Translations under genes and position numbers: made by a program | Part shown: positions 1 to 40,595 of the stretch, one piece after another | Numbering within the stretch: position 1 is the first letter of the stretch | Layout: each line of letters starts with the position of its first letter | The notes under the pieces: model-generated | Seen by the model: only the letters and a program-made list of their open reading frames with translations | Databases searched by the model: none | Told to the model about the DNA's origin: nothing | Assembly (NCBI GenBank): GCA_963933205.1 | Contig: CAWVTK010000001.1 | Span: 1 to 40,595, forward strand | Length of the DNA stretch: 40,595 bases | From: an uncultured Flavobacteriales bacterium | Lineage (GTDB): Bacteria > Bacteroidota > Bacteroidia > Flavobacteriales > UBA7430 | Reading direction: 5' to 3'

Positions 1-2171
1 TCTTGGTCTGTACAACCAAGCACATCATAGGTACAGCTTTGGTCGTCTGTATTTGCTAGGCTGTTGTAGTTGTTTGCATCTTGGTCTGTACATCCAAGTA
101 TTTCATCACCACATTGTATTAGTTCGTACGCAAAGGAAGTAACATAATAAATTCCGTTTGTAACAAAACTCTCGTTAGGTGATGGTGTAAGTTCATACTG
201 AGAACCACCTAAAGCCGTGAAGATTAAATTTAAGTTTTGGTTGTTAAGATAACCGTCTACTTGATCGGTGGTTTCGTCGTTCCCCATAATTGGGAAGGCT
301 GTTTCCAATCCATCTAAAGAGGTTGAACCTGCACAAATAAGATCGTCTTGACTGTTGTAGTAAAATGCACCTAAACTACCAGCACCCAAATCTAGAATAG
401 ATTCGATGGATGAATTTGGTAAGGCTAAGGTCATGTTAGAGCCTGTATTTGTGTAGTTGTAATCTAAGCTCAAGCAATTGTTATTCTCTTCTTCGTCCTC
501 ATCACAAATACCGTTGTTGTCTGAATCATTTAAGCAATTGCCAGTACAATCATAGTTTGCTTGGGCGAACGTACAAGAGTTGTTTTCTTCTGTCGCCTCA
601 GGGTTGAAATTACATGCAGTGGCCTCAAGACATCCTTCTATTTCGTCTTCATCACAAATGCCATCTTGATCTGCATCATTTACGCAATTGCCTTCACAAT
701 CGAAAGCAGCGGTAGCAATTGACAGGGTATGAGCTTGAAGATTTGTTGTATAGGAGTTGTTTGAGTTTTCTAACCAAGAAGAAAGCTCTTCTCCAGAAGA
801 TCCATCCATAGAATATACAGGAATGTGAATTTCATCTGCATAACTTCCAGCAGCCATGGATATGTCTCCGTAAGTATTGTTGTATATAATAACAGCAGAT
901 GCACCTGCATTTTGTGCATTTAATGCTTTTAAACTAAATTGACATTCGCCTCTTTGTATTAAAGCAATTGCACCTTCAAAGTTAAAATCGAATTCATGAC
1001 AACCTAAATCGTTAGACTCGTCTATTGAGAGGATACCACTGTTGTAGTTGTCGGTAATTGCTGCACTCCAACTTGCAGGAGAAACAGCTATTTCATACGA
1101 AAAAGGACTGGAGACATAGATGCACGAACCATCGTCGTTTACCGCCTCTGGGTTGTAATTGCACGAGCCACTGTCGGTACAGCCAGAAATATCATAAGTA
1201 CAGCTTTCATCTTCTATAGTAGCTTGAGTATTAAAATTATTGGCGGTTTCATCGGTACAACCCAGTACATCATACGTACAAGAATTGTCTCCAATAGTAG
1301 CTTCCGAATTAAAATTGTTGGCATCCTCGTTCATACAACCATAAACGTCTTCTGTAGAAGAACAATACAGTTCTGTTTCGAACTGATCTACATAGTACAG
1401 ATCATTTACCAAAAATCCTTGAGTTGGATGCGGGGTTAGTTTGTATTGGTCACCTTCTTGAGCAGTAAATAAAATAACAAGCTCTTGGTTGTTTACCAAT
1501 CCATCTACATCTGGTGTTGTTTGATCGTCTCCCATAATAGGGAAGGCTGTTTCTGAACCAGACAATTCGGTTGATCCGGCACATATAAGTGTTCCTTGAT
1601 TATTGGTGTAAAAAACACCAATGGTTCCATTTCCTAAAGATGAAATTGATGAAATTGAGGAGTTCGGAAGTGCAAAGGTCATGTTTGTTCCAGTATTCGT
1701 ATAGGAATAATCTAGGTTTTGGCAAGAATCATTTTCATTCTCTTCTCCACATTCCATGATATTTACCTCTAAGGCATCTACAATGGAAATGGCGTTTGTT
1801 TGAAACCCATCAGATGAGTTTGTGTTTAAGGAATGCATCGATCCATCGGAGGATTTAAAAAACCAATAAATGGTTTCTCCAGGCTGAAATCCATCTTTCT
1901 CTGGCGTAGTCGTATCATCTGCCATTACCGGTAATTGAGTTTGGGAACCCGAAAAACTCATTGAAGAGGCACAAATGTACGCTCCATTATTGTTTAGGTA
2001 AAAGGCTCCAATAATACCATCAGAATGAAGATTAGATACTGCGGAAGGCGTAAAGAAAAAGGTCATGTTTGACCCAGTATTTGAATAGTCAAAGTTTAAG
2101 TCGCATTCTGAAGTGTCTGCAAATGATGACAGTGATATCAAAAGACTTAGAAAGAAAGTAGAAAATTTCAT
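1..2171 (-). CDS. Secreted modular repeat protein. N-terminal part only; the C-terminus runs off the window start.
   Basis: Absent from the supplied ORF track because it leaves the window. My reverse-complement translation from ATG (complement of 2169-2171) reads MKFSTFFLSLLISLSSFADTSECDLNFDYSNTGSNMTFFF... and stays open to position 1. It has a signal peptide, three copies of the NMT..IG(A/V)FY..C(A)(G/S)S..P(I/V)MGDD module, a PA-like segment, two DxDxDG-type loops (NDADQDGICDEDE, NDSDNNGICDEDE) and at least 5 two-Cys repeats (for example GCTDETANNFNTQATIEDESC). Confidence 0.85.
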   Translation of the reverse strand, partial: MKFSTFFLSLLISLSSFADTSECDLNFDYSNTGSNMTFFFTPSAVSNLHSDGIIGAFYLNNNGAYICASSMSFSGSQTQLPVMADDTTTPEKDGFQPGETIYWFFKSSDGSMHSLNTNSSDGFQTNAISIVDALEVNIMECGEENENDSCQNLDYSYTNTGTNMTFALPNSSISSISSLGNGTIGVFYTNNQGTLICAGSTELSGSETAFPIMGDDQTTPDVDGLVNNQELVILFTAQEGDQYKLTPHPTQGFLVNDLYYVDQFETELYCSSTEDVYGCMNEDANNFNSEATIGDNSCTYDVLGCTDETANNFNTQATIEDESCTYDISGCTDSGSCNYNPEAVNDDGSCIYVSSPFSYEIAVSPASWSAAITDNYNSGILSIDESNDLGCHEFDFNFEGAIALIQRGECQFSLKALNAQNAGASAVIIYNNTYGDISMAAGSYADEIHIPVYSMDGSSGEELSSWLENSNNSYTTNLQAHTLSIATAAFDCEGNCVNDADQDGICDEDEIEGCLEATACNFNPEATEENNSCTFAQANYDCTGNCLNDSDNNGICDEDEEENNNCLSLDYNYTNTGSNMTLALPNSSIESILDLGAGSLGAFYYNSQDDLICAGSTSLDGLETAFPIMGNDETTDQVDGYLNNQNLNLIFTALGGSQYELTPSPNESFVTNGIYYVTSFAYELIQCGDEILGCTDQDANNYNSLANTDDQSCTYDVLGCTDQ
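130..2110 (-). repeat. Three dispersed copies of module B (about 110 aa each), at roughly 1770-2110, 1385-1725 and 130-478
   Basis: The three protein segments align by eye: C(D/Q/L)(L/N/S)(N/L)(F/D)DYSxTNTG(S/T)NMT(F/L)..., then IG(A/V)FY, LICAGST, ETAFPIMG(D/N)D(Q/E)TT. The similarity is visible in the DNA too (gtcatgtt... blocks near 431, 1679 and 2064). Confidence 0.75.
780..1050 (-). other. PA (protease-associated)-like domain inside the 1-2171c protein
   Basis: The segment GCHEFDFNFEGAIALIQRGECQFSLKALNAQNAGASAVIIYNN...IPVYSMDGSSGEEL matches my memory of the PA-domain core (G.IAL..RG.C.F..K...A..AGA.AVI..NN). No peptidase catalytic domain is visible in the part of the protein inside the window. 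Confidence 0.6.
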
Positions 2172-2453
2172 TGCTTTGGGGGGTGAGTTTTTACTAATTT
2201 TATACTCGGATCATTTCAATAATCGTACCTAAAATATTTTCTAGGATATTCAGTGCAATCAGGGGGTTTTTATATTCGCTTGTTTTCCAGTACGTTTTTT
2301 ATTACTGGATTAACGAGTACAAATAATCGTTGTCAAATTAAAACAATTAAATAGTAGTGCCCATTTATGTATTGGTAACTTATCTGTGCATGCTTATGTC
2401 TTTTGTCGAAAATTCACTAGTTTTCCGGAGAATATTAATTAACCAATGGACTT

Positions 2454-4607
2454 ATGAAAAATTCAATTTTTATTGTATTTATTCTACTAGCGACAACTGC
2501 CTGCCAAACTGCCCAAAACAAACAAATGAAGGAACCAATTGCTAAGGCAATACCCAGCCAACTAAATTACCACTCAGATACATTAATTGATGATTATTTT
2601 TGGATGCGTCTTTCAGATGCGCAAAAAGAGTCTGAACAAGCAGATCCACAAACCCAAGATGTTTTAGATTATTTGGTAGAAGAGAATTCCTTTTTAGATG
2701 CTCACATGTCCGATACAAAAGTTCTACAGGATACTCTTTTCCAAGAGTACGTCTCGCGTATAAAACAAGACGACGAATCGGTTCCTTACTCAGACAACGG
2801 TTTTACTTATTATTCAAAATTTGAAGAGGGAGAAGACTACAAACGTTACTTCCGTAAAAAAAACGAAGGCGCGGGTAAAGAGGAACTACTATTGGATTTA
2901 CCAGAGCTTGCAAAAGATCAAAATTATTTTGCTCTTGGAGATTGGTCCGTCAGTACAAACAATCAGCTTTTAGCTTTTAGTACCGATCTAGTTTCTCGAA
3001 GAGAATACACCATTTACATCAAAAACTTGGCTACCGGAGAAGTTTTTAAAGACAAAATTGAAAATACCACCGGAGGTATAACTTGGGCAAATGATAATAA
3101 AACGCTCTTTTATGTAAAGCAAGACGAGGCTACACTGCGTTCGCATAAAATTTTTAAACACGTTCTTGGAACCGATGCTTCTATGGATGAATTAGTGTTT
3201 GAAGAAAAAGATGAGACCTTTAGCTGTTCTGTTTATAAATCTAAAAGTAGTAAGTACTTATTTATAGCTTCGTATCAAACCCTATCCACCGAATTTAGAT
3301 TTCTAGACGCAGATAATCCGGCAGGTGAGTGGTCTATTGTTCAACCTAGAGAAAGAAATCTAGAATATTCTGTAAGTCATTACAAAGATTCGTTTTTTAT
3401 TCGAACCAATTTAGATGCAAAAAATTATCAACTGATGAAAACATCAGTAGCTAAACCATCCAAGGAAAACTGGAAAGTTCTTATTCCACATAGAGAGAAT
3501 GTATTTTTAAGTGGCTTAAACATATTTAAAAACTACTTAGTGCTTAACGAGCGAAAAAATGGTTTAACAGAAATGCGCGTTATGAACTGGGAAACGGGCG
3601 AAGAGCACTACATTAGTTTTAATGATCCTACGTACTCTCTTTTTGCAAATATTAATCTTGATTTTGATACCGATTTATTTAGATTTTCATACACATCATT
3701 AACCACTCCGAGTTCTGTATACGAATACAACTTGTTTTCTAAAGAACGTGTTTTGTTAAAACAACAAGAAGTACTGGGAGGAAAGTTTGATGCTAGTAAT
3801 TACGTTTCAGAACGATTGTATGCAACAAGTAGAGACGGCGAAACACAAGTACCCATATCTATTGTATATAAAAAAGGATTTACAAAAGATGGATCTGCTC
3901 CAGTTTTATTATATGGTTACGGTTCTTATGGCGCAAATATGAACCCTTACTTTAGCACAAGTAGATTAAGTTTATTAGATCGTGGCTTTGCTTTTGCCAT
4001 AGCACATGTGCGTGGCGGACAAGAAATGGGTAGAGATTGGTATGAAAATGGAAAACTACTGAAGAAGAAAAACACGTTTAATGATTTTATAGATTGCGGA
4101 AAGTTTTTGGTAGATACTAAATTTACCAGCCCTTCTCATTTATATGCTCAAGGTGGAAGTGCTGGTGGACTTTTAATGGGGGCTATTATTAATATGGAAC
4201 CCAACTTATGGAACGGCGTTATTGCGGGAGTTCCTTTTGTAGATGTGATTAATACAATGTGGGATGAAACAATACCACTTACTACTGGAGAATTTGATGA
4301 GTGGGGAAACCCTAAAGACAAAGTTTATTATGACTATATTAAATCCTACTCGCCATACAACAATGTTCAGAAAATGGACTACCCCAATTTATTGATTACA
4401 ACAGGTTACTGGGATAGCCAAGTTCAGTATTGGGAACCTGCTAAGTGGATTGCAAAACTTAGAGCTTACAGAACCAACACTAATTTATTGATGATGTCTT
4501 GTAATATGGACGTAGGTCATGGCGGTGCTTCTGGAAGGTTTGAAAGTTTAAAAGAAATTGCCTTGGAACATGCTTTTTTATTAAAATTAGAAGACATAAG
4601 TGAGTAA
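2454..4607 (+). CDS. ptrB: S9A serine peptidase, oligopeptidase B (protease II)-like, probable lipoprotein
   Basis: 717 aa ORF with a lipoprotein-type leader MKNSIFIVFILLATTAC. Catalytic Ser motif GGSAGGLLMG, Asp region TTGYWDSQVQYWEPAKWIAKLR, His region MDVGHGGASGRF, plus DEWGNP. As I recall E. coli PtrB, these are close to it rather than to prolyl endopeptidase (GGSNGG). Confidence 0.9.
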   Translation: MKNSIFIVFILLATTACQTAQNKQMKEPIAKAIPSQLNYHSDTLIDDYFWMRLSDAQKESEQADPQTQDVLDYLVEENSFLDAHMSDTKVLQDTLFQEYVSRIKQDDESVPYSDNGFTYYSKFEEGEDYKRYFRKKNEGAGKEELLLDLPELAKDQNYFALGDWSVSTNNQLLAFSTDLVSRREYTIYIKNLATGEVFKDKIENTTGGITWANDNKTLFYVKQDEATLRSHKIFKHVLGTDASMDELVFEEKDETFSCSVYKSKSSKYLFIASYQTLSTEFRFLDADNPAGEWSIVQPRERNLEYSVSHYKDSFFIRTNLDAKNYQLMKTSVAKPSKENWKVLIPHRENVFLSGLNIFKNYLVLNERKNGLTEMRVMNWETGEEHYISFNDPTYSLFANINLDFDTDLFRFSYTSLTTPSSVYEYNLFSKERVLLKQQEVLGGKFDASNYVSERLYATSRDGETQVPISIVYKKGFTKDGSAPVLLYGYGSYGANMNPYFSTSRLSLLDRGFAFAIAHVRGGQEMGRDWYENGKLLKKKNTFNDFIDCGKFLVDTKFTSPSHLYAQGGSAGGLLMGAIINMEPNLWNGVIAGVPFVDVINTMWDETIPLTTGEFDEWGNPKDKVYYDYIKSYSPYNNVQKMDYPNLLITTGYWDSQVQYWEPAKWIAKLRAYRTNTNLLMMSCNMDVGHGGASGRFESLKEIALEHAFLLKLEDISE

Positions 4608-4668
4608 GATGTTTTAAATACAAAGCGTTTGCTTATACCTACATACACTGTACTTACTTTGCGCATAG

Positions 4669-4711
4669 AAAAGCCACCTAATTTGGCTGGCTTTTATCTT
4701 CTGTTTTTTTT
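4669..4711 (+). terminator. Candidate intrinsic terminator after ptrB
   Basis: AAAAGCCA (4669-4676) pairs with TGGCTTTT (4688-4695) across an 11-nt loop. A T-rich stretch including T8 follows shortly downstream. The stem is short and AT-heavy. Confidence 0.45.
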
Positions 4712-5154
4712 GCCTAAAAACATAATTTTAATTATTCATTTGATCAATACATATAGTTAATTTATGAATTAGAGCTTACCATATTTAATTAACTTAACCA
4801 CTCTAATTTTTAAACGTATTAAGCATTGATAAATTAGTTGCTTTTTTAAAAAAAAAAGTGTATTATTTGTGACAACAGAAAATTAAAAATAATAAGAAAA
4901 CGGATAGAATCGAACAACCAAAAAAATGCGACCTATTTTTAGAACAGGAAATTTAAAATACTGAAACATGTAAGGTGCTAAAAATCAAGTTAAAAATTAA
5001 TGGTTTTGGGGTGTCTATTGATTTATTGTAAACTTTTTTACGCAGCAAAATTCGTTGTTTTGTTTTTCAAACAAAATTAACCTCGTTTGAAAAAGAGTTA
5101 CTTAAATTGATTAAATTTCAGATATCTATTGTTAAATATTAATCCCCCTAAAAA

Positions 5155-5736
5155 TTGCCTTTGGAAGAAAATACAAGAAATACAATTTCTAATTTCATCA
5201 AGTTTACGGATAGTGAATGGTTAGTCATCTCGAAAGACTTAATTGAAAAAAAAATTGACAAGGGAGAATTCTTAATTAAAGAAGGCGAGTATTGTAACTA
5301 TATTGCATTTATTGATGAAGGATTATTGAGTTACTACTATCTTGTTGAGGGCAAAAAACACATCCGTGGTTTCTTTTTCGCCAATGATTTTATTTCCAGT
5401 TATACCAGTTTTCTTTCAGATGAAAAATCAAAGGCCTATATTCAAGCATTAGAGAACACATCCATGATGCTAATACACAAGGATAAACTTTCTCAACTCT
5501 ATCAAAAAAATTCTAAATTTCTACAATTAGGTCGAATGCTTACGGAACATTTATTCATGCTGCTTTCAGAAAAATATGAAGCTCTTCTTCTGAAATCTCC
5601 AGAAGAACGCTACCTAAGTTTAATTGAAAATAGACCTAATGTTATTCAAAACATTCCTCAATACATGATTGCTTCGTATTTAGGAATAACACCTGAAGCC
5701 TTAAGTCGAATTCGTAAACGGCTCACCAGGAAGTAA
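5155..5736 (+). CDS. Crp/Fnr-family transcriptional regulator (cNMP-binding domain plus C-terminal HTH)
   Basis: 193 aa. The beta-roll-like N-terminal part (FLIKEGEYCNYIAFIDEGLL...) and the C-terminal HTH (YMIASYLGITPEALSRIRKRL) are typical of Bacteroidota Crp/Fnr proteins. The TTG start at 5155 sits 6 nt after a CCCCC tract, the same geometry seen at other starts in this window. Confidence 0.8.
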   Translation: MPLEENTRNTISNFIKFTDSEWLVISKDLIEKKIDKGEFLIKEGEYCNYIAFIDEGLLSYYYLVEGKKHIRGFFFANDFISSYTSFLSDEKSKAYIQALENTSMMLIHKDKLSQLYQKNSKFLQLGRMLTEHLFMLLSEKYEALLLKSPEERYLSLIENRPNVIQNIPQYMIASYLGITPEALSRIRKRLTRK

Positions 5737-5813
5737 ATTCGCTTCTTAACCCTGATCATCGTGCAAGATTAATTGAATAGATACTTTTACACCCGTAAAT
5801 TTAAAATTCAGTT

Positions 5814-5963
5814 ATGAAGAAATCACTTGTATTTATGTTATTTACTGTCATCACTTATCCATCTATTGACCAGTTGGATAAAACAGTAAATGCCTTGTGT
5901 TGCACAAATAAATTCATAATTGGAACTGATCTAGCACAGCCATTTTTTACTTGGTTAATCTAA
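5814..5963 (+). CDS. Possible small ORF (49 aa, hydrophobic N-terminus, CC pair). Speculative.
   Basis: My translation is MKKSLVFMLFTVITYPSIDQLDKTVNALCCTNKFIIGTDLAQPFFTWLI*. It lies between the Crp/Fnr gene and the giant gene and falls below the ORF-track size cut-off. There is no supporting signal beyond the open frame. Confidence 0.15.
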   Translation: MKKSLVFMLFTVITYPSIDQLDKTVNALCCTNKFIIGTDLAQPFFTWLI

Positions 5964-6109
5964 CTTTTTCTTAGCACATTTATTGACTACACCAGTCTTA
6001 TAGGCTATAAATATAATTTCGGCGTTTTCAATAAGTTTTTTTTTGCAGACCACTTTTTTTAAATCATTTTCAATAAATTTTTTGCGTTAAACATAAACCT
6101 CCCTCGATT

Positions 6110-9100
6110 ATGAATGTATCTATCTTTAACAAGTTTTTGGTATTCATCGCCTTTTTCTTATTCCTCTCAAATACTTCTTTTGCTCAATTTTCTCCCCACA
6201 ACGGCGACATCGGAGCAGATGAATCTTTAGAATGGTTGTATGATTATAATGGGTCTTTTAAATTAGGCGTAATATCCAAGAATAGTGGCAATAACGCCAG
6301 TGCTCCAATAGCCATAAGAATTTCCACGCTTATTGTTAGAGATCTACCTTGCGTACTTGGAAATTGTAATGATGAGCCAGTTTACTGGAATCATGTAAAA
6401 AACCTGCATGCTACCAATGGTCAATTTAGCGATTTAATGTATATAGAGCCAACTTTACCAGGTGCAGAAACAACTATAAATGGATGGCAAACATTAGAAA
6501 AAATTGAAACAGCCGATGGGCATAGTACAATTACTGGATCTTATGAATGTTGTCCTTGGTATTCTACCTGCTACTGCCCTTCTTATACTACTGAATCAAG
6601 AGGATATGATTTTCATGTTTTGGGAAGGTCAGGTGAAGAATTTAAGAACGTAACAAGCACAATAAATAACAACTACGTAACGGTCTCTTTTGACTGGTAC
6701 GACTTTCCTGAAAACTGGATAAATTCTGTTGCTCAATTTACTGTTGGGCCACAACAGTTTCAAAGATTTATACCGGTTGATTTTGGAACAGAAATAGCTG
6801 CTGTCACAGAGGCCGTTGTTACAGATAATGATGTTACTTTGGTAGGTGAGTCTTCATTAGTTTCTTGCGCAACTGATAATGATCATTCTGAGAAATGGTA
6901 TGCAGTAAGTCAAGATATTTACCAAGACACCAATTTCCATGAGGTAGATTTAGGTGACTGGTCAGATGATTTTAGTTTGCCAATATTAACGGCTGAAAAT
7001 TCTGAAAATATAGGACCCAATGTTTCCTTTGATTATAAGTTGTATTACCGAGAATTTGGAAAAGGATGTGCAATGCAACGGGTTTTTGAGCCTGAGGAAA
7101 TTACAACAAGTAATTTAAATTCAATTGATAGAATTATTGCTCTTAATGAAGACGACGGAACTGTAAAAGTATTATGGAGCCACCTTACAAGTGTAGACAA
7201 ATCAGACGTGTCGTATATTGTAAAAAGAACAGACGATCCGAATTTAGATCTTGAGGACTGGAGAACAGTTTATAAGTTTGAACAAGGAGTTCCATCTATT
7301 AACTATACCCTAAACAACGGTCAAAATGTTACCAATGGAGTAGTTGATCCAAATGATGAAGTAAATCCTTTAGGCGAAAGCTTCTCAGAAAAAGGCTTAG
7401 CCGGGCAGTTTATTGATCATACTGCCGATCCAGAAGGAACCTATAAGTACAGCATCCAAGCAAAAGTTATTACAGAATATGTAAATACCAATTACATCCA
7501 GCAGATGGAGAGTACAGGTGCTGGTATTTCCTTTTTTGACGACAACAACCAATTAAACATTGTTACCCCAACTCCTCTATGTTCTGGATTCGAGATTCAA
7601 GGAGTTCAAAGCATTATTAATGAAGAGATTAAGTTTGGTAATGAAGATTATGAATACGACAACCAAGATCATATTCTGTCATTTAATAGTCCCGACTTTT
7701 TTGGTACTCAAGGAGTTTCTCAGCGTGTTTACTTTTATGAAAACAGTGAGCTTACTGTTCCACTAATTAACCCAGAGACTGAAGAAGCTATAATAATCGA
7801 CGGTTCTGTGTCAGAGATCTCCGGATATGAACTCCCATTAGAGGACGATGTATTCAGTAGAACAGTTTATGGAATAATTGAAGCAACTCGTACAGATGGA
7901 AAGGTCTTTAGATCATTCAAACCAAGAGTAATTGTCGGGAACAGAAAACCAGTTCCTCCAACTGTAAATATATCTTCTGCTACTTTTGAAGATTATGTTA
8001 CGTTAAGATTTACAAATGTAAAAGAGGAACACAATATAGATCATATAAAAATATACCGTACCGCAAGAACTCCTTCCACCTCAACCGCACCCACAGATTC
8101 CACAACTTATTCAGAAAACTTTGTTCTTGATTCTTTGATTCTTACAAAAGAGGATCTTCAAGATTTGATCGTAGAAGCTGGCGAATTGGTTTTTAAAGAT
8201 ATACCAGATTCCGATAATAGTTTTAGTGGAGAAAGCACCGTGTTATGTAATGAATACGCCTATCAAATTCAATCGTCTAATTGCGAAAATTGGAGCTTAA
8301 ACGATTCTCCGTTCTATGTTGAAGTTAAAGGGAACACTAAACAAGTAACTCCAACCTTAGATCAAGATGTGTTTGAATTAGGGAACCCATTAAAAGATTT
8401 AACGTCTTCAAAAGGAGAATTTCCAGATAAAATTCATCTTACTTGGAACAACAACAGCTCCGGTGTTATTGATCATTATTCTATTGAACGCAGACAGTAC
8501 GGATCTGAGGGTGAGAATGCATGGATTCAACTTGGTTCTGTATCTACAGGAGAAAAGTACTTTCAAGACACCTATGCAGAAGCCAATCTATTATACGAAT
8601 ACCGTATTAAGGCACATGTTGGAAATTGTGAAACCTCTTCACCTGAAGATCCAGGTACTCAAGCCAATATGGTATCCACCCATCAAGTAGGTTACAGAAG
8701 ACCTGTTGGTAGAATTACCGGGAGAATTACCTACAACCAAACCTCAAATCCAGTTTCGGATGTATACGTAAAAGTCGAACCCATAATTAATGAAGATCAA
8801 ACAACCAATAGATCTTTAAATTTAGAATCGAACTACGGAATCGTAAGAAGTCCTATTAAAAGTGACTCAGATTTGGATGCTTTTACCGTAACATTTTGGA
8901 TGAAATCAATGGCCGATCAACAGGGTGTGTTGTTTTCTAGAAAGTCTACTTTGTATGACATGAGCTTGTATTTGGACGGCAATGCAATTGGATACAGTGA
9001 ATACTCAGGTTCATTAAATGAAACGTACCCAGCTTACAACTTAAAACCTGAAGAAAACAGCTGGAACAATGTAACGCTTACTTTTACTACTCTAGAAGAT

Positions 9101-12100
9101 GAGAAGCAGGTTAAGTTTTACATCAACGGTTTGCTAATGAATACCTATTCTTCTCAATTTACCCCAAGTGTTTTTGATGATTTTATATTTGGTGTTGATA
9201 GAAATTTAAACGCAGAGTCATCTTTTGATGGACTAATGGACGAAATGGTTCTCTGGAGAAAAGTACTTTCAGATGAGGAGATTCAATCTAATTATTTTAA
9301 ATTTTTAAAGACCTCAGACGACGACCTCATATTTTTTATAGCTGCTGATGAAGGTTTGGGAGCCTTTTCTTACGACATCTCTTCAAATACGATTGATGTA
9401 TTCAACAAAAACCATTTGGAGCTAAACTCCTTGTCTTTAACCGATACATTTTCAATTCCAAACCACGCCAATCACTTTTACAACGACAACTACAATACCG
9501 AGTTGTTAAACCTAGACAAATCTACTTCTAGTGGAATGTACGATGTTACCAACATTAGATACATTAACGATGGAAATAATTTTTCAATAACGCCATTTAC
9601 CATCTTAAACGAAACCTATTCGGTTATACACGAATTCTTACCTGCTCAAAGGACTGATTTTATTGGGGATCAATCTCTTTTACTTTCTGCAATTGATTTC
9701 AATGACTTAACAGCCATTACGGTTCAAGGAAATGTATTTTTTGATGTTACTGAAGAAAATTCAGACGTTAGTTTAATTGATAAAACTGAATACCAAATTG
9801 GTGTTGAAGATGTATTTGTGAAAGTAGGAGGTAAGCGCATCCAAAATGACGACGGTGAGGTTAAAACCGATGCCGATGGATTTTTCTCAATGTCGATTCC
9901 GATTGGTGAGCAATGCATTAGTTTTGAAAAGAATGGTCATACTTTTTATTATGGAGACTTAGAAGGAGAACGCGATGACAGATATTGTCAGGAGTTTAAT
10001 TTTAATTCCGAACAAAACTTACCCAATTTTAGTTGCAATACCTATAAAGAACTTAGAGGTAGAATAACTGGAGGGCAAATGTACGACAGTCAAACAATAG
10101 CAGATATTCAAATTGGTTTTAACCAGTCTGCAAACACAATTGGATCTGTTGGTTTTGATTTAATGCCAAATGCGGCCTCTGTATTAGATTACGAGGGGTA
10201 TTTAGTTTCAGTGCAAACCAATGTTTTAACAGGAGAGTATCATGCTAAATTATTGCCAATTGTTCACAAGGTAAATAGCTCCTCTTGGATCTCGTCCAAC
10301 TACGATGTAGAAAATTCCTACAGAAACCAACAACAACTTTTCCCTACGATTGATATGGAGGTAAAAGGAGATAACGATGTAAATGGTGATTTTGTAGAAG
10401 AACAATTAAGTTCATCTATTGGAGAATTAGCTTCTCAAACAATAACATTTAATAAAAGATTTGACCTTGTTTACAGAAGTAATCCGAGTATTTTGGTTAG
10501 TCAAAATATTGCTGGAGAGTTGGCTTGGTCTACTTCTATTGGAGAAACATCTATTGAAATAGACGAAGGTTTTTCTATTACTACATCCGACAGTACAGGC
10601 TACCTTTTAGGAATGCCTGTATTTAAAGAAAAATATGGAAACGGAACCTACAGATACAATATAGAGGTAAGTGAAGTATACACTAATTATGGGGCTATCA
10701 ATTCTACGCACGACCATAACAGTTATATGTACAAAGACCAAAATGGCGCATCTGTTCACGATACAAAACAATATCTAAATCCTTTACAGCAAGGAGATGT
10801 TAGCATCTTTAATACCATGATGAAAAGCTCGACTGAGATGATGTCTTTAAGCGATTTAAACGGAAGTGTTGATTATGAGTTCAACCCAGATGATCCTTAT
10901 GTTTTTGGTAAAGAACAAGGTTATATGAGAAAGTTTATTATCCAATACCAAGATGGCTCAGTAAATGCGCAATGGCCAAAACTTTCCGCAGGCCAAAATG
11001 CTTCAACCAGAGGAGATGTATACGCCTTTGGAGACGAGTCTTATGGAAACGACTTTTTTACTTTTGGTCCTCAAACGGTTGACATGATTTTGAGAGATCC
11101 AAGTGGAGATGGTTCTTATTCTTCTATTACGGAAGGCTCTACCATAACCAGAACAAGTTCTGTAACTAATGTAAATGGTTATACTAAGGATTGGAACTTT
11201 AGCGTAGGTGCTGGTCTTGAGATTGGAGGTGCAATTGGTTTCTCTTTGGGAGCCCACGTCGAAACTAAATGGTCTGCAAAAGCTTTTGTTACCGCAGGAA
11301 TGACAAATTCGGCATCCTTAACGAATTCTTCAGAAAATCAAATAACCATTAGTGAAACCTACAACCACACGATATCGACCAACAGTGCCGATTGGGAAGT
11401 TGGTGCAAAAGGAGATCTTTACATTGGAGAATCTAAAAATTTAAACTTTGGAACCTCAAAAGAGCTTCAGTTCTTATCTACACATAATTGTGCTTTAGGT
11501 GGAGGTGTTTTCGATTGTTTAGATTACCCCTTAATAAAGCAAAACAAAACAATCAGAAAACAATATGAAATTGACGATGTAACTAACGATACAGTTATTT
11601 CTATTTTACAAGCCTCGGCTTTGTATGAGCTTTCTTCCATTCCAGTTTCTAATTCAGAGTCTATTATTTCAGACTCTACTTATTCCTCAAATGGAAAGAC
11701 CTATATTATTCATGATATTGAAGAGGTTGGTTCTTATCAAATAGGAACTCAAACAGCAGTGAGTATCAAACCAGGGGTATCCACTAAGTTTGCTTTTTCT
11801 AATAATTACATTCAGAATTACTTACTTACCAAATTGGCTTTAATTAAGAATACGTACCTATTTGGAGAATACACGGTTGATACAGACCTATTACCTATAG
11901 ATCATGAGTGTTTCGGAGAGCCAAGTAATTCTACTTGTTTTGATTCTTATGAAGATCAATCCATCAGAAATTACTACACAATTCCAGAGACCAGTACCGA
12001 AGAATATTATGTATTACCGAATCTTACAAATTACGATGTAAATACACTAACCGCGATATTAGGTTCAACATACCAAGAGTTTCAGTCCAACTTTGAGGAT

Positions 12101-15100
12101 GCTGATCACTACATTGGTTACAGTGTATCTAATTCGGCTATTAATAACGACGAATGGAATTCTCCACTTATTTCTTTACAAAGTGAAACCGCAGGATTTG
12201 GTTTTTCTATTAGTGAAGGCGTAACGCCAGAGCTGGTACAGTATTTAAATTTTGTGAATACTGGGCCTCTATTTGGAACCGGTTTAGACATTGAAATAGA
12301 TGCTTATCTCAACCTAAATGGAAATAGTCCAGACCCTGTTACGGCTTACGATAATGTAGGTGCAGAGGGCTCTATTGGCGATGGCGAGGCTTCGGGTTCT
12401 ATTTCAAACGGAGTTACTACCGTGGGAGGTAGTGTAGGTTCTTCCAGCGAAGATGGTGTTAATACCGTTTCTGCATCTGGAGATTACTCCAACGGAGTTG
12501 TTAATGCGGGTATTTCTGTCGATATTTCTATTGACGATGATCCTACCAATGATTCTTACGGTAACGAAGAGCAATTAAGTGATTTGTTATTAAATTTTGC
12601 GAGTGTACAAGATTTCACTTCTGTTCCTGGTTTTATAAATTTAAACAATCTAATAGATGATTTAACCTTAGATGTACCAGAAGAATCCGAAACGATTGTT
12701 ATCCCAAGAGATAAGGTTCAGTTTTATGCCCAGCAAATTAAGTTGTGGAAAAGAGCTATGGCCAATAACGAATTGGATAAAATAGAGTCTGAGTTCTTAA
12801 CAAATCATTCCATTAGTGCAGGTGTTTCCATAGAGCAAAGTCACACATCAGTTGGGGCTTACTCCAATACGAATTCTATTACTTACGATCTATCTTCAAC
12901 AAACGCCTTAGGTGGAGATTTCTCAGGGCATCTTGCAGTGATAGGATTTAATGCAGGGTTTTCCTACAACAACAAATACACGCTTGAGTTTAAGACTACC
13001 ACAAATTTGTCTGGACAATCGGTAACCACTACAAACTATAAATTATCCGACAACGATCAAGGAGACATCATTTCTATAGATGTAAACGAATCAAATTACG
13101 GATTCGGTCCTATATTTAAAGTTCAAGCTGGAGCCACCTCTTGTCCTTGGGAAAATGTAGTTAACGCAAAATACATTAGAGACTTTGATTTGTATTTTGA
13201 ATTAAAGTTTTACGACGAGTTTGTAAAAACAGGTTTGGCGATGCCAAGTCAGTTAACGTTGAACTCAAATACATTTGATTTTACCTTCTATGGTTCTTTA
13301 GCTGAAAATGAGCTTAATGTTAAAAAAGCATCTTACGTAGATTATTCTCGCACAACTGCTTTACCGATTAAAAGTGTCTTTGATCAGAAGAGATTGGACG
13401 TTTATAATGCCGTTAAAGAGAGTCTTCTTAACCAACACACCAGTATGTTTGGTTCGGACGCTCCTTACGAACTTTCTGCAAAAACATCTCAAAGAGACAA
13501 GCCTACCTTAGATGTATTTCCTCCTGTTTTATACAATGTTAATGAAAATGAGCAAGCAGCATTCACTTTAACCTTAGGAAATGCTTCAGAAGACAACTCG
13601 AATCGAATGTATAAAATTCGTGTTATTGAAGCAGAGAATCCACATGGAGCTATTTTAAAAATTGATGGTATAAATCCTAACAGAGAGTTTACCGTTCCAG
13701 CTGGAGGCTCGGTTACCAAAACACTTACGGTAGCCAAAGGGCCAGATTCTTTAAACTACGAGAATCTTCAAATCATAATTTACCCAGGTTGTCAATACGA
13801 CTGGGGTACTTCTGATGAATACGATATTGCCGATACAATCTCTTTCAGTACTTATTTCTTACCAACTTGTACAGACATTGTTATACATGATACAGACGAT
13901 GATTGGTTAGTGAATAACGCCGACACAAACTTACTTACTCTTAAATTAGAGGATTACAACATCAACTACTATAGTTTAAGAGATGTATACTTTGATTATA
14001 AATTTGAAAACGAACCTTGGACACCTATAGAGCCACAATCTAATGTGGTTAACCCACATTTCGTAATCAATAATCTAGAGAATTTCAAAACCTTTAGTCC
14101 TTTAGATTTGTATAATTTATTGCACTCGGACTTCAATTTGTCTTCTGTAGTAAATACAGACCTGTACAACCAATTAGAACCTAAGGAAAAATGTAGAGGT
14201 GGTAATTGCGCCATATACAATGCAACTGGACTTAATGTTCATGAAGATTGGATTGCTTGGAAAGCAGTTGATGCTGATACCACTGAATATATTCAAGGTG
14301 AGATCAGTCGTTTAAAAACAACGTACTTGAGTTCGGAAGAAGCAGTTTCAGATAACGAGATGCTTTCTTTGAGAATGGCAAGTACAAATGTTCTTTGGGA
14401 GGTGCCAATGGTGCCAAAAGATGGGAACTATAAAATCCGTGCAAAATCAAATTGCGGCTTTTATACTTCACAAACCAGTAGCCAGCAAGAAGAAATCGCT
14501 GTGTATAGTTTAACTCACGATGTGTTTTCAGATCGAATCCGACCTGAGTTGTTTGGGTCTATTCAACCTACGGATGGAATATTAAATCCGAATGATGACG
14601 TAATCGTAACCTTCAATGAGCCCATCAATGAGATTGCTTTTAATACCTCATCCGCTCAAACGTATGTTGAAGTTATGGCTCGAAAAAACAGAACAGCTCA
14701 TACGCACGATAGCTACCTATATTTTGGATCAGACGATAGTTTAAACATTCCTTCAGGAGTATATCTAAACAACTCTTTTACCATAGAGATGTGGCTAAAG
14801 CCTGAATCAAATGGTGTTTTATTTGAACAATCAAATGGAACCGATTCGGAAGTGATTAAATTGAGTGTTGTTGATTTCGATACGGATCCTAAATTACAGT
14901 TTGAATACATCCACCCAACAGATGAAACCAAAAATCAAATGGTAAACCATTCAATGGAATTACCGAGTACCGGATTCACGCACTTAGCTCTTGCTTACGA
15001 TGCCGTAGATCATCAAATAATTTTCTTAGATGGAACAGGCTCTGTTGCTACACCAAGCTATTCCTTTAATATGAATTATGTAGGCGATGGACCTATTATT

Positions 15101-18007
15101 GCTGGGGCTTTATACAAAGGTGCTATGCACGATTTAAGAGTATGGAGTAAGGTAGCAGGCGATATACTAGCCAATCGTTCTATTAACTTGTCTGGAAAAG
15201 AAGCGAATTTAGTTGGATATTGGCCAATGGATGAGCTTAGGTCAAATCCAAAAGACAAGGCCAGATATAGACATGCACAAACATCTGCACAGTGGGCTGT
15301 AGAAAGTGAAAACAAAGCTCTGAAATTGGAGTACAATCCAGCTTTAATAGAAGACTTCTCGGCTCTTCAAGATTCTTCTACGCTCGCCATTGTAAATGGA
15401 AGTGACTTTACAGTAGAACTTTGGTTTAATACTGATGTTTCAAATAATCAAACCCTTTTATCTTTGGGCTCTTGGGATCTTGGAGATAAGTTTGAAACCT
15501 GGTCTTTTGACATAAACGCTGGAGCAATAGAAATTTTCCAAGGGGATACCATTTATGCACCGGTTTTAAATACCAACTCCACATACAACGATGGAGAATG
15601 GCATCATATGGCCCTGGTTAAAAATGCCCGCTCAAACACCAGACTTTATGTAGATGGTGTAGAAGTGGATCAGGTAGACTCAGAATTTGTGGGAGGTATT
15701 ACATCTTCTTCGACGTATTTAGGTCATCGAAGAATTGTGGATACAGAAACGGCTTCTGTCGGATACACAAACCATTATATGGGATTAATTGACGAGATAA
15801 GAATTTGGAATATCGCAAAGTCTCACGACAGAATATTGTCTGAGATGAACAGTAATATATCCGAAAAGCTTGGTTTGAGTCAGTCTACAGATTTCAATCA
15901 AATTCAAATGAACTCCGAGATCATTAATTCTTCCGAATTAGATGTTCCTTTAATTAGAGCCTCAGAACTTAAAACCTCGGTTTCTTTTCACGACGTTTCC
16001 AATGGAGATCAAATCTCTATTAATTTAACGGAGTCTTTAAGTAGAATTGAAAACACTTCAATTGATTTTACGCTTCAAAAAGTTAGAGATTTATCTGGTA
16101 ACCTGATTGAATCGCCTATTACATGGACTACTTACATAGACAAAAATCAATTGATTTGGGACAATGAGTTTATAGAAATGGAAAAATTACTTAGCGAGTC
16201 TCTTTCGTTCACAACCCACATAATCAATCAAGGTGGTACGGTAGAGAATTTCCAAATCAGTAATTTACCACCTTGGTTAAATGCATACCCTAGCGAAGGA
16301 TTGTTAGATCCAAATTCGTTTACTCAAATTGAGTTTGTTGTAAATGAAGATCTGTTTATTGGCGACTATAAGGAAGACATTTTACTGGTTGGAAACAATG
16401 ACTATGCTGAGCGTATGGAGTTCAATCTTAATGTTGAGATGGAACAACCTGAATATTCTGTTGATCAACAAGACTATGAATATGTAATGAACTTTGTAGG
16501 TAAGGTAACCGTAGAAGGAATTCGTTCTAGAGATGAGAAGGATATATTGTTTGCCTATGTAGGCGAGGAATTAAGAGGAGCAGCTAGTCCAATTTATATT
16601 GAAGAATACGACAGCTATTTAATTTTCCTTTCAGTTTACGGAGATCAAGTAAACGGCGAAGAAGTAAGCTTTAGATTATGGGATGCCAGCGCAGGTAAAT
16701 TCCAAACTAGAGTAAAAATTAATGGTCAGGATCTTCATGATTTCCAACCTAGTTTCGTTATTGGTTCATTTACAGAGCTTACGCGCTTTGAAGCGACCAA
16801 TATTTTAAGACAAGACATCGTTTTAAATGAAGGCTGGAATTGGGTGTCTTTTAACCTAAATTCTTTAGAGGAACAAGACGATTTAGACGATGTATTACAA
16901 GTTTCTACCGTTATGAATCAGGTAGATGGTTCATCCGTTTCTATATTCAAAAATCAATATGCCTTTACTCAATTTGCAGAAATTGATGGATACAATGATA
17001 CCTGGATTGGCTCTTTAACAGAACTTCCTATTACGGATATGTTCATGATTAAAACGCAAAAATCGGATACGATTATTTACGAAGGTAAAATTGTGAATCC
17101 ATCTGAGGTACCAATTGACGTAAGTGCTGGTTGGAACTGGATTAGCTACTTAGGACAAAGAATAATGAGTACGAATGATGCGCTTTCTAGTTTAAATCCT
17201 AGCTCGGGTGATGTAATAAAGAATAAAAGTGCTTTTAGTATGTACGCTTCGGAGAGTCTTGGATGGCTTGGTACTTTAAACAGTATGGAAAGTGGACATG
17301 GATATATGTTAAAAACCGAAAGTACCGGTTCTTTAATTTACCCCGAAAGTTCAATATTTAGAATTCGAGACTACCAACTTAGCAAGAATCAAATTTCCGA
17401 TGAACTTGTTGAAGTGAACAACGCTTTGTATCAAAACTCAATGAGTATGGTTGCGAAAATTGATTTGGAGAAATTTACTCAACCAGATCTTTCAAATGTT
17501 TTAGCCGCTTACAGCGATCAATTGTGTCTGGGTAATATTAATGCTACACAGATCAATGAAGAAGAATCCTTGTACTTCATCACCATTTATGGTGAAGACG
17601 GCTACAATGTTTCGTTTAAATACTTCGATCAGGTTAATGGCGACTCTTTTAATGCAGAAAACACCCTTGAGTTTGAAGCTAATAAATTGATTGGGTCCAT
17701 ACAAGATCCTTATCCGATTATATTAACCGAGAGCCCAGATGATTTTTTGATAGAGTATACTCTAGATGTATATCCAAATCCATTTAAAGAGGAGTTTGAG
17801 GTAGAATTCACACTTGACAATGATGAATTCATTTCTATTGACATCTTTGATGTAACAGGTAGAAAAGTGAAATCTTTATTCAATGGATTACTTAACTCAG
17901 GACTACACAATTTAGATATTGACGCTTCTGATATTGCCAAAGGAAGTTATTTCATTGAATTGAAATTAAACGATTCTAGTTTCAGAAAAATCATTATTAA
18001 ATCATAA
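6110..18007 (+). CDS. Giant (3965 aa) secreted surface protein with FN3-like modules, three LamG (concanavalin A-like) domains, modules B and C, and a type-A T9SS C-terminal sorting domain
   Basis: An uninterrupted 11.9 kb frame in AT-rich DNA. Signal peptide MNVSIFNKFLVFIAFFLFLSNTSFAQ. FN3-like stretches (for example IHLTWNNNSSGVIDHYSIERRQ...YEYRIKA). LamG hallmarks (FTVTFWMK...GVLFS...MDEMVLWRKVLSDEEI, FTIEMWLKP..., FTVELWFN...IDEIRIWNIAKS). The C-terminus is YPNPFKEEFEVEFTL...IDIFDVTGRKVKSLFNG...GSYFIELKLNDSSFRKIIIKS. Confidence 0.93.
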   Translation: MNVSIFNKFLVFIAFFLFLSNTSFAQFSPHNGDIGADESLEWLYDYNGSFKLGVISKNSGNNASAPIAIRISTLIVRDLPCVLGNCNDEPVYWNHVKNLHATNGQFSDLMYIEPTLPGAETTINGWQTLEKIETADGHSTITGSYECCPWYSTCYCPSYTTESRGYDFHVLGRSGEEFKNVTSTINNNYVTVSFDWYDFPENWINSVAQFTVGPQQFQRFIPVDFGTEIAAVTEAVVTDNDVTLVGESSLVSCATDNDHSEKWYAVSQDIYQDTNFHEVDLGDWSDDFSLPILTAENSENIGPNVSFDYKLYYREFGKGCAMQRVFEPEEITTSNLNSIDRIIALNEDDGTVKVLWSHLTSVDKSDVSYIVKRTDDPNLDLEDWRTVYKFEQGVPSINYTLNNGQNVTNGVVDPNDEVNPLGESFSEKGLAGQFIDHTADPEGTYKYSIQAKVITEYVNTNYIQQMESTGAGISFFDDNNQLNIVTPTPLCSGFEIQGVQSIINEEIKFGNEDYEYDNQDHILSFNSPDFFGTQGVSQRVYFYENSELTVPLINPETEEAIIIDGSVSEISGYELPLEDDVFSRTVYGIIEATRTDGKVFRSFKPRVIVGNRKPVPPTVNISSATFEDYVTLRFTNVKEEHNIDHIKIYRTARTPSTSTAPTDSTTYSENFVLDSLILTKEDLQDLIVEAGELVFKDIPDSDNSFSGESTVLCNEYAYQIQSSNCENWSLNDSPFYVEVKGNTKQVTPTLDQDVFELGNPLKDLTSSKGEFPDKIHLTWNNNSSGVIDHYSIERRQYGSEGENAWIQLGSVSTGEKYFQDTYAEANLLYEYRIKAHVGNCETSSPEDPGTQANMVSTHQVGYRRPVGRITGRITYNQTSNPVSDVYVKVEPIINEDQTTNRSLNLESNYGIVRSPIKSDSDLDAFTVTFWMKSMADQQGVLFSRKSTLYDMSLYLDGNAIGYSEYSGSLNETYPAYNLKPEENSWNNVTLTFTTLEDEKQVKFYINGLLMNTYSSQFTPSVFDDFIFGVDRNLNAESSFDGLMDEMVLWRKVLSDEEIQSNYFKFLKTSDDDLIFFIAADEGLGAFSYDISSNTIDVFNKNHLELNSLSLTDTFSIPNHANHFYNDNYNTELLNLDKSTSSGMYDVTNIRYINDGNNFSITPFTILNETYSVIHEFLPAQRTDFIGDQSLLLSAIDFNDLTAITVQGNVFFDVTEENSDVSLIDKTEYQIGVEDVFVKVGGKRIQNDDGEVKTDADGFFSMSIPIGEQCISFEKNGHTFYYGDLEGERDDRYCQEFNFNSEQNLPNFSCNTYKELRGRITGGQMYDSQTIADIQIGFNQSANTIGSVGFDLMPNAASVLDYEGYLVSVQTNVLTGEYHAKLLPIVHKVNSSSWISSNYDVENSYRNQQQLFPTIDMEVKGDNDVNGDFVEEQLSSSIGELASQTITFNKRFDLVYRSNPSILVSQNIAGELAWSTSIGETSIEIDEGFSITTSDSTGYLLGMPVFKEKYGNGTYRYNIEVSEVYTNYGAINSTHDHNSYMYKDQNGASVHDTKQYLNPLQQGDVSIFNTMMKSSTEMMSLSDLNGSVDYEFNPDDPYVFGKEQGYMRKFIIQYQDGSVNAQWPKLSAGQNASTRGDVYAFGDESYGNDFFTFGPQTVDMILRDPSGDGSYSSITEGSTITRTSSVTNVNGYTKDWNFSVGAGLEIGGAIGFSLGAHVETKWSAKAFVTAGMTNSASLTNSSENQITISETYNHTISTNSADWEVGAKGDLYIGESKNLNFGTSKELQFLSTHNCALGGGVFDCLDYPLIKQNKTIRKQYEIDDVTNDTVISILQASALYELSSIPVSNSESIISDSTYSSNGKTYIIHDIEEVGSYQIGTQTAVSIKPGVSTKFAFSNNYIQNYLLTKLALIKNTYLFGEYTVDTDLLPIDHECFGEPSNSTCFDSYEDQSIRNYYTIPETSTEEYYVLPNLTNYDVNTLTAILGSTYQEFQSNFEDADHYIGYSVSNSAINNDEWNSPLISLQSETAGFGFSISEGVTPELVQYLNFVNTGPLFGTGLDIEIDAYLNLNGNSPDPVTAYDNVGAEGSIGDGEASGSISNGVTTVGGSVGSSSEDGVNTVSASGDYSNGVVNAGISVDISIDDDPTNDSYGNEEQLSDLLLNFASVQDFTSVPGFINLNNLIDDLTLDVPEESETIVIPRDKVQFYAQQIKLWKRAMANNELDKIESEFLTNHSISAGVSIEQSHTSVGAYSNTNSITYDLSSTNALGGDFSGHLAVIGFNAGFSYNNKYTLEFKTTTNLSGQSVTTTNYKLSDNDQGDIISIDVNESNYGFGPIFKVQAGATSCPWENVVNAKYIRDFDLYFELKFYDEFVKTGLAMPSQLTLNSNTFDFTFYGSLAENELNVKKASYVDYSRTTALPIKSVFDQKRLDVYNAVKESLLNQHTSMFGSDAPYELSAKTSQRDKPTLDVFPPVLYNVNENEQAAFTLTLGNASEDNSNRMYKIRVIEAENPHGAILKIDGINPNREFTVPAGGSVTKTLTVAKGPDSLNYENLQIIIYPGCQYDWGTSDEYDIADTISFSTYFLPTCTDIVIHDTDDDWLVNNADTNLLTLKLEDYNINYYSLRDVYFDYKFENEPWTPIEPQSNVVNPHFVINNLENFKTFSPLDLYNLLHSDFNLSSVVNTDLYNQLEPKEKCRGGNCAIYNATGLNVHEDWIAWKAVDADTTEYIQGEISRLKTTYLSSEEAVSDNEMLSLRMASTNVLWEVPMVPKDGNYKIRAKSNCGFYTSQTSSQQEEIAVYSLTHDVFSDRIRPELFGSIQPTDGILNPNDDVIVTFNEPINEIAFNTSSAQTYVEVMARKNRTAHTHDSYLYFGSDDSLNIPSGVYLNNSFTIEMWLKPESNGVLFEQSNGTDSEVIKLSVVDFDTDPKLQFEYIHPTDETKNQMVNHSMELPSTGFTHLALAYDAVDHQIIFLDGTGSVATPSYSFNMNYVGDGPIIAGALYKGAMHDLRVWSKVAGDILANRSINLSGKEANLVGYWPMDELRSNPKDKARYRHAQTSAQWAVESENKALKLEYNPALIEDFSALQDSSTLAIVNGSDFTVELWFNTDVSNNQTLLSLGSWDLGDKFETWSFDINAGAIEIFQGDTIYAPVLNTNSTYNDGEWHHMALVKNARSNTRLYVDGVEVDQVDSEFVGGITSSSTYLGHRRIVDTETASVGYTNHYMGLIDEIRIWNIAKSHDRILSEMNSNISEKLGLSQSTDFNQIQMNSEIINSSELDVPLIRASELKTSVSFHDVSNGDQISINLTESLSRIENTSIDFTLQKVRDLSGNLIESPITWTTYIDKNQLIWDNEFIEMEKLLSESLSFTTHIINQGGTVENFQISNLPPWLNAYPSEGLLDPNSFTQIEFVVNEDLFIGDYKEDILLVGNNDYAERMEFNLNVEMEQPEYSVDQQDYEYVMNFVGKVTVEGIRSRDEKDILFAYVGEELRGAASPIYIEEYDSYLIFLSVYGDQVNGEEVSFRLWDASAGKFQTRVKINGQDLHDFQPSFVIGSFTELTRFEATNILRQDIVLNEGWNWVSFNLNSLEEQDDLDDVLQVSTVMNQVDGSSVSIFKNQYAFTQFAEIDGYNDTWIGSLTELPITDMFMIKTQKSDTIIYEGKIVNPSEVPIDVSAGWNWISYLGQRIMSTNDALSSLNPSSGDVIKNKSAFSMYASESLGWLGTLNSMESGHGYMLKTESTGSLIYPESSIFRIRDYQLSKNQISDELVEVNNALYQNSMSMVAKIDLEKFTQPDLSNVLAAYSDQLCLGNINATQINEEESLYFITIYGEDGYNVSFKYFDQVNGDSFNAENTLEFEANKLIGSIQDPYPIILTESPDDFLIEYTLDVYPNPFKEEFEVEFTLDNDEFISIDIFDVTGRKVKSLFNGLLNSGLHNLDIDASDIAKGSYFIELKLNDSSFRKIIIKS
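8807..9305 (+). other. LamG / concanavalin A-like lectin domain 1
   Basis: NRSLNLESNYGIV...AFTVTFWMKSMADQQGVLFS...WNNVTLTF...KFYINGLL...FDGLMDEMVLWRKVLSDEEIQSNY. This is the typical LamG_3 pattern: a candidate sequence, then FT.E.W.., then .DE.R.W...LS..EI. Confidence 0.7.
14714..15235 (+). other. LamG / concanavalin A-like lectin domain 2
   Basis: YLYFGSDDSLNIPSGVYLNNSFTIEMWLKPESNGVLFEQ...FTHLALAYD...GAMHDLRVWSKV...LVGYWPMDE. Confidence 0.7.
15317..15868 (+). other. LamG / concanavalin A-like lectin domain 3
   Basis: ALKLEYNPALIED...GSDFTVELWFNTDVSNNQTLLSLG...GEWHHMALVKNARSNTRLYVDGVEV...MGLIDEIRIWNIAKSHDRILSEM. Confidence 0.7.
16475..17721 (+). other. B-C-C-B module block immediately before the sorting domain of the 3965-aa protein
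   Basis: B-like segments at 16475-16798 (YVMNFVGKVTVEG..DILFAYVGEELRGAAS..LIFLSVYGDQVNGEEVSFRLWD) and 17435-17721 (NSMSMVAKIDL..VLAAYSDQLCLGN..YFITIYGEDGYNVSFKYFD). Divergent C-like segments at 16829-17089 (EGWNWVSFNL...WIGSLTEL...MFMIKT) and 17123-17350 (AGWNWISYLG...GDVIKNKSAF...WLGTLNSMESGHGYMLKT). Confidence 0.55.
17756..18004 (+). other. Type-A T9SS C-terminal sorting domain (Por secretion tail)
   Basis: YTLDVYPNPFKEEFEVEFTLDNDEFISIDIFDVTGRKVKSLFNGLLNSGLHNLDIDASDIAKGSYFIELKLNDSSFRKIIIKS matches the familiar YPNP...(I/V)xIxDxxGRxV...G.Y(F/L)...K(I/L)(I/V)K pattern. Confidence 0.85.
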
Positions 18008-18019
18008 TCCCCCAGAAAT

Positions 18020-21000
18020 ATGAAAACTCTAAATAAATTTTTGATTAGCTTTTTGGTTTTATCTATGGGGATTATAAACTCCTCTATTATTAAAGCTCAA
18101 GACACAGACGAATGTGGTATTGTAGGTGGCTCAGGTTACTTTTACTCTTATATTGACTCCGATGGAGACGGTATTGGGGAAGGAGATCCGATTGAGTCTT
18201 GTACTGATTTAAGTTTAAACTTTTGTGGCCCTCTTAGTTTTACGCTGGGAAATTACCCAGAAGAGGTAAGCTATACTATACTTGATGAAAATGGTAACGA
18301 GATAGAGTCTGGTTCTATCGATGGTAAACCAGAATTGTGTTTGCCATTTGGGAATTACACACTCCAAATGGTTGACAGTTTTGGCGATGGTTGGGATGGC
18401 AACATTCTTATGTACAACGGAAACGAATATACACTCGAAGAATCGCTATCAATTTTAGAGGTTCCTTTTATGGTGTCAAACACTGAAGACAATACGAATA
18501 TGTATGTGTCCTTAGGTGGGGATTCCGATTTATTTGGATGTACAGAACCAAGTGCGTCTAATTACAATGCAATGGCAATGGAAGACGACGGTTCTTGTGA
18601 ATTTGGTGATTCTAGCTTTGGATGTACAGAATTGAGTGCTTCTAATTACAATGCAATGGCAACGGAAGACGACGGCTCTTGTGAATTTGATGAAGCTAAG
18701 TTTGGATGTACAGATTCCACCGCTAGTAACTACGATGCACTGGCAACGGAAGAAGACGGTTCTTGTGATTTCGAATCTTTCATCTTTGGCTGTACAGACT
18801 CTTTCGCTAGCAACTACAATGCAATGGCAACGGAAGAAGACGGTTCTTGTGAGTTTGAATCTTTCATCTTTGGCTGTACAGACTCTTTCGCTAGTAACTA
18901 CAATGCAATGGCAACGGAAGAAGACGGTTCTTGTGAGTTTGAAATTTTGATTTATGGATGTACAAATCCTAATGCTACCAACTACGATTTATTAGCAACA
19001 ATAGATGATGGATATTGTGAGTTAAATGCCGATTTCGGATGTATGGAAGATTGGGCTGATAATTACAACGCTGATGCAACTTCTCAATTACCGGACGAAT
19101 TCCAAAACGACACCATTCTTTACAGTGATGTAATCACAGGTTCAACATCTGAAGCTTATTTCTATGTAGATGAATACTCCAACACTCTTCAAATATATGG
19201 GTACAACATAGCCAGCGAGAATAATCTGATTCGTACTTGTATCGAAGGAGAAAATCCATACGACTGCTTCTCGGCATTTCAAACAATGCAATCTCATTCA
19301 TCAATGGATACTGTTTTAATGAGCTACCCTCAAGAAATAGTGGATTGTTTCTCTTACAACGATTTTTATTCATGCGAAAATGCACTTGAATATTATTCTC
19401 TAGAAATGTCCGAATACTTAAACATATTGGATGCAGACAGTACCTTGATTCAGAATTGCCTGCAAGGAGATGGTGAATCTTGTATTTCTGCTGTTTCTGA
19501 CCTAAATGATTATGCAACCGAAGTACAAAACTGTTTCCAGTATGGCTACGATTGCGAGATTGCTGTAAGCGATTACTCAAGTCAAATGGCAGATTATTTC
19601 GATTACGATTCGGCTTTAATACCAACGGTGTCTGCTTCAGTAAATATCCTCCAAGATGGAACGTACTCCTTTTCCTTATTCACTACGGGTAATTACGATA
19701 CTCAAAATACATTTGACCGTAATTTTGAGAATCAAGGATTCTATATTCTAAACTCAGACACTACATTTTTTAACCTACTTGAAGAGTTTTACACCGATAC
19801 TATTTCAGCAAGTGCTGGATCTGTTTTAACCTTCGGTATGTCTGGTCTTCAGATGGGTGAGATGAGTGTAGAACCCTTAATTCAATCAATCAACTTGGGA
19901 TCTCCTACTTGTTTTAAAGCCGGTTGTATGTTCGATTGGGCCGATAATTTTAACGAATCGGTTACTCTAGACGACGGTTCTTGTTCTAAATCTGGATGTA
20001 CGGCAGATTGGTCTGATAATTTCGACCCTGAAGCTACTACTGATGATGGCACTTGTAGTCGTTTGGGTTGTATGGAAGACTGGGCAGACAACTTTGACGC
20101 TCTTGCCACAATAGACAACGCATCTTGTTTCATATTTGGATGTATGGAAGAATGGGCAGACAACTATAATCCTTCTGCAACAGCAGATATTACTGGAGAT
20201 ATCAATCTGTCTAACATGAATACAGCAGTGTATCCTATTAGTTCTGATGGTTCTGTTGAAGTAACTAACAATAGTTTTATCATTAACGGAATTAATGAAG
20301 GCAACGGGCTTTCAAATGGATCAAGTCAAAGTTTAACTATTTCAATAGTAAACTCAGGTACTTATTCTTTTAATTGGCAACATACAGATTACGATACAGA
20401 CGGTGCTTTTTATGCCGTAAATTTTGAAGCCTCAACTTTAGTAGACTTTTACAATAACGAGGAGATAACTGTATTGGCTTCAAACGGTACTGGAGACTAT
20501 CAAACAGGTGGCAATGCATTCAGCAACACTGAAGTTTGGAATGGAACGGTAGAGATTTATTTAAGCGCTGGCGACAATATCACTTTTGGAGTTTTAGGTG
20601 AAGATTTGTGCTGTGGTAATGGTGTACTTAGTGTAGAGAACTTTACACTATTAGAAACCGAAAATGGTTCTTGTTTTAAAAACGGATGTACCGTTTCAAC
20701 ATCATGTAATTACGACGCAACTGCTACTATAGATGATGGTTCTTGTGGAACTTCTCTAACACTAACTTCGAATCAGTCTGAATACTATTGTTCTGACTTT
20801 AGTTGGTCTCTATCCACAGATAACTCTGAGCTTATTGAAGACGGAAATTGTGCAGAAAGCCTTGAAGTGTGTCTTTCGGAAGGCGATTATGTTCTAAACG
20901 CCAACAATTCTAATGATTCCGAATGGTGGCCATCTTGGACTTATGTACAGATAAGCGAAATCGACTCAGCGTCTACCTTTAACGATTCTGGAACTTACGA

Positions 21001-24000
21001 CCAGGATGAAATAACCATCAATTTTACCGTTCGCTATGGATGTACAGATATTCAAGCTAAAAATTTCAGTGCTTCAGCTACCGTTCAAGACGGTTCTTGT
21101 TTCTATGGATCTTGTACAGACTCTGAAGCTTGTAATTACGATGCAACGGCAACAGAAGACGATGGAACATGTACTTATATAACCAACGAATGTCAGTCCT
21201 GTGAATTTGTTCACAATCATTTTGAACTTATTCAAAATGACGACGATTTAGATGGGATTTGTAATGAAGATGACATTGCAGGATGTACAAATGTGCTTGC
21301 CTGTAATTATGACCCTACAGCAACAGACGACGACAATTCATGTATTGAAACAGATCATTGCAGCGATTGTCTTTTAGCATCCAGTGGTTGGGCTATCGAT
21401 AACGATGCTGATGGTGATGGAATTTGTAACGATCAAGAAGTAGCCGGATGTACAGAGGCTGGTGCCTGTAACTTTGAATCTACAGCTACAGACAACGATC
21501 AATCGTGTATTTATAGCCTTGAAGGATACGACTGTGATGGTCTTTGTGAAGTAGGTTTGCCCTTAACTTTTGGTGGAGGATCTTGGATTACGGAAGCATC
21601 TTTCAATATTGTAGACTGCAACAATAATTCTCTCATAGCTTCTTCTGGTATTGCGCTAGAAACCTGCGTAGACCTGCCAGATAACTACACCATTTACTTA
21701 TTCGATTCGTATGGTGATGGATGGACTGACAATCAATTAATCATCGGAGATTCTATTTATGATTTATTTACTGGAGATTTAGATACACTCGATTACGGTT
21801 GCTTTGTTGATGGTTGCATCGACTCCTTAGCTTGTAATTATGATGTATCTTCTACCGTAAATGATGGGAGCTGTACCTATCCGGAAACTGGATTAAATTG
21901 TTTGGGTTCCTGTTTAGATCTCAATACAAATGAGGTTTGTGATTCTTTAGAAGTTGCCGGTTGTTTAAATGAATTGGCTTGTAACTTTGATGAAACTTCA
22001 GAAGAAGCCACTTTAAACGATGAAAGTTTATGTGAATATCCTGAAGGGGCATTAAATTGTGATGGAAACTGTGAAGATGGCCTTGTTTACACTTTAGAAA
22101 TGTTTGACTCTTATGGAGACGGCTGGAATGAAAACAGCATCAGTATCAACAACGATTTATACACACTAGAAAGCGGGAGTGAGGCTACTGTTAGTCTTTG
22201 TTTGGATTCTGCAACCTGTAATTCGATAACCTTTAATACAGGATGGTACCTTACCGAAGTGTCCTGGTCTATTAAGGATGAAGACAATGCTTATGTAGTA
22301 GATGCTTTAGATCAAACACTAAATAATCAAGGGGTTTACTTCTCAAGCAGCTTAGGTTCTCAATACGAAGGACTCGTTTACACAAGCTATTTTGGTGCTT
22401 GCGACCTAATTCAGGGTTGTACAAACGAAAATGCATTTAATTACAATGCTGAAGCAACGGAAGATGATGGTACTTGTCAATCTAACATCACTGGATGTAC
22501 GGACGACCAAGCTGACAACTATAATGAACTCGCTACTACAGATGATACATCCTGTAATTATTCTGGATGTTCGATTCAATTTGCCCTCAATTACAATCCT
22601 TCAGTAAACATAGAAGATGGTAGTTGTATTATCGCTGTTTATGGTTGTATGGATGCTCAGGCAGATAATTACAATCCATTAGCAAATAAAAGTAACGACG
22701 CTTGTTCTTATTCAGGCGAATGTCAATACGAACAACTTGTTGTATCCATGTACGATACTTATGGAGATGGTTGGAATGGAAATAGTTTATCTATCGGCTC
22801 TCAAACAGTTACACTTGAACACGATTCTGAAACCTTTACCACCTTCTATGGATCGGATACAGTATGTGTAGATTTAACGTATTGCAATACAGTAACCGTA
22901 AACGGAGGTGCTTGGCAAAATGAAATCTCATGGTCTATAGAAAGCCTCAGTTATGAAGCACTTCTTTATGGAGATGCTCCTTATTCGGATACGCTTGGTG
23001 CTTGTGATAATGGAATTGTTGGTTGCTCAGACATGGTGGCTAGTAACTACGATGCTAATGCAACTTCAGATGGAGATTGTACCTACGACAGTAATTGGGA
23101 TGATACAGAGAAATTGGGATGTAACGATCCCTTAGCAACAAACTACAACCCAGGCGCCGAAGCATTTAGCGCTGCAAGCTGTATTTATTACGGATGTACA
23201 AATATTTTTGCTTCTAATTACAGTACTAGCGCAACTATAGACGACGGCACTTGTCTGTCGGATAACTGTGGTATTGGCTTTGTAGAAGATTGTGACGGTT
23301 CAGGAGACTGCCATCCAATAAGTTGGTTGGGTGATGGAGAATTAGATTGTGCAGATCAACAATTTGGTGCAGATTTATCTTGTCATAATAACGATGGCGG
23401 CGACTGTGGTCCAATTGACGAATTTGTTCTTGGATGTACGAATCCTCTATCTTCTAACTACAATCCTTTAGCAACTCTAGATAATAACTCTTGTGATGGG
23501 GATATACCAGGTTGTATGAATGCAGTAGCTTGTAATTACAATCAAACAGCTAATACAGACGACAATTCTTGTGTATTTGCTCCAGAAGGAATGGATTGTG
23601 ATGGCTTAAGTGCTTATGAAATTAATCAATTTGGTCTTTTCTCTAACACAGACTATCTTATTAAAGAAGGCTTATGTGGATTAGAAAGCAACATTTTGGC
23701 TGCGAACGACTTTTATGTAACAGGCGTAGATTATGGTGAGATAACCACTCAGGACGGAATGTATTTCTCTTTTGAGCACGTGAGCTCCACTACAGAACAA
23801 TCTCCGATACTTTTTGGAGATACGGTTTACCTAAAAACAAACGATCTTTACTTGTCCTCTAACACAAATCTTGTTTCCTTAAATGCGGATCTTTCTAAGG
23901 CCATTAAAATTGTTGTTTCTCCTAAAATTGAAGCTTATTTACAAATACAGTTAACCAACTTTGATAAGTTTAATATTGTTGGTTTGTTTGGAGAAAATGA

Positions 24001-27000
24001 GACCCCTAACTATTTAGATAGAGGTACATCAAACGACCTGTACTATTGGACGGAAGCCTATAGCTTTGGTTCTTATAGAGCCTCTAATTATTTGGACTAT
24101 TCGGAAATTACTTGTGGTTGTACAAATCCTACAGCGTTAAATTACAATGCTCTGGCAACAGAAAACGACAACAGTTGTGCTATAGAAGGCTGTATGGATC
24201 CTTACAACGATTTATTCAATCCGATCGCAAACATATCCGGTTCTTGTGATCTTATAGTACCTGGTTGTGTTTACGATTGGGCTTATAATTTTGATGTTAG
24301 CGCCAATCTAGACGATAATTCATGTATTCCGTTCATTTTTGGATGTGTTAATGATAATTATTACGACAACGATACAACGGCAAATACGGACGATGGATCT
24401 TGTGAACTTTTAATTGTACCTGGCTGTACAGATTCGACCTTTATCGAATACTGGATATACTCGCCATCATTATTGTCTGTTACTTTACCTAATCAAATTT
24501 CAAATCTTGAAGACAGTACTTGTTTAACTCCAATCTTATTGGGTTGTACAAATACTAACTTTTTTGAATTCGATGCAAATACAAACGTAAAAGACGATTC
24601 CTTATGTATAACACCAAGATCATTTGGTTGTATAGATCCAATTTACTTGGAGTTTGACCCCTCGGCAAATACAACCAATGAAACCTGTGAAATTCTAAGA
24701 GTAGATGGCTGTACCGATTCACTTTATTTAGAGTTTGATACCCTAGCTAACTACAACGATGGATCTTGTACAACACTTATTGTTATAGGTTGTATGGACG
24801 ATGATTTTACGGAGTTCAACACAATCAACTCTGTATCTGATTCAAGTACTTGTATAACTCCAGTCGTATTTGGATGTATCGACGACATGTTTGTAGAATT
24901 TAGCGCCTTGGCAAATACAGACAACGGTACTTGCTACACCTATTTGGTAGTTGGTTGTGGAAATCCTTCCGCTTTGAACTATGTTTTAGGGGTAACAAAC
25001 AATGACAACTCCCTATGTGTCTTTGAGGAAACATACGGTTGTACCGATGTTCTTGCATTCAATTACGATGCTCTTGCAGACCTAGAGGACGGTACTTGTA
25101 TAGAAATCGTTTTAGGTTGTATGTATGAAGATGCATTCAATTTTGATGTAGAGGCCAATACAGACGATGGCTCCTGTGTTCTTGTCTATACAGGATGTTT
25201 AGATTCTACGATGTTCAATTACAACCCGATTGTAAATACAGACGATGGCTCTTGTTACCCAATTGTAGAAGGATGTATGGATCCAATCATGTTTAACTTC
25301 GACTCTTTGGCAAACACACATAACTATTCTTGTATTCCTGTTGTAGTAGGATGTATTTTAGCCGAGATGTTTAATTACGATGAAGAAGCGAACACCAGTG
25401 ATAACTCTTGTGTTCCAATAATTCTTGGATGTATGGATGATTTGTACGTTGAGTATAGCGACCAAGTAAATACGGACAATGCTACTTGTAGTATTATAGC
25501 GGTAGAAGGATGTACAGACATTACATACCTTGAGTACAACGAACTCTCAAATACCAACGATGGTTCTTGTGTTGTTTTGAAGATTAATGGTTGTACCGAC
25601 GAATTGTTTGTAGAATTTGATGCAACAGCAAACTTCGACAACGGCTCTTGTAATGTTCTTATGATTCTTGGATGTACGGATGCTACGATGCTTAATTTCG
25701 ACGAGAATGCCAACGTAGACGATGCGTCTTGCTATATGTTAGTAGAAGGTTGTATAGACTCAGCTTACTTTGAATACAATAGTTTGGCGAATTTTGACGA
25801 CCAAACGTGTTCGGTTCTTATTATTGAAGGCTGTATGGATGAAAATTATATTGAATACAATTCAGAAGCGAATCAAGACGATGATTCGTGTATCGATACG
25901 ATATTTTTTGGATGTTTGGATAACTTGTATGTAGAATACAATGCACAAGCAAATAGCACTGATAATTCATGTGAAGTACTGGTTGTTTTAGGTTGTACAG
26001 ACCCAACTATGTACAATTACTTTGAATTTGCAAATACGGACAACGGTTCTTGTTTCAGCTTATCTGACTTTACACTAAACCCTCAAGACTATCAATTCAA
26101 TATGTCAATAACAGCACAAATTGAGTATTCTCAAGGGCTGTTTTCAACCAATCTAAACGATTCGATTATTTTAATAAGTTCTGTTACTGGTCAAGTAAGC
26201 GGATTTGCGAATATGGAATTGGTTCCCTTCGGAGTAAACAGTTACTATGCCTTTATTACAGCATATTCAAACCATCTGTCCGACGAATTAATTGTTTACG
26301 TAACTTCTTCTTATCTCGAAAGCAATTCTGCAATTGTTGATACTTTGAATTTTATTCCTAACTCAATGCTTGGATCTATTTCCAGTCCATGGGTGTTCTC
26401 ATTAGACAATTCTTCTGGGAATTATGGATGTACGAATCCAAATGCATCAAATTACAATAGCGATGCCTTGATCAATGATGGCTCCTGTATAATTCTAGGT
26501 TGTTCAAATCCGAGTTTCATCGAATACAGTTCTGAAGTAACACATGACAATGGTTCTTGTAGCTCGAGCTGGCAGTCGGCTTACGATTCTCAATTAATTG
26601 AGATTAACGCCATAAACAACTCGCTTTTAGAAGCCAATTCGACCATATCCGATCTTGAAGATTCCTTGGTGAATACTCTAGAAAATGGAAATTCAAATCT
26701 AATTTTGATCGAGTCCTTACAATTGCAAATAATCAATTTAGAATATTCTGGTGGTACAGAATCTTCTTTAGTGGATTATTTCTTAGACCTCCCAGAAGGT
26801 TGGAGTTTCTTCGGATTCAACTGCTACGATTCTATCGATTTAAGTGTTGCATTTGATGGGATAGCTGATAAGGTTACTATTATAAAAGATCAATACGGAT
26901 CGATATTTCTTCCAGAATATAATTTTAATGGTATTGGAGATTTAGTTTATGCTGAAGGATACCAGATTAAAACAGTAGAAGAAATTACAGGATTCCAATT

Positions 27001-27028
27001 TTGTAAAGTATTAATTTCTGAGGAGTAA
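18020..27028 (+). CDS. Giant (3002 aa) secreted Cys-repeat protein: about 53 two-Cys repeats, 4-5 DSYGDGW modules, TSP3-like loops, one LNR-like unit, module B and a C-terminal module C. No recognisable T9SS sorting domain.
   Basis: An uninterrupted 9.0 kb frame starting 12 nt after the stop of the previous gene. Signal peptide MKTLNKFLISFLVLSMGIINSSIIKAQ. The repeats fit GC(T/M)Dxx(A)xN(Y/F)(N/D)xxAxxDDGSC. The protein ends in LPEGWSFFGFNCYDS...IIKDQYGSIFLPEYNFNGIGDLVYAEGYQIKTVEEITGFQFCKVLISEE. Confidence 0.93.
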   Translation: MKTLNKFLISFLVLSMGIINSSIIKAQDTDECGIVGGSGYFYSYIDSDGDGIGEGDPIESCTDLSLNFCGPLSFTLGNYPEEVSYTILDENGNEIESGSIDGKPELCLPFGNYTLQMVDSFGDGWDGNILMYNGNEYTLEESLSILEVPFMVSNTEDNTNMYVSLGGDSDLFGCTEPSASNYNAMAMEDDGSCEFGDSSFGCTELSASNYNAMATEDDGSCEFDEAKFGCTDSTASNYDALATEEDGSCDFESFIFGCTDSFASNYNAMATEEDGSCEFESFIFGCTDSFASNYNAMATEEDGSCEFEILIYGCTNPNATNYDLLATIDDGYCELNADFGCMEDWADNYNADATSQLPDEFQNDTILYSDVITGSTSEAYFYVDEYSNTLQIYGYNIASENNLIRTCIEGENPYDCFSAFQTMQSHSSMDTVLMSYPQEIVDCFSYNDFYSCENALEYYSLEMSEYLNILDADSTLIQNCLQGDGESCISAVSDLNDYATEVQNCFQYGYDCEIAVSDYSSQMADYFDYDSALIPTVSASVNILQDGTYSFSLFTTGNYDTQNTFDRNFENQGFYILNSDTTFFNLLEEFYTDTISASAGSVLTFGMSGLQMGEMSVEPLIQSINLGSPTCFKAGCMFDWADNFNESVTLDDGSCSKSGCTADWSDNFDPEATTDDGTCSRLGCMEDWADNFDALATIDNASCFIFGCMEEWADNYNPSATADITGDINLSNMNTAVYPISSDGSVEVTNNSFIINGINEGNGLSNGSSQSLTISIVNSGTYSFNWQHTDYDTDGAFYAVNFEASTLVDFYNNEEITVLASNGTGDYQTGGNAFSNTEVWNGTVEIYLSAGDNITFGVLGEDLCCGNGVLSVENFTLLETENGSCFKNGCTVSTSCNYDATATIDDGSCGTSLTLTSNQSEYYCSDFSWSLSTDNSELIEDGNCAESLEVCLSEGDYVLNANNSNDSEWWPSWTYVQISEIDSASTFNDSGTYDQDEITINFTVRYGCTDIQAKNFSASATVQDGSCFYGSCTDSEACNYDATATEDDGTCTYITNECQSCEFVHNHFELIQNDDDLDGICNEDDIAGCTNVLACNYDPTATDDDNSCIETDHCSDCLLASSGWAIDNDADGDGICNDQEVAGCTEAGACNFESTATDNDQSCIYSLEGYDCDGLCEVGLPLTFGGGSWITEASFNIVDCNNNSLIASSGIALETCVDLPDNYTIYLFDSYGDGWTDNQLIIGDSIYDLFTGDLDTLDYGCFVDGCIDSLACNYDVSSTVNDGSCTYPETGLNCLGSCLDLNTNEVCDSLEVAGCLNELACNFDETSEEATLNDESLCEYPEGALNCDGNCEDGLVYTLEMFDSYGDGWNENSISINNDLYTLESGSEATVSLCLDSATCNSITFNTGWYLTEVSWSIKDEDNAYVVDALDQTLNNQGVYFSSSLGSQYEGLVYTSYFGACDLIQGCTNENAFNYNAEATEDDGTCQSNITGCTDDQADNYNELATTDDTSCNYSGCSIQFALNYNPSVNIEDGSCIIAVYGCMDAQADNYNPLANKSNDACSYSGECQYEQLVVSMYDTYGDGWNGNSLSIGSQTVTLEHDSETFTTFYGSDTVCVDLTYCNTVTVNGGAWQNEISWSIESLSYEALLYGDAPYSDTLGACDNGIVGCSDMVASNYDANATSDGDCTYDSNWDDTEKLGCNDPLATNYNPGAEAFSAASCIYYGCTNIFASNYSTSATIDDGTCLSDNCGIGFVEDCDGSGDCHPISWLGDGELDCADQQFGADLSCHNNDGGDCGPIDEFVLGCTNPLSSNYNPLATLDNNSCDGDIPGCMNAVACNYNQTANTDDNSCVFAPEGMDCDGLSAYEINQFGLFSNTDYLIKEGLCGLESNILAANDFYVTGVDYGEITTQDGMYFSFEHVSSTTEQSPILFGDTVYLKTNDLYLSSNTNLVSLNADLSKAIKIVVSPKIEAYLQIQLTNFDKFNIVGLFGENETPNYLDRGTSNDLYYWTEAYSFGSYRASNYLDYSEITCGCTNPTALNYNALATENDNSCAIEGCMDPYNDLFNPIANISGSCDLIVPGCVYDWAYNFDVSANLDDNSCIPFIFGCVNDNYYDNDTTANTDDGSCELLIVPGCTDSTFIEYWIYSPSLLSVTLPNQISNLEDSTCLTPILLGCTNTNFFEFDANTNVKDDSLCITPRSFGCIDPIYLEFDPSANTTNETCEILRVDGCTDSLYLEFDTLANYNDGSCTTLIVIGCMDDDFTEFNTINSVSDSSTCITPVVFGCIDDMFVEFSALANTDNGTCYTYLVVGCGNPSALNYVLGVTNNDNSLCVFEETYGCTDVLAFNYDALADLEDGTCIEIVLGCMYEDAFNFDVEANTDDGSCVLVYTGCLDSTMFNYNPIVNTDDGSCYPIVEGCMDPIMFNFDSLANTHNYSCIPVVVGCILAEMFNYDEEANTSDNSCVPIILGCMDDLYVEYSDQVNTDNATCSIIAVEGCTDITYLEYNELSNTNDGSCVVLKINGCTDELFVEFDATANFDNGSCNVLMILGCTDATMLNFDENANVDDASCYMLVEGCIDSAYFEYNSLANFDDQTCSVLIIEGCMDENYIEYNSEANQDDDSCIDTIFFGCLDNLYVEYNAQANSTDNSCEVLVVLGCTDPTMYNYFEFANTDNGSCFSLSDFTLNPQDYQFNMSITAQIEYSQGLFSTNLNDSIILISSVTGQVSGFANMELVPFGVNSYYAFITAYSNHLSDELIVYVTSSYLESNSAIVDTLNFIPNSMLGSISSPWVFSLDNSSGNYGCTNPNASNYNSDALINDGSCIILGCSNPSFIEYSSEVTHDNGSCSSSWQSAYDSQLIEINAINNSLLEANSTISDLEDSLVNTLENGNSNLILIESLQLQIINLEYSGGTESSLVDYFLDLPEGWSFFGFNCYDSIDLSVAFDGIADKVTIIKDQYGSIFLPEYNFNGIGDLVYAEGYQIKTVEEITGFQFCKVLISEE
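18536..18955 (+). repeat. Five in-frame tandem 84-bp (28 aa) repeats; the last two are nearly identical
   Basis: Units start at 18536, 18620, 18704, 18788 and 18872 (GCTEPSASNYNAMAMEDDGSCEFGDSSF and so on). By my alignment, units 4 and 5 differ at 1 of the first 69 nt and at 6 of 84 nt overall. Unit 3 shares its 3-prime tail (gaatctttcatcttt) with unit 4. Degenerate units continue to about 19090. Confidence 0.9.
19922..20185 (+). repeat. In-frame tandem 72-bp (24 aa) DW-type variant of the two-Cys repeat: 3 full units plus 1 truncated
   Basis: GCMFDWADNFNESVTLDDGSCSKS / GCTADWSDNFDPEATTDDGTCSRL / GCMEDWADNFDALATIDNASCFIF / GCMEEWADNYNPSATAD.... Units start at 19922, 19994, 20066 and 20138. 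Confidence 0.85.
23267..23409 (+). other. LNR (Lin-12/Notch repeat)-like Cys/Asp knot
   Basis: CGIGFVEDCDGSGDCHPISWLGDGELDCADQQFGADLSCHNNDGGDCG. Compare my recollection of the LNR consensus, C...C...(F/W).(N/D)G.CD..C....C.(W/F)DGGDC. Confidence 0.5.
24116..26053 (+). repeat. Uninterrupted array of 24 two-Cys repeats (mean about 27 aa), mostly the E(F/Y)-type variant
   Basis: Hand count from GCTNPTALNYNALATENDNSC to GCTDPTMYNYFEFANTDNGSC gives 646 aa in 24 units. A typical unit is GCTDSLYLEFDTLANYNDGSCTTLIVI. The units have diverged at the DNA level, so this is not a recent expansion. Confidence 0.85.
26789..27004 (+). other. Module C (GW..FG..NFNGIGDL..GYQIK), C-terminal copy
   Basis: LPEGWSFFGFNCYDSIDLSVAFDGIADKVTIIKDQYGSIFLPEYNFNGIGDLVYAEGYQIKTVEEITGFQFC. 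It is preceded by a short helical, heptad-like linker (SSWQSAYDSQLIEINAINNSLLEANSTISDLEDSL...). Confidence 0.7.
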
Positions 27029-27057
27029 TGCTCCTCAGAAATTAGCATTCTTTTTTT
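27013..27057 (+). terminator. Strong hairpin overlapping the stop codon of the 3002-aa gene; probable terminator or attenuator
   Basis: AATTTCTGAGGAG (27013-27025) and CTCCTCAGAAATT (27031-27043) form a perfect 13-bp stem. The 5-nt loop TAATG contains the TAA stop (27026-27028). A T7 run lies at 27051-27057, 7 nt after the stem. Confidence 0.6.
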
Positions 27058-27082
27058 ATGAATTTAGTATACTGCATAAATA

Positions 27083-28087
27083 TTGACCTATTATAACAAC
27101 ATACTGTTGCTGATATTTGTTCTCCCAATGCTTCTTAATGGACAAGAAGTAAATTGGGAGACATCGCCGAATGATTTCGAACATTCTATGTCAATCACCT
27201 GCGTTGTTGTCAATCAAGAAGCTGAATATACATTGGATGATATTTTAATAGGTGTTTTCGATTCTGAACAAACTTGCGTTGGTTCAGGTTCTACAAATAC
27301 TTATTTCCCACCCATTTCCGCAAACTTAGGCTTTATTACAATTTTTGGCAATCAGTTTCAAGATACCTACACACTAAAGGTACTTATTGATGAGGTAGTA
27401 TACCAAGCAGGGAGTTTGTCGTTCGAAGCAAATGGTATTTTAGGTACTTTTGATGATCCGTTTATTATTACACCCTATTTTGCCGGCTGTACAAATGAGC
27501 TAGCTTTAAATTACAATTCAGCAGCATTAGATGACGATGGGACTTGTGTTTTAATATACGAAGGCTGTACAGATCCAGATGCTTTTAATTATGAACTCAA
27601 TGCAAATACCAACGACGGTTCTTGTATTCCTAAATACTTTGGTTGCTACTCGAGTAATTTTTTAGAATTTAATGAACTCGCTAACTATGGTACTCAAGAA
27701 GAATATTGTTTTACCGAAATTATTTACGGCTGTGTAAACGATTGTTTTGTCGAATACGATTCTTTAGCAAATAGTGATAATGGAAGCTGTGCAACCTCAT
27801 GGAAAGCAGCCTATTTGGACGCTGTTAATTACACTCAAGAAGTAAATGTAATTATCCAAATTGATTTAGTTGAAAGCTGGAACATAATTGGTTTTACAAA
27901 ACCTGAAGCGACAGATGCAGCATTGGCTTTTGAATGCATACTAGAAAAAATAATTGTAGTTAAAAACAACACAGGCGAAGTTTTTTTACCGTCCTATAAT
28001 TTTAATGGTATCGGAAATCTTATGCCTGGAATGGGCTATCAAATTAAAATAACAGACTCGGTTAGTAGTTTTAGTTTTTGTGATTGA
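27083..28087 (+). CDS. Secreted 334-aa family member with the order module B, four two-Cys repeats, linker, module C
   Basis: TTG start giving the signal-like MTYYNNILLLIFVLPMLLNGQ. B-like segment HSMSITCVVVNQ..ILIGVFDSEQTCVGSG..FITIFGNQFQDTYTLKVL. Repeats GCTNELALNYNSAALDDDGTC, GCTDPDAFNYELNANTNDGSC, GCYSSNFLEFNELANYG..YC and GCVNDCFVEYDSLANSDNGSC. Linker TSWKAAYLDAV. Module C is VESWNIIGFTKP...VVKNNTGEVFLPSYNFNGIGNLMPGMGYQIKITDSVSSFSFCD. The order matches the last roughly 310 aa of the upstream giant protein. Confidence 0.8.
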   Translation: MTYYNNILLLIFVLPMLLNGQEVNWETSPNDFEHSMSITCVVVNQEAEYTLDDILIGVFDSEQTCVGSGSTNTYFPPISANLGFITIFGNQFQDTYTLKVLIDEVVYQAGSLSFEANGILGTFDDPFIITPYFAGCTNELALNYNSAALDDDGTCVLIYEGCTDPDAFNYELNANTNDGSCIPKYFGCYSSNFLEFNELANYGTQEEYCFTEIIYGCVNDCFVEYDSLANSDNGSCATSWKAAYLDAVNYTQEVNVIIQIDLVESWNIIGFTKPEATDAALAFECILEKIIVVKNNTGEVFLPSYNFNGIGNLMPGMGYQIKITDSVSSFSFCD

Positions 28088-28164
28088 TGAATTTTATTTT
28101 AGTATTAAAATTAGTACTTTTGGTTAATATTTATTTTTTTGTAGAATTAAACCCCCTTCACCAG

Positions 28165-30294
28165 ATGAAAAAATTAGTAATTTTTTGTGCAATTATATCC
28201 CTCTTTTCAAGTACTAGCTTATTTGCTCAATGCGAAGCAGACCATACTGTATTTTTAAGTAACTTCGAATTTGCACCTTCCCAATTGGTTGTTTTGCCAG
28301 GAGAGTCAGTAGGTTTCTATAATCTAGAGGGTACTCATAATGTTAACGGCATTGTAAATTCCGTAACCGAAGAACCCTTTAATAATCCAACTGACTTTTT
28401 TCTCGATCAAACTATTGGCAGCGAAGAAGGCGTATGCATGGGAACAATCGTACTAGAAACGCCAGGTGTTTACAATTTTGACTGCAGCCTAAACTTTAAT
28501 GCTTTAAATGGAATGAATCTTTCCATTACGGTTGATGCATTTGATTTAAACGAACAGTTTCTCGAACTGCAAAACAATCCCGATGTTTCGGTCTTTAACT
28601 CTTACTACGCTTTCCAATCTTTTACACCTACATTCTTAACAAGTGAGGGGCCATGGACGCTTTTTGTTCCTAATGATGCAGCTGTATCTGAAATCCTCGA
28701 ATACATGAACTTGGGTCAGTTTGATGCTCTAGGTATTCCCGACTTTCCAGAAATAATGCAATTCCATATTGCCGATGGTTTGTATATGGCTGAGGATTTG
28801 ACGGACGGTTTGGTACTAAACTCTGTACAGGGTCAAACTTTAAATATTTCAGAAAACCAGGGCAATGTTTTTGTTGAAAACGCACAAATTATTAGCACCA
28901 ATTACACAGCATACAATGGCGTTATACATGTTATAGATCAATGTCTTGCTCCAGATAGCCTTCCTGGCGCACATGTAATGCAGGTGATCGCAGAAAGTCC
29001 GAACCACCAAATTTTTGAAGACGCAATTATTGCAGCAAGTTTAGACGATGAACTTTCTTTTCAAGGAACCATAGACGATTCTTTCGATGGTCCGGGCCCT
29101 TGGACTGTTTTTGCGCCTACCGATGAGGCTTTCCAGATTTTTGCGGATGAGATGGATTGGACTATTGATGAATTACTTAACTCTCAGTTTTTATACAATA
29201 TTGTAAATCAACATGTTGTAAATGGCTGTGTTAATAATTTTAATCCGCCCAATGAAATCGACGATGATTGTAACGGCGGATTAAGTGATGCCATTACGAG
29301 TTCTATTATATACGGGGGTACGGTTGCTTCAAATCTTGAGGGAGATCCTATTCAGTTTTCTACTAATGATAACGATAGTACGATTACTGTTATTGGAATT
29401 CAAAATGCTGTGGATATAATAGTAAGCGACTTATTTGCTTACAATGGCGTTGTTCATGTAGTTGATGCTGTACTTAAGCCTAAAATACCAACGCAAGAAG
29501 GCTCTTGTGGATTGTGGCGATTAGAACTGCAGAGTTCCGACCCAGAAGGATGGCAAGGTTCTTCCGTATACTTAATAGTGAACTCTATTGTACTAGAAAC
29601 AGTTACCATTTTCGATGGGAATTCTCAAACCTATGAATTTGCTCTTGATAGCGGCGATGTTGTCGATCTTTTGTATAACGCCAACGGAGGAAGCTCTTCT
29701 GACCATTCATATAAATTATACGATGCAGACAACTCAATACTAGTTCAAACAAGTGGAAATTCCAATAATTACGGCCCTTCCAGTTTTTATGGGGTAGATG
29801 CATGTCCAACACCAGTAGCAAACGATTCAATTTGCGGCGAAATCACTATAAAATTGTTTAATGATTATGGTATTGGTTGGTTGGCAAGTTCTCTGGAAGT
29901 TTTCAGAAACGGTGCTTTAGACATTTCATTACTAATGCCTCTTGGTTATGGGCCGCAAATAACTACCATCAGCTCTAACTATAATGATAGTTTTGATTTT
30001 ATTGTAAATAGTAACACTCCATACCCAGAAGAAATTGGCTACCAAGTTTTTGATGTTTCAGGTGCGCTTGTTGTAAATGAAAACAACTTTAATGTTGCGC
30101 CTCAAAGTACAACAGATCTCGTTTTTTGCGAATCGGAAGAGGGTGGAGTTGGACTAAGTGAGCTCGAAATGAAACAAGGGCGTTTGGTTAAAATGATTGA
30201 TGTTTTAGGAAGAGAACACACAAGACATGTAAAAGGAACCATTCTTTTTTATATGTACGACAATGGAAGGGTAGAGAAACGATTGAACCTATAA
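28165..30294 (+). CDS. Secreted protein with a cupredoxin-like N-domain, two FAS1 (fasciclin) domains, two degenerate GW (module D-like) units and a short T9SS-tail-like C-terminus
   Basis: The track ORF begins at 28084 (TTG/ATG). The internal ATG at 28165 gives a canonical signal peptide MKKLVIFCAIISLFSSTSLFAQ and sits 8 nt after a CCCCC tract. FAS1 hallmarks are WTLFVPNDAAVSE...YNGVIHVIDQCLAP and WTVFAPTDEAFQ...YNGVVHVVDAVLKP. The C-terminus is ...LVKMIDVLGREHTRHVKGTILFYMYDNGRVEKRLNL. Confidence 0.85.
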   Translation: MKKLVIFCAIISLFSSTSLFAQCEADHTVFLSNFEFAPSQLVVLPGESVGFYNLEGTHNVNGIVNSVTEEPFNNPTDFFLDQTIGSEEGVCMGTIVLETPGVYNFDCSLNFNALNGMNLSITVDAFDLNEQFLELQNNPDVSVFNSYYAFQSFTPTFLTSEGPWTLFVPNDAAVSEILEYMNLGQFDALGIPDFPEIMQFHIADGLYMAEDLTDGLVLNSVQGQTLNISENQGNVFVENAQIISTNYTAYNGVIHVIDQCLAPDSLPGAHVMQVIAESPNHQIFEDAIIAASLDDELSFQGTIDDSFDGPGPWTVFAPTDEAFQIFADEMDWTIDELLNSQFLYNIVNQHVVNGCVNNFNPPNEIDDDCNGGLSDAITSSIIYGGTVASNLEGDPIQFSTNDNDSTITVIGIQNAVDIIVSDLFAYNGVVHVVDAVLKPKIPTQEGSCGLWRLELQSSDPEGWQGSSVYLIVNSIVLETVTIFDGNSQTYEFALDSGDVVDLLYNANGGSSSDHSYKLYDADNSILVQTSGNSNNYGPSSFYGVDACPTPVANDSICGEITIKLFNDYGIGWLASSLEVFRNGALDISLLMPLGYGPQITTISSNYNDSFDFIVNSNTPYPEEIGYQVFDVSGALVVNENNFNVAPQSTTDLVFCESEEGGVGLSELEMKQGRLVKMIDVLGREHTRHVKGTILFYMYDNGRVEKRLNL
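28603..29481 (+). other. Two tandem FAS1 (fasciclin-1) domains, about 28603-28953 and 28972-29481
   Basis: Both the H1-like motifs (T(L/V)F(V/A)P(N/T)D(A/E)A(V/F)) and the H2-like motifs (YNGV(I/V)HV(I/V)D.(C/V)L.P) are present in each copy. Confidence 0.85.
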
Positions 30295-30307
30295 ACAAGG
30301 GTGTAAA

Positions 30308-31453
30308 TTAGAGTGAAGTAATCCTTTTAAACAGTGCTTTGGAAAATTTGATGGAGGGTACTGAAAGTATAATTTTAAGGTCTTCTAGTAAAGTAGAGTC
30401 TTCATCTAAAAATTTTAGAATTGTTTGAACGTTCACACATTCAAACATACTAGAAAAAACCTTGGAGCCTAGCGCATTGTTTTGAGAAAGTACATCTAAA
30501 AACAATAAATCATACAACTGGTGTTTAGACTTCTTTTTAAAGGACCTCAAGTCATTAGAGTTTTTTATAAAGCCTATTAAGTCTTTTGTTTTTTTAGAGC
30601 TGTTGGCAAATGTATAGCCTGTGCTGGCTTTTGTCCATCCTCCAGCAGTACCAATATTTAAAACGTTTTTTTTGTTTTCATTAGCAAAAGGATATACCGT
30701 CATAGGAATGCTGCCTTGTTCCTTTTCAAGAATAGTGTAATTGTGTATGTTTTTTTGCTTAAGATAATTTTTTATAGCCTTTTCATATGCATCCTTACTA
30801 AGCAGCTGTTCAGAAAAAAGAGTGTACTCAAATAAAGCTTCTCTTTTACTAGTTGGTAATACGTACATAAAACGCGTATTTCCTTTTTGCTCTAGGTTAA
30901 AATCCATAAAGGTGGCTGTATCGTCTTCAAATTCATCGCTTTCAGTTTTAATAAACCACCCGATAAAGTGCTGCTTTAGTACAGGGTACTTTTTTTGACT
31001 TAAATAAGTTTTGTTTAACGGAATACTGTTAAATACTTGCTTTGCACAATATGTTTTTGAACTGCAACGAACCTCCACCTCATGTTCTGAAGAATATATA
31101 TTATTTACTTCATCTTGTTGGAATGTAAAGTTTTCTTTACTCAAAATAAACAGCCAGAGCTTTTGGTAAAAAGCAGCACTCCTAATCATTTTGTAGTTGT
31201 ACTGCCCTAAAGGTATTTTTTTAGTTTTTCCTTGTGCGCCAAAATAAATTTGATTCCACTCTTTAACTACTAAAGAGTCCCATTCGCCCATTCCTTTTTC
31301 CCAAAAGCACCAGGTTCTATCGTCGCCTTTGTTTTGTTTTTTATCTACTATGCGTATCGATTTATTGGCAAAGAAAGGATCCTTCGCCATTCTGTAGGCA
31401 AGCATTAATCCCGAAGCACCCGCTCCTAGTATAAGATAGTCTGTAGATTTCAT
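30308..31453 (-). CDS. crtY: Lycopene cyclase family protein (CrtY type, FAD-dependent)
   Basis: 381 aa. N-terminal dinucleotide-binding motif DYLILGAGASGLMLAYRM, then DDRTWCFWEKG, which is typical of the bacterial lycopene cyclase family. It is the last gene of a coupled crtI operon, with its ATG abutting the upstream stop. Confidence 0.8.
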   Translation of the reverse strand: MKSTDYLILGAGASGLMLAYRMAKDPFFANKSIRIVDKKQNKGDDRTWCFWEKGMGEWDSLVVKEWNQIYFGAQGKTKKIPLGQYNYKMIRSAAFYQKLWLFILSKENFTFQQDEVNNIYSSEHEVEVRCSSKTYCAKQVFNSIPLNKTYLSQKKYPVLKQHFIGWFIKTESDEFEDDTATFMDFNLEQKGNTRFMYVLPTSKREALFEYTLFSEQLLSKDAYEKAIKNYLKQKNIHNYTILEKEQGSIPMTVYPFANENKKNVLNIGTAGGWTKASTGYTFANSSKKTKDLIGFIKNSNDLRSFKKKSKHQLYDLLFLDVLSQNNALGSKVFSSMFECVNVQTILKFLDEDSTLLEDLKIILSVPSIKFSKALFKRITSL

Positions 31454-32095
31454 TTATATAAAAAGAAATATAGTAAAAAACACAAACATACTTGCCAAAA
31501 CATGCATAGAGATTCGTTTGTTTGTTTTTATTTCGAAATGTTGATAAGCAAGATGGGCTACAAAAGAGATGCAGATCCAAGCGATGTAATTTTGAATGGG
31601 AACCTCAGCTCCTTCGAATTCCCAAAAATCAAATCTAGGAGCTGATACTTCAATAATGGCATCTAACAAGGTCATGAAAAGAGCGCCTAAAAAAGCGCGT
31701 ACATAAAGCCTGTTGGAAATTTTTTTAGCCAAATCGGCTGTAATAATAGTGAGCATTATCCAGTTAATACATATCATAAAAGGTACGCCAACAATTTTAT
31801 AACCTAAATTAGCACCGTATGCATAGCTCCCGAATAGGAGTCCATAGTTTACTCCCAAAGCTTCGGTACCAAAACCCAAAAAGAAGGGTATAGAGAATGC
31901 TAAGAGTGTTTTTTTATTGATGGTTTCTACATGAATTACGAGTACCACAAAGCTGATAAATAGGTTTAATGGAGTAAGCGCTAAAAACCAATCGCTTGCT
32001 GGAGATAGTATACCAAGGATACCCGACACAGTAAAGAGCCAAAGCAATAGTATGGATAGTTTTGTTTTTGAACTCATTTTAGTGTTTGTTTTCAA
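31454..32095 (-). CDS. Polytopic membrane protein of the carotenoid biosynthesis protein (DUF422/CruF-like) type
   Basis: 213 aa, almost entirely hydrophobic helices. It overlaps the crtI stop by 17 nt, or starts at the alternative Met7 (complement of 32075-32077) just after it. It abuts the crtY start. The family assignment comes from memory of gene context and size, not from a search. Confidence 0.6.
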   Translation of the reverse strand: MKTNTKMSSKTKLSILLLWLFTVSGILGILSPASDWFLALTPLNLFISFVVLVIHVETINKKTLLAFSIPFFLGFGTEALGVNYGLLFGSYAYGANLGYKIVGVPFMICINWIMLTIITADLAKKISNRLYVRAFLGALFMTLLDAIIEVSAPRFDFWEFEGAEVPIQNYIAWICISFVAHLAYQHFEIKTNKRISMHVLASMFVFFTIFLFI

Positions 32096-33554
32096 TTAAG
32101 TCTGCGACTATTTTACCGGACAGTAAACAGAGCGGAATGCCTCCTCCTGGGTGTACGCTTCCGCCACAGAAAAAAAGATTTTGAATGCTATTTTTGAAAT
32201 TAGGATGTCTTAAAAAGGCCGCAAATTTATTGTTGCTGGATGCGCCATACAAAGCTCCTTGGTAACTTTGTGTTCTGGACTCTATAGTTCTTGGGTCTAA
32301 AATAGATTCCTGTTCTATTAGTTTAGAAATATCCTGGTTTAAAAGCCTACTTAGTTTTTTGAGTATGTTTTTTCTTGCCCTCTCAATCAACACATCCCAA
32401 TCTTGTCCTGTGTTGTTTGGAACATTAATCATGGTAAACCAATTTTCGCAGCCTACAGGCGCATCGCTATCCTCTTCTTTAGAACTAATATTTAAATAAA
32501 CAGTTGGATCATCGTCTATCATTTGATCCTCAAAAATTGCGTCAAATTCCTTTTCGTAATTTTCAGAAAAAAAGATGTTGTGCAAGTCCAATTCTGGAAA
32601 TTCTTTTTTAATTCCCCAGTAAAAAATTAAGGCCGAGCTACTTCTTGTTTGATTTAATGTTTTTTCTGGAGCTTTATGCTTGGGAAGTAAACGCCTGTAT
32701 GTAGGTACAATGTCTGCATTGCACACTACAATGTCTGCATTCACTTGTTCGTTTTTAATGCGTAAACCTGTTACTAATTTTCCGCTTGTTAAAATTTCTT
32801 GCACCCTGCTGTTAAAATTAAAATGCACGCCTAAATCTTTTGCGAGTTCAAATAAACTGAGGGTAATTTGATGCATTCCGCCTTTGGGAAAGTAAGTTCC
32901 ATAATGCTGCTCAAGGTGCGGAATCATAGACATTATTCCTGGCGTTTTATAAGGAGAGGAGCCATTATAGGTTGCAAACCTGTTGTAAAACTGTGCCAAT
33001 CTTGGATCCGTAAAAGTATTTTCGTTGAGCGTAGCCAGCGATTTGTTTAAATCTAAAACCCCTAAGTTTAACAAGGCTTTTACAGTACTTGAAGATAAAT
33101 AAGTACTCTTTTTATGAAGTGATTTTTCCAAGAAAAGTGCAGCGGTTAAATCGTATTTTTTTTTACTTCTATTCATATATGAAAGAAGTGTGTTCGCAGA
33201 AACATTAAAGGTTTCGGATGCTTTAGCAATAAACAAACTTTTATCTGCTGGTGCACTAAATACAGTACCATCTTCGTAAAAGTAATTGCAAATAGTTTCT
33301 TTTTTCTTGTAGCTAAAATAGCTGTGTATTGGTTTTTGCGCAAGCTCAAAAAGTTCCTCAACCAATTGAGGCATGGTAAAAAGAGACGGCCCCATGTCAA
33401 ATCTGTAGCCATTTTCTTGAAAAGCGGTAAGTTTTCCTCCAGGATATGAGTTCGCTTCAAAAACACTTACTTTATGCCCTTGAACTCTTAAACGTATTGC
33501 ACTGGCTAAGCCAGCAATACCTGCACCAACAATTGCTACTTTTTTCTTTTCCAT
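32079..33554 (-). CDS. crtI: Phytoene desaturase
   Basis: 491 aa. N-terminal FAD fold KKVAIVGAGIAGLASAIRL and C-terminal FFCGGSVHPGGGIPLCLLSGKIVADLI, both characteristic of CrtI-type desaturases. Confidence 0.9.
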   Translation of the reverse strand: MEKKKVAIVGAGIAGLASAIRLRVQGHKVSVFEANSYPGGKLTAFQENGYRFDMGPSLFTMPQLVEELFELAQKPIHSYFSYKKKETICNYFYEDGTVFSAPADKSLFIAKASETFNVSANTLLSYMNRSKKKYDLTAALFLEKSLHKKSTYLSSSTVKALLNLGVLDLNKSLATLNENTFTDPRLAQFYNRFATYNGSSPYKTPGIMSMIPHLEQHYGTYFPKGGMHQITLSLFELAKDLGVHFNFNSRVQEILTSGKLVTGLRIKNEQVNADIVVCNADIVPTYRRLLPKHKAPEKTLNQTRSSSALIFYWGIKKEFPELDLHNIFFSENYEKEFDAIFEDQMIDDDPTVYLNISSKEEDSDAPVGCENWFTMINVPNNTGQDWDVLIERARKNILKKLSRLLNQDISKLIEQESILDPRTIESRTQSYQGALYGASSNNKFAAFLRHPNFKNSIQNLFFCGGSVHPGGGIPLCLLSGKIVADLIENKH

Positions 33555-33847
33555 GTATAGTGTAAAGATACTTTGAATTAATTTTCTCTAAATCAAATTT
33601 GCCCGTTATTTCAATTATAATTTAAGAACTTATAATTGTTTTTGAGCTTGCTAATTATTTTCGTTTTTAAAAAAATTGACGAATTAAACAGATATTGTAT
33701 GGTTTAATTTAGCAGCATTAAACTAAACGCATGCATACTAGGCTATTTTTCGCTGAACTTAAAGAATTCAGATCTTTTCACCATCCGATAAATACTTTAA
33801 AAACCCTTAAAATGAGCTTTTTAAGCACACCTATTAAGCTTAAATAA

Positions 33848-33881
33848 TTGTATTTTTAATTAACAATTATACATATATTTG
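33848..33881 (+). promoter_or_regulatory. Candidate Bacteroidota sigma-A-type promoter for the 33917/34665 operon
   Basis: TATATTTG (33874-33881) fits the TAnnTTTG -7 consensus and lies 36 nt upstream of the ATG. A TTG at 33848-33850 is a possible -33 element. It overlaps the inverted repeat ATAATTGT (33846-33853) / ACAATTAT (33865-33872). Confidence 0.3.
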
Positions 33882-33916
33882 GGCTTTATTAAGTATTAAT
33901 TTATCCCCTCATAAAA

Positions 33917-34648
33917 ATGAAGAAGTTTTTATTTTCTTTAAGCTTATTGACGTGTTGTAGTCTTTTTGCTCAAACAGCAAATCTAAGTCCTTACCAGCAG
34001 AAAACTATGAATACGGAACGCTTTGCGCGTCCTGTTAATACAGGTTTAAACCACACACTACTTATATTGGGTTCTGCTTGGGAGATTTCTCCAGAAATTG
34101 GCGACGAGATTGCTGTATACGATTCAGAAAACAACATGGTTGCTTCTGTTGCTTGGAGTCCTGAGCAAGAAGGACATGCAGCCTTAGCAATTTGGGGAGA
34201 CGACGAAATGACGTCTGCCAAAGAAGGAATGAATAAAGCAGAGCGTTTTAGAATCGTTTTGTTTGATAAGTCGGAAGATTCCATGACTCAATTGAAAGTA
34301 AATCGTTGGGAGAGAGGACAAGATGTTTTTATAAAAGACGGGGTAAGTGTAGTTGGTTCTATAGAATTTGACAGAGCAATCACCCAAGATTTAGAGTTGT
34401 TTCAAAATGTACCCAATCCAGTAATAGACAATACAAGTATTAGTTTTTTTTTACCAACAGCTGGGAAAGTAAAAGTAACAGTATCTAATACCATGGGACA
34501 GGAAGTTATGGTTTTGGCTAATAAGGAATATGTTAGAGGAGTACATAATTTACAAATGAATGCTTCTAGCCTTGCAACCGGAGTGTATCTTTATAAGCTT
34601 GAAGCGAATGGTGCTTTTATTACCAAGCAGTTAACCTTAATTAAATAA
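33917..34648 (+). CDS. Small secreted protein: module B plus a type-A T9SS C-terminal sorting domain
   Basis: 243 aa. Signal peptide MKKFLFSLSLLTCCSLFAQ. Module B is NTGLNHTLLILGSAWEISPEIGDEIAVYDSENNMVASVAWSP..ALAIWGDDEMTSAKEGM..FRIVLFDKSEDS. The sorting domain (about 34391-34645) is LFQNVPNPVIDNTSISFFLPTAGKVKVTVSNTMGQEVMVL...GVYLYKLEANGAFITKQLTLIK. Confidence 0.88.
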   Translation: MKKFLFSLSLLTCCSLFAQTANLSPYQQKTMNTERFARPVNTGLNHTLLILGSAWEISPEIGDEIAVYDSENNMVASVAWSPEQEGHAALAIWGDDEMTSAKEGMNKAERFRIVLFDKSEDSMTQLKVNRWERGQDVFIKDGVSVVGSIEFDRAITQDLELFQNVPNPVIDNTSISFFLPTAGKVKVTVSNTMGQEVMVLANKEYVRGVHNLQMNASSLATGVYLYKLEANGAFITKQLTLIK

Positions 34649-34664
34649 GACTTTACAAAACACT

Positions 34665-37643
34665 ATGAAATCCTATACAAATAAATTTACAGCCCTACTA
34701 GCCATTGTATTCACGGTTTGCTGTTCGCCAGTTTTTTCTCAAACAGGTTGTACAAACCCTACAGCTTTTAATTACAATCCATTTTCTATTACAGACGACG
34801 ACACTTGCGAATTTGAACAGAGCGAAGGCAATCCATTAAGTGGAACTTGGGGGTTTAATTCTCCAGACATGGTTTCTGATAGTACCCAAGGATTGTACAT
34901 CGGTTTCATTAATTTTTATGATGCCTACTATGTTGTTTTTACCCCTCAAGGATCAGAATTAGGGTCTTATCAAGTTAACGATACCGTAGTGTATATAAAC
35001 TCAGATTATGACAGTACTGGAGACACAATTTCGTTTTCTGGTCATTATGGCTTAAATGGCTCTGATCCAATATTATGGGAACCTCTTCTAGAATGGCAAT
35101 GCATCGATTGTGATGGCTTAAACCTTGAAGATGCTATTTCTATTGAAGGTCAAAATACAGCCATTAACATGCCTGGTATTTGCTACGACTTTACAAGCAA
35201 CCTCACATCATTTACTTCAGAAGAAGACTGTAGTTCTTTATGGAACGAATTTGTTGTTGACGCTTACGAAATTACATTTGACCTAGATATTATGACATTG
35301 ATGAACGACAAGGAAACTCTAATTTTGACATCAGTTGAAACGGTATTCGGTTGTTTAATTGATGGTAATCCTCAATTCAATGCATTAGCTAACACAAACG
35401 ATTCGAGTTGTTCAGAAGGATGTTTTGACGAAGCTGCTTGTAACTTTGGAGAGGAAGCTTCTTGTTATTACCCAGAGGGATATTGCGATTGTGAAGGTGA
35501 ATTGCCAAACTATTCGAATGTAAGTTTTGATGTTTCTATGGATGGTTATGAATTCCTTACAGACTCTTTGGATGTTTTTATTGTGGCTAGTTGGCTCGAT
35601 GCAGAAACAAGTTTCCAAGTAGACTTGAACCGTAACGGTAATGAATGGCTTTACACAGGAGACTTGAACGGTACTCCTGGCAGCTCATTCTCCTATTTTG
35701 TGTCTGTAAATGGTCAATTATACGGTCAATGTGATGGAACTCCATACGCTACAAGCTTTAATACTCTTATCCCAGACAGTTCATGCTGGGTTAATATCAA
35801 CACCAATTTTATTGCTCCCTTTATGTGTAATGTTTTAGAGGGCTGTATGGATTTAAATGCTACTAATTACAACGAAATGGCCACTCAACAACAGTTTGAC
35901 CAATACGGTAATTTAACCTGTATTTATTCTTCTTGTGATGATGTACCTTTTTCGGGATGTGTTTACGCTGATGGTTTTGGTCCCTTTAATTCTGAGTTTC
36001 AAGCCGAGGCATGTGTATCTTACGGCGGAAACCCGTGTGATGTAAGTGTGAATGGTTGTACAGATGCTACAGCTCAAAACTTCGATATGTTTGCAAATGT
36101 GGACGATGGTACTTGTTTTTATTGTCAAAATCCAATATACTTTAATGTTCAACCGGACACATCAATTACAGATAATGTATCTGGTGTCTTGCAAAATGAG
36201 AATGATTTTATGACTTACTTTGGGCTTGGTGCAATAGATCTTTGTTTTGATTCGGGTTGTTTCTCAATTACGATGTACACCGATTTTCCTGGAGGTTTCG
36301 AAAATACAACCTTAGTGGTAACTGATAAAAACCAGGATTTAATTGTGCAACATATCTTTGGCGCTTCTAATTCGGAAACAATCAATTTTACCATTGGACA
36401 AAGCGAATGTAACCTCGGATGTACCTCTATCTTTGCGCTAAACTACAATGAAGATGCTGAGGTAAACGATGGCTCATGTGAGTTTGAAGGGAATTGTGCA
36501 AACTCAGAATTGTTAGATTGCAATGGTAACTGTGCACCCATGATTTGGTATGCTGATGGATTCTGCGACAATAATGAATTTGAATTTGGAAGCAACCCAA
36601 TCGATTTTACGTGTTTCGATAACGACGGTGGCGACTGTGACACCTCGAGTGTTGTTGTTGTTGGATGTATGGATTCTGCTGCTTCTAACTTTATGCCAGA
36701 AGCACTCGAAGACGATGGTTCTTGCGAATACCTTAGTACAGAACTAATTGAAGCCTACCAAACCATAGCAGATTTAGAAGCTGCTTTACAACAAGCCGAG
36801 TTTGATAATTGTACTACTACAGAAGTATACATTCCTTTAACCTTACCTCAAGGATGGGGTATGTTTGGATACAGCTGTATGGAGCCCATGAATGTAGTCG
36901 AAGCCTTTTCTAGTGTGGTTAATCAATTGATTATTGTAAAAGACAATTACGGGAATCCTTACCTTCCAGAATTTAACTTTGACGGTCTTGGAGATTTGCA
37001 TTATTCGCACGGTTATCAAATAAAAGTTACCGAAGAAATTACGGATTTATCTTTCTGTTCTATTATCGTAAATTCAGAAAACTCGAATGGCAACGAAATC
37101 TTTGGTTGTATGGACAATACTGCACTAAACTTTGATCCGCTGGCTAATCTAGACAATGGCTTATGCCAGTATGTAAATTCAAATTCGTTTAATTTGCCTT
37201 TGGACTTTGAAGGCGAATATTACGAGTTTGTAGATTTCGATGGTACTAGTACATTTGTTATACAGAACCCGAATCCTACAGACGTGAACCCAAGTGAAAA
37301 TGTAGTGCGACATATAAGACATGGTGGTGAACTTTGGGCTGGAACTTACATTGTTACCAATCCAATAAACTTTAGCTCTAGTATTTTTAAAATGAAAATT
37401 CAAGCTCCAGCTGCAAACATACCTGTACTAATGAAACTTGAAAATGCCAATACGGGCGAATTTGTAGAGCTTATTGTAAATACGACTCTAGCCAACCAAT
37501 GGGAAGAATTAACTTTTGACTTTGGAACTCCGCTTCAAAACAACTTGTATACGCAAGTAGTAGTAATATTTAATATAGGTGTAGTGGGCGATGGTTCAGA
37601 AAACTCAACGTATTACTTCGACGACATTATTAATGTAAATTAA
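34665..37643 (+). CDS. Secreted 992-aa Cys-repeat protein: about 8 two-Cys repeats, an LNR-like unit, an internal module C and a C-terminal CBM-like beta-sandwich. No T9SS sorting domain.
   Basis: Starts 16 nt after the previous stop. Signal peptide MKSYTNKFTALLAIVFTVCCSPVFSQ. Repeats include GCTNPTAFNYNPFSITDDDTC, GCTDATAQNFDMFANVDDGTC, GCTSIFALNYNEDAEVNDGSC, GCMDSAASNFMPEALEDDGSC and GCMDNTALNFDPLANLDNGLC. Ends ...STYYFDDIINVN. Confidence 0.88.
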   Translation: MKSYTNKFTALLAIVFTVCCSPVFSQTGCTNPTAFNYNPFSITDDDTCEFEQSEGNPLSGTWGFNSPDMVSDSTQGLYIGFINFYDAYYVVFTPQGSELGSYQVNDTVVYINSDYDSTGDTISFSGHYGLNGSDPILWEPLLEWQCIDCDGLNLEDAISIEGQNTAINMPGICYDFTSNLTSFTSEEDCSSLWNEFVVDAYEITFDLDIMTLMNDKETLILTSVETVFGCLIDGNPQFNALANTNDSSCSEGCFDEAACNFGEEASCYYPEGYCDCEGELPNYSNVSFDVSMDGYEFLTDSLDVFIVASWLDAETSFQVDLNRNGNEWLYTGDLNGTPGSSFSYFVSVNGQLYGQCDGTPYATSFNTLIPDSSCWVNINTNFIAPFMCNVLEGCMDLNATNYNEMATQQQFDQYGNLTCIYSSCDDVPFSGCVYADGFGPFNSEFQAEACVSYGGNPCDVSVNGCTDATAQNFDMFANVDDGTCFYCQNPIYFNVQPDTSITDNVSGVLQNENDFMTYFGLGAIDLCFDSGCFSITMYTDFPGGFENTTLVVTDKNQDLIVQHIFGASNSETINFTIGQSECNLGCTSIFALNYNEDAEVNDGSCEFEGNCANSELLDCNGNCAPMIWYADGFCDNNEFEFGSNPIDFTCFDNDGGDCDTSSVVVVGCMDSAASNFMPEALEDDGSCEYLSTELIEAYQTIADLEAALQQAEFDNCTTTEVYIPLTLPQGWGMFGYSCMEPMNVVEAFSSVVNQLIIVKDNYGNPYLPEFNFDGLGDLHYSHGYQIKVTEEITDLSFCSIIVNSENSNGNEIFGCMDNTALNFDPLANLDNGLCQYVNSNSFNLPLDFEGEYYEFVDFDGTSTFVIQNPNPTDVNPSENVVRHIRHGGELWAGTYIVTNPINFSSSIFKMKIQAPAANIPVLMKLENANTGEFVELIVNTTLANQWEELTFDFGTPLQNNLYTQVVVIFNIGVVGDGSENSTYYFDDIINVN
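36495..36641 (+). other. LNR (Lin-12/Notch repeat)-like Cys/Asp knot, second copy in the locus
   Basis: CANSELLDCNGNCAPMIWYADGFCDNNEFEFGSNPIDFTCFDNDGGDCD. It shares W.(G/A)DG..(D)C...and C.(N/D)NDGGDC with the copy at 23267-23409. Confidence 0.5.
36843..37058 (+). other. Module C, internal copy
   Basis: LPQGWGMFGYSCMEPMNVVEAFSSVVNQLIIVKDNYGNPYLPEFNFDGLGDLHYSHGYQIKVTEEITDLSFC. It is preceded by the helical linker LSTELIEAYQTIADLEAALQQAEFD. Confidence 0.7.
37188..37640 (+). other. C-terminal carbohydrate-binding-module-like beta-sandwich
   Basis: FNLPLDFEGEYYEFVDFDGTSTFVIQNPNP..NPSENVVRH...WAGTYI...FKMKIQAP..IPVLMKLEN......WEELTFDFG...YTQVVVIFN.G..GDGS..STYYFDDI. I recall this LPLDFE...W.G...KLE...W.E..FDF...YYFDDI pattern from glycan-binding accessory domains next to flavobacterial glycoside hydrolases. 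I have no family number for it. Confidence 0.45.
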
Positions 37644-37740
37644 AAAACTCGGTTTTTTAATAGATCGTGTCTTGTGCAAGTATGCATTCACTATTAATTA
37701 CGGTTAAATTATAAGATTATTTAGCCAAACAAGAGTAGCT

Positions 37741-37769
37741 AAAAGGCCATCCATTAGGATGGCCTTTTT
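37741..37769 (+). terminator. Intrinsic terminator of the 33917/34665 operon
   Basis: AAAAGGCCATCC (37741-37752) and GGATGGCCTTTT (37757-37768) form a perfect 12-bp stem around the loop ATTA. The 3-prime arm runs into a T-tract. Confidence 0.85.
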
Positions 37770-37771
37770 AC

Positions 37772-37821
37772 AAATCAATATTGATTTTATTATAGGGTGG
37801 CGTACCATGACAAATAGGGTG
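37772..37821. promoter_or_regulatory. Candidate operator elements upstream of the TPR-LuxR gene: a 16-bp perfect palindrome plus a direct repeat
   Basis: AAATCAATATTGATTT (37772-37787) is its own reverse complement. ATAGGGTG occurs twice (37792-37799 and 37814-37821), 22 bp apart start to start. Both elements lie between the upstream terminator and the ATG at 37914. Confidence 0.3.
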
Positions 37822-37913
37822 ACATAAGCCAATGTAGAGCTGAAATAACAACAAACATCTCTGACATAGTAATGTAAGCGTATCTTGTACTAGTTTAATT
37901 TTATTTATTTTTC

Positions 37914-39752
37914 ATGAGGTTTATCATTCTTTTTCTTTTCGCATTTTCTCAATTTTCCTTGGCTCAAAACCATCAGTTAGATAGTATTCAAAAAGTGCTT
38001 TTGACTTCTGATTCGCCTGAGCAAAAAGCTGACATTTATAAAAAACTGGCTTATTACTATATGCCACAAGATTATGGACTTGCTTTGTTGTATGCAGATA
38101 GCTCATTCTATATTTCGCAAAGTATAGGAGACACCATTATGCTAGCCGATTCGTATAGTTTATATGCTACCTTAAAATTAAGACGTGGCGATTTTGACGC
38201 TGCTCAAAAGAATTACAATAGTTATGAAGAATTATTTGAGGGCTTTGCTAATTCCAAATATTTAGCTAATGAAGCTTTTTTAACGGGGGAGTTAGGTGTT
38301 TTTCATTACTACAAGTCAAATTTGGATTCTGCTTTGATTTTTTTTAACAAATCGATTGAAGTAAACACCACACTCAATAATGAAAATGTTGTCGCTAGAA
38401 TGCAATCTAATATTGGAACCATATTGTATCATGATGAGCAATACGATCAAGCATTAGTCTATTTTAGAAATGCACAAGCTATATTCGAAAGTTCTGTTAA
38501 AGACTCCATAGCTTTACTCAATGTATTCAATAATATTGGCTTAATTTTTAACGATTTATCAGACCCATCTAAAGCCATTGATTATTTTAATAAGGGTATT
38601 GATTTGGCTGAAAAACTAAATTCCGACATTAATTTAGAGATGCTCTATTTAAACTTAGGAACTTCTCTGGTAGAGCAAAAGAAATACGATTTAGCGCTTG
38701 ACTTTTTTGAAAAATCTTTAGTCATAAAAAAGAATAACCAAATTCCTTATGGAATTAATTTGCAGCGTATCGCAAATCTATATTTTATGAAAGGCTTACT
38801 AAATGAGTCAAAAAAAGTCTATACTTCATCAATTGCCGAAATGAATAAATACCAAGATGAAATTCATCTTTTAGATGCGCAATTGGGCTTAGTAAATGTT
38901 CATTTAGAACTTAAGGAGTACACTAAGGCTGTTGTTGTGTTAGAAGAAGCTTTAACTAAAGTAGATACAGATAAAAGGGATCAAAAGCTGTTAAGTATCT
39001 ACAAGCAATTAATGCAAACCTATCTTTTAGTAGAAAATATAGAAAAATCAAAATATTATAGTGAACTATTCTTAGTCGTAAACGATTTTGTTAATGATAT
39101 TACCATTACAGGCAAGGTGTATGAAATGGAGAGTAGCTTCCAATTAGCCCAAAAAGAGAATGAGGTGTTAATTCTTCAACAAAGCAATAAAATAGAACGT
39201 AATTATTGGCAAAAACTCCTCCTAGGTTCCGTTGGTATTGGTTTGTTTATTCTAGCAATTTTATTAATTATTATTTTTAGGTCCAGCACGCTTTCTAAAA
39301 ACTTTAAAATTATAGAACTAGAAAATAAAGAGAAAAACACAGAAATACTAAACAATACGATGTTGCTGGCCAAGCAAAATGAAAGTGCTGCAAATTTTCT
39401 ATTAGATCTAAAAGAATTAAAAACTGACTTTTCCTTAACTAATTTAAGCACTTTGCAAGATAAAATTAAAACATCCGTCAGCATTGAAAACTCTTGGGAT
39501 GAATATTTGTCTTCATTTTATTTGTTAAACCCACGATTTATCAGGAATTTAAAAAGCTTAAATATCGAGTTAAGTTCTTCCGAAAAGCGATTGTCTGCGC
39601 TGGTAATACAAGGGCTTACGCTTACCGAAATAGGTAATATTATAAATATTGCACCCTCATCTGTAGGAAAGGCTCGCATAAGACTTCGTAAAAAACTAAT
39701 GTTAAAGAGCAGTGATGATCTTGGTGAGTTTTTAGTATCACTCACCGAGTAG
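37914..39752 (+). CDS. Membrane-anchored TPR-repeat regulator with a C-terminal LuxR/GerE-type HTH
   Basis: 612 aa. N-terminal signal or anchor MRFIILFLFAFSQFSLAQ. About 400 aa of TPR-like helical repeats. A single TM helix WQKLLLGSVGIGLFILAILLIIIF (about 39207-39278). C-terminal LSSSEKRLSALVIQGLTLTEIGNIINIAPSSVGKARIRLRKKL. Confidence 0.85.
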   Translation: MRFIILFLFAFSQFSLAQNHQLDSIQKVLLTSDSPEQKADIYKKLAYYYMPQDYGLALLYADSSFYISQSIGDTIMLADSYSLYATLKLRRGDFDAAQKNYNSYEELFEGFANSKYLANEAFLTGELGVFHYYKSNLDSALIFFNKSIEVNTTLNNENVVARMQSNIGTILYHDEQYDQALVYFRNAQAIFESSVKDSIALLNVFNNIGLIFNDLSDPSKAIDYFNKGIDLAEKLNSDINLEMLYLNLGTSLVEQKKYDLALDFFEKSLVIKKNNQIPYGINLQRIANLYFMKGLLNESKKVYTSSIAEMNKYQDEIHLLDAQLGLVNVHLELKEYTKAVVVLEEALTKVDTDKRDQKLLSIYKQLMQTYLLVENIEKSKYYSELFLVVNDFVNDITITGKVYEMESSFQLAQKENEVLILQQSNKIERNYWQKLLLGSVGIGLFILAILLIIIFRSSTLSKNFKIIELENKEKNTEILNNTMLLAKQNESAANFLLDLKELKTDFSLTNLSTLQDKIKTSVSIENSWDEYLSSFYLLNPRFIRNLKSLNIELSSSEKRLSALVIQGLTLTEIGNIINIAPSSVGKARIRLRKKLMLKSSDDLGEFLVSLTE

Positions 39753-40007
39753 TGTTTTTATAGGCTTTTTAACAATTATACACGATTCGTGAGTTCATTT
39801 TTTTTTGCTTCAAATTTCGGCTGTCACCTAATTTGTGTGTTATTATTTTTACAATGCTTAAGATGTTATTGTATGTCAGTACTTTAATGTAAAAGTTACA
39901 CACAATACTATCTTAACATCTATTTACAAGACTTGGTTTTATAATAGTATGTAATAACTAATATTACATCATTAGTTATGTTACTCATATGGGGATGGGA
40001 GTACTAA

Positions 40008-40109
40008 ATGAATTTCTATAAATCAAATTCATTTATTGTTATCGCACATTTGTTGAATTTTGGGCTTTTGCTCGAATATTTTAAGCGTAATAATTTTCTA
40101 ATCATTTAA
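40008..40109 (+). CDS. Possible 33-aa hydrophobic small ORF immediately upstream of an orphan terminator. Speculative.
   Basis: My translation is MNFYKSNSFIVIAHLLNFGLLLEYFKRNNFLII*. The stop (40107-40109) is followed by TAATCCCGGGGGGATTC and the terminator at 40124. Confidence 0.15.
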   Translation: MNFYKSNSFIVIAHLLNFGLLLEYFKRNNFLII

Positions 40110-40123
40110 TCCCGGGGGGATTC

Positions 40124-40161
40124 AAAGAAGCCGCTTTTTAGTGGCTTCTTTATTTTTGTTT
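40124..40161 (+). terminator. Intrinsic terminator with no annotated gene directly upstream (372 nt after the LuxR-type stop)
   Basis: AAAGAAGCCGC (40124-40134) pairs with GTGGCTTCTTT (40141-40151), including one G-T wobble, around the 6-nt loop TTTTTA. ATTTTTGTTT follows. Confidence 0.7.
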
Positions 40162-40316
40162 ACTCTAGAATTGCTCTGTTTCTTTTTCAATCTAATCGGT
40201 TTTATTAAATTCAAACCTACTCATTGCTCTCTTTTTAGCTCTATTAATGTCCCCGTTATTTATTCTAAATGTTGTAGTCAATTGTTTATATTTACAAAAA
40301 TTAGTCCTCTCAGCTT

Positions 40317-40595
40317 ATGAATAAATTACTATTCGCTTTTTCTTTTGTTTTCTTAGCTTCGGTAAAGCCGAACTCTTCCGCGCAAAACTTTCCTGTAGAA
40401 CTTCCACAAGGATGGAGTATGTTTGGTTATACCTGTCTAGAGTCTGTAGATGTTATCGATGCTTTTTCCGATGTTTCCCAAAGTATTATCATCGTTAAAG
40501 ATCATCTAGGTAATGCCTATCTTCCAAATTGGGCATTTAATGGTATTGGCGAACTAGAGTTTGCTAAAGGATATCAAATTAAATTGTCAGAACCT
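40317..40595 (+). CDS. Secreted family member, N-terminal part only: signal peptide followed directly by module C
   Basis: Absent from the ORF track because it runs off the window. My translation is MNKLLFAFSFVFLASVKPNSSAQNFPVELPQGWSMFGYTCLESVDVIDAFSDVSQSIIIVKDHLGNAYLPNWAFNGIGELEFAKGYQIKLSEP, 93 codons open to the window end. Confidence 0.8.
   Translation, partial: MNKLLFAFSFVFLASVKPNSSAQNFPVELPQGWSMFGYTCLESVDVIDAFSDVSQSIIIVKDHLGNAYLPNWAFNGIGELEFAKGYQIKLSEP

What the first reader, a model, noticed from the sequence alone, without database searches (positions are those of the whole stretch)
2172..40316. C5-6 / CCUCC-like tracts at the Shine-Dalgarno position of most family genes in a genome that lacks SD sequences
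Seen in the sequence (sense strand):
- CCCCCC, complement of 2178-2183, 6 nt before the ATG of 1-2171c
- CCCCC 5144-5148, 6 nt before the TTG at 5155 (Crp/Fnr)
- CCTCCCTC 6098-6105, 4 nt before the ATG at 6110
- CCCCC 18009-18013, 6 nt before the ATG at 18020
- CCCCC 28152-28156, 8 nt before the ATG at 28165
- CCCCTC 33905-33910, 6 nt before the ATG at 33917
- CCTCTC 40306-40311, 5 nt before the ATG at 40317

Two of these share the longer context TAATCCCCC (5142-5148 and 18006-18013). Scanning by eye, I found no sense-strand run of five or more C on an annotated transcript except at these start-proximal sites. One further C5 exists on the minus strand at complement 2264-2268, in the intergenic leader about 95 nt upstream of the 1-2171c start.

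ptrB, the crt genes, the TPR-LuxR gene, 27083 and 34665 lack the tract. The motif resembles the anti-SD sequence itself (CCUCC), not its complement, so it cannot act as an SD.

Inference: it may be a translation-control element, for example a binding site for a G-rich sRNA or a poly(C)-binding protein, that marks this regulon.
Basis: partly seen in the sequence, partly recalled or inferred. Interest (0 to 1): 0.6.

Follow-up and report, generated by a model that had tools for sequence, protein, structure and literature searches.

The report
Poly-C leader tag and G-loop RNAs
Runs of five or more C just before the start codon mark a family of secreted-protein genes in an uncultured marine Flavobacteriales lineage that has no ribosome-binding (Shine-Dalgarno) sites, and the same lineage carries undescribed small-RNA-like genes with a matching G-rich hairpin loop, which points to a new RNA-based control circuit that no experiment has yet tested.

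Summary
The C5-C6 tracts are real and not chance. Genome-wide, C>=5 runs are about 6-fold enriched in the 20 nt before start codons (22 seen, 3.5 expected, p=3e-11), against zero G runs there. Only homopolymers of five or more are enriched.

Tract genes mostly encode signal-peptide proteins (19/25). They concentrate in one lineage-specific family of secreted multidomain proteins (12/36 versus 13/1574, p=9e-15). Canonical T9SS cargo is not enriched (3/81).

The tract recurs before signal-peptide genes in related genera. In one ortholog group the leader is better conserved than the protein, while the tract varies from C4 to C11.

New here: a conserved module of a G-rich-loop hairpin (AAUCC-U-G6-8-AUU) followed by a terminator. 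It occurs in 14-15 of 17 family genomes (34 hits, 3 control), is rare elsewhere in the order and is absent from Rfam. Sigma-54-like or sigma-A-type promoter boxes sit at fixed distances upstream. One copy lies in the window (40108-40161).

Best reading (about 0.45): the C tract is the docking site of these G-loop small RNAs at the translation start region.

The parts
2178..2183 (-). C6 tract, 6 nt upstream of the ATG (2171) of the PA-domain secreted protein gene 3-2171c
   Evidence: Homologues in G008, G009, G013 and G016 carry C5-C6 at the same place behind AACT(C/T)TAA. The closest ortholog, in G001, has only C3.
2262..2266 (-). Second C5 run about 90 nt upstream of the same start; role unknown
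   Evidence: No start codon follows it. It is not part of the start-proximal class.
5144..5148 (+). C5 tract in TATTAATCCCCC, 6 nt before the TTG at 5155 (or 12 nt before the TTG at 5161) of a Crp/Fnr-type cNMP-binding regulator gene
   Evidence: The 12-nt word TATTAATCCCCC is the exact reverse complement of part of the own-genome G-loop RNA on contig C26 (GGGGGGGATTAATAG).
6098..6105 (+). CCTCCCTC 4 nt before the ATG at 6110 (3965-aa protein with laminin-G domains and a T9SS type A tail). Doubtful member.
   Evidence: The class is not enriched. Predicted pairing to the G run with wobbles is -13.5 kcal/mol, in the top 3% of start regions.
18009..18013 (+). C5 tract (ATAATCCCCCAGAAAT), 6 nt before the ATG at 18020 of the 3002-aa family protein. 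It follows directly on the stop codon of the upstream gene.
   Evidence: CCCCCAG is complementary to the CUGGGGG of the G-loop RNAs. No extended complementarity for this site on its own (z=+0.29).
28152..28156 (+). C5 tract 8 nt before the ATG at 28165 (fasciclin protein with the mini-CTD tail), 10 nt downstream of a -7-like box TTTTTTTG
   Evidence: An independent JGI contig has the same C5. The tract is absent from orthologs in five related genomes.
33905..33910 (+). CCCCTC 6 nt before the ATG at 33917 (small T9SS type A tail protein). Doubtful member.
40306..40311 (+). CCTCTC 5 nt before the ATG at 40317 (family gene cut by the window end). Doubtful member.
   Evidence: Predicted pairing is -14.2 kcal/mol, in the top 2%.
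40108..40161 (+). G-loop hairpin (AAUCCC-GGG-GGGAUU) followed directly by an intrinsic terminator. This is the window's copy of the candidate G-loop small RNA module.
   Evidence: fold -23.2 kcal/mol, z=-4.5. It is one of 5 copies in this genome and about 34 in the family. No clear promoter box lies upstream of this copy, so it may be the 3' end of a longer transcript.

Best explanation
The start-proximal C tract is the core of a conserved leader element in the mRNAs of a lineage-specific set of secreted proteins. It sits where an SD would be, at about -4 to -12, just 3' of the A-rich -11 to -13 motif that Bacteroidia use in place of an SD.

Most likely it is the docking site for a family of small RNAs found here. 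Each is about 55-90 nt. Each consists of a short hairpin with a run of G in its loop (AAUCC-U-G6-8-AUU) followed by an intrinsic terminator. Each is transcribed from either a sigma-54-type or a sigma-A-type promoter.

G-loop to C-tract pairing, often extended by CU:AG on one side and UUA(G)A:U(C/U)UAA on the other, would cover the ribosome landing site and lower translation of the tagged genes. An effect on mRNA stability is also possible.

Shown by computation:
- the position-specific enrichment of the tract;
- its link to the gene family;
- its conservation together with length variation;
- the existence, conservation and family-restricted distribution of the G-loop modules, and their promoter boxes.

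Inferred:
- that the modules are transcribed;
- that they pair with the leaders;
- the direction of the effect.
For: 1. Enrichment. 22 C5+ runs lie at -20..-1 against 3.5 expected, and no G5+ runs. The distance to the ATG is constrained, while the distance to the -7 box is variable.

2. Gene set. 19/25 tract genes have signal peptides, against 31% background (p=6e-6). 12/36 genes of the module family carry a tract against 13/1574 others (OR 60, p=9e-15). In the mini-CTD subset the figure is 7/14.

3. Conservation.
- In G004, G007, G009 and G013, about half of all CCCCC-N1-8-ATGAA matches precede signal peptides.
- The leader TTTTTTAACTAAA-C7-11-(A)GT(T)ATG is kept in 7 genomes of 3 genera, although the proteins are only 25-65% identical.
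- The 2171c group keeps AACT(C/T)TAA-N-C5-6 in 4 other genomes.

4. Partner RNA.
- ATCC-N0-3-GGGGGGA gives 26 hits against 5 control in the family, nearly all followed by a terminator. With 2 mismatches allowed, 34 hits against 3 control in 14 of 17 genomes; G015 has a further copy, seen only with the first pattern.
- Across 136 genomes of other families in the order the element is only sporadic.
- No Rfam family matches.
- Promoter boxes sit at fixed distances. TGGCAC-N5-TTGC (10/10 match in this genome's C44 copy) ends 36-37 nt before the hairpin. TGGCAA-N5-TnGC ends 25-28 nt before it. TAnnTTTG ends 11-13 nt before it, with a conserved upstream box AAAAATGAGTGA-N3-CACCTAT.
- 13 of 33 predicted pairs show compensatory changes in only six sequences.
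- The folds are strong, z from -4.5 to -6.8.
- The genome encodes RpoN and an enhancer-binding protein.

5. Complementarity beyond the homopolymer.
- 'AG' follows 7/25 tracts against 21/339 other runs (p=0.0014).
- In the flank-shuffle test the mean z is -0.48 (p=0.03), and p=0.001 against control runs.
- The G008 leader TAAACTCTAACCCCC is a 15-nt perfect complement of the conserved GGGGG-UUAGAGUUUA.

6. Co-distribution. G-loop copy number and the excess of C-tract starts correlate across the 17 genomes (Spearman 0.50, p=0.04).
Against: - No expression data of any kind.
- In the folded RNA most G's of the run pair with the CC of the stem. Only 3-6 G's are in the loop, and the flanks that complement the leaders lie inside the stem. 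Extended pairing would therefore need the stem to open.
- G5:C5 pairing is trivially predicted for any C run. The extended complementarity is modest, and individually absent for the window's own genes (z from -0.97 to +0.29).
- Because the hairpin is nearly palindromic, leader and RNA could share sequence by common descent rather than by selection for pairing.
- G010 shows an excess of C-tract starts but no G-loop copy. G009 has many tract genes and only two copies.
- The tract is missing from the closest orthologs of two window genes.
- The window's G-loop copy has no recognisable promoter.
- The co-distribution correlation is weak, and the copy numbers were counted by eye.
Confidence: 0.45

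Rival explanations
1. Purely cis-acting start-region element. The C run is a structure-free spacer between the A-rich -11 to -13 motif and the AUG. In a G-poor leader, C pairs with nothing. An A run would pair with the U-rich signal-peptide codons, and a U run with the AAA/AAG lysine codons. The tract would tune ribosome loading directly, with no trans factor.
For: - Replacing the tract in silico by A, U or G makes the -30..+45 region more structured (ddG -0.5, -1.2 and -3.9 kcal/mol) and the -12..+12 region less accessible (all p<0.05).
- Tract genes have the least structured start regions: -6.3 kcal/mol, against -7.8 for other signal-peptide genes and -8.9 for the rest.
- The 5' edge of the tract sits at a median of -12, next to the A-rich motif.
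- Adenines at -3, -6, -12 and -13 and low structure tune initiation in F. johnsoniae (PMC6847099).
Against: - The C-to-A effect is small, 0.5 kcal/mol.
- It does not explain why only perfect runs of five or more are enriched, while C4 and mixed C/U words are not.
- It does not explain why one gene family is singled out.
- It does not explain why a matching G-loop RNA family co-occurs.
- The distance from the A motif to the AUG varies from 8 to 14 nt in one ortholog group, so exact spacing is not conserved.
Confidence: 0.2
2. Slippage-prone contingency tract. The homopolymer is kept because changes in its length stochastically tune expression of surface or secreted proteins in the population, acting as a rheostat.
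For: - One gene's tract reads C11 in this genome, C10 in a contig with 98% protein identity, C7GC at 97%, then C5, C8, C6, C7 and C4 in more distant copies, with near-identical flanks.
- Orthologs in G007 and G013 differ (C7 against C5).
- All runs of seven or more in the genome are non-coding, and start-proximal runs are longer than others (p=0.004).
- Secreted and surface proteins are the usual clients of such switches (general knowledge; PMC5320596 for Neisseria).
Against: - 18 of 25 tracts are only C5 and 4 are C6, too short for high-rate slippage.
- Independent assemblies show the same length at 28152 (C5) and at the C74 gene (C7).
- The tract lies in the 5' UTR. It is not in an ORF or a promoter spacer, so no ON/OFF frame or spacing logic is evident.
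- Within-population heterogeneity could not be tested.
- This reading is compatible with the best explanation: tract length would set pairing strength.
Confidence: 0.12
3. No present function. The leader, signal peptide and N-terminal domain were copied together as the gene family expanded, and the C run is an inherited relic that drifts by slippage.
For: - Half of the tract genes are paralogs that share C-terminal modules, or the N-terminal NTGSNMT domain.
- The tract is lost in the closest orthologs of 28165 and 2171c.
Against: - The leader is more conserved than proteins that are 25-31% identical.
- Flanks around the tract are otherwise unalignable between paralogs, yet the run persists.
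- 13 tract genes lie outside the family, including type B T9SS proteins and a Crp-type regulator.
- Position relative to the ATG is constrained.
Confidence: 0.1
4. Binding site of a poly(C)-binding protein (KH, cold-shock or S1-like), or a transcription-level signal (initial transcribed sequence, Rho loading, or recruitment of a NusG paralog for very long genes).
For: - The homopolymer threshold of five fits a protein site.
- Tract genes are long, median 672 aa against 298 aa.
- The region is C-rich and G-poor, as Rho loading sites are (general knowledge).
Against: - No candidate protein was identified.
- A 5-nt tract is far shorter than a Rho loading site.
- The distance to the promoter box is variable, 2-65 nt, while the distance to the ATG is constrained. 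That argues for a translation-level role.
Confidence: 0.08

Closest known systems
C-rich-loop small RNAs of Gram-positive bacteria (RsaE/RoxS, mycobacterial 6C) that pair with G-rich SD sequences
   Same: A short homopolymer-like seed is displayed in a hairpin loop. It pairs with the SD position of many mRNAs, works without Hfq, and blocks initiation (PMC12205990, PMC6486639).
   Different: The polarity is mirrored here: G in the RNA loop and C in the mRNA. The target is not an SD, because this lineage has none. There is no sequence or Rfam relationship.
GcvB and the C/A-rich elements of periplasmic-transporter mRNAs in enterobacteria (my own knowledge)
   Same: A G-rich seed recognises C-rich, unstructured elements just upstream of start codons in a regulon of exported proteins. 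Those elements also act as translation enhancers in their own right.
   Different: GcvB uses a linear G/U-rich region and Hfq. Here the seed is a G run in a small hairpin, and the target is a perfect C run. The two are not homologous.
Qrr sibling small RNAs of Vibrio (sigma-54 and LuxO dependent; my own knowledge)
   Same: Several paralogous short RNAs per genome share an invariant seed. At least two subclasses carry GG-N10-GC sigma-54-type promoter boxes at a fixed distance.
   Different: There is no sequence similarity. Other copies use a sigma-A -7 box. No link to quorum sensing is known.
FopS small RNA family of Bacteroides thetaiotaomicron
   Same: A multi-copy small RNA family in Bacteroidota that represses translation of outer-membrane or secreted protein genes (cited in PMC12205990).
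   Different: FopS RNAs are linked to polysaccharide-utilisation loci and target susC-type mRNAs. No G-loop or C-tract logic has been described for them, and the G-loop RNAs have no Rfam hit.
Homopolymeric-tract contingency loci (Neisseria, Helicobacter; poly-G near tpr gene starts in Treponema pallidum)
   Same: A G/C homopolymer next to the start of surface or secreted protein genes, with length differences between close strains (PMC5320596, PMC7864442).
   Different: Most tracts here are only C5-C6. They lie in the 5' UTR, not in an ORF or promoter spacer. No ON/OFF logic is visible.
Kozak-like A-rich start regions of Flavobacterium johnsoniae
   Same: The same SD-less background, with A-rich -11 to -13 and A at -3 and -6 (PMC6847099).
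   Different: That work describes adenines as positive determinants. A C run filling -4 to -10 in a gene subset is not described there.

Membership tests
Shine-Dalgarno sequence | Purine-rich word complementary to the CCUCC at the 3' end of 16S rRNA, 5-10 nt upstream of the start | tested here: not met
   The tract is C-rich, with the same sense as the anti-SD. GGAGG and AGGAG are depleted at -15..-1 genome-wide.
Homopolymeric-tract phase-variation locus | Tract long enough for frequent slippage (about 7-8 nt or more) | tested here: not met
   Of the 25 tracts, 18 are C5, 4 are C6, 2 are C7 and 1 is C11. One further C9 tract was missed by the gene caller.
Homopolymeric-tract phase-variation locus | Length polymorphism between closely related strains | tested here: inconclusive
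   Met for the C36 gene: C11, C10 and C7GC at 97-100% protein identity. Not seen at 28152 or at the C74 gene in other assemblies. Read-level data were unavailable.
Homopolymeric-tract phase-variation locus | Tract placed where its length switches expression (in an ORF or between promoter elements) | tested here: not met
   The tract lies between the -7 box and the ATG, at a variable distance from the box.
Small-RNA target site in a translation initiation region (seed-match regulon) | A conserved small-RNA gene with its own promoter and terminator | tested here: met
   By sequence only. Promoter boxes lie at fixed distances, terminators and a 5' hairpin covary, and the module occurs in 14-15 of 17 family genomes.
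Small-RNA target site in a translation initiation region (seed-match regulon) | Accessible conserved seed complementary to conserved target sites | tested here: inconclusive
   The G run is invariant and complementary. Only 3-6 G's are unpaired in the predicted loop. Complementarity beyond the run is modest.
Small-RNA target site in a translation initiation region (seed-match regulon) | Small RNA and targets co-occur phylogenetically | tested here: met
   Both are enriched in family f1 and not in the rest of the order. Within the family, Spearman 0.50, p=0.04. G010 is an exception.
Small-RNA target site in a translation initiation region (seed-match regulon) | Small RNA is expressed and changes target translation or stability | not testable with these tools
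The organism is uncultured.
T9SS cargo regulon | Tract genes carry a type A (TIGR04183) or type B (TIGR04131) C-terminal sorting domain | tested here: not met
   There are 67 type A and 14 type B hits in the genome. Only 3 belong to tract genes (C93, C74, C115). The tails of ten tract proteins show no significant hit.
Any Rfam RNA family | Covariance-model match at the gathering score | tested here: not met
   The window gives none. Eighteen G-loop loci give only sub-threshold matches driven by terminators.

The most novel reading that the evidence does not exclude
A mirror-image of SD/anti-SD logic has evolved in an SD-less lineage. mRNAs of a lineage-specific secretome carry a poly-C tag at the vacant SD position. 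A set of sibling small RNAs with a G-run hairpin loop reads that tag to gate translation of the whole secretome. Some of these RNAs are sigma-54-driven and some sigma-A-driven with a conserved operator. Slippage in the tag (C4 to C11) continuously retunes each gene's coupling to the circuit.
Probability: 0.35. Interest if true: 0.85.

Novelty: new variant of a known kind. Interest (0 to 1): 0.7.

Why it matters
Bacteroidota translate without Shine-Dalgarno pairing. How they regulate initiation gene by gene is largely unknown, and very few small RNAs have been characterised outside Bacteroides.

If the reading is true, this would be a simple, sequence-readable post-transcriptional regulon in abundant uncultured marine Flavobacteriales. 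It would have three parts: a poly-C tag on secreted-protein mRNAs, a new family of G-loop small RNAs, and two kinds of promoter feeding the circuit. It would give a directly testable model for chaperone-independent RNA control in an SD-less phylum. It would also give a way to predict co-regulated secretome genes from sequence alone.

Even if the RNA partner turns out to be unrelated, two results stand. The C tract is a genuine, conserved and previously undescribed feature of start regions. The G-loop-plus-terminator module is a new conserved RNA motif.

Tried and rejected
- Start-independent test (C run followed by any ATG that opens a long frame). Internal ATGs swamped it, so I replaced it with gene-based profiles.
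- Fixed geometry with the -7 promoter box. Rejected: the distance ranges from 2 to 65 nt.
- CCUCC-like or C4 words as part of the class. Not enriched. Family genes without C5 show only a weak trend for G-pairing potential (p=0.07).
- Canonical T9SS cargo as the marked set. Rejected.
- Direct search for a linear complement (CTGGGGGTTT and similar). No clear locus was found. The partner emerged only from G runs followed by terminators.
- Exact 15-mer scan of all species genomes. Chance hits swamped it. It served only to name G001 as an uncultured Flavobacteriales MAG.
- Exact-protein look-ups for the C11 and one C7 gene found nothing.
- Literature searches found no description of poly-C leaders, or of sigma-54 or G-rich small RNAs, in Flavobacteriia.
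- The first orthologs checked, those of the fasciclin gene, lack the tract. That first pointed to a non-conserved feature. Later ortholog groups overturned this.

Full report
**Setting**

The window is contig C1 of a 2.03-Mb, 233-contig assembly, 88% complete and 36% G+C. Near-identical genes occur on JGI and Tara/ENA marine metagenome contigs. One same-genus relative is labelled only as an uncultured Flavobacteriales MAG.

No gene caller is installed, so I built a simple one: a hexamer coding score plus an iterated start model. It gives 1770 ORFs, 1610 of them with modelled starts. The start profile is the Bacteroidia type, with A-rich -11 to -13, A at -3 and no SD. This matches what is published for Flavobacterium johnsoniae (PMC6847099). 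Some starts are wrong, for example 34007 instead of 33917, and the C9 tract gene on contig C47 was missed.

**Observation**

In the window the plus strand has only three C5+ runs, and all three lie 6-8 nt (6-12 nt by my own start calls) before starts. The minus-strand C6 at 2178-2183 lies 6 nt before the 2171c start.

Genome-wide there are 364 C5+ runs on both strands. Runs starting at -20..-1 of modelled starts number 22. The 80 positions from -100 to -21 hold 14, so 3.5 are expected (Poisson p=3e-11). G5+ runs in the same 20 positions number 0.

Exact C4, CCTCC, and CC[CT]CC beyond the C5 cases are not enriched. The signal is therefore a homopolymer of five or more. They could still pair with a G run through G-U wobbles, and they rank in the top 2-3% for that.

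Four of the 25 tract genes lie in this window (p=4e-5).

**Which genes carry the tract**

- 19 of 25 encode signal-peptide-like N-termini, against 31% background (p=6e-6). The genes are long, median 672 aa against 298 aa.
- Canonical T9SS sorting domains (67 type A, 14 type B) are present in only three tract genes.
- Instead, the tract concentrates in a lineage-specific family of multidomain secreted proteins that share unassigned modules.
  - One module is a roughly 45-aa C-terminal tail, ..LVKVVNVLGQEV..KG..LFYIY.DGSVEK.. It occurs in 14 genes, 7 of them with a tract.
  - The other is a YLPxWNFNGIGxLxxGxGYQIK module, in 27 genes.
  - In the union, 12 of 36 genes carry a tract, against 13 of 1574 others (OR 60, p=9e-15).
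- Several tract genes also share an N-terminal NTGSNMT domain.
- Outside the family, the tract precedes type B T9SS proteins, a PA-domain protein, small secreted proteins and a few cytoplasmic proteins, including the window's Crp/Fnr-type regulator.

**Anatomy**

The distance from the tract end to the ATG is mostly 1-8 nt, and the tract's 5' edge has a median position of -12. A Bacteroidetes -7 box (TAnnTTTG) lies 2-65 nt upstream of the tract. The tract therefore sits in a short 5' UTR, tied to the start codon and not to the promoter. The tract is preceded by A-rich sequence, and 'AG' follows it unusually often: 7/25 against 21/339 other C5+ runs (p=0.0014).

**Conservation**

- Orthologs of the fasciclin gene (28165) in five related genomes lack the tract. 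The closest ortholog of 2171c has only C3. The tract is therefore gained and lost.
- It is nevertheless a trait of the whole GTDB family, which holds 17 genomes.
  - CCCCC-N1-8-ATGAA outnumbers the G version and the reversed control in this genome (28 against 8 and 6). The same holds in several other genera but not in other families of the order.
  - In G004, G007, G009 and G013, about half of all such matches are followed by obvious signal peptides, with tracts of C5 to C9.
- For the gene with the C11 tract (contig C36), the leader TTTTTTAACTAAA-Cn-(A)GT(T)ATG and a -7 box about 45 nt upstream are kept in seven genomes of three genera, although the proteins are only 25-65% identical.
- Metagenome contigs give n = 11 (this genome), 10 (98% protein identity), 7 plus GC (97%), 5, 8, 6 and 4. 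The presence of the tract is conserved while its length is unstable.
- The 2171c group keeps AACT(C/T)TAA-N-C5-6 in G008, G009, G013 and G016.

**A matching partner**

I looked at the C/G runs that are not start-proximal and found small hairpins ATCC-(N)-GGGGGG-AT directly followed by intrinsic terminators. One is in the window at 40108-40161.

- Distribution in the family. ATCC-N0-3-GGGGGGA gives 26 hits against 5 for the reversed control, and nearly all are followed within 5-20 nt by a GC hairpin and a T run. AATCCTGGGGGGGATT with up to two mismatches gives 34 hits against 3, in 14 of 17 genomes. G015 has a further copy seen only with the first pattern.
- Distribution in the order. In 136 genomes of other families there are 27 scattered hits against 8 control. 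The 15 family genomes sampled give 17 hits against 0.
- No Rfam family matches.
- The core sequence is nearly invariant, while the terminator stems covary.
- Upstream, three promoter contexts recur at fixed distances.
  1. TGGCA(C/T)-N5-TTG(C/T) ends 36-37 nt before the hairpin, downstream of a conserved gene, with a covarying extra hairpin in between. The C44 copy in this genome matches the sigma-54 consensus 10/10. In six sequences, 13 of 33 predicted pairs show compensatory changes.
  2. TGGCAA-N5-T(A/C)GC ends 25-28 nt before the hairpin, with a direct repeat TTGTTAAnGnnTTGTTAT about 80 nt upstream.
  3. A sigma-A -7 box lies 11-13 nt before the hairpin, with a conserved box AAAAATGAGTGA-N3-CACCTAT about 25 nt further up. 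These copies occur as tandem pairs in six genomes.
- The genome encodes RpoN and an enhancer-binding protein.
- Predicted folds are strong, z from -4.5 to -6.8.

These features are those of small-RNA genes of about 55-90 nt.

**Does the RNA match the leaders?**

The G run is complementary to the C tract by construction. Four observations go beyond that.

- CU before the G run matches the frequent AG after the tract.
- The conserved 3' flank GGGGG-UUAGAGUU is the reverse complement of the recurrent leader motif AACU(C/U)UAA-CCCCC. One leader is a perfect 15-nt complement, and others need G-U wobbles.
- The Crp-gene leader TATTAATCCCCC is a perfect 12-nt complement of the C26 copy.
- A shuffle test that keeps the run and permutes the flanks gives a modest but significant excess of pairing energy for start-proximal tracts. 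The mean z is -0.48 (p about 0.03), against +0.22 for other C runs (p=0.001).

G-loop copy number and the excess of C-tract starts correlate across the 17 genomes (rho 0.50, p=0.04).

Several weaknesses remain.

- Only 3-6 G's are predicted to be unpaired, and the complementary flanks lie in the stem.
- The window's own leaders show no individual excess.
- The near-palindromic hairpin means that shared descent could mimic complementarity.
- G010 is an exception to the co-distribution.

**Mechanism chosen**

I take the tract to be the core of a leader element that G-loop small RNAs recognise. Pairing over about -4 to -20 would hide the ribosome landing site in an organism that depends on an open, A-rich leader, so repression is the default expectation.

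This mirrors the C-rich-loop RNAs that mask G-rich SD sequences in Gram-positive bacteria (PMC12205990, PMC6486639). It also resembles GcvB acting on C/A-rich elements. I put this at about 0.45.

**Rivals**

- Purely cis, structure-free spacer (0.2). In-silico replacement of the tract increases structure, but only by 0.5 kcal/mol for A.
- Slippage rheostat (0.12). It is compatible with the main model and is supported by the C4-C11 series. Most tracts, however, are only C5.
- Inherited relic (0.1).
- Protein site or transcription-level signal (0.08).

**Verdict**

The T9SS link and the CCUCC-like members are not supported. Neither the poly-C leader nor the G-loop RNA appears in Rfam or in the literature I could search. 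The finding is best classed as a new variant of small-RNA control of translation initiation. It awaits transcript mapping and reporter tests.

Noticed in passing
L017 2911-2917 versus L018 2911-2918 (ENA and Tara contigs of the contig C74 locus): The gene downstream of C74_1729_4230 starts ATGTT followed by A6 in one assembly and A7 in the other. A6 keeps a signal peptide (MLKNIGFFVIFLATFEFALSQ) in frame, while A7 breaks it. This could be a poly-A frame switch or an assembly error.
   Followed up: partly
C-termini of window 28165-30294 and of 13 other genes in the genome (for example C36_13249_10334, C45_8306_3663): An unassigned tail of about 45 aa..LVKVVNVLGQEV..KG..LFYIY.DGSVEK.., ends 14 secreted proteins. 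It resembles the last strands of a T9SS type A sorting domain but fails TIGR04183 and Pfam. It may be a new sorting signal.
   Followed up: partly
L237 121-180 and 641-700; L238 101-170 and 521-590; also L100 and L101: A conserved box AAAAATGAGTGA-N3-CACCTAT lies about 25 nt upstream of the -7 box of the tandem G-loop RNA genes in several genera. It is a candidate operator for an unknown regulator.
   Followed up: no
L102, L103, L105, L106 and L107, about 80 nt upstream of the G-loop hairpin: A direct repeat TTGTTAAnGnnTTGTTAT precedes the TGGCAA-N5-TnGC box. It may be the binding site of a sigma-54 activator.
   Followed up: no
G004:C25:10724-11243 (L022 and L036): The G004 ortholog of the C11-tract gene matches in two pieces in different frames (open frames of 88 and 154 aa). 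This suggests a frameshift or an assembly error early in the gene.
   Followed up: no
Genome contig C47 around 13487-13500: A C9 tract lies 3 nt before ATGAAGAAG (MKKLFLLFTLITCNPLFSQC.., NTGSNMT domain). My gene caller missed it and placed the start 66 nt downstream.
   Followed up: partly
Window 40119-40030, minus strand: On the strand opposite the G-loop module, CCCCCCGGGATTAA is followed by an ATG that opens a 29-codon frame (MIRKLLRLKYSSKSPKFNKCAITINEFDL). This is probably chance, but it shows that the palindromic element can mimic a tract-bearing leader on the other strand (read by eye).
   Followed up: no
Order-level genomes of family f11 (G026, G069, G080, G108, G116): A related word ATCCGCTGGGGGGAT recurs in several genomes of one other family of the order. 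It may be a distant relative of the G-loop element.
   Followed up: no

What the first reader, a model, noticed from the sequence alone, without database searches (positions are those of the whole stretch)
6110..37643. Two tight gene pairs in which a T9SS sorting-domain protein precedes a Cys-repeat protein lacking one
Seen in the sequence: clear type-A T9SS tails occur only in 6110-18007 (17756-18004) and 33917-34648 (34391-34645). Each of these genes is followed, 12 nt and 16 nt downstream, by a large two-Cys-repeat protein gene (18020-27028 and 34665-37643). Those proteins have signal peptides but end in module C or a CBM-like domain, with no recognisable type-A tail. I also see no FxPNGDGxND-type motif of the type-B tail. 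27083-28087 also lacks a tail, and 28165-30294 has only a roughly 45-aa tail-like remnant.

Inference: the tail-bearing partner could be the covalently anchored T9SS substrate that tethers or escorts the tail-less partner, via shared modules B or C. Alternatively, the tail-less proteins use an unrecognised export signal or stay periplasmic.
Basis: partly seen in the sequence, partly recalled or inferred. Interest (0 to 1): 0.6.

Follow-up and report, generated by a model that had tools for sequence, protein, structure and literature searches.

The report
Tail-less partners of T9SS surface proteins
In an uncultured marine flavobacterium, two large secreted proteins that lack any known type IX secretion tail sit directly behind tail-bearing genes; they carry a lineage-specific module that never occurs together with a tail, and a supposed "tail remnant" nearby turns out to be a widespread, undescribed 45-residue C-terminal domain.

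Summary
Type A T9SS tails are confirmed on 6110-18007 and 33917-34648. The genes 12 and 16 nt downstream (18020-27028, 34665-37643), and also 27083-28087, have signal peptides but no type A, B or C tail.

Three points change the picture.
1. Being tail-less is a conserved design. These proteins carry a single, Cys-bearing form of module C ("modC-s", a confident predicted alpha/beta fold with no PDB match). I found 37 copies and none sits in a tailed protein. It can be C-terminal, internal, or directly behind the signal peptide.
2. The "45-aa remnant" on 28165-30294 is a distinct, strictly C-terminal domain. It has 21 copies in this genome and about 3,300 clusters in public data. Carriers include GH16 enzymes. 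No Pfam or NCBIfam model covers it.
3. The tail/no-tail adjacency is kept in close relatives, and the tail gene usually comes first. However, in relatives only 7 of 56 tail-less genes have such an upstream neighbour, and 13 have no same-strand neighbour within 300 nt.

My best reading is that modC-s is a position-independent docking or anchoring module that replaces the covalent tail. The neighbour is a plausible anchor but not an obligatory one. How these proteins cross the outer membrane is unresolved.

The parts
6110..18007 (+). 3965-aa secreted giant (P0001). It has three Laminin_G_3 domains and a C-terminal stalk of modB, modC, modC, modB and a type A tail.
16466..17719 (+). Stalk modules of P0001: modB 16466-16777, tandem module C 16823-17065 and 17117-17326 (form without Cys), modB 17429-17719.
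   Evidence: Own-genome jackhmmer profiles
17768..17998 (+). Type A T9SS sorting domain of P0001 (residues 3887-3963).
   Evidence: PF18962 E 4.8e-12 and TIGR04183 E 1.1e-8, both above cut-off
18020..27028 (+). 3002-aa tail-less protein (P0002). It has a signal peptide and 45 HMM-detected copies of a 23-aa two-Cys repeat. It also has modB (26075-26404), a helical segment, and a single Cys-bearing module C (26786-27004) that ends 7 residues before the stop.
27011..27045 (+). 16-bp hairpin followed by a T run, overlapping the stop codon of P0002. Probable end of the P0001-P0002 transcription unit.
27083..28087 (+). 334-aa tail-less protein (P0005). It has a signal peptide, modB (27164-27469), Cys repeats, a helix, and module C (27863-28081) ending at the last residue.
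   Evidence: All 26 orthologues at 43-84% identity stop 0-1 residue after module C.
28165..30294 (+). Protein with two fasciclin domains (P0006) that ends in the short C-terminal domain TAIL_S (about 30154-30291).
33917..34648 (+). 243-aa protein (P0003). It has a signal peptide, one P3N beta-sandwich module (33977-34378) and a type A tail (34412-34633).
   Evidence: Stand-alone full-length matches at 44-75% identity occur in 11 other genomes of the family, spanning six of its seven sampled genera, plus two paralogues in this genome.
34665..37643 (+). 992-aa tail-less protein (P0004). It has a signal peptide, Cys repeats, and an internal Cys-bearing module C (36843-37058). After one more Cys repeat comes an unassigned 150-aa domain (37182-37640) at the C-terminus.
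40317..40595 (+). Start of a further gene in which the Cys-bearing module C follows the signal peptide directly. It runs off the contig.
3..2171 (-). Start of another family member, with three P3N modules, Cys repeats and a PA domain. It runs off the contig, so its ending is unknown.

Best explanation
The two pairs are genuine, co-transcribed units of one lineage-specific family of mosaic, Sec-exported proteins. The host is an uncultured marine Flavobacteriales family that has a T9SS.

Family members end in one of three ways:
- a canonical type A sorting domain;
- a previously undescribed ~45-residue C-terminal domain (TAIL_S);
- no tail at all.

The tail-less members of the window all carry a single, Cys-bearing form of module C (modC-s), which is never found in a protein that has a tail.

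Inferred mechanism: modC-s is a position-independent docking or anchoring module. It holds tail-less proteins non-covalently at the cell surface and so replaces the covalent LPS anchoring that the type A tail provides. For the two window pairs, the likeliest docking site is the stalk of the upstream T9SS-anchored partner. The candidates there are the P3N/modB beta-sandwich next to the tail, or the tandem module C. A generic surface component is an alternative target.

Shown:
- which proteins have tails and which do not;
- conservation of the tail-less architecture;
- mutual exclusion of modC-s and tails;
- position independence of modC-s;
- partial conservation of synteny.

Inferred:
- the docking function;
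- the identity of the receptor;
- surface location.

Unresolved: how the tail-less proteins cross the outer membrane.
For: Tail calls:
- Tails are present or absent as stated under Pfam, NCBIfam and a genome-trained HMM.
- The genome encodes SprA, about 68 type A tails and at least 11 type B tails.

The tail-less ending is conserved, not decayed:
- All 26 orthologues of 27083-28087 stop 0-1 residue after module C.
- 21 ORFs in this genome and 57 in relatives end within 15 residues of module C.

modC-s properties:
- 37 single modules have the F.FC ending, and none sits in any of the 51 tailed module-C proteins. Tandem C-C without Cys occurs in both tailed and untailed proteins.
- modC-s occurs at the C-terminus, internally, and directly behind the signal peptide.
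- Module C folds with pLDDT 91 as a small alpha/beta domain. It has no PDB match (best E 1.1, TM<=0.50), so it is unlike the Ig-like sandwich of known CTDs.

Domain grammar:
- Fused relatives read C-C-P3N-tail. The stand-alone protein 33917-34648 is exactly P3N-tail.

Synteny and order:
- Synteny and the order bias are shown.
- modB is exclusive to the first locus, and its copies cluster by position across genomes.
Against:
- Most tail-less family genes in relatives have no tailed neighbour, so any partner must usually act in trans.
- The combined test for upstream enrichment over tailed family members is not significant (15/72 vs 11/96, Fisher p=0.13). Only the own-genome count is nominally significant (8/16 vs 3/20, p=0.03).
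- 33917-34648 has no module C, so a C-C interaction cannot explain the second pair.
- P0004 has no full-length orthologue outside its own 90% cluster.
- A docking module does not explain passage across the outer membrane. Hitch-hiking through the T9SS has no precedent that I could find.
- The P3N/modB fold is a generic beta-sandwich with no significant match to cohesin.
Confidence: 0.4

Rival explanations
1. The tail-less proteins carry their own unrecognised outer-membrane export signal, which module C or its surroundings provide. They would be a fourth class of T9SS cargo, or use another route. The adjacency to tailed genes would then only reflect clustering of one paralogous family.
For: - Module C is the last element in 78 ORFs, and the stop position is tightly conserved.
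- modC-s and tails are mutually exclusive, as expected for alternative signals.
- Most tail-less genes have no tailed neighbour.
- T9SS signals outside types A and B already exist, for example type C in ChiA (PMC10202324).
Against: - modC-s also sits directly behind the signal peptide or internally, with 200-650 residues after it. P0004 ends in a different domain. Known T9SS signals must be C-terminal (PMC11285876).
- The predicted fold is alpha/beta, not the 3+4 beta-sandwich of CTDs.
- hhalign finds no relation between module C and either tail.
Confidence: 0.22
2. The tail-less proteins never reach the surface by a dedicated route. They stay in the periplasm or leave in outer-membrane vesicles. 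The pairing with tailed genes has no mechanistic meaning.
For: - They have only a Sec signal peptide and no known OM-translocation signal.
- Upstream enrichment over tailed family members is not significant when relatives are included.
Against: - Their make-up is that of extracellular binding proteins. P0002 is 3002 aa with 45 disulfide-type repeats. Relatives combine the same modules with MAM, CUB, DUF1566 and GH16 domains.
- Strong conservation of architecture and synteny in close relatives, plus the 13:3 order bias, suggests functional coupling.
Confidence: 0.15
3. The tail-less state is an artefact. The genes would be truncated by assembly errors, frameshifts or recent pseudogenisation of formerly tailed genes.
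For: The genome is a fragmented assembly of 233 contigs. Two related loci do show split ORFs (L056 and L058).
Against: - The same endings occur in 26 independent orthologues and in dozens of paralogues and relatives.
- Each downstream gene starts with its own signal peptide.
- A terminator follows the stop of 18020-27028.
Confidence: 0.02

Closest known systems
T9SS type A cargo (PF18962 / TIGR04183), with the CTD removed by PorU and the protein linked to anionic LPS
   Same: 6110-18007 and 33917-34648 have a signal peptide and a C-terminal type A domain above the curated cut-offs. The genome encodes the SprA translocon.
   Different: Their operon partners have no such domain. TAIL_S is about 45 residues, whereas characterised CTDs span 67-108 (PMC11285876). 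TAIL_S resembles type A only over about 21 columns around the 'ixIxDxxGrxV' strand.
Type B CTD cargo with an adjacently encoded PorP/SprF-like partner (PMC9143113)
   Same: Secretion or anchoring depends on a protein encoded next to the cargo gene. This is a precedent for functional gene pairs around T9SS cargo.
   Different: There is no type B domain in the window and no PorP-like beta-barrel partner. Here the neighbour is itself a type A cargo.
Type C CTD (ChiA type, NF033708)
   Same: It shows that T9SS signals outside types A and B exist.
   Different: The model matches neither the tail-less proteins nor TAIL_S. It gives only sub-threshold hits, mostly on ORFs that carry a type A tail.
Cohesin-dockerin assembly of cellulosomes
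   Same: A ~70-residue module sits mostly, but not always, at the C-terminus of many different client proteins. A few small anchor proteins consist of a beta-sandwich plus a cell-surface anchor. Some proteins carry both kinds of module.
   Different: No Pfam dockerin or cohesin hit. Module C is alpha/beta and lacks the duplicated Ca-binding loops. Binding is untested. Clients in a Gram-negative cell must also cross an outer membrane.
Hitch-hiker export, as in Tat co-translocation of signal-less subunits and piggy-back import into peroxisomes (PMC9251779)
   Same: A protein without the targeting signal travels bound to a partner that has it. The T9SS also moves folded proteins.
   Different: This has never been shown for the T9SS. 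The tail-less proteins here are up to 3002 residues long, and most relatives lack an adjacent partner.

Membership tests
T9SS type A sorting domain (PF18962/TIGR04183) | HMM match above the curated cut-off at the extreme C-terminus, for 6110-18007 and 33917-34648 | tested here: met
   46.4 and 37.7 bits against a cut-off of 27. The matches end 2 and 4 residues before the stop.
T9SS type A sorting domain (PF18962/TIGR04183) | The same HMM match in 18020-27028, 27083-28087 and 34665-37643 | tested here: not met
   No hit at E<=0.1 on the whole proteins. No T9SS hit at E<=10 on the C-terminal pieces scanned against Pfam (all three) or NCBIfam (18020-27028 only). The genome-trained HMM with --max gave nothing.
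T9SS type A sorting domain (PF18962/TIGR04183) | The same HMM match, and a domain length of 67-108 residues, for the end of 28165-30294 (TAIL_S) | tested here: not met
   TIGR04183 gave E 0.079 on a different stretch. hhalign of TAIL_S against type A gave probability 27% over 21 columns. The conserved core is about 38-45 residues.
T9SS type B sorting domain (TIGR04131) | HMM match at the C-terminus | tested here: not met
   No match in the six window proteins. The model does find at least 11 other ORFs in this genome, none on this contig.
T9SS type C sorting domain (NF033708) | HMM match above the cut-off of 40 bits | tested here: not met
   The best match in the genome is 33 bits, on an ORF that carries a type A tail. 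In the window it reaches 13.5 and 11.2 bits.
T9SS cargo in general | Sec signal peptide, and a host that has the T9SS translocon | tested here: met
   All six proteins have signal peptides with Gln at +1. SprA is found at 2093 bits.
T9SS cargo in general | T9SS-dependent export of the tail-less proteins or of TAIL_S proteins | not testable with these tools
   This needs secretome or fractionation data in wild type and T9SS mutants.
Cohesin-dockerin system | Dockerin (PF00404) or cohesin (PF00963) sequence signature | tested here: not met
   The Pfam scans of all window proteins returned neither family.
Cohesin-dockerin system | Specific binding between the client module and the anchor module | not tested
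   No complex prediction was available, and no experiment was done.

The most novel reading that the evidence does not exclude
An uncultured marine Flavobacteriales family may build multi-protein surface assemblies in a cellulosome-like way. A few T9SS-anchored proteins (P3N/modB sandwich plus tail) would act as anchors. Dozens of tail-less clients would dock on them through modC-s, a new alpha/beta fold. The clients would possibly cross the outer membrane as hitch-hikers on tailed partners. In parallel, TAIL_S would be a fourth, minimal class of T9SS sorting signal.
Probability: 0.2. Interest if true: 0.8.

Novelty: new variant of a known kind. Interest (0 to 1): 0.55.

Why it matters
T9SS cargo is currently recognised by three C-terminal domain families. 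Genome surveys of marine Bacteroidota use those models to count secreted enzymes and adhesins.

In this lineage, a large share of the apparent surface proteome escapes the models. About 78 ORFs end in module C in the DNA examined. The short tail covers about 3,300 public clusters, including GH16 glycoside hydrolases.

If TAIL_S is a working signal of ~45 residues, it would define the minimal element the translocon needs. If modC-s is a docking module, it would be the first non-covalent assembly system described on T9SS anchors. It would also raise the question of whether the T9SS can carry partner proteins.

Both ideas can be tested directly with reporter fusions in Flavobacterium johnsoniae.

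Tried and rejected
- **Module C as a diverged CTD.** Rejected. hhalign finds no relation to type A or to TAIL_S. The predicted fold is alpha/beta, and the module is not confined to the C-terminus.
- **Tail-less state as decay or assembly artefact.** Rejected on conservation.
- **Lipoprotein surface export.** The signal peptides end in SPI-type sites with Gln at +1, and no canonical lipobox is present (read). I considered this unlikely.
- **Adjacency as a general rule.** Rejected by the neighbour census in relatives.
- **Recent fission of a fused C-C-P3N-tail gene into the pair.** Rejected. The tailed gene lies upstream, not downstream. Stand-alone P0003 orthologues are 44-75% identical to each other but at most 39% identical to fused forms.
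- **Concerted evolution of modB within the locus.** Rejected. Copies cluster by position across genomes.
- **Fold assignment of modB/P3N and module C against the PDB.** This led nowhere. modB matches only generic beta-sandwiches at E>=6e-3, and module C has nothing better than E 1.1.
- **AF2 on full-length 27083-28087.** It resolved only modB.
- **The apparent "Gammaproteobacteria" GH16 hit sharing Cys repeats.** Its signal peptide follows the Bacteroidota Q-rule, so it is probably mis-binned. I did not pursue it.
Full report
**Setting.** The window is the whole of contig C1 of a 2.03-Mb assembly in 233 contigs, with about 36% G+C. The closest public records are uncultured marine Flavobacteriales and "Cryomorphaceae" MAGs and single-cell genomes: UBA6772, MED-G21, CM1_5m.P23 and AH-700-E14. 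The genome encodes the T9SS translocon SprA. It has about 68 ORFs with a type A tail and at least 11 with a type B tail, none of the latter on this contig.

**Check of the observation.** The ORFs and gaps are as described.
- Pfam PF18962 and TIGR04183 match the last ~75 residues of 6110-18007 and 33917-34648 above their cut-offs.
- 18020-27028, 27083-28087 and 34665-37643 match nothing in Pfam or NCBIfam, including the type A, B and C models.
- Their C-terminal pieces scanned alone against Pfam at E<=10 also match nothing. The end of 18020-27028 scanned against NCBIfam at E<=10 gives no T9SS model. A tail HMM trained on this genome's own tails and run without filters finds nothing.
- All six proteins begin with SPI-type signal peptides that expose Gln at +1, the Bacteroidota pattern (PMC5837995, listed).
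- A 16-bp hairpin with a T run at 27011-27045 closes the first two-gene unit.

**A family with a modular grammar.** Iterative profile searches inside the genome define the following modules.
- A 23-residue two-Cys repeat: 375 copies in 63 ORFs, 45 of them in 18020-27028.
- A ~115-residue beta-sandwich, P3N. AF2 gives pLDDT 80-90 for it, and Foldseek finds only generic sandwiches.
- Module C, about 70 residues: 67 copies in 42 ORFs.
- A 150-residue domain that ends 34665-37643.

Module C modelled alone reaches pLDDT 91 as a small alpha/beta domain and has no match in the PDB (best E 1.1, TM<=0.50). It is almost confined to this bacterial family: 3 of 251 genomes sampled across the class have it, counting this one.

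**What follows module C.** I counted this across the genome and 84 loci of relatives.
- The stop codon, within 15 residues: 21 own and 57 in relatives.
- P3N, which in these proteins precedes a tail: 11 and 33.
- The short tail directly: 5 and 4.
- Something else: rarely.

The small protein 33917-34648 is exactly signal peptide, P3N and type A tail. That is the piece by which the fused proteins exceed the tail-less ones.

**The "remnant" is a domain.** The last ~45 residues of 28165-30294 have the consensus LVKVxDxLGQEV-(6-9)-KGxxLFYxYxDGxVEK. The same domain recurs at the very C-terminus of 21 ORFs in this genome.
- A profile built from them finds 3,319 representative clusters at E<=1e-3 among 1.84 billion proteins. 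In about 147 of the best 150, the match ends 0-3 residues from the C-terminus.
- Carriers have signal peptides and include GH16 glycoside hydrolases with the ending P3N-C-C-P3N-TAIL_S.
- No Pfam or NCBIfam model covers it.
- The only similarity to type A is a 21-column stretch around the 'ixIxDxxGrxV' strand.
- It is rare outside this family: 9 of 251 genomes sampled across the class.

Characterised CTDs span 67-108 residues, although the HBP35 signal was mapped to its last 22 (PMC11285876). TAIL_S is therefore a good candidate for a minimal sorting or anchoring signal. That role is inferred, not shown.

**Tail-less is a design.** The 26 orthologues of 27083-28087, at 43-84% identity and mostly from marine metagenomes, all stop 0-1 residue after module C. 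More telling is that module C comes in two forms.
- Tandem C-C copies without Cys occur in proteins ending in a type A tail (19), in TAIL_S (23), or in nothing (41).
- Single copies ending in F.FC ("modC-s") number 37, and none lies in any of the 51 tailed module-C proteins.

All three tail-less proteins of the window, and the ORF starting at 40317, carry modC-s. This form is not tied to the C-terminus. It also sits directly behind the signal peptide or internally, with 200-650 residues after it. In 34665-37643 it is followed by another repeat and a 150-residue domain.

A module that excludes tails and is position-independent looks like an alternative means of attachment. It does not look like a C-terminal translocation signal.

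**Is the neighbour a partner?** Evidence in favour:
- A metagenome contig whose 334-aa-protein orthologue is 53% identical keeps the order: tailed giant (3937 aa), tail-less giant (3171 aa, 52 repeats, module C at the end), then the small protein.
- A paralogous pair exists on C201, and the same pair in genome G004.
- modB occurs only in members of this locus type, and its copies cluster by position across genomes. The architecture is therefore old and stable.
- Stand-alone full-length matches to 33917-34648, at 44-75% identity, occur in 11 other genomes spanning six of the family's seven sampled genera.
- A tail-less protein ending in module C follows them on C1 and C79 of this genome and in three genomes of another genus.
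- In this genome, 6 of 14 module-C-ending genes with a known upstream gene follow a tailed gene. Counting the two special cases (P0004, and the 3'-open gene on C201), the figure is 8 of 16. That compares with 3 of 20 for tailed family members and about 2% for ordinary genes.
- When the two kinds are adjacent, the tailed gene is upstream 13 times and downstream 3 times.

Evidence against:
- In other genera the small tailed protein sits beside unrelated genes: LysM/periplasmic-binding, a TonB-dependent receptor, and MbnP.
- In the 84 loci of relatives, only 7 of 56 tail-less genes follow a tailed gene, against 8 of 76 for tailed members. 35 of 56 have no tailed gene in the directon, and 13 of 56 have no same-strand neighbour within 300 nt.
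- The combined enrichment is not significant (p=0.13).
- Orthologues of 27083-28087 can lack any same-strand upstream gene.
- 34665-37643 has no full-length orthologue outside its own 90% cluster.

**Reading.** I commit to the following, at about 40%. modC-s is a docking or anchoring module that replaces covalent anchoring through a tail. In the two window units, the upstream T9SS-anchored protein is the most plausible docking site. The receptor there would be the P3N/modB sandwich next to the tail or, for the first pair, the tandem module C. Elsewhere the partner must act in trans, or the target is a general surface component.

The resemblance to cohesin-dockerin is one of logic only. No sequence signature is shared, and no binding was tested.

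The route across the outer membrane remains the weak point. I found no report of T9SS hitch-hiking. Folded-protein transport by the T9SS, and hitch-hiking in the Tat and peroxisomal systems, make it conceivable (PMC9251779).

The rivals are:
- an intrinsic unrecognised signal (22%);
- no dedicated export (15%);
- artefact (2%).

**Novelty.** The type A tails are ordinary. What is new is the combination of a lineage-specific, tail-excluding module with a new predicted fold, a widespread undescribed short C-terminal domain, and partly conserved tailed/tail-less operons. I class this as a new variant of a known kind. It is of moderate interest because both hypotheses can be tested directly with reporter fusions.

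Noticed in passing
window 30154-30291, and 20 further ORF ends in the genome: Short, strictly C-terminal domain TAIL_S (LVKVxDxLGQEV...KGxxLFYxYxDGxVEK). It has about 3,319 public clusters, and no Pfam or NCBIfam model covers it. In one subclass it is preceded by a conserved 'PTVPxWAxxME..HPNDIR' stretch, giving a unit of about 65 residues.
   Followed up: yes
proteins P0307, P0308 and P0313 (metagenomic relatives): GH16 glycoside hydrolases carry Cys repeats as a linker, followed by the stalk P3N-C-C-P3N-TAIL_S. The family's stalk cassette therefore also displays enzymes.
   Followed up: partly
window 27011-27045: Perfect 16-bp hairpin with a T run that overlaps the stop codon of the 3002-aa gene. 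It separates the first two-gene unit from 27083-28087.
   Followed up: partly
window 40317-40595: A gene that starts with a signal peptide followed immediately by the Cys-bearing module C. Together with several relatives (L058, L068, L070), it shows that the module can be N-terminal.
   Followed up: yes
window 3-2171 (- strand): A further family member with three P3N modules, Cys repeats and a PA (protease-associated) domain. It is cut by the contig end, so its ending is unknown.
   Followed up: partly
genome contig C95 4004-4708: A paralogue of 33917-34648 lies upstream of a 21-repeat Cys protein. Its C-terminal ~85 residues look like a degenerate type A tail (no PNP motif) that the HMMs miss. 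Tail counts from HMMs are therefore lower bounds.
   Followed up: no
window 30308-33554 (- strand): Three carotenoid genes (lycopene cyclase, Caroten_synth, and a phytoene-desaturase-like oxidase) separate the two surface-protein loci. A Crp-like regulator (5155-5736) and a TPR-LuxR regulator (37914-39752) flank them.
   Followed up: partly
protein P0127 (2337 aa): The top hit of the TAIL_S profile has 23 internal partial matches to the second half of the profile. It is a repeat protein, not a C-terminal domain. Its relation to TAIL_S is unexplained.
   Followed up: no
protein P0306: A GH16 protein labelled 'Gammaproteobacteria bacterium' shares 14 Cys repeats but has a Bacteroidota-style signal peptide (..FSFA|Q). 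It is probably mis-binned. If the label is right, the repeat is not confined to Bacteroidota.
   Followed up: no

What the first reader, a model, noticed from the sequence alone, without database searches (positions are those of the whole stretch)
16829..40595. Module C (GW..FG..NFNGIGDL..GYQIK) is position-independent and may be a protein-protein docking unit
Seen in the sequence: four close copies share YLP(E/S/N)(Y/F/W)(N/A)F(N/D)G(I/L)G(D/N/E)L....GYQIK and an N-terminal (L)P(E/Q)GW(S/G)(F/M)FG(F/Y).
- 26789-27004: C-terminal
- 27869-28084: C-terminal
- 36843-37058: internal
- about 40386-40595: directly after the signal peptide

Two divergent tandem copies lie just before the T9SS tail of the 3965-aa protein (16829-17350). 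In three proteins the module follows a short helical linker that begins right after the last Cys of a repeat (GSCSSSWQSAYD..., GSCATSWKAAYLD..., GSCEYLSTELIEAYQ...).

Inference, by analogy with cohesin-dockerin logic: C modules on tail-less proteins could bind the C (or B) modules of the anchored giant protein to assemble a multi-protein surface complex.
Basis: inference. Interest (0 to 1): 0.6.

Follow-up and report, generated by a model that had tools for sequence, protein, structure and literature searches.

The report
Unnamed surface-attachment module of secreted proteins
Module C is a real, very common but still unnamed protein domain that an abundant group of uncultured marine Flavobacteriales puts at the end of dozens of secreted enzymes, often in place of the usual type IX secretion tail, and gene-fusion and gene-neighbour patterns suggest (without proving) that it hooks these proteins onto a small tail-bearing anchor protein.

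Summary
All four close copies and the two divergent copies are in frame at the stated coordinates.

The module is far bigger than the window shows:
- about 60 copies in about 40 secreted proteins of this 2-Mb genome;
- 19-64 copies in every genome of the same family;
- about 9,900 protein clusters in public data.

It has no Pfam, NCBIfam or PDB match. AlphaFold predicts it confidently, and Foldseek finds no similar fold in the PDB.

"Position-independent" is true only for the window's single "s-type" copies. The dominant form is a fixed tandem pair, predicted to be one rigid unit. The pair sits in a conserved cassette: W domain, C, C, W domain, type IX secretion (T9SS) tail.

About half of the carriers end exactly after the pair and have no tail. 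These are hydrolases with ordinary signal peptides.

A small stand-alone W-plus-tail protein (window 33917-34648) is conserved across the family. It lies next to s-type carriers in four genera.

A docking or surface-retention role is therefore the best reading (about 0.4). The likely partner is this W-tail anchor, or a second C module, not the giant protein's own pair. Binding is untested. Ligand binding remains a serious rival.

The parts
26780..27007 (+). s-type module C at the C-terminus of the 3002-aa protein (18020-27028), after a linker of about 75 aa rich in L, E, N and S
   Evidence: Profile hit i-E 3.1e-25; translations
27857..28084 (+). s-type module C at the C-terminus of the 334-aa protein (27083-28087)
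   Evidence: i-E 1.4e-27. AlphaFold2 model of this copy has pLDDT 96.7 and pTM 0.85
36834..37061 (+). s-type module C, internal in the 992-aa protein (34665-37643). A Cys repeat and an unassigned C-terminal region follow it
   Evidence: i-E 6e-29; translation
40392..40595 (+). s-type module C directly after the signal peptide of an ORF (40317-) cut by the contig end; it continues on contig C211
   Evidence: i-E 1.5e-29; overlap with C211 seen
16811..17080 (+). First (a-position) divergent copy in the 3965-aa T9SS cargo protein
   Evidence: Marginal alone (i-E 3.5; 8e-4 in the small database). Modelled confidently as part of the pair, apart from a lower-confidence insertion
17111..17344 (+). 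Second (b-position) divergent copy in the 3965-aa protein
   Evidence: i-E 3.4e-5. Same order of secondary-structure elements as the canonical module
16451..16795 (+). W-family domain immediately before the giant protein's C-C pair
   Evidence: jackhmmer hit; hhalign against the marine W profile gives 96.5% probability, E 8e-10
17411..17710 (+). W-family domain between the C-C pair and the T9SS tail of the giant protein
17768..17998 (+). Type A T9SS C-terminal sorting domain of the giant protein
   Evidence: PF18962 at E 1e-12
33917..34648 (+). Stand-alone small protein: signal peptide, W' domain (34001-34411) and type A T9SS CTD (34412-34633). It lies directly upstream of the 992-aa C-bearing protein and is the candidate anchor or partner
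   Evidence: PF18962. Orthologues at 44-75% identity in most genomes of the family. Synteny with s-type carriers
27155..27460 (+). W-family domain at the N-terminus of the 334-aa protein
   Evidence: jackhmmer i-E 8e-30
26069..26398 (+). W-family domain in the 3002-aa protein, upstream of the last Cys repeats, the linker and module C
   Evidence: jackhmmer i-E 3.7e-16

Best explanation
**What it is.** Module C is a member of a large, unannotated extracellular domain family of Bacteroidota. It is 75-90 aa long, with mixed strands and helices.

**Basic unit.** The ancestral unit is a tandem a-b pair that folds into one rigid body. The pair sits in a conserved C-terminal cassette of T9SS cargo proteins: W domain, C, C, W domain, T9SS tail.

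**What happened in this lineage.** In this family of small-genome marine Flavobacteriales the cassette was hugely expanded and taken apart.
- About half of the carriers, mostly hydrolases with ordinary Sec signal peptides, stop right after the pair and have no tail.
- A derived single-copy form, the s-type, sits next to helical linkers at variable positions. All four window copies are s-type.
- The W-plus-tail part also exists as a small stand-alone protein (33917-34648).

**Proposed mechanism (inferred).** C acts as a surface-attachment or docking unit. It completes the cassette in trans by binding the W domain of the T9SS-anchored small protein. In s-type proteins it may also pair with a second C module. 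Tail-less enzymes and adhesins would thereby be retained at the cell surface, and perhaps exported with their partner.

**Shown here:** the domain, its census, its architectures, the rigid-pair prediction, the fusion/fission pattern and the synteny.

**Inferred:** the binding itself, the identity of the partner, and where the proteins end up.
For: **1. Census**
- 58 full copies in about 40 ORFs of the own genome.
- 19-64 copies in all 17 genomes of the family, but in only 2 of 14 sister families.
- 9,936 clusters at E <= 1e-3 in 1.84 billion proteins.

**2. Rigid pair.** AlphaFold2 models the giant protein's pair at pLDDT 94.4 and pTM 0.89. The single module scores 96.7 and 0.85.

**3. Conserved cassette.**
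- W, C, C, W and CTD occur together on many passenger types across Bacteroidota.
- In the own genome, several pair carriers have W immediately before the pair, and W' follows it in all tail-bearing ones.
- The giant-type W and the marine W are homologous (hhalign 96.5%).

**4. Three outcomes at one boundary.** Among the 150 best representatives:
- 72 end within 16 aa of the last copy, most with the stereotyped ...Y-x-S-N-x-x-x-Y stop;
- 29 continue with about 171-200 aa ending in the 42-aa short-tail motif, which matches W' plus short tail in the own genome;
- 36 continue with about 201-245 aa, matching W' plus a type A CTD.

The junctions are shown.

**5. Tail-less carriers look extracellular.**
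- Their passengers include M43 and M14 peptidases, SASA esterase, a PETase-like hydrolase, endonuclease I, LVIVD and LRR.
- They have type I signal peptides.
- None of them carries any of the 68 PF18962 matches.
- The SprA translocon is present in the genome.

**6. Rosetta-stone pattern and synteny.**
- The stand-alone W'-CTD protein is conserved at 62-75% identity across genera.
- It lies next to an s-type carrier in 8 of 13 loci examined, over four genera.
- In one genus the gene order is cupredoxin-C, then W'-CTD, then trypsin-...-C.
- The same passenger types (trypsin, cupredoxin) also occur fused to the full cassette.

**7. Boundary motif kept.** The mature N-terminus of W'-CTD keeps an x-L-S-x-Y-Q motif. 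It resembles the L-S-N-x-x-S-Y-(R) that ends the b copy.

**8. Phage use.** C pairs occur in a protein encoded among tail-fibre and endolysin genes of a phage-like contig. That fits a binding role.
Against: - No interaction was predicted or measured. No multimer prediction was available.
- Synteny loci are orthologous, not independent. C-bearing genes also cluster in surface-protein islands, as in this window, which inflates adjacency.
- Most tail-less a-b carriers are not next to any W-CTD gene.
- Only about 3 stand-alone W-CTD genes per genome would have to serve about 25 cargoes.
- A second W-CTD orthogroup lies between a LysM gene and an OMP-like gene, with no C carrier nearby.
- How a CTD-less protein would cross the outer membrane is unknown.
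- Fission of a domain boundary can also occur without continued interaction.
Confidence: 0.4

Rival explanations
1. Module C, as a pair or single, is a ligand-binding or adhesion module comparable to a carbohydrate-binding module. It would target many different exo-enzymes and adhesins to a common substrate, such as algal or particle polysaccharide, or the cell's own surface glycan or LPS. No protein partner would be needed.
For: - It is appended C-terminally to many unrelated hydrolases, as carbohydrate-binding modules are.
- It is reused in a phage tail-fibre-like protein.
- The motif block YLPEWNFNGIGDL..G.GYQIK is strongly conserved and rich in aromatic residues.
- It is present in giant adhesin-like T9SS cargo across Bacteroidota.
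Against: - No similarity to any known binding module. Pfam and NCBIfam give nothing. PDB profile searches give nothing or only spurious hits. Foldseek's best scores are TM 0.53 for the single module and below 0.2 for the pair.
- It does not explain how tail-less carriers leave the periplasm.
- It does not explain the fixed place between two W domains.
- It does not explain the conserved neighbourhood with a stand-alone W-CTD gene.
Confidence: 0.25
2. The W-C-C-W cassette is a structural stalk, or a folding and export helper that precedes the T9SS tail. This would resemble the Ig-like domain that precedes the CTD in gingipains. Tail-less versions would be periplasmic or vesicle-released proteins that merely kept part of the stalk.
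For: - The pair always lies between passenger and tail, as a rigid unit.
- The cassette is the same whatever the passenger.
Against: - Tail-less proteins end precisely at the module boundary in 72 of 150 representatives.
- The module looks well conserved across otherwise unrelated carriers, which is unexpected for a leftover spacer.
- The s-type moves to N-terminal and internal positions.
- No remnants of W or CTD lie downstream of tail-less genes at E <= 1e-8.
Confidence: 0.15
3. The C-terminal a-b pair is itself a new class of outer-membrane sorting signal, recognised by the T9SS or one of its shuttle proteins.
For: - It takes the extreme C-terminal place that a CTD holds in other Flavobacteriales exo-enzymes.
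- The terminus is stereotyped and ends in Tyr.
- The lineage also has a second unusual 42-aa tail.
Against: - In about 40% of carriers the pair is internal and followed by W plus a recognised CTD, which would make two signals.
- s-type copies occur at the N-terminus and internally.
- It shows no similarity to type A or type B CTDs.
Confidence: 0.1
4. One reading: C modules of tail-less proteins bind the C (or Cys-repeat) modules of the anchored 3965-aa giant protein.
For: - The giant protein, the 3002-aa protein and the 334-aa protein are adjacent on the same strand.
- The pair prediction shows that C modules can pack against each other.
Against: - The giant protein's two copies are predicted to satisfy each other within the chain (pTM 0.89).
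- They belong to the distant, phylum-wide subtype, at 21-25% identity to the s-type copies.
- Sampled genomes outside this family mostly carry only 1-2 pair matches, typically in large proteins (at most 11 candidates scored per genome). Whether those genomes hold tail-less carriers was not checked.
Confidence: 0.07

Closest known systems
Cohesin-dockerin system of cellulosomes (type I/II dockerins; Pfam Dockerin_1 and Cohesin)
   Same: Proposed logic only. A small module shared by many unrelated secreted enzymes would attach them to an anchored partner, and one anchor would serve many cargoes.
   Different: - No sequence match to dockerin or cohesin families in Pfam or NCBIfam scans.
- No paired DxDxDG calcium loops visible in the module consensus.
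- The predicted structure has mixed strands and helices, not an EF-hand pair.
- The candidate receptor (W domain) has no Pfam or PDB sequence match, so whether it is cohesin-like is unknown.
- The organism is Gram-negative and uses the T9SS.
- No binding has been shown.
Type A T9SS C-terminal sorting domain (PF18962 / TIGR04183)
   Same: It occupies the C-terminal end of secreted Bacteroidota proteins, and it stands where a CTD would be in about half of the carriers.
   Different: - No profile match.
- It co-occurs with a genuine CTD in the same polypeptide.
- It comes as a pair.
- s-type copies occur at the N-terminus and internally.
Pre-CTD Ig-like domains of gingipains and other T9SS cargo (recalled from the literature, not tested here)
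   Same: A conserved non-catalytic unit lies between the passenger and the CTD.
   Different: - The predicted fold differs, with no Ig-like matches in Foldseek.
- It also exists without any CTD and as a stand-alone single copy.
Carbohydrate-binding modules appended to marine exo-enzymes
   Same: It is modular, C-terminal, shared by many hydrolases and sometimes duplicated.
   Different: - No match to any CBM family model.
- Foldseek TM-scores to CBM structures are at most 0.30.
- Its place in a W-C-C-W cassette is fixed.

Membership tests
Dockerin (Pfam Dockerin_1; NCBIfam dockerin models) | Profile match, with a duplicated 22-residue calcium-binding loop-helix carrying DxDxDG-type motifs | tested here: not met
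   No dockerin family among hits at E <= 1 in Pfam or NCBIfam for five module-bearing window proteins. The module consensus shows no such motif. The AlphaFold2 model is mainly strands with two short helices.
Type A T9SS CTD (PF18962 / TIGR04183) | Profile match at the extreme C-terminus | tested here: not met
   The module regions give no PF18962 or TIGR04183 hit. None of the 68 PF18962 matches in the genome falls on a module. The genuine CTD of the giant protein lies 420 nt downstream of its pair.
Type B T9SS CTD (PF13585 CHU_C / TIGR04131) | Profile match at the C-terminus | tested here: not met
   No hit in the module-bearing proteins. CHU_C appears only as a weak overlap on the type A CTD of the small protein.
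Known carbohydrate-binding modules | Profile match to a CBM family, or clear fold similarity to a solved CBM | tested here: not met
   No Pfam hit. Foldseek against the PDB gives CBM_E1 (5kle) at TM 0.30 and 4aem at TM 0.23, both at E > 1. Ligand binding itself is not testable with these tools.
NHL repeat / beta-propeller blade | Significant per-repeat profile match and a propeller-blade fold | tested here: not met
   The module profile hits designed 'Pizza' propellers and PknD only through summed weak matches. Each stretch has i-E above 300 and covers positions 35-64 only. The model is a self-contained domain, and no propeller structures appear among the listed top 50 Foldseek hits.
HPr-like open-faced sandwich | Significant structural match | tested here: inconclusive
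The unnamed Bacteroidota 'W-C-C-W-CTD' cassette family defined here | Two tandem modules with GW(N/S)x(I/F)(G/S)...(I/V)K...G.GY..K, flanked by W domains and lying upstream of a T9SS tail | tested here: met
   The giant protein has all five parts. The window's s-type copies are single-module derivatives of the same family: the marine profile aligns over its full length to the phylum-wide copies, and the joint alignment is A2.

The most novel reading that the evidence does not exclude
A split type IX display cassette. CTD-less enzymes and adhesins would fold in the periplasm and dock through module C onto the W domain of a small, conserved W-CTD protein. Docking would use either an a-b pair or two s-type copies brought together by coiled coils. 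The cargo would then be carried through the T9SS translocon with that partner (piggy-back secretion) and displayed on the cell surface. One lipid-anchored hub would thus serve dozens of cargoes in an abundant group of marine Flavobacteriales.
Probability: 0.2. Interest if true: 0.85.

Novelty: new variant of a known kind. Interest (0 to 1): 0.6.

Why it matters
T9SS cargo is defined by its C-terminal sorting domain. Here an abundant, uncultured marine lineage has dozens of exo-enzymes per 2-Mb genome that lack that domain. They end instead in one conserved, structurally unmatched module.

That module family has about 10,000 sequence clusters and no entry in Pfam, NCBIfam or the PDB.

If the module docks cargo to a tail-bearing partner, three things follow:
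- It would show a new way of building the Bacteroidota cell surface, and possibly of exporting proteins.
- It would change how secretomes of marine Flavobacteriales are predicted from genomes.
- It would offer a compact attachment pair for surface display.

Even if it turns out to be a ligand-binding module, naming and solving it would annotate thousands of "hypothetical" marine proteins.

Tried and rejected
**Searches that found nothing**
- Pfam and NCBIfam scans of module-bearing proteins from the window, of phylum-wide homologues and of 18 own-genome carriers. No family covers the module or the W domain.
- PDB sequence-profile searches:
  - the single module gave only spurious summed NHL/'Pizza' hits;
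  - the pair gave nothing;
  - the W domain gave nothing.
- Foldseek against the PDB, for the single module and for the pair, found nothing at E <= 0.001.
- Foldseek against viral models gave one hit: an 'uncultured marine phage' protein annotated as hemin-binding (E 8e-4, TMq 0.54). I could not retrieve it, so I did not rely on it.
- Two literature searches found no description of this module or of piggy-back T9SS export.

**Ideas rejected**
- C and W are not related to each other (hhalign probability 0.3%).
- Tail-less proteins do not look like decaying pseudogenes. No W or CTD remnants lie downstream at E <= 1e-8, and their endings are stereotyped in many metagenomes.

**Left open**
- Whether the 42-aa short tail is a truncated type A CTD. 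hhalign aligns only 22 columns, at 35% probability.

**Failed or unavailable**

Full report
**1. Setting**

The window is a whole 40.6-kb contig of a 2.03-Mb, 233-contig assembly (88% complete) of an uncultured marine Flavobacteriales bacterium. The closest named record is "MAG: Flavobacteriales bacterium".

The + strand carries a row of secreted-protein genes:

| Coordinates | Protein |
|---|---|
| 6110-18007 | 3965 aa, with a type A T9SS tail |
| 18020-27028 | 3002 aa |
| 27083-28087 | 334 aa |
| 28084-30294 | fasciclin protein |
| 33917-34648 | 243 aa, with a T9SS tail |
| 34665-37643 | 992 aa |
| 40317- | ORF cut by the contig end |

The genome has the SprA translocon and 68 matches to the type A sorting domain.

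**2.

They are 37-56% identical pairwise.
- The cut ORF continues on contig C211, which overlaps the window's last bases. The N-terminal position directly after the signal peptide is therefore real.
- The two divergent copies in the giant protein are only 21-25% identical to the others.
  - A profile of 58 own-genome copies finds the protein at E 1.1e-7. The second copy is solid (i-E 3.4e-5) and the first is marginal.
  - AlphaFold2 models the pair at pLDDT 94.4. The second copy has the same order of secondary-structure elements as the canonical module, and the first broadly matches.
- They are separated from the T9SS tail by a further domain of about 100 aa.

**3. The module is far bigger than the window shows**

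- A profile of the four copies finds about 60 copies in about 40 ORFs of this genome.
- All 17 genomes of the same family have 19-64 copies. Only 2 of 14 sister families in the order have any.
- In 1.84 billion representative proteins, 9,936 clusters match at E <= 1e-3 and 1,630 at E <= 1e-30.
- Sources are marine metagenomes, and names are "hypothetical protein".
- No Pfam or NCBIfam model covers it.
- No PDB sequence matches. The only profile hits are summed sub-threshold NHL-like matches.
- The single module is predicted with pLDDT 96.7 and pTM 0.85.
- Foldseek finds nothing significant in the PDB. The best match for the single module is HPr at TM 0.53 and E about 1. The pair finds nothing above TM 0.2.

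**4. Architecture: position is not free**

- Most copies form a tandem pair near the C-terminus.
- In a tree of the 58 copies:
  - first-position (a) copies form a clade, with support 99/97;
  - single (s) copies form another clade, with support 99/93;
  - second-position (b) copies are basal.
- Position labels need only 4 changes on the tree, against 27.7 when shuffled.
- All four window copies are s-type. Only this clade moves about:
  - C-terminal in roughly eight proteins;
  - followed by a 42-aa short tail in five;
  - internal in one;
  - N-terminal in two.
- s-type copies sit next to linkers rich in L, E, N and S.
- The giant protein's pair is predicted as one rigid body (pTM 0.89 for 184 residues).

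**5. The cassette**

- Homologues of the giant protein's pair occur across Bacteroidota on many passenger types. Examples are laminin-G, PKD, BspA-type LRR, M14 and C10 peptidases.
- The pair is flanked on both sides by a domain I call W, and a type A tail follows. W is marked by NTG.N.T and WGDD..T..DG in the marine form.
- The giant-type and marine W domains are homologous (hhalign 96.5%, E 8e-10).
- W has no Pfam or PDB match either.
- In a sample of 301 genomes of the phylum, 34 have the pair. Most have one or two matches, typically in large ORFs (at most 11 candidates scored per genome).
- In the own genome, W lies immediately before the pair in several carriers, and W' follows it in all tail-bearing ones.

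**6. Three outcomes at one boundary**

Among the 150 best representatives:
- 72 end within 16 residues of the last copy, most at ...Y-x-S-N-x-x-x-Y;
- 29 continue for about 171-200 residues and end in the short-tail motif (W' plus short tail in own-genome examples);
- 36 continue for about 201-245 residues (W' plus a type A CTD in own-genome examples).

The own genome shows the same pattern.

The tail-less carriers have these properties:
- Their passengers are M43 and M14 peptidases, a SASA esterase, a PETase-like hydrolase, endonuclease I, and LVIVD, DUF285, DUF3105, Reeler and LRR proteins.
- Nearly all complete carriers start with an ordinary signal peptide.
- No W or CTD remnants lie downstream of them at E <= 1e-8.

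So the module stands where other Flavobacteriales exo-enzymes carry their sorting domain.

**7. Link to a stand-alone W-tail protein**

- The 243-aa protein at 33917-34648 consists of a signal peptide, W' and a type A CTD.
- Its closest orthogroup is conserved at 62-75% identity across genera of the family.
- In 8 of 13 such loci, over four genera, it lies next to an s-type carrier.
- In one genus the order is conserved: cupredoxin-C, then W'-CTD, then trypsin-...-C.
- Trypsin and cupredoxin passengers also occur fused to the full cassette.
- Two single-C proteins plus one W'-CTD protein add up to the parts of the fused C-C-W'-CTD unit.
- The mature N-terminus of W'-CTD keeps an x-L-S-x-Y-Q motif like the one that ends the b copy.
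- A second, more distant W'-CTD orthogroup is flanked by LysM and OMP-like genes and shows no such link.

**8. Other hints**

Two related proteins carrying C pairs look phage-like. The one whose context was read is encoded among tail-protein, tail-fibre and endolysin genes of a phage-like contig. This fits a binding role but does not say what is bound.

**9. Reading**

- The pattern of fusion, fission and conserved neighbourhood favours a role in surface attachment by completing the cassette in trans (confidence about 0.4).
- It does not show binding.
- A ligand-binding module (0.25), a stalk or export helper (0.15) and a new sorting signal (0.1) remain open.

**10. Limits**

- No multimer prediction tool was available.
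- The synteny loci are orthologous rather than independent.
- Earlier notes of this scan describe the same cassette and similar "docking tail instead of CTD" ideas in other genomes. I used them as leads only.

Noticed in passing
window 40317-40595, continued on own-genome contig C211:2-814: The window's last ORF continues on contig C211, which overlaps the window's last bases (about 54 nt). The full protein reads: signal peptide, s-type C, an alanine/leucine/glutamate-rich linker, Kazal-like Cys motifs, then an unassigned domain of about 130 aa.
   Followed up: partly
window 30160-30294 (end of the fasciclin protein 28084-30294), plus 16 further own-genome proteins: A 42-aa C-terminal 'short tail' (consensus LVKV(I/V)(N/D)VLG(Q/R)EV...KG..LF.IY.DG.VEK) ends 17 proteins of the genome, with or without module C. 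It aligns to the central strand motif of the type A T9SS CTD over only 22 columns (hhalign 35%). It may be a lineage-specific truncated sorting signal.
   Followed up: partly
window 3-2171 (- strand), 16451-16795, 17411-17710, 26069-26398, 27155-27460, 34001-34411: The W domain (NTG.N.T ... WGDD..T..DG in the marine form) is itself an unannotated family. It has about 50 copies in this genome, three of them in the ORF at the left end of the window. It has no Pfam or PDB sequence match.
   Followed up: partly
L008 and L009 (relatives G007 and G013); L007 is cut: A conserved three-gene cluster: a cupredoxin-like protein ending in s-type C, then a W'-CTD protein, then a trypsin-family protease of about 1,100 aa with a His-rich stretch and a C-terminal s-type C.
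   Followed up: partly
L042:10001-12211 (protein P0291): A 736-aa protein with module C pairs and repeated SGTNIKTVNGESLLGEGNI motifs lies in a phage-like contig. Its neighbours include an endolysin and a tail protein / tail fibre gene.
   Followed up: partly
L015-L021 (relatives) and own-genome contig C51:10626-11396: A second orthogroup of the small W'-CTD protein is always flanked by a LysM-domain protein and an OMP-like protein of about 540 aa ending in an aromatic residue. No module C is nearby.
   Followed up: no
window 27083 and 28084: The TTG starts listed mechanically for the 334-aa and fasciclin ORFs are probably not the true starts. The fasciclin protein has a typical signal peptide starting at an internal Met (MKKLVIFCAIISLFSSTSLFAQ). 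A 99%-identical database protein of the 334-aa ORF is 320 aa long.
   Followed up: no

Follow-up and report, generated by a model that had tools for sequence, protein, structure and literature searches.

Does the 564-nt gap on the 3' side of a TPR/LuxR-type gene (37914-39752, TPR domains confirmed) encode an RNA, and could such an RNA act on the genes around it? The window considered here is the whole stretch of 40,595 nt that was analyzed, contig C1 of a 2.03-Mb, 36% G+C, 88%-complete MAG of an uncultured marine Flavobacteriales bacterium. An earlier note, made from the sequence of the window, had proposed that a terminator in this gap ends an sRNA or a long 3' UTR with a G-rich seed directed at C tracts before the start codons of a protein family. 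All of the features listed there are present in the DNA at their positions, including TAATCCCGGGGGGATTC at 40107-40123 and, further upstream in the gap, AT-rich inverted repeats and 8-nt crossing complementarities.

A hairpin and a terminator in the gap

The intrinsic terminator is confirmed as a stem of 12 pairs with a loop of 4 nt (40124-40151) and the U-rich tail ATTTTTGTTT. A G-loop hairpin precedes it at a spacing of 1 nt (Table 1), and the 64 nt from 40099 to 40162 fold into these two hairpins with a z score of -4.4, with 0 of 200 shuffled sequences folding as well. It had been cautioned that a local AATCC/GGATT stem could sequester the proposed seed. That stem is present and is the defining hairpin of the family described below, with a loop made only of G. 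Between the stop codon at 39752 and position 40124 there is no strong terminator, the one weak candidate having 7 pairs (40059-40076).

Comparison with a metagenome contig that is 94% identical across the region (Ga0233426) reveals local sequence constraint. Over the 93 nt from 40064 to 40156 there is one difference, a G>A change at 40133 through which a G-U pair of the terminator stem becomes A-U, whereas the flanks at 39730-39880 and 40150-40185 carry 5-10 differences per 30-nt window. Divergence jumps from 40157 onward, right after the U tail, and is fastest in the ~130 nt that follow the stop codon of the LuxR-type gene. Conservation also reaches upstream to about 39880, ~180 nt beyond the predicted start, which could reflect either a transcript longer than the one proposed or regulatory sites within this zone.

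The remainder of the gap offers less. The upstream 348 nt are marginal in folding when compared with shuffles (z = -1.86, 5/100 shuffles), and AT-rich inverted repeats of 7-9 nt are of the sort expected in a 564-nt AT-rich stretch. The alternative AT-rich hairpins and the crossing complementarities, which the earlier note had listed for the same gap, gain no comparative support. Nor does the 33-codon hydrophobic ORF behave as a gene: it has no homolog in the 17 genomes of the family set (best E 0.02), it is missing at the other sRNA loci, and its changes relative to the 94% relative are all nonsynonymous. When 40 relatives were searched by DNA similarity, the upstream zone at 39880-40063 was not found in other genomes, and the gap as a whole showed no orthologous conservation, yielding terminator-like fragments and one internal paralog, a second G6 tract plus terminator in the window's genome. 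A search for synteny found no ortholog of the TPR-LuxR gene closer than 31% identity, and none of the other six genomes in the genus contains an ortholog of the window copy of the element.

A putative promoter lies directly 5' of the hairpin, with the geometry TTTG, N20, TAATTTTC, N10, and then ATCC. A sigma-54 promoter was considered for this copy and rejected, as the candidate TGGGCT-N5-TCGA has GA as its -12 element and its GG (40062-40063) is replaced by CA in the 94% relative. A C-tract leader located behind a bidirectional terminator can mimic a G tract plus terminator on the other strand. This explanation was rejected for the window copy because no gene starts on the opposite strand, where only a tiny ORF (<30 codons) follows.

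Table 1. Positions of the element, its candidate targets, and other features in the window
Feature	Position	Strand	Basis or remark
G6 tract plus terminator	40105-40161	+	Sequence
G-loop hairpin AAUCCC-GGG-GGGAUU, defining motif and proposed seed	Stem 40108-40113 / 40117-40122	+	RNAfold
Rho-independent terminator	Stem 40124-40135 / 40140-40151, U-rich tail to about 40161	+	Sequence, fold
Putative -33 promoter element TTTG, Bacteroidetes sigma-A type	40067-40070	+	Sequence; unchanged in 94% relative
Putative -7 box TAATTTTC (consensus TAnnTTTG, one mismatch)	40091-40098	+	Unchanged in 94% relative
Match to covariance model R1	40105-40157	+	42.3 bits, E about 1e-5 per genome
Leader AATCCCCCAG, candidate target, ends 4 nt before ATG 18020 of a 3002-aa secreted protein	18006-18015	+	Duplex with window sRNA, -16.0 kcal/mol
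C6 tract, candidate target, 6 nt before ATG (2171) of a secreted protein	2178-2183	-	
C5 tract, candidate target, 8 nt before ATG 28165 of a signal-peptide FAS1 protein	28152-28156	+	
AATCCCCC, weaker candidate, before TTG 5155 of a cNMP-binding non-secreted protein (start codon uncertain)	5141-5148	+	
CCTCCCTC leader, 4 nt before ATG 6110 of a 3965-aa T9SS protein	6098-6105	+	Pairing needs G-U wobbles
C4 tract (ATCCCCTC), 8 nt before ATG 33917	33905-33908	+	Duplex, -16.2 kcal/mol
TCCTCTC leader of the next gene (ATG 40317), fast-diverging	40305-40311	+	10 differences in 40303-40314 vs 94% relative
Conserved upstream zone with inverted repeats at 39954-39979 and 40005-40035	39880-40063	.	0-3 differences per 30 nt vs 5-10 in 39730-39880
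33-codon ORF, judged non-gene	40008-40109	+	No family homolog; 3 nonsynonymous and 0 synonymous changes vs 94% relative

Recurrence and anatomy of the G-loop family

The element, a short hairpin of the form AAUCC-GGGG-GGAUU with an intrinsic terminator 1-25 nt downstream, recurs within the genome and beyond it. From a list of all G6+ tracts in the window's genome, four ATCC(N)GGGGGG(G)AT copies were obtained (C1:40109, C26:20, C35:2715, and C44:6343), each with a strong terminator within 1-20 nt; the G6 tract of contig C22, considered as a fifth, looks like the terminal part of a coding frame and was rejected. The family set comprises 17 species-level genomes of one uncultured marine Flavobacteriales family ('f1'). 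Across it, the motif ATCC-N0-2-GGGGGGAT has 18 matches in 10 of the 17 genomes and its reversed control has none, and a terminator lies downstream in all 18. The covariance model R1, built from 13 copies with the window copy excluded, recovers that copy (Table 1) and detects sequence variants in five further genomes, bringing the family element to 15 of the 17. Five lower matches in the window's own genome (30.7-35.8 bits) were inspected and lack the G-loop hairpin, and two low-scoring matches elsewhere, G008:C1:430798 and G009:C27:2328, are the reverse strand of C-tract leaders. For genus g5 (G010 and G014), neither R1 nor a G6...T5 pattern scan found a G-loop sRNA.

The distribution is restricted to this lineage. 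At E<=1e-5, R1 matches 12/17 family genomes and 0/234 other Flavobacteriales. In 384 other genomes of the order, the bare motif is about three times as frequent as the control; it falls there mostly in coding-like sequence and lacks the terminator typical of the family. An exact class-specific pattern, searched across 185,579 species, is present only in five 'Flavobacteriales bacterium' MAGs, twice in each. Rfam 15 assigns no family at threshold to the window, the gap, or 15 related loci, a result that covers the FopS/GibS and Flavo-1 models, and sub-threshold matches for the gap and the 15 loci are driven by the terminator only. Full-text searches of the literature yielded no report of a G-loop sRNA from Flavobacteriales. 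The window element is thus best regarded as probably a diverged, species-specific paralog within a previously uncatalogued, multi-copy sRNA family confined to one family of Flavobacteriales. As judged from sequence, this predicted sRNA family is a new one within a general kind that is already known.

All 22 distinct variants fold into the same small hairpin, with the stem (U-G) C-G C-G U-A A-U A-U and a loop of GGGG or, in other variants, GGG, UGGA, GGAG, or GUGGG, that is always G-rich. The stem covaries: a C-G pair is replaced by U-A in G006, an A-U pair by U-A both in the C35 copy of the window's genome and in a g2 variant, and the outer pairs switch between A-U and U-A. These pairs were tabulated from individual folds, the MAFFT alignment of the hairpin being structurally inconsistent. 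The terminator stems covary freely among copies. As the adjacent hairpin is conserved throughout the family, a reading of the element as a terminator only is insufficient; read-through from the LuxR-type gene may nevertheless occur.

By synteny and promoter sequence, the copies divide into three classes. Class A, found in four genera, combines the direct repeat TTGTTAAnGnTTTGTTAT with a GG-N10-GC element (TGGCAA-N5-TAGC/TCGC). Class B copies lie within about 60 nt 3' of a 400-aa dehydrogenase-like gene, with a convergent gene opposite in two genera, and share the box TTTGGCA-N6-TTG(C/T); the own-genome copy of this class reads TGGCACGCTTGTTGCT, and TTGT rather than TTGC is found in most copies of the class. 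Located between convergent genes, class B can be neither a 5' leader nor an opposite-strand leader. Class C forms tandem clusters of two or three copies, with a palindromic box TGAGTGA-N-TCACCTAT, also read as TGAGTGA..ACCTAT and possibly an activator site, and a consensus Bacteroidetes -7 box TATATTTG. For none of the three classes does a gene start on the opposite strand, and the possibility that they are the reverse strand of C-leaders was rejected. The window's genome encodes rpoN, and the strict sigma-54 motif occurs 6 times genome-wide, equal to the reversed control; sigma-54 control of classes A and B is accordingly to be treated as hypothetical.

Among the clear members of the family, the window copy is the weakest (42.3 bits, a G6 tract, and a GGG loop). 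It has the hairpin, the terminator, and the R1 score of the family but not its promoter architecture, since none of the boxes of classes A, B, and C is found in it. What it does share is a class-C-like -33/-7 geometry, as TATATTTG sits 8-11 nt 5' of the hairpin in other genomes.

C tracts ahead of start codons

The earlier note had linked the G tract to C tracts at the translation initiation regions of a protein family. For this family, which is secreted, such complementary C tracts prove to be a genuine feature genome-wide, with statistically strong signals in position, gene class, and an AG extension. The start set consisted of 1,424 putative starts in the window's genome (the longest ORFs beginning with ATG, 120 aa or more). 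Within the 20 nt before ATG, C5+ runs number 18 versus a single G5 run, and further upstream C5 runs are sporadic, at 0-1 per 5-nt bin. The last 30 nt contain a C5+ run in 19 genes, with a median length of 760 aa. A signal peptide is present in 15 of these 19 (OR 8, p=4e-5), and 10 belong to one 58-member modular secreted paralog network (OR 31, p=4e-10) that includes the window's genes. Type-A (PF18962) and type-B (PF13585) T9SS tails were considered as a common denominator and dismissed, occurring in 1/19 and only 2/19 of these genes, respectively.

Complementarity extends beyond the homopolymer. AG directly follows the C run in 7/19 leaders versus 21/343 C runs elsewhere (p=2e-4), and the CUGGGGG that is conserved in the sRNAs is complementary to the resulting CCCCCAG. 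Some leaders, for example own-genome C79 AAATCCCCCAGGAAAT-ATG and G009:C27 CCCCCCCCCAGGGATT-ATG, are near-full reverse complements of the hairpin. There is also a strong orientation bias, the G form preceding terminators and the C form preceding start codons, which speaks for a role of the RNA rather than for a palindrome in the DNA.

The same leaders are in excess across the family: CCCCC-N1-12-ATGAA outnumbers its reversed control by 368:219 (1.68-fold) inside it and by 788:739 (1.07-fold) outside it (p=4e-6). Co-occurrence of G-loop sRNAs and C-leaders can be maintained for the family as a whole but not for every genus, as the two genomes of genus g5 show an excess of C-leaders (42:25) and no G-loop sRNA was found in them; the link between sRNA and C-leader holds at the family level only. 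It is also conceivable that C-tract leaders could descend, at least partly, through paralogy rather than through selection for pairing. The phylum Bacteroidetes largely lacks Shine-Dalgarno sequences, and for this reason we do not take the C tract to be a ribosome-binding signal.

Seven leaders in the window contain a C or CU tract that lies 4-8 nt ahead of the start codon. The genes concerned are 2171c, 6110, 18020, 28165, 33917, and 40317 of the secreted family and the non-secreted 5155. The two tracts singled out previously were both recovered, AATCCCCC being present at 5141-5148 and 18006-18013, 6 nt before TTG 5155 and ATG 18020. Taken by themselves, C5 tracts show no enrichment in the window (12 versus 18.8 expected), and their position before start codons is their sole unusual feature. 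The ranking of duplex energies was rejected as evidence of targeting, as coding controls yield as many strong duplexes as initiation regions do. The evidence for pairing consequently rests on the position of the motif.

Interpretation and relation to known sRNAs

The explanation that we favor, and that as a whole seems to us reasonably probable, is a stand-alone G-loop sRNA with its own promoter that would repress C-tract leaders of secreted proteins. Its two parts differ in strength: that the locus is a stand-alone sRNA gene is probable, and regulation of the C-tract leaders is plausible. From the interpretation given in the earlier note, it retains an sRNA that ends at the terminator, has the G tract as its core, and is linked to C tracts; the ORF and the AT-rich hairpins drop out. 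Positions of about 40100-40160 on the plus strand would encode an RNA of roughly 55-60 nt, consisting of the hairpin and the Rho-independent terminator, in which the loop and the 3' arm form a run of 6-8 G (AAUCC-GGGG-GGAUU). Transcription would start from its own Bacteroidetes-type promoter, TTTG-N20-TAATTTTC. The G loop may then nucleate pairing with C-rich tracts of the consensus (A)AUCCCCC(AG), located 1-20 nt upstream of the starts of large signal-peptide proteins, where they would occupy the place that the Shine-Dalgarno sequence has in other phyla. Pairing could spread into the 3' arm of the hairpin and the CU on its 5' side, and the duplex is expected to occlude the initiation region and thereby lower the translation of surface and secreted proteins, although the direction of the effect could be different. 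Given that other paralogs have differing promoter boxes, several signals would converge on one regulon.

A different origin of the RNA can be envisaged, in which the TPR-LuxR mRNA ends in the hairpin and terminator and has a 3' UTR of roughly 400 nt. In that case the G hairpin would either work in cis, for instance by stabilizing the 3' end, or be liberated from the 3' UTR as an sRNA. The lack of a strong terminator between the stop codon at 39752 and position 40124 would fit such a transcript, as would the conservation that runs upstream to about 39880. Class B copies always trail the same 400-aa gene within about 60 nt, and known families have 3'-derived members (FopS-14, PMC11697453). However, the ~130 nt after the stop are the fastest diverging part of the locus, and a conserved near-consensus -33/-7 promoter stands immediately 5' of the hairpin; together these favor a stand-alone gene over a long 3' UTR. 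In most paralogs, moreover, the hairpin is preceded by conserved promoter boxes of its own, and several paralogs do not follow a gene of the same orientation. We therefore consider a 3'-UTR origin rather unlikely. Still less credence is given to a decaying or non-functional duplicate, or to a chance look-alike beside a terminator, which we regard as very improbable. The window copy does have the lowest score among the clear copies, lacks the class-specific promoter boxes, and is species-specific. It nevertheless shows a single, structure-preserving change in 93 nt against the much more variable flanks, and both its fold z score and its model E-value of about 1e-5 speak against chance.

The mode of action could also differ from that of the favored antisense mechanism. 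The G-loop hairpin might be a decoy or recognition site for a protein, of RRM type for example, which it would titrate, with the C-leaders being regulated independently. In line with this, the hairpin is the invariant part of the RNA, whereas the flanks that could extend pairing vary; genus g5 has C-leaders and no detectable sRNA; Bacteroidetes sRNAs associate with RbpB (PMC11697453); and duplex energies do not discriminate. Yet each RNA has a single hairpin, unlike multi-site sponges, and complementarity exceeds a homopolymer, both in the enrichment of CCCCCAG at initiation regions (p=2e-4) and in the leaders of G009:C27 and C79 that are near-full reverse complements of the hairpin. A protein decoy is accordingly an improbable reading in our view.

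If sRNA-mediated repression of the C-tract leaders is accepted, it can be speculated, tentatively and with some doubt on our part, that the C tract at the Shine-Dalgarno position is a private address, a tag on giant secreted proteins that is read by 3-5 sibling G-loop sRNAs. Were this true, siblings placed behind sigma-54-like promoters, behind sigma-A promoters with a palindromic activator box, or behind plain sigma-A promoters would integrate environmental signals post-transcriptionally and remodel the cell-surface proteome. The tagged family would be fast-evolving and module-shuffling, and new paralogs would join the regulon by keeping their C tract. A whole sRNA regulon would then have been read from genomes alone, with the C tract marking dozens of large secreted or adhesin-like proteins, and it would show how mRNAs poor in Shine-Dalgarno sequences can bear a dedicated regulatory tag at the initiation region. 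Marine Flavobacteriales are major degraders of algal organic matter, and to our knowledge almost nothing has been established about post-transcriptional control in them, and nothing for uncultured lineages. The covariance model can be used to annotate G-loop RNAs in metagenomes and metatranscriptomes.

Several known systems resemble this arrangement in part. Qrr1-5 of Vibrio are sigma-54-dependent sibling sRNAs with a shared seed. The likeness lies in siblings with a common seed and in the GG-N10-GC element of class A, where sigma-54 dependence would be no more than predicted; the seeds and targets of the Qrr sRNAs are unrelated to those of the G-loop family, and the GG of the window copy is not conserved.

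Within the same phylum, the FopS/GibS sRNAs of Bacteroides thetaiotaomicron are about 65-70 nt long and consist of a seed and a Rho-independent terminator (PMC11697453). FopS has many paralogs per genome, mostly intergenic and one 3'-derived, and these multicopy RNAs pair at the translation initiation regions of cell-surface mRNAs, the translation of which is repressed (PMC11697453). The G-loop family is alike in being multicopy, in its seed-plus-terminator build, and in the initiation-region pairing proposed here. It differs in that the FopS seed is a single-stranded 5' stretch instead of a G-only hairpin loop, and in that FopS acts on SusC-like transporters of gut Bacteroides, as opposed to the secreted proteins of uncultured marine Flavobacteriales; there is no similarity in sequence or to the Rfam models. 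Closer in taxonomy is Rfp18 of Flavobacterium psychrophilum, likewise an sRNA of Flavobacteriales, which is reported to tune the expression of secreted metalloproteases and has a secreted adhesin as a predicted target (PMC9723704). Rfp18, however, is 97 nt long with four hairpins and an AU-rich stem-loop as its predicted pairing region (PMC9723704), and its published sequence lacks the AAUCC-GGGG-GGAUU module.

The nearest counterparts in design are the C-rich-loop sRNAs, such as Xanthomonas sX13 (PMC3771888), Listeria LhrC1-5 (PMC4132741), and RsaE/RoxS and 6C (PMC6486639). These have a homopolymer-like seed in a hairpin loop, are Hfq independent, and recognize a complementary motif at or near ribosome-binding sites (PMC3771888, PMC4132741, PMC6486639); LhrC is, in addition, multicopy and partly tandem and controls surface and adhesin genes (PMC4132741). 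The G-loop family belongs to none of FopS, sX13, LhrC, RsaE/RoxS, and 6C. Relative to the C-rich-loop sRNAs its polarity is mirrored, the RNA here having G and the mRNA having C, and if the proposed pairing is correct, it would constitute their mirror image.

C tracts adjoining terminators

Two loci of the window's own genome carry the sequence ATTCATTCCCCCC followed by an intrinsic terminator, such that a C6 run lies 5' of the terminator in an RNA-like orientation. Of the 364 C5+ runs, only 3 have a terminator behind them. Judged from sequence, these loci could encode sponge RNAs with complementarity to the G-loop sRNAs (the proposed family with an AAUCC-GGGG-GGAUU hairpin and intrinsic terminator), or could be no more than 3' ends.

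Leaders with C7 to C9 runs in two other genomes of the family lie immediately behind bidirectional terminators; their sequence is almost exactly the reverse complement of the sRNA hairpin, and on the opposite strand they match as weak sRNA candidates. Such an arrangement is a pitfall for automated sRNA annotation.

Gene leaders and the window gap

In the window, the 12 nt directly preceding the next gene's ATG (the TCCTCTC leader) have 10 differences from the 94% relative (metagenome contig Ga0233426), and the 115 nt 5' of them have one. This divergence hot spot coincides exactly with the putative sRNA target site. Elsewhere in the same genome, the leader of a 971-aa secreted protein holds a C11 homopolymer 3 nt 5' of the ATG, which is sufficiently long that slipped-strand length variation is possible; such variation could tune pairing or expression.

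The 9-nt hairpin of the gap has identical arms in the 94% relative, with both differences falling in the loop. For the TPR/LuxR-type regulator gene, no ortholog above 31% identity was found among 185,579 species representatives, and by this comparison the locus is limited to this species or population.

Locations of the features discussed (C, contigs of the window's genome; G:C, contigs of other genomes of the family; L, sRNA loci)
Feature	Location	Detail
TPR/LuxR-type regulator	window 37914-39752	
Perfect inverted repeat, 9-nt hairpin	window 39954-39979	
Perfect inverted repeat, 11-nt	window 40005-40035	TAAATGAATTT / AAATTCATTTA; spans start of 33-codon ORF
TCCTCTC leader	window 40303-40314	
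C11 leader	C36:13250-13260	
C6 run and terminator	C99:87-153 (-)	
C6 run and terminator	C39:2922 (+)	
C7-C9 leader	G008:C1:430798-430862	
C7-C9 leader	G009:C27:2328-2391	
Class C tandem clusters	L088-L092 (G013:C2, G016:C73, G007:C39, G004:C18, G009:C12)	2-3 sRNA copies per cluster
Class A direct repeat	L010, L064-L066, L071, L072, L078	conserved TTGTTAAnGnTTTGTTAT, 11-bp spacing

Upstream boxes of the sRNA classes

Among the sRNA copies grouped by synteny and promoter boxes, each class C gene is preceded by the conserved box AAAAA(A/T)TGAGTGA-N2-3-TCACCTAT, located about 22 nt 5' of the TATATTTG -7 box, and this conserved box is probably a transcription-factor site. At class A loci, the direct repeat lies about 25 nt 5' of a GG-N10-GC element (TGGCAA-N5-TAGC/TCGC), a layout that, in its sequence, looks like a sigma-54 promoter with an activator site close by.
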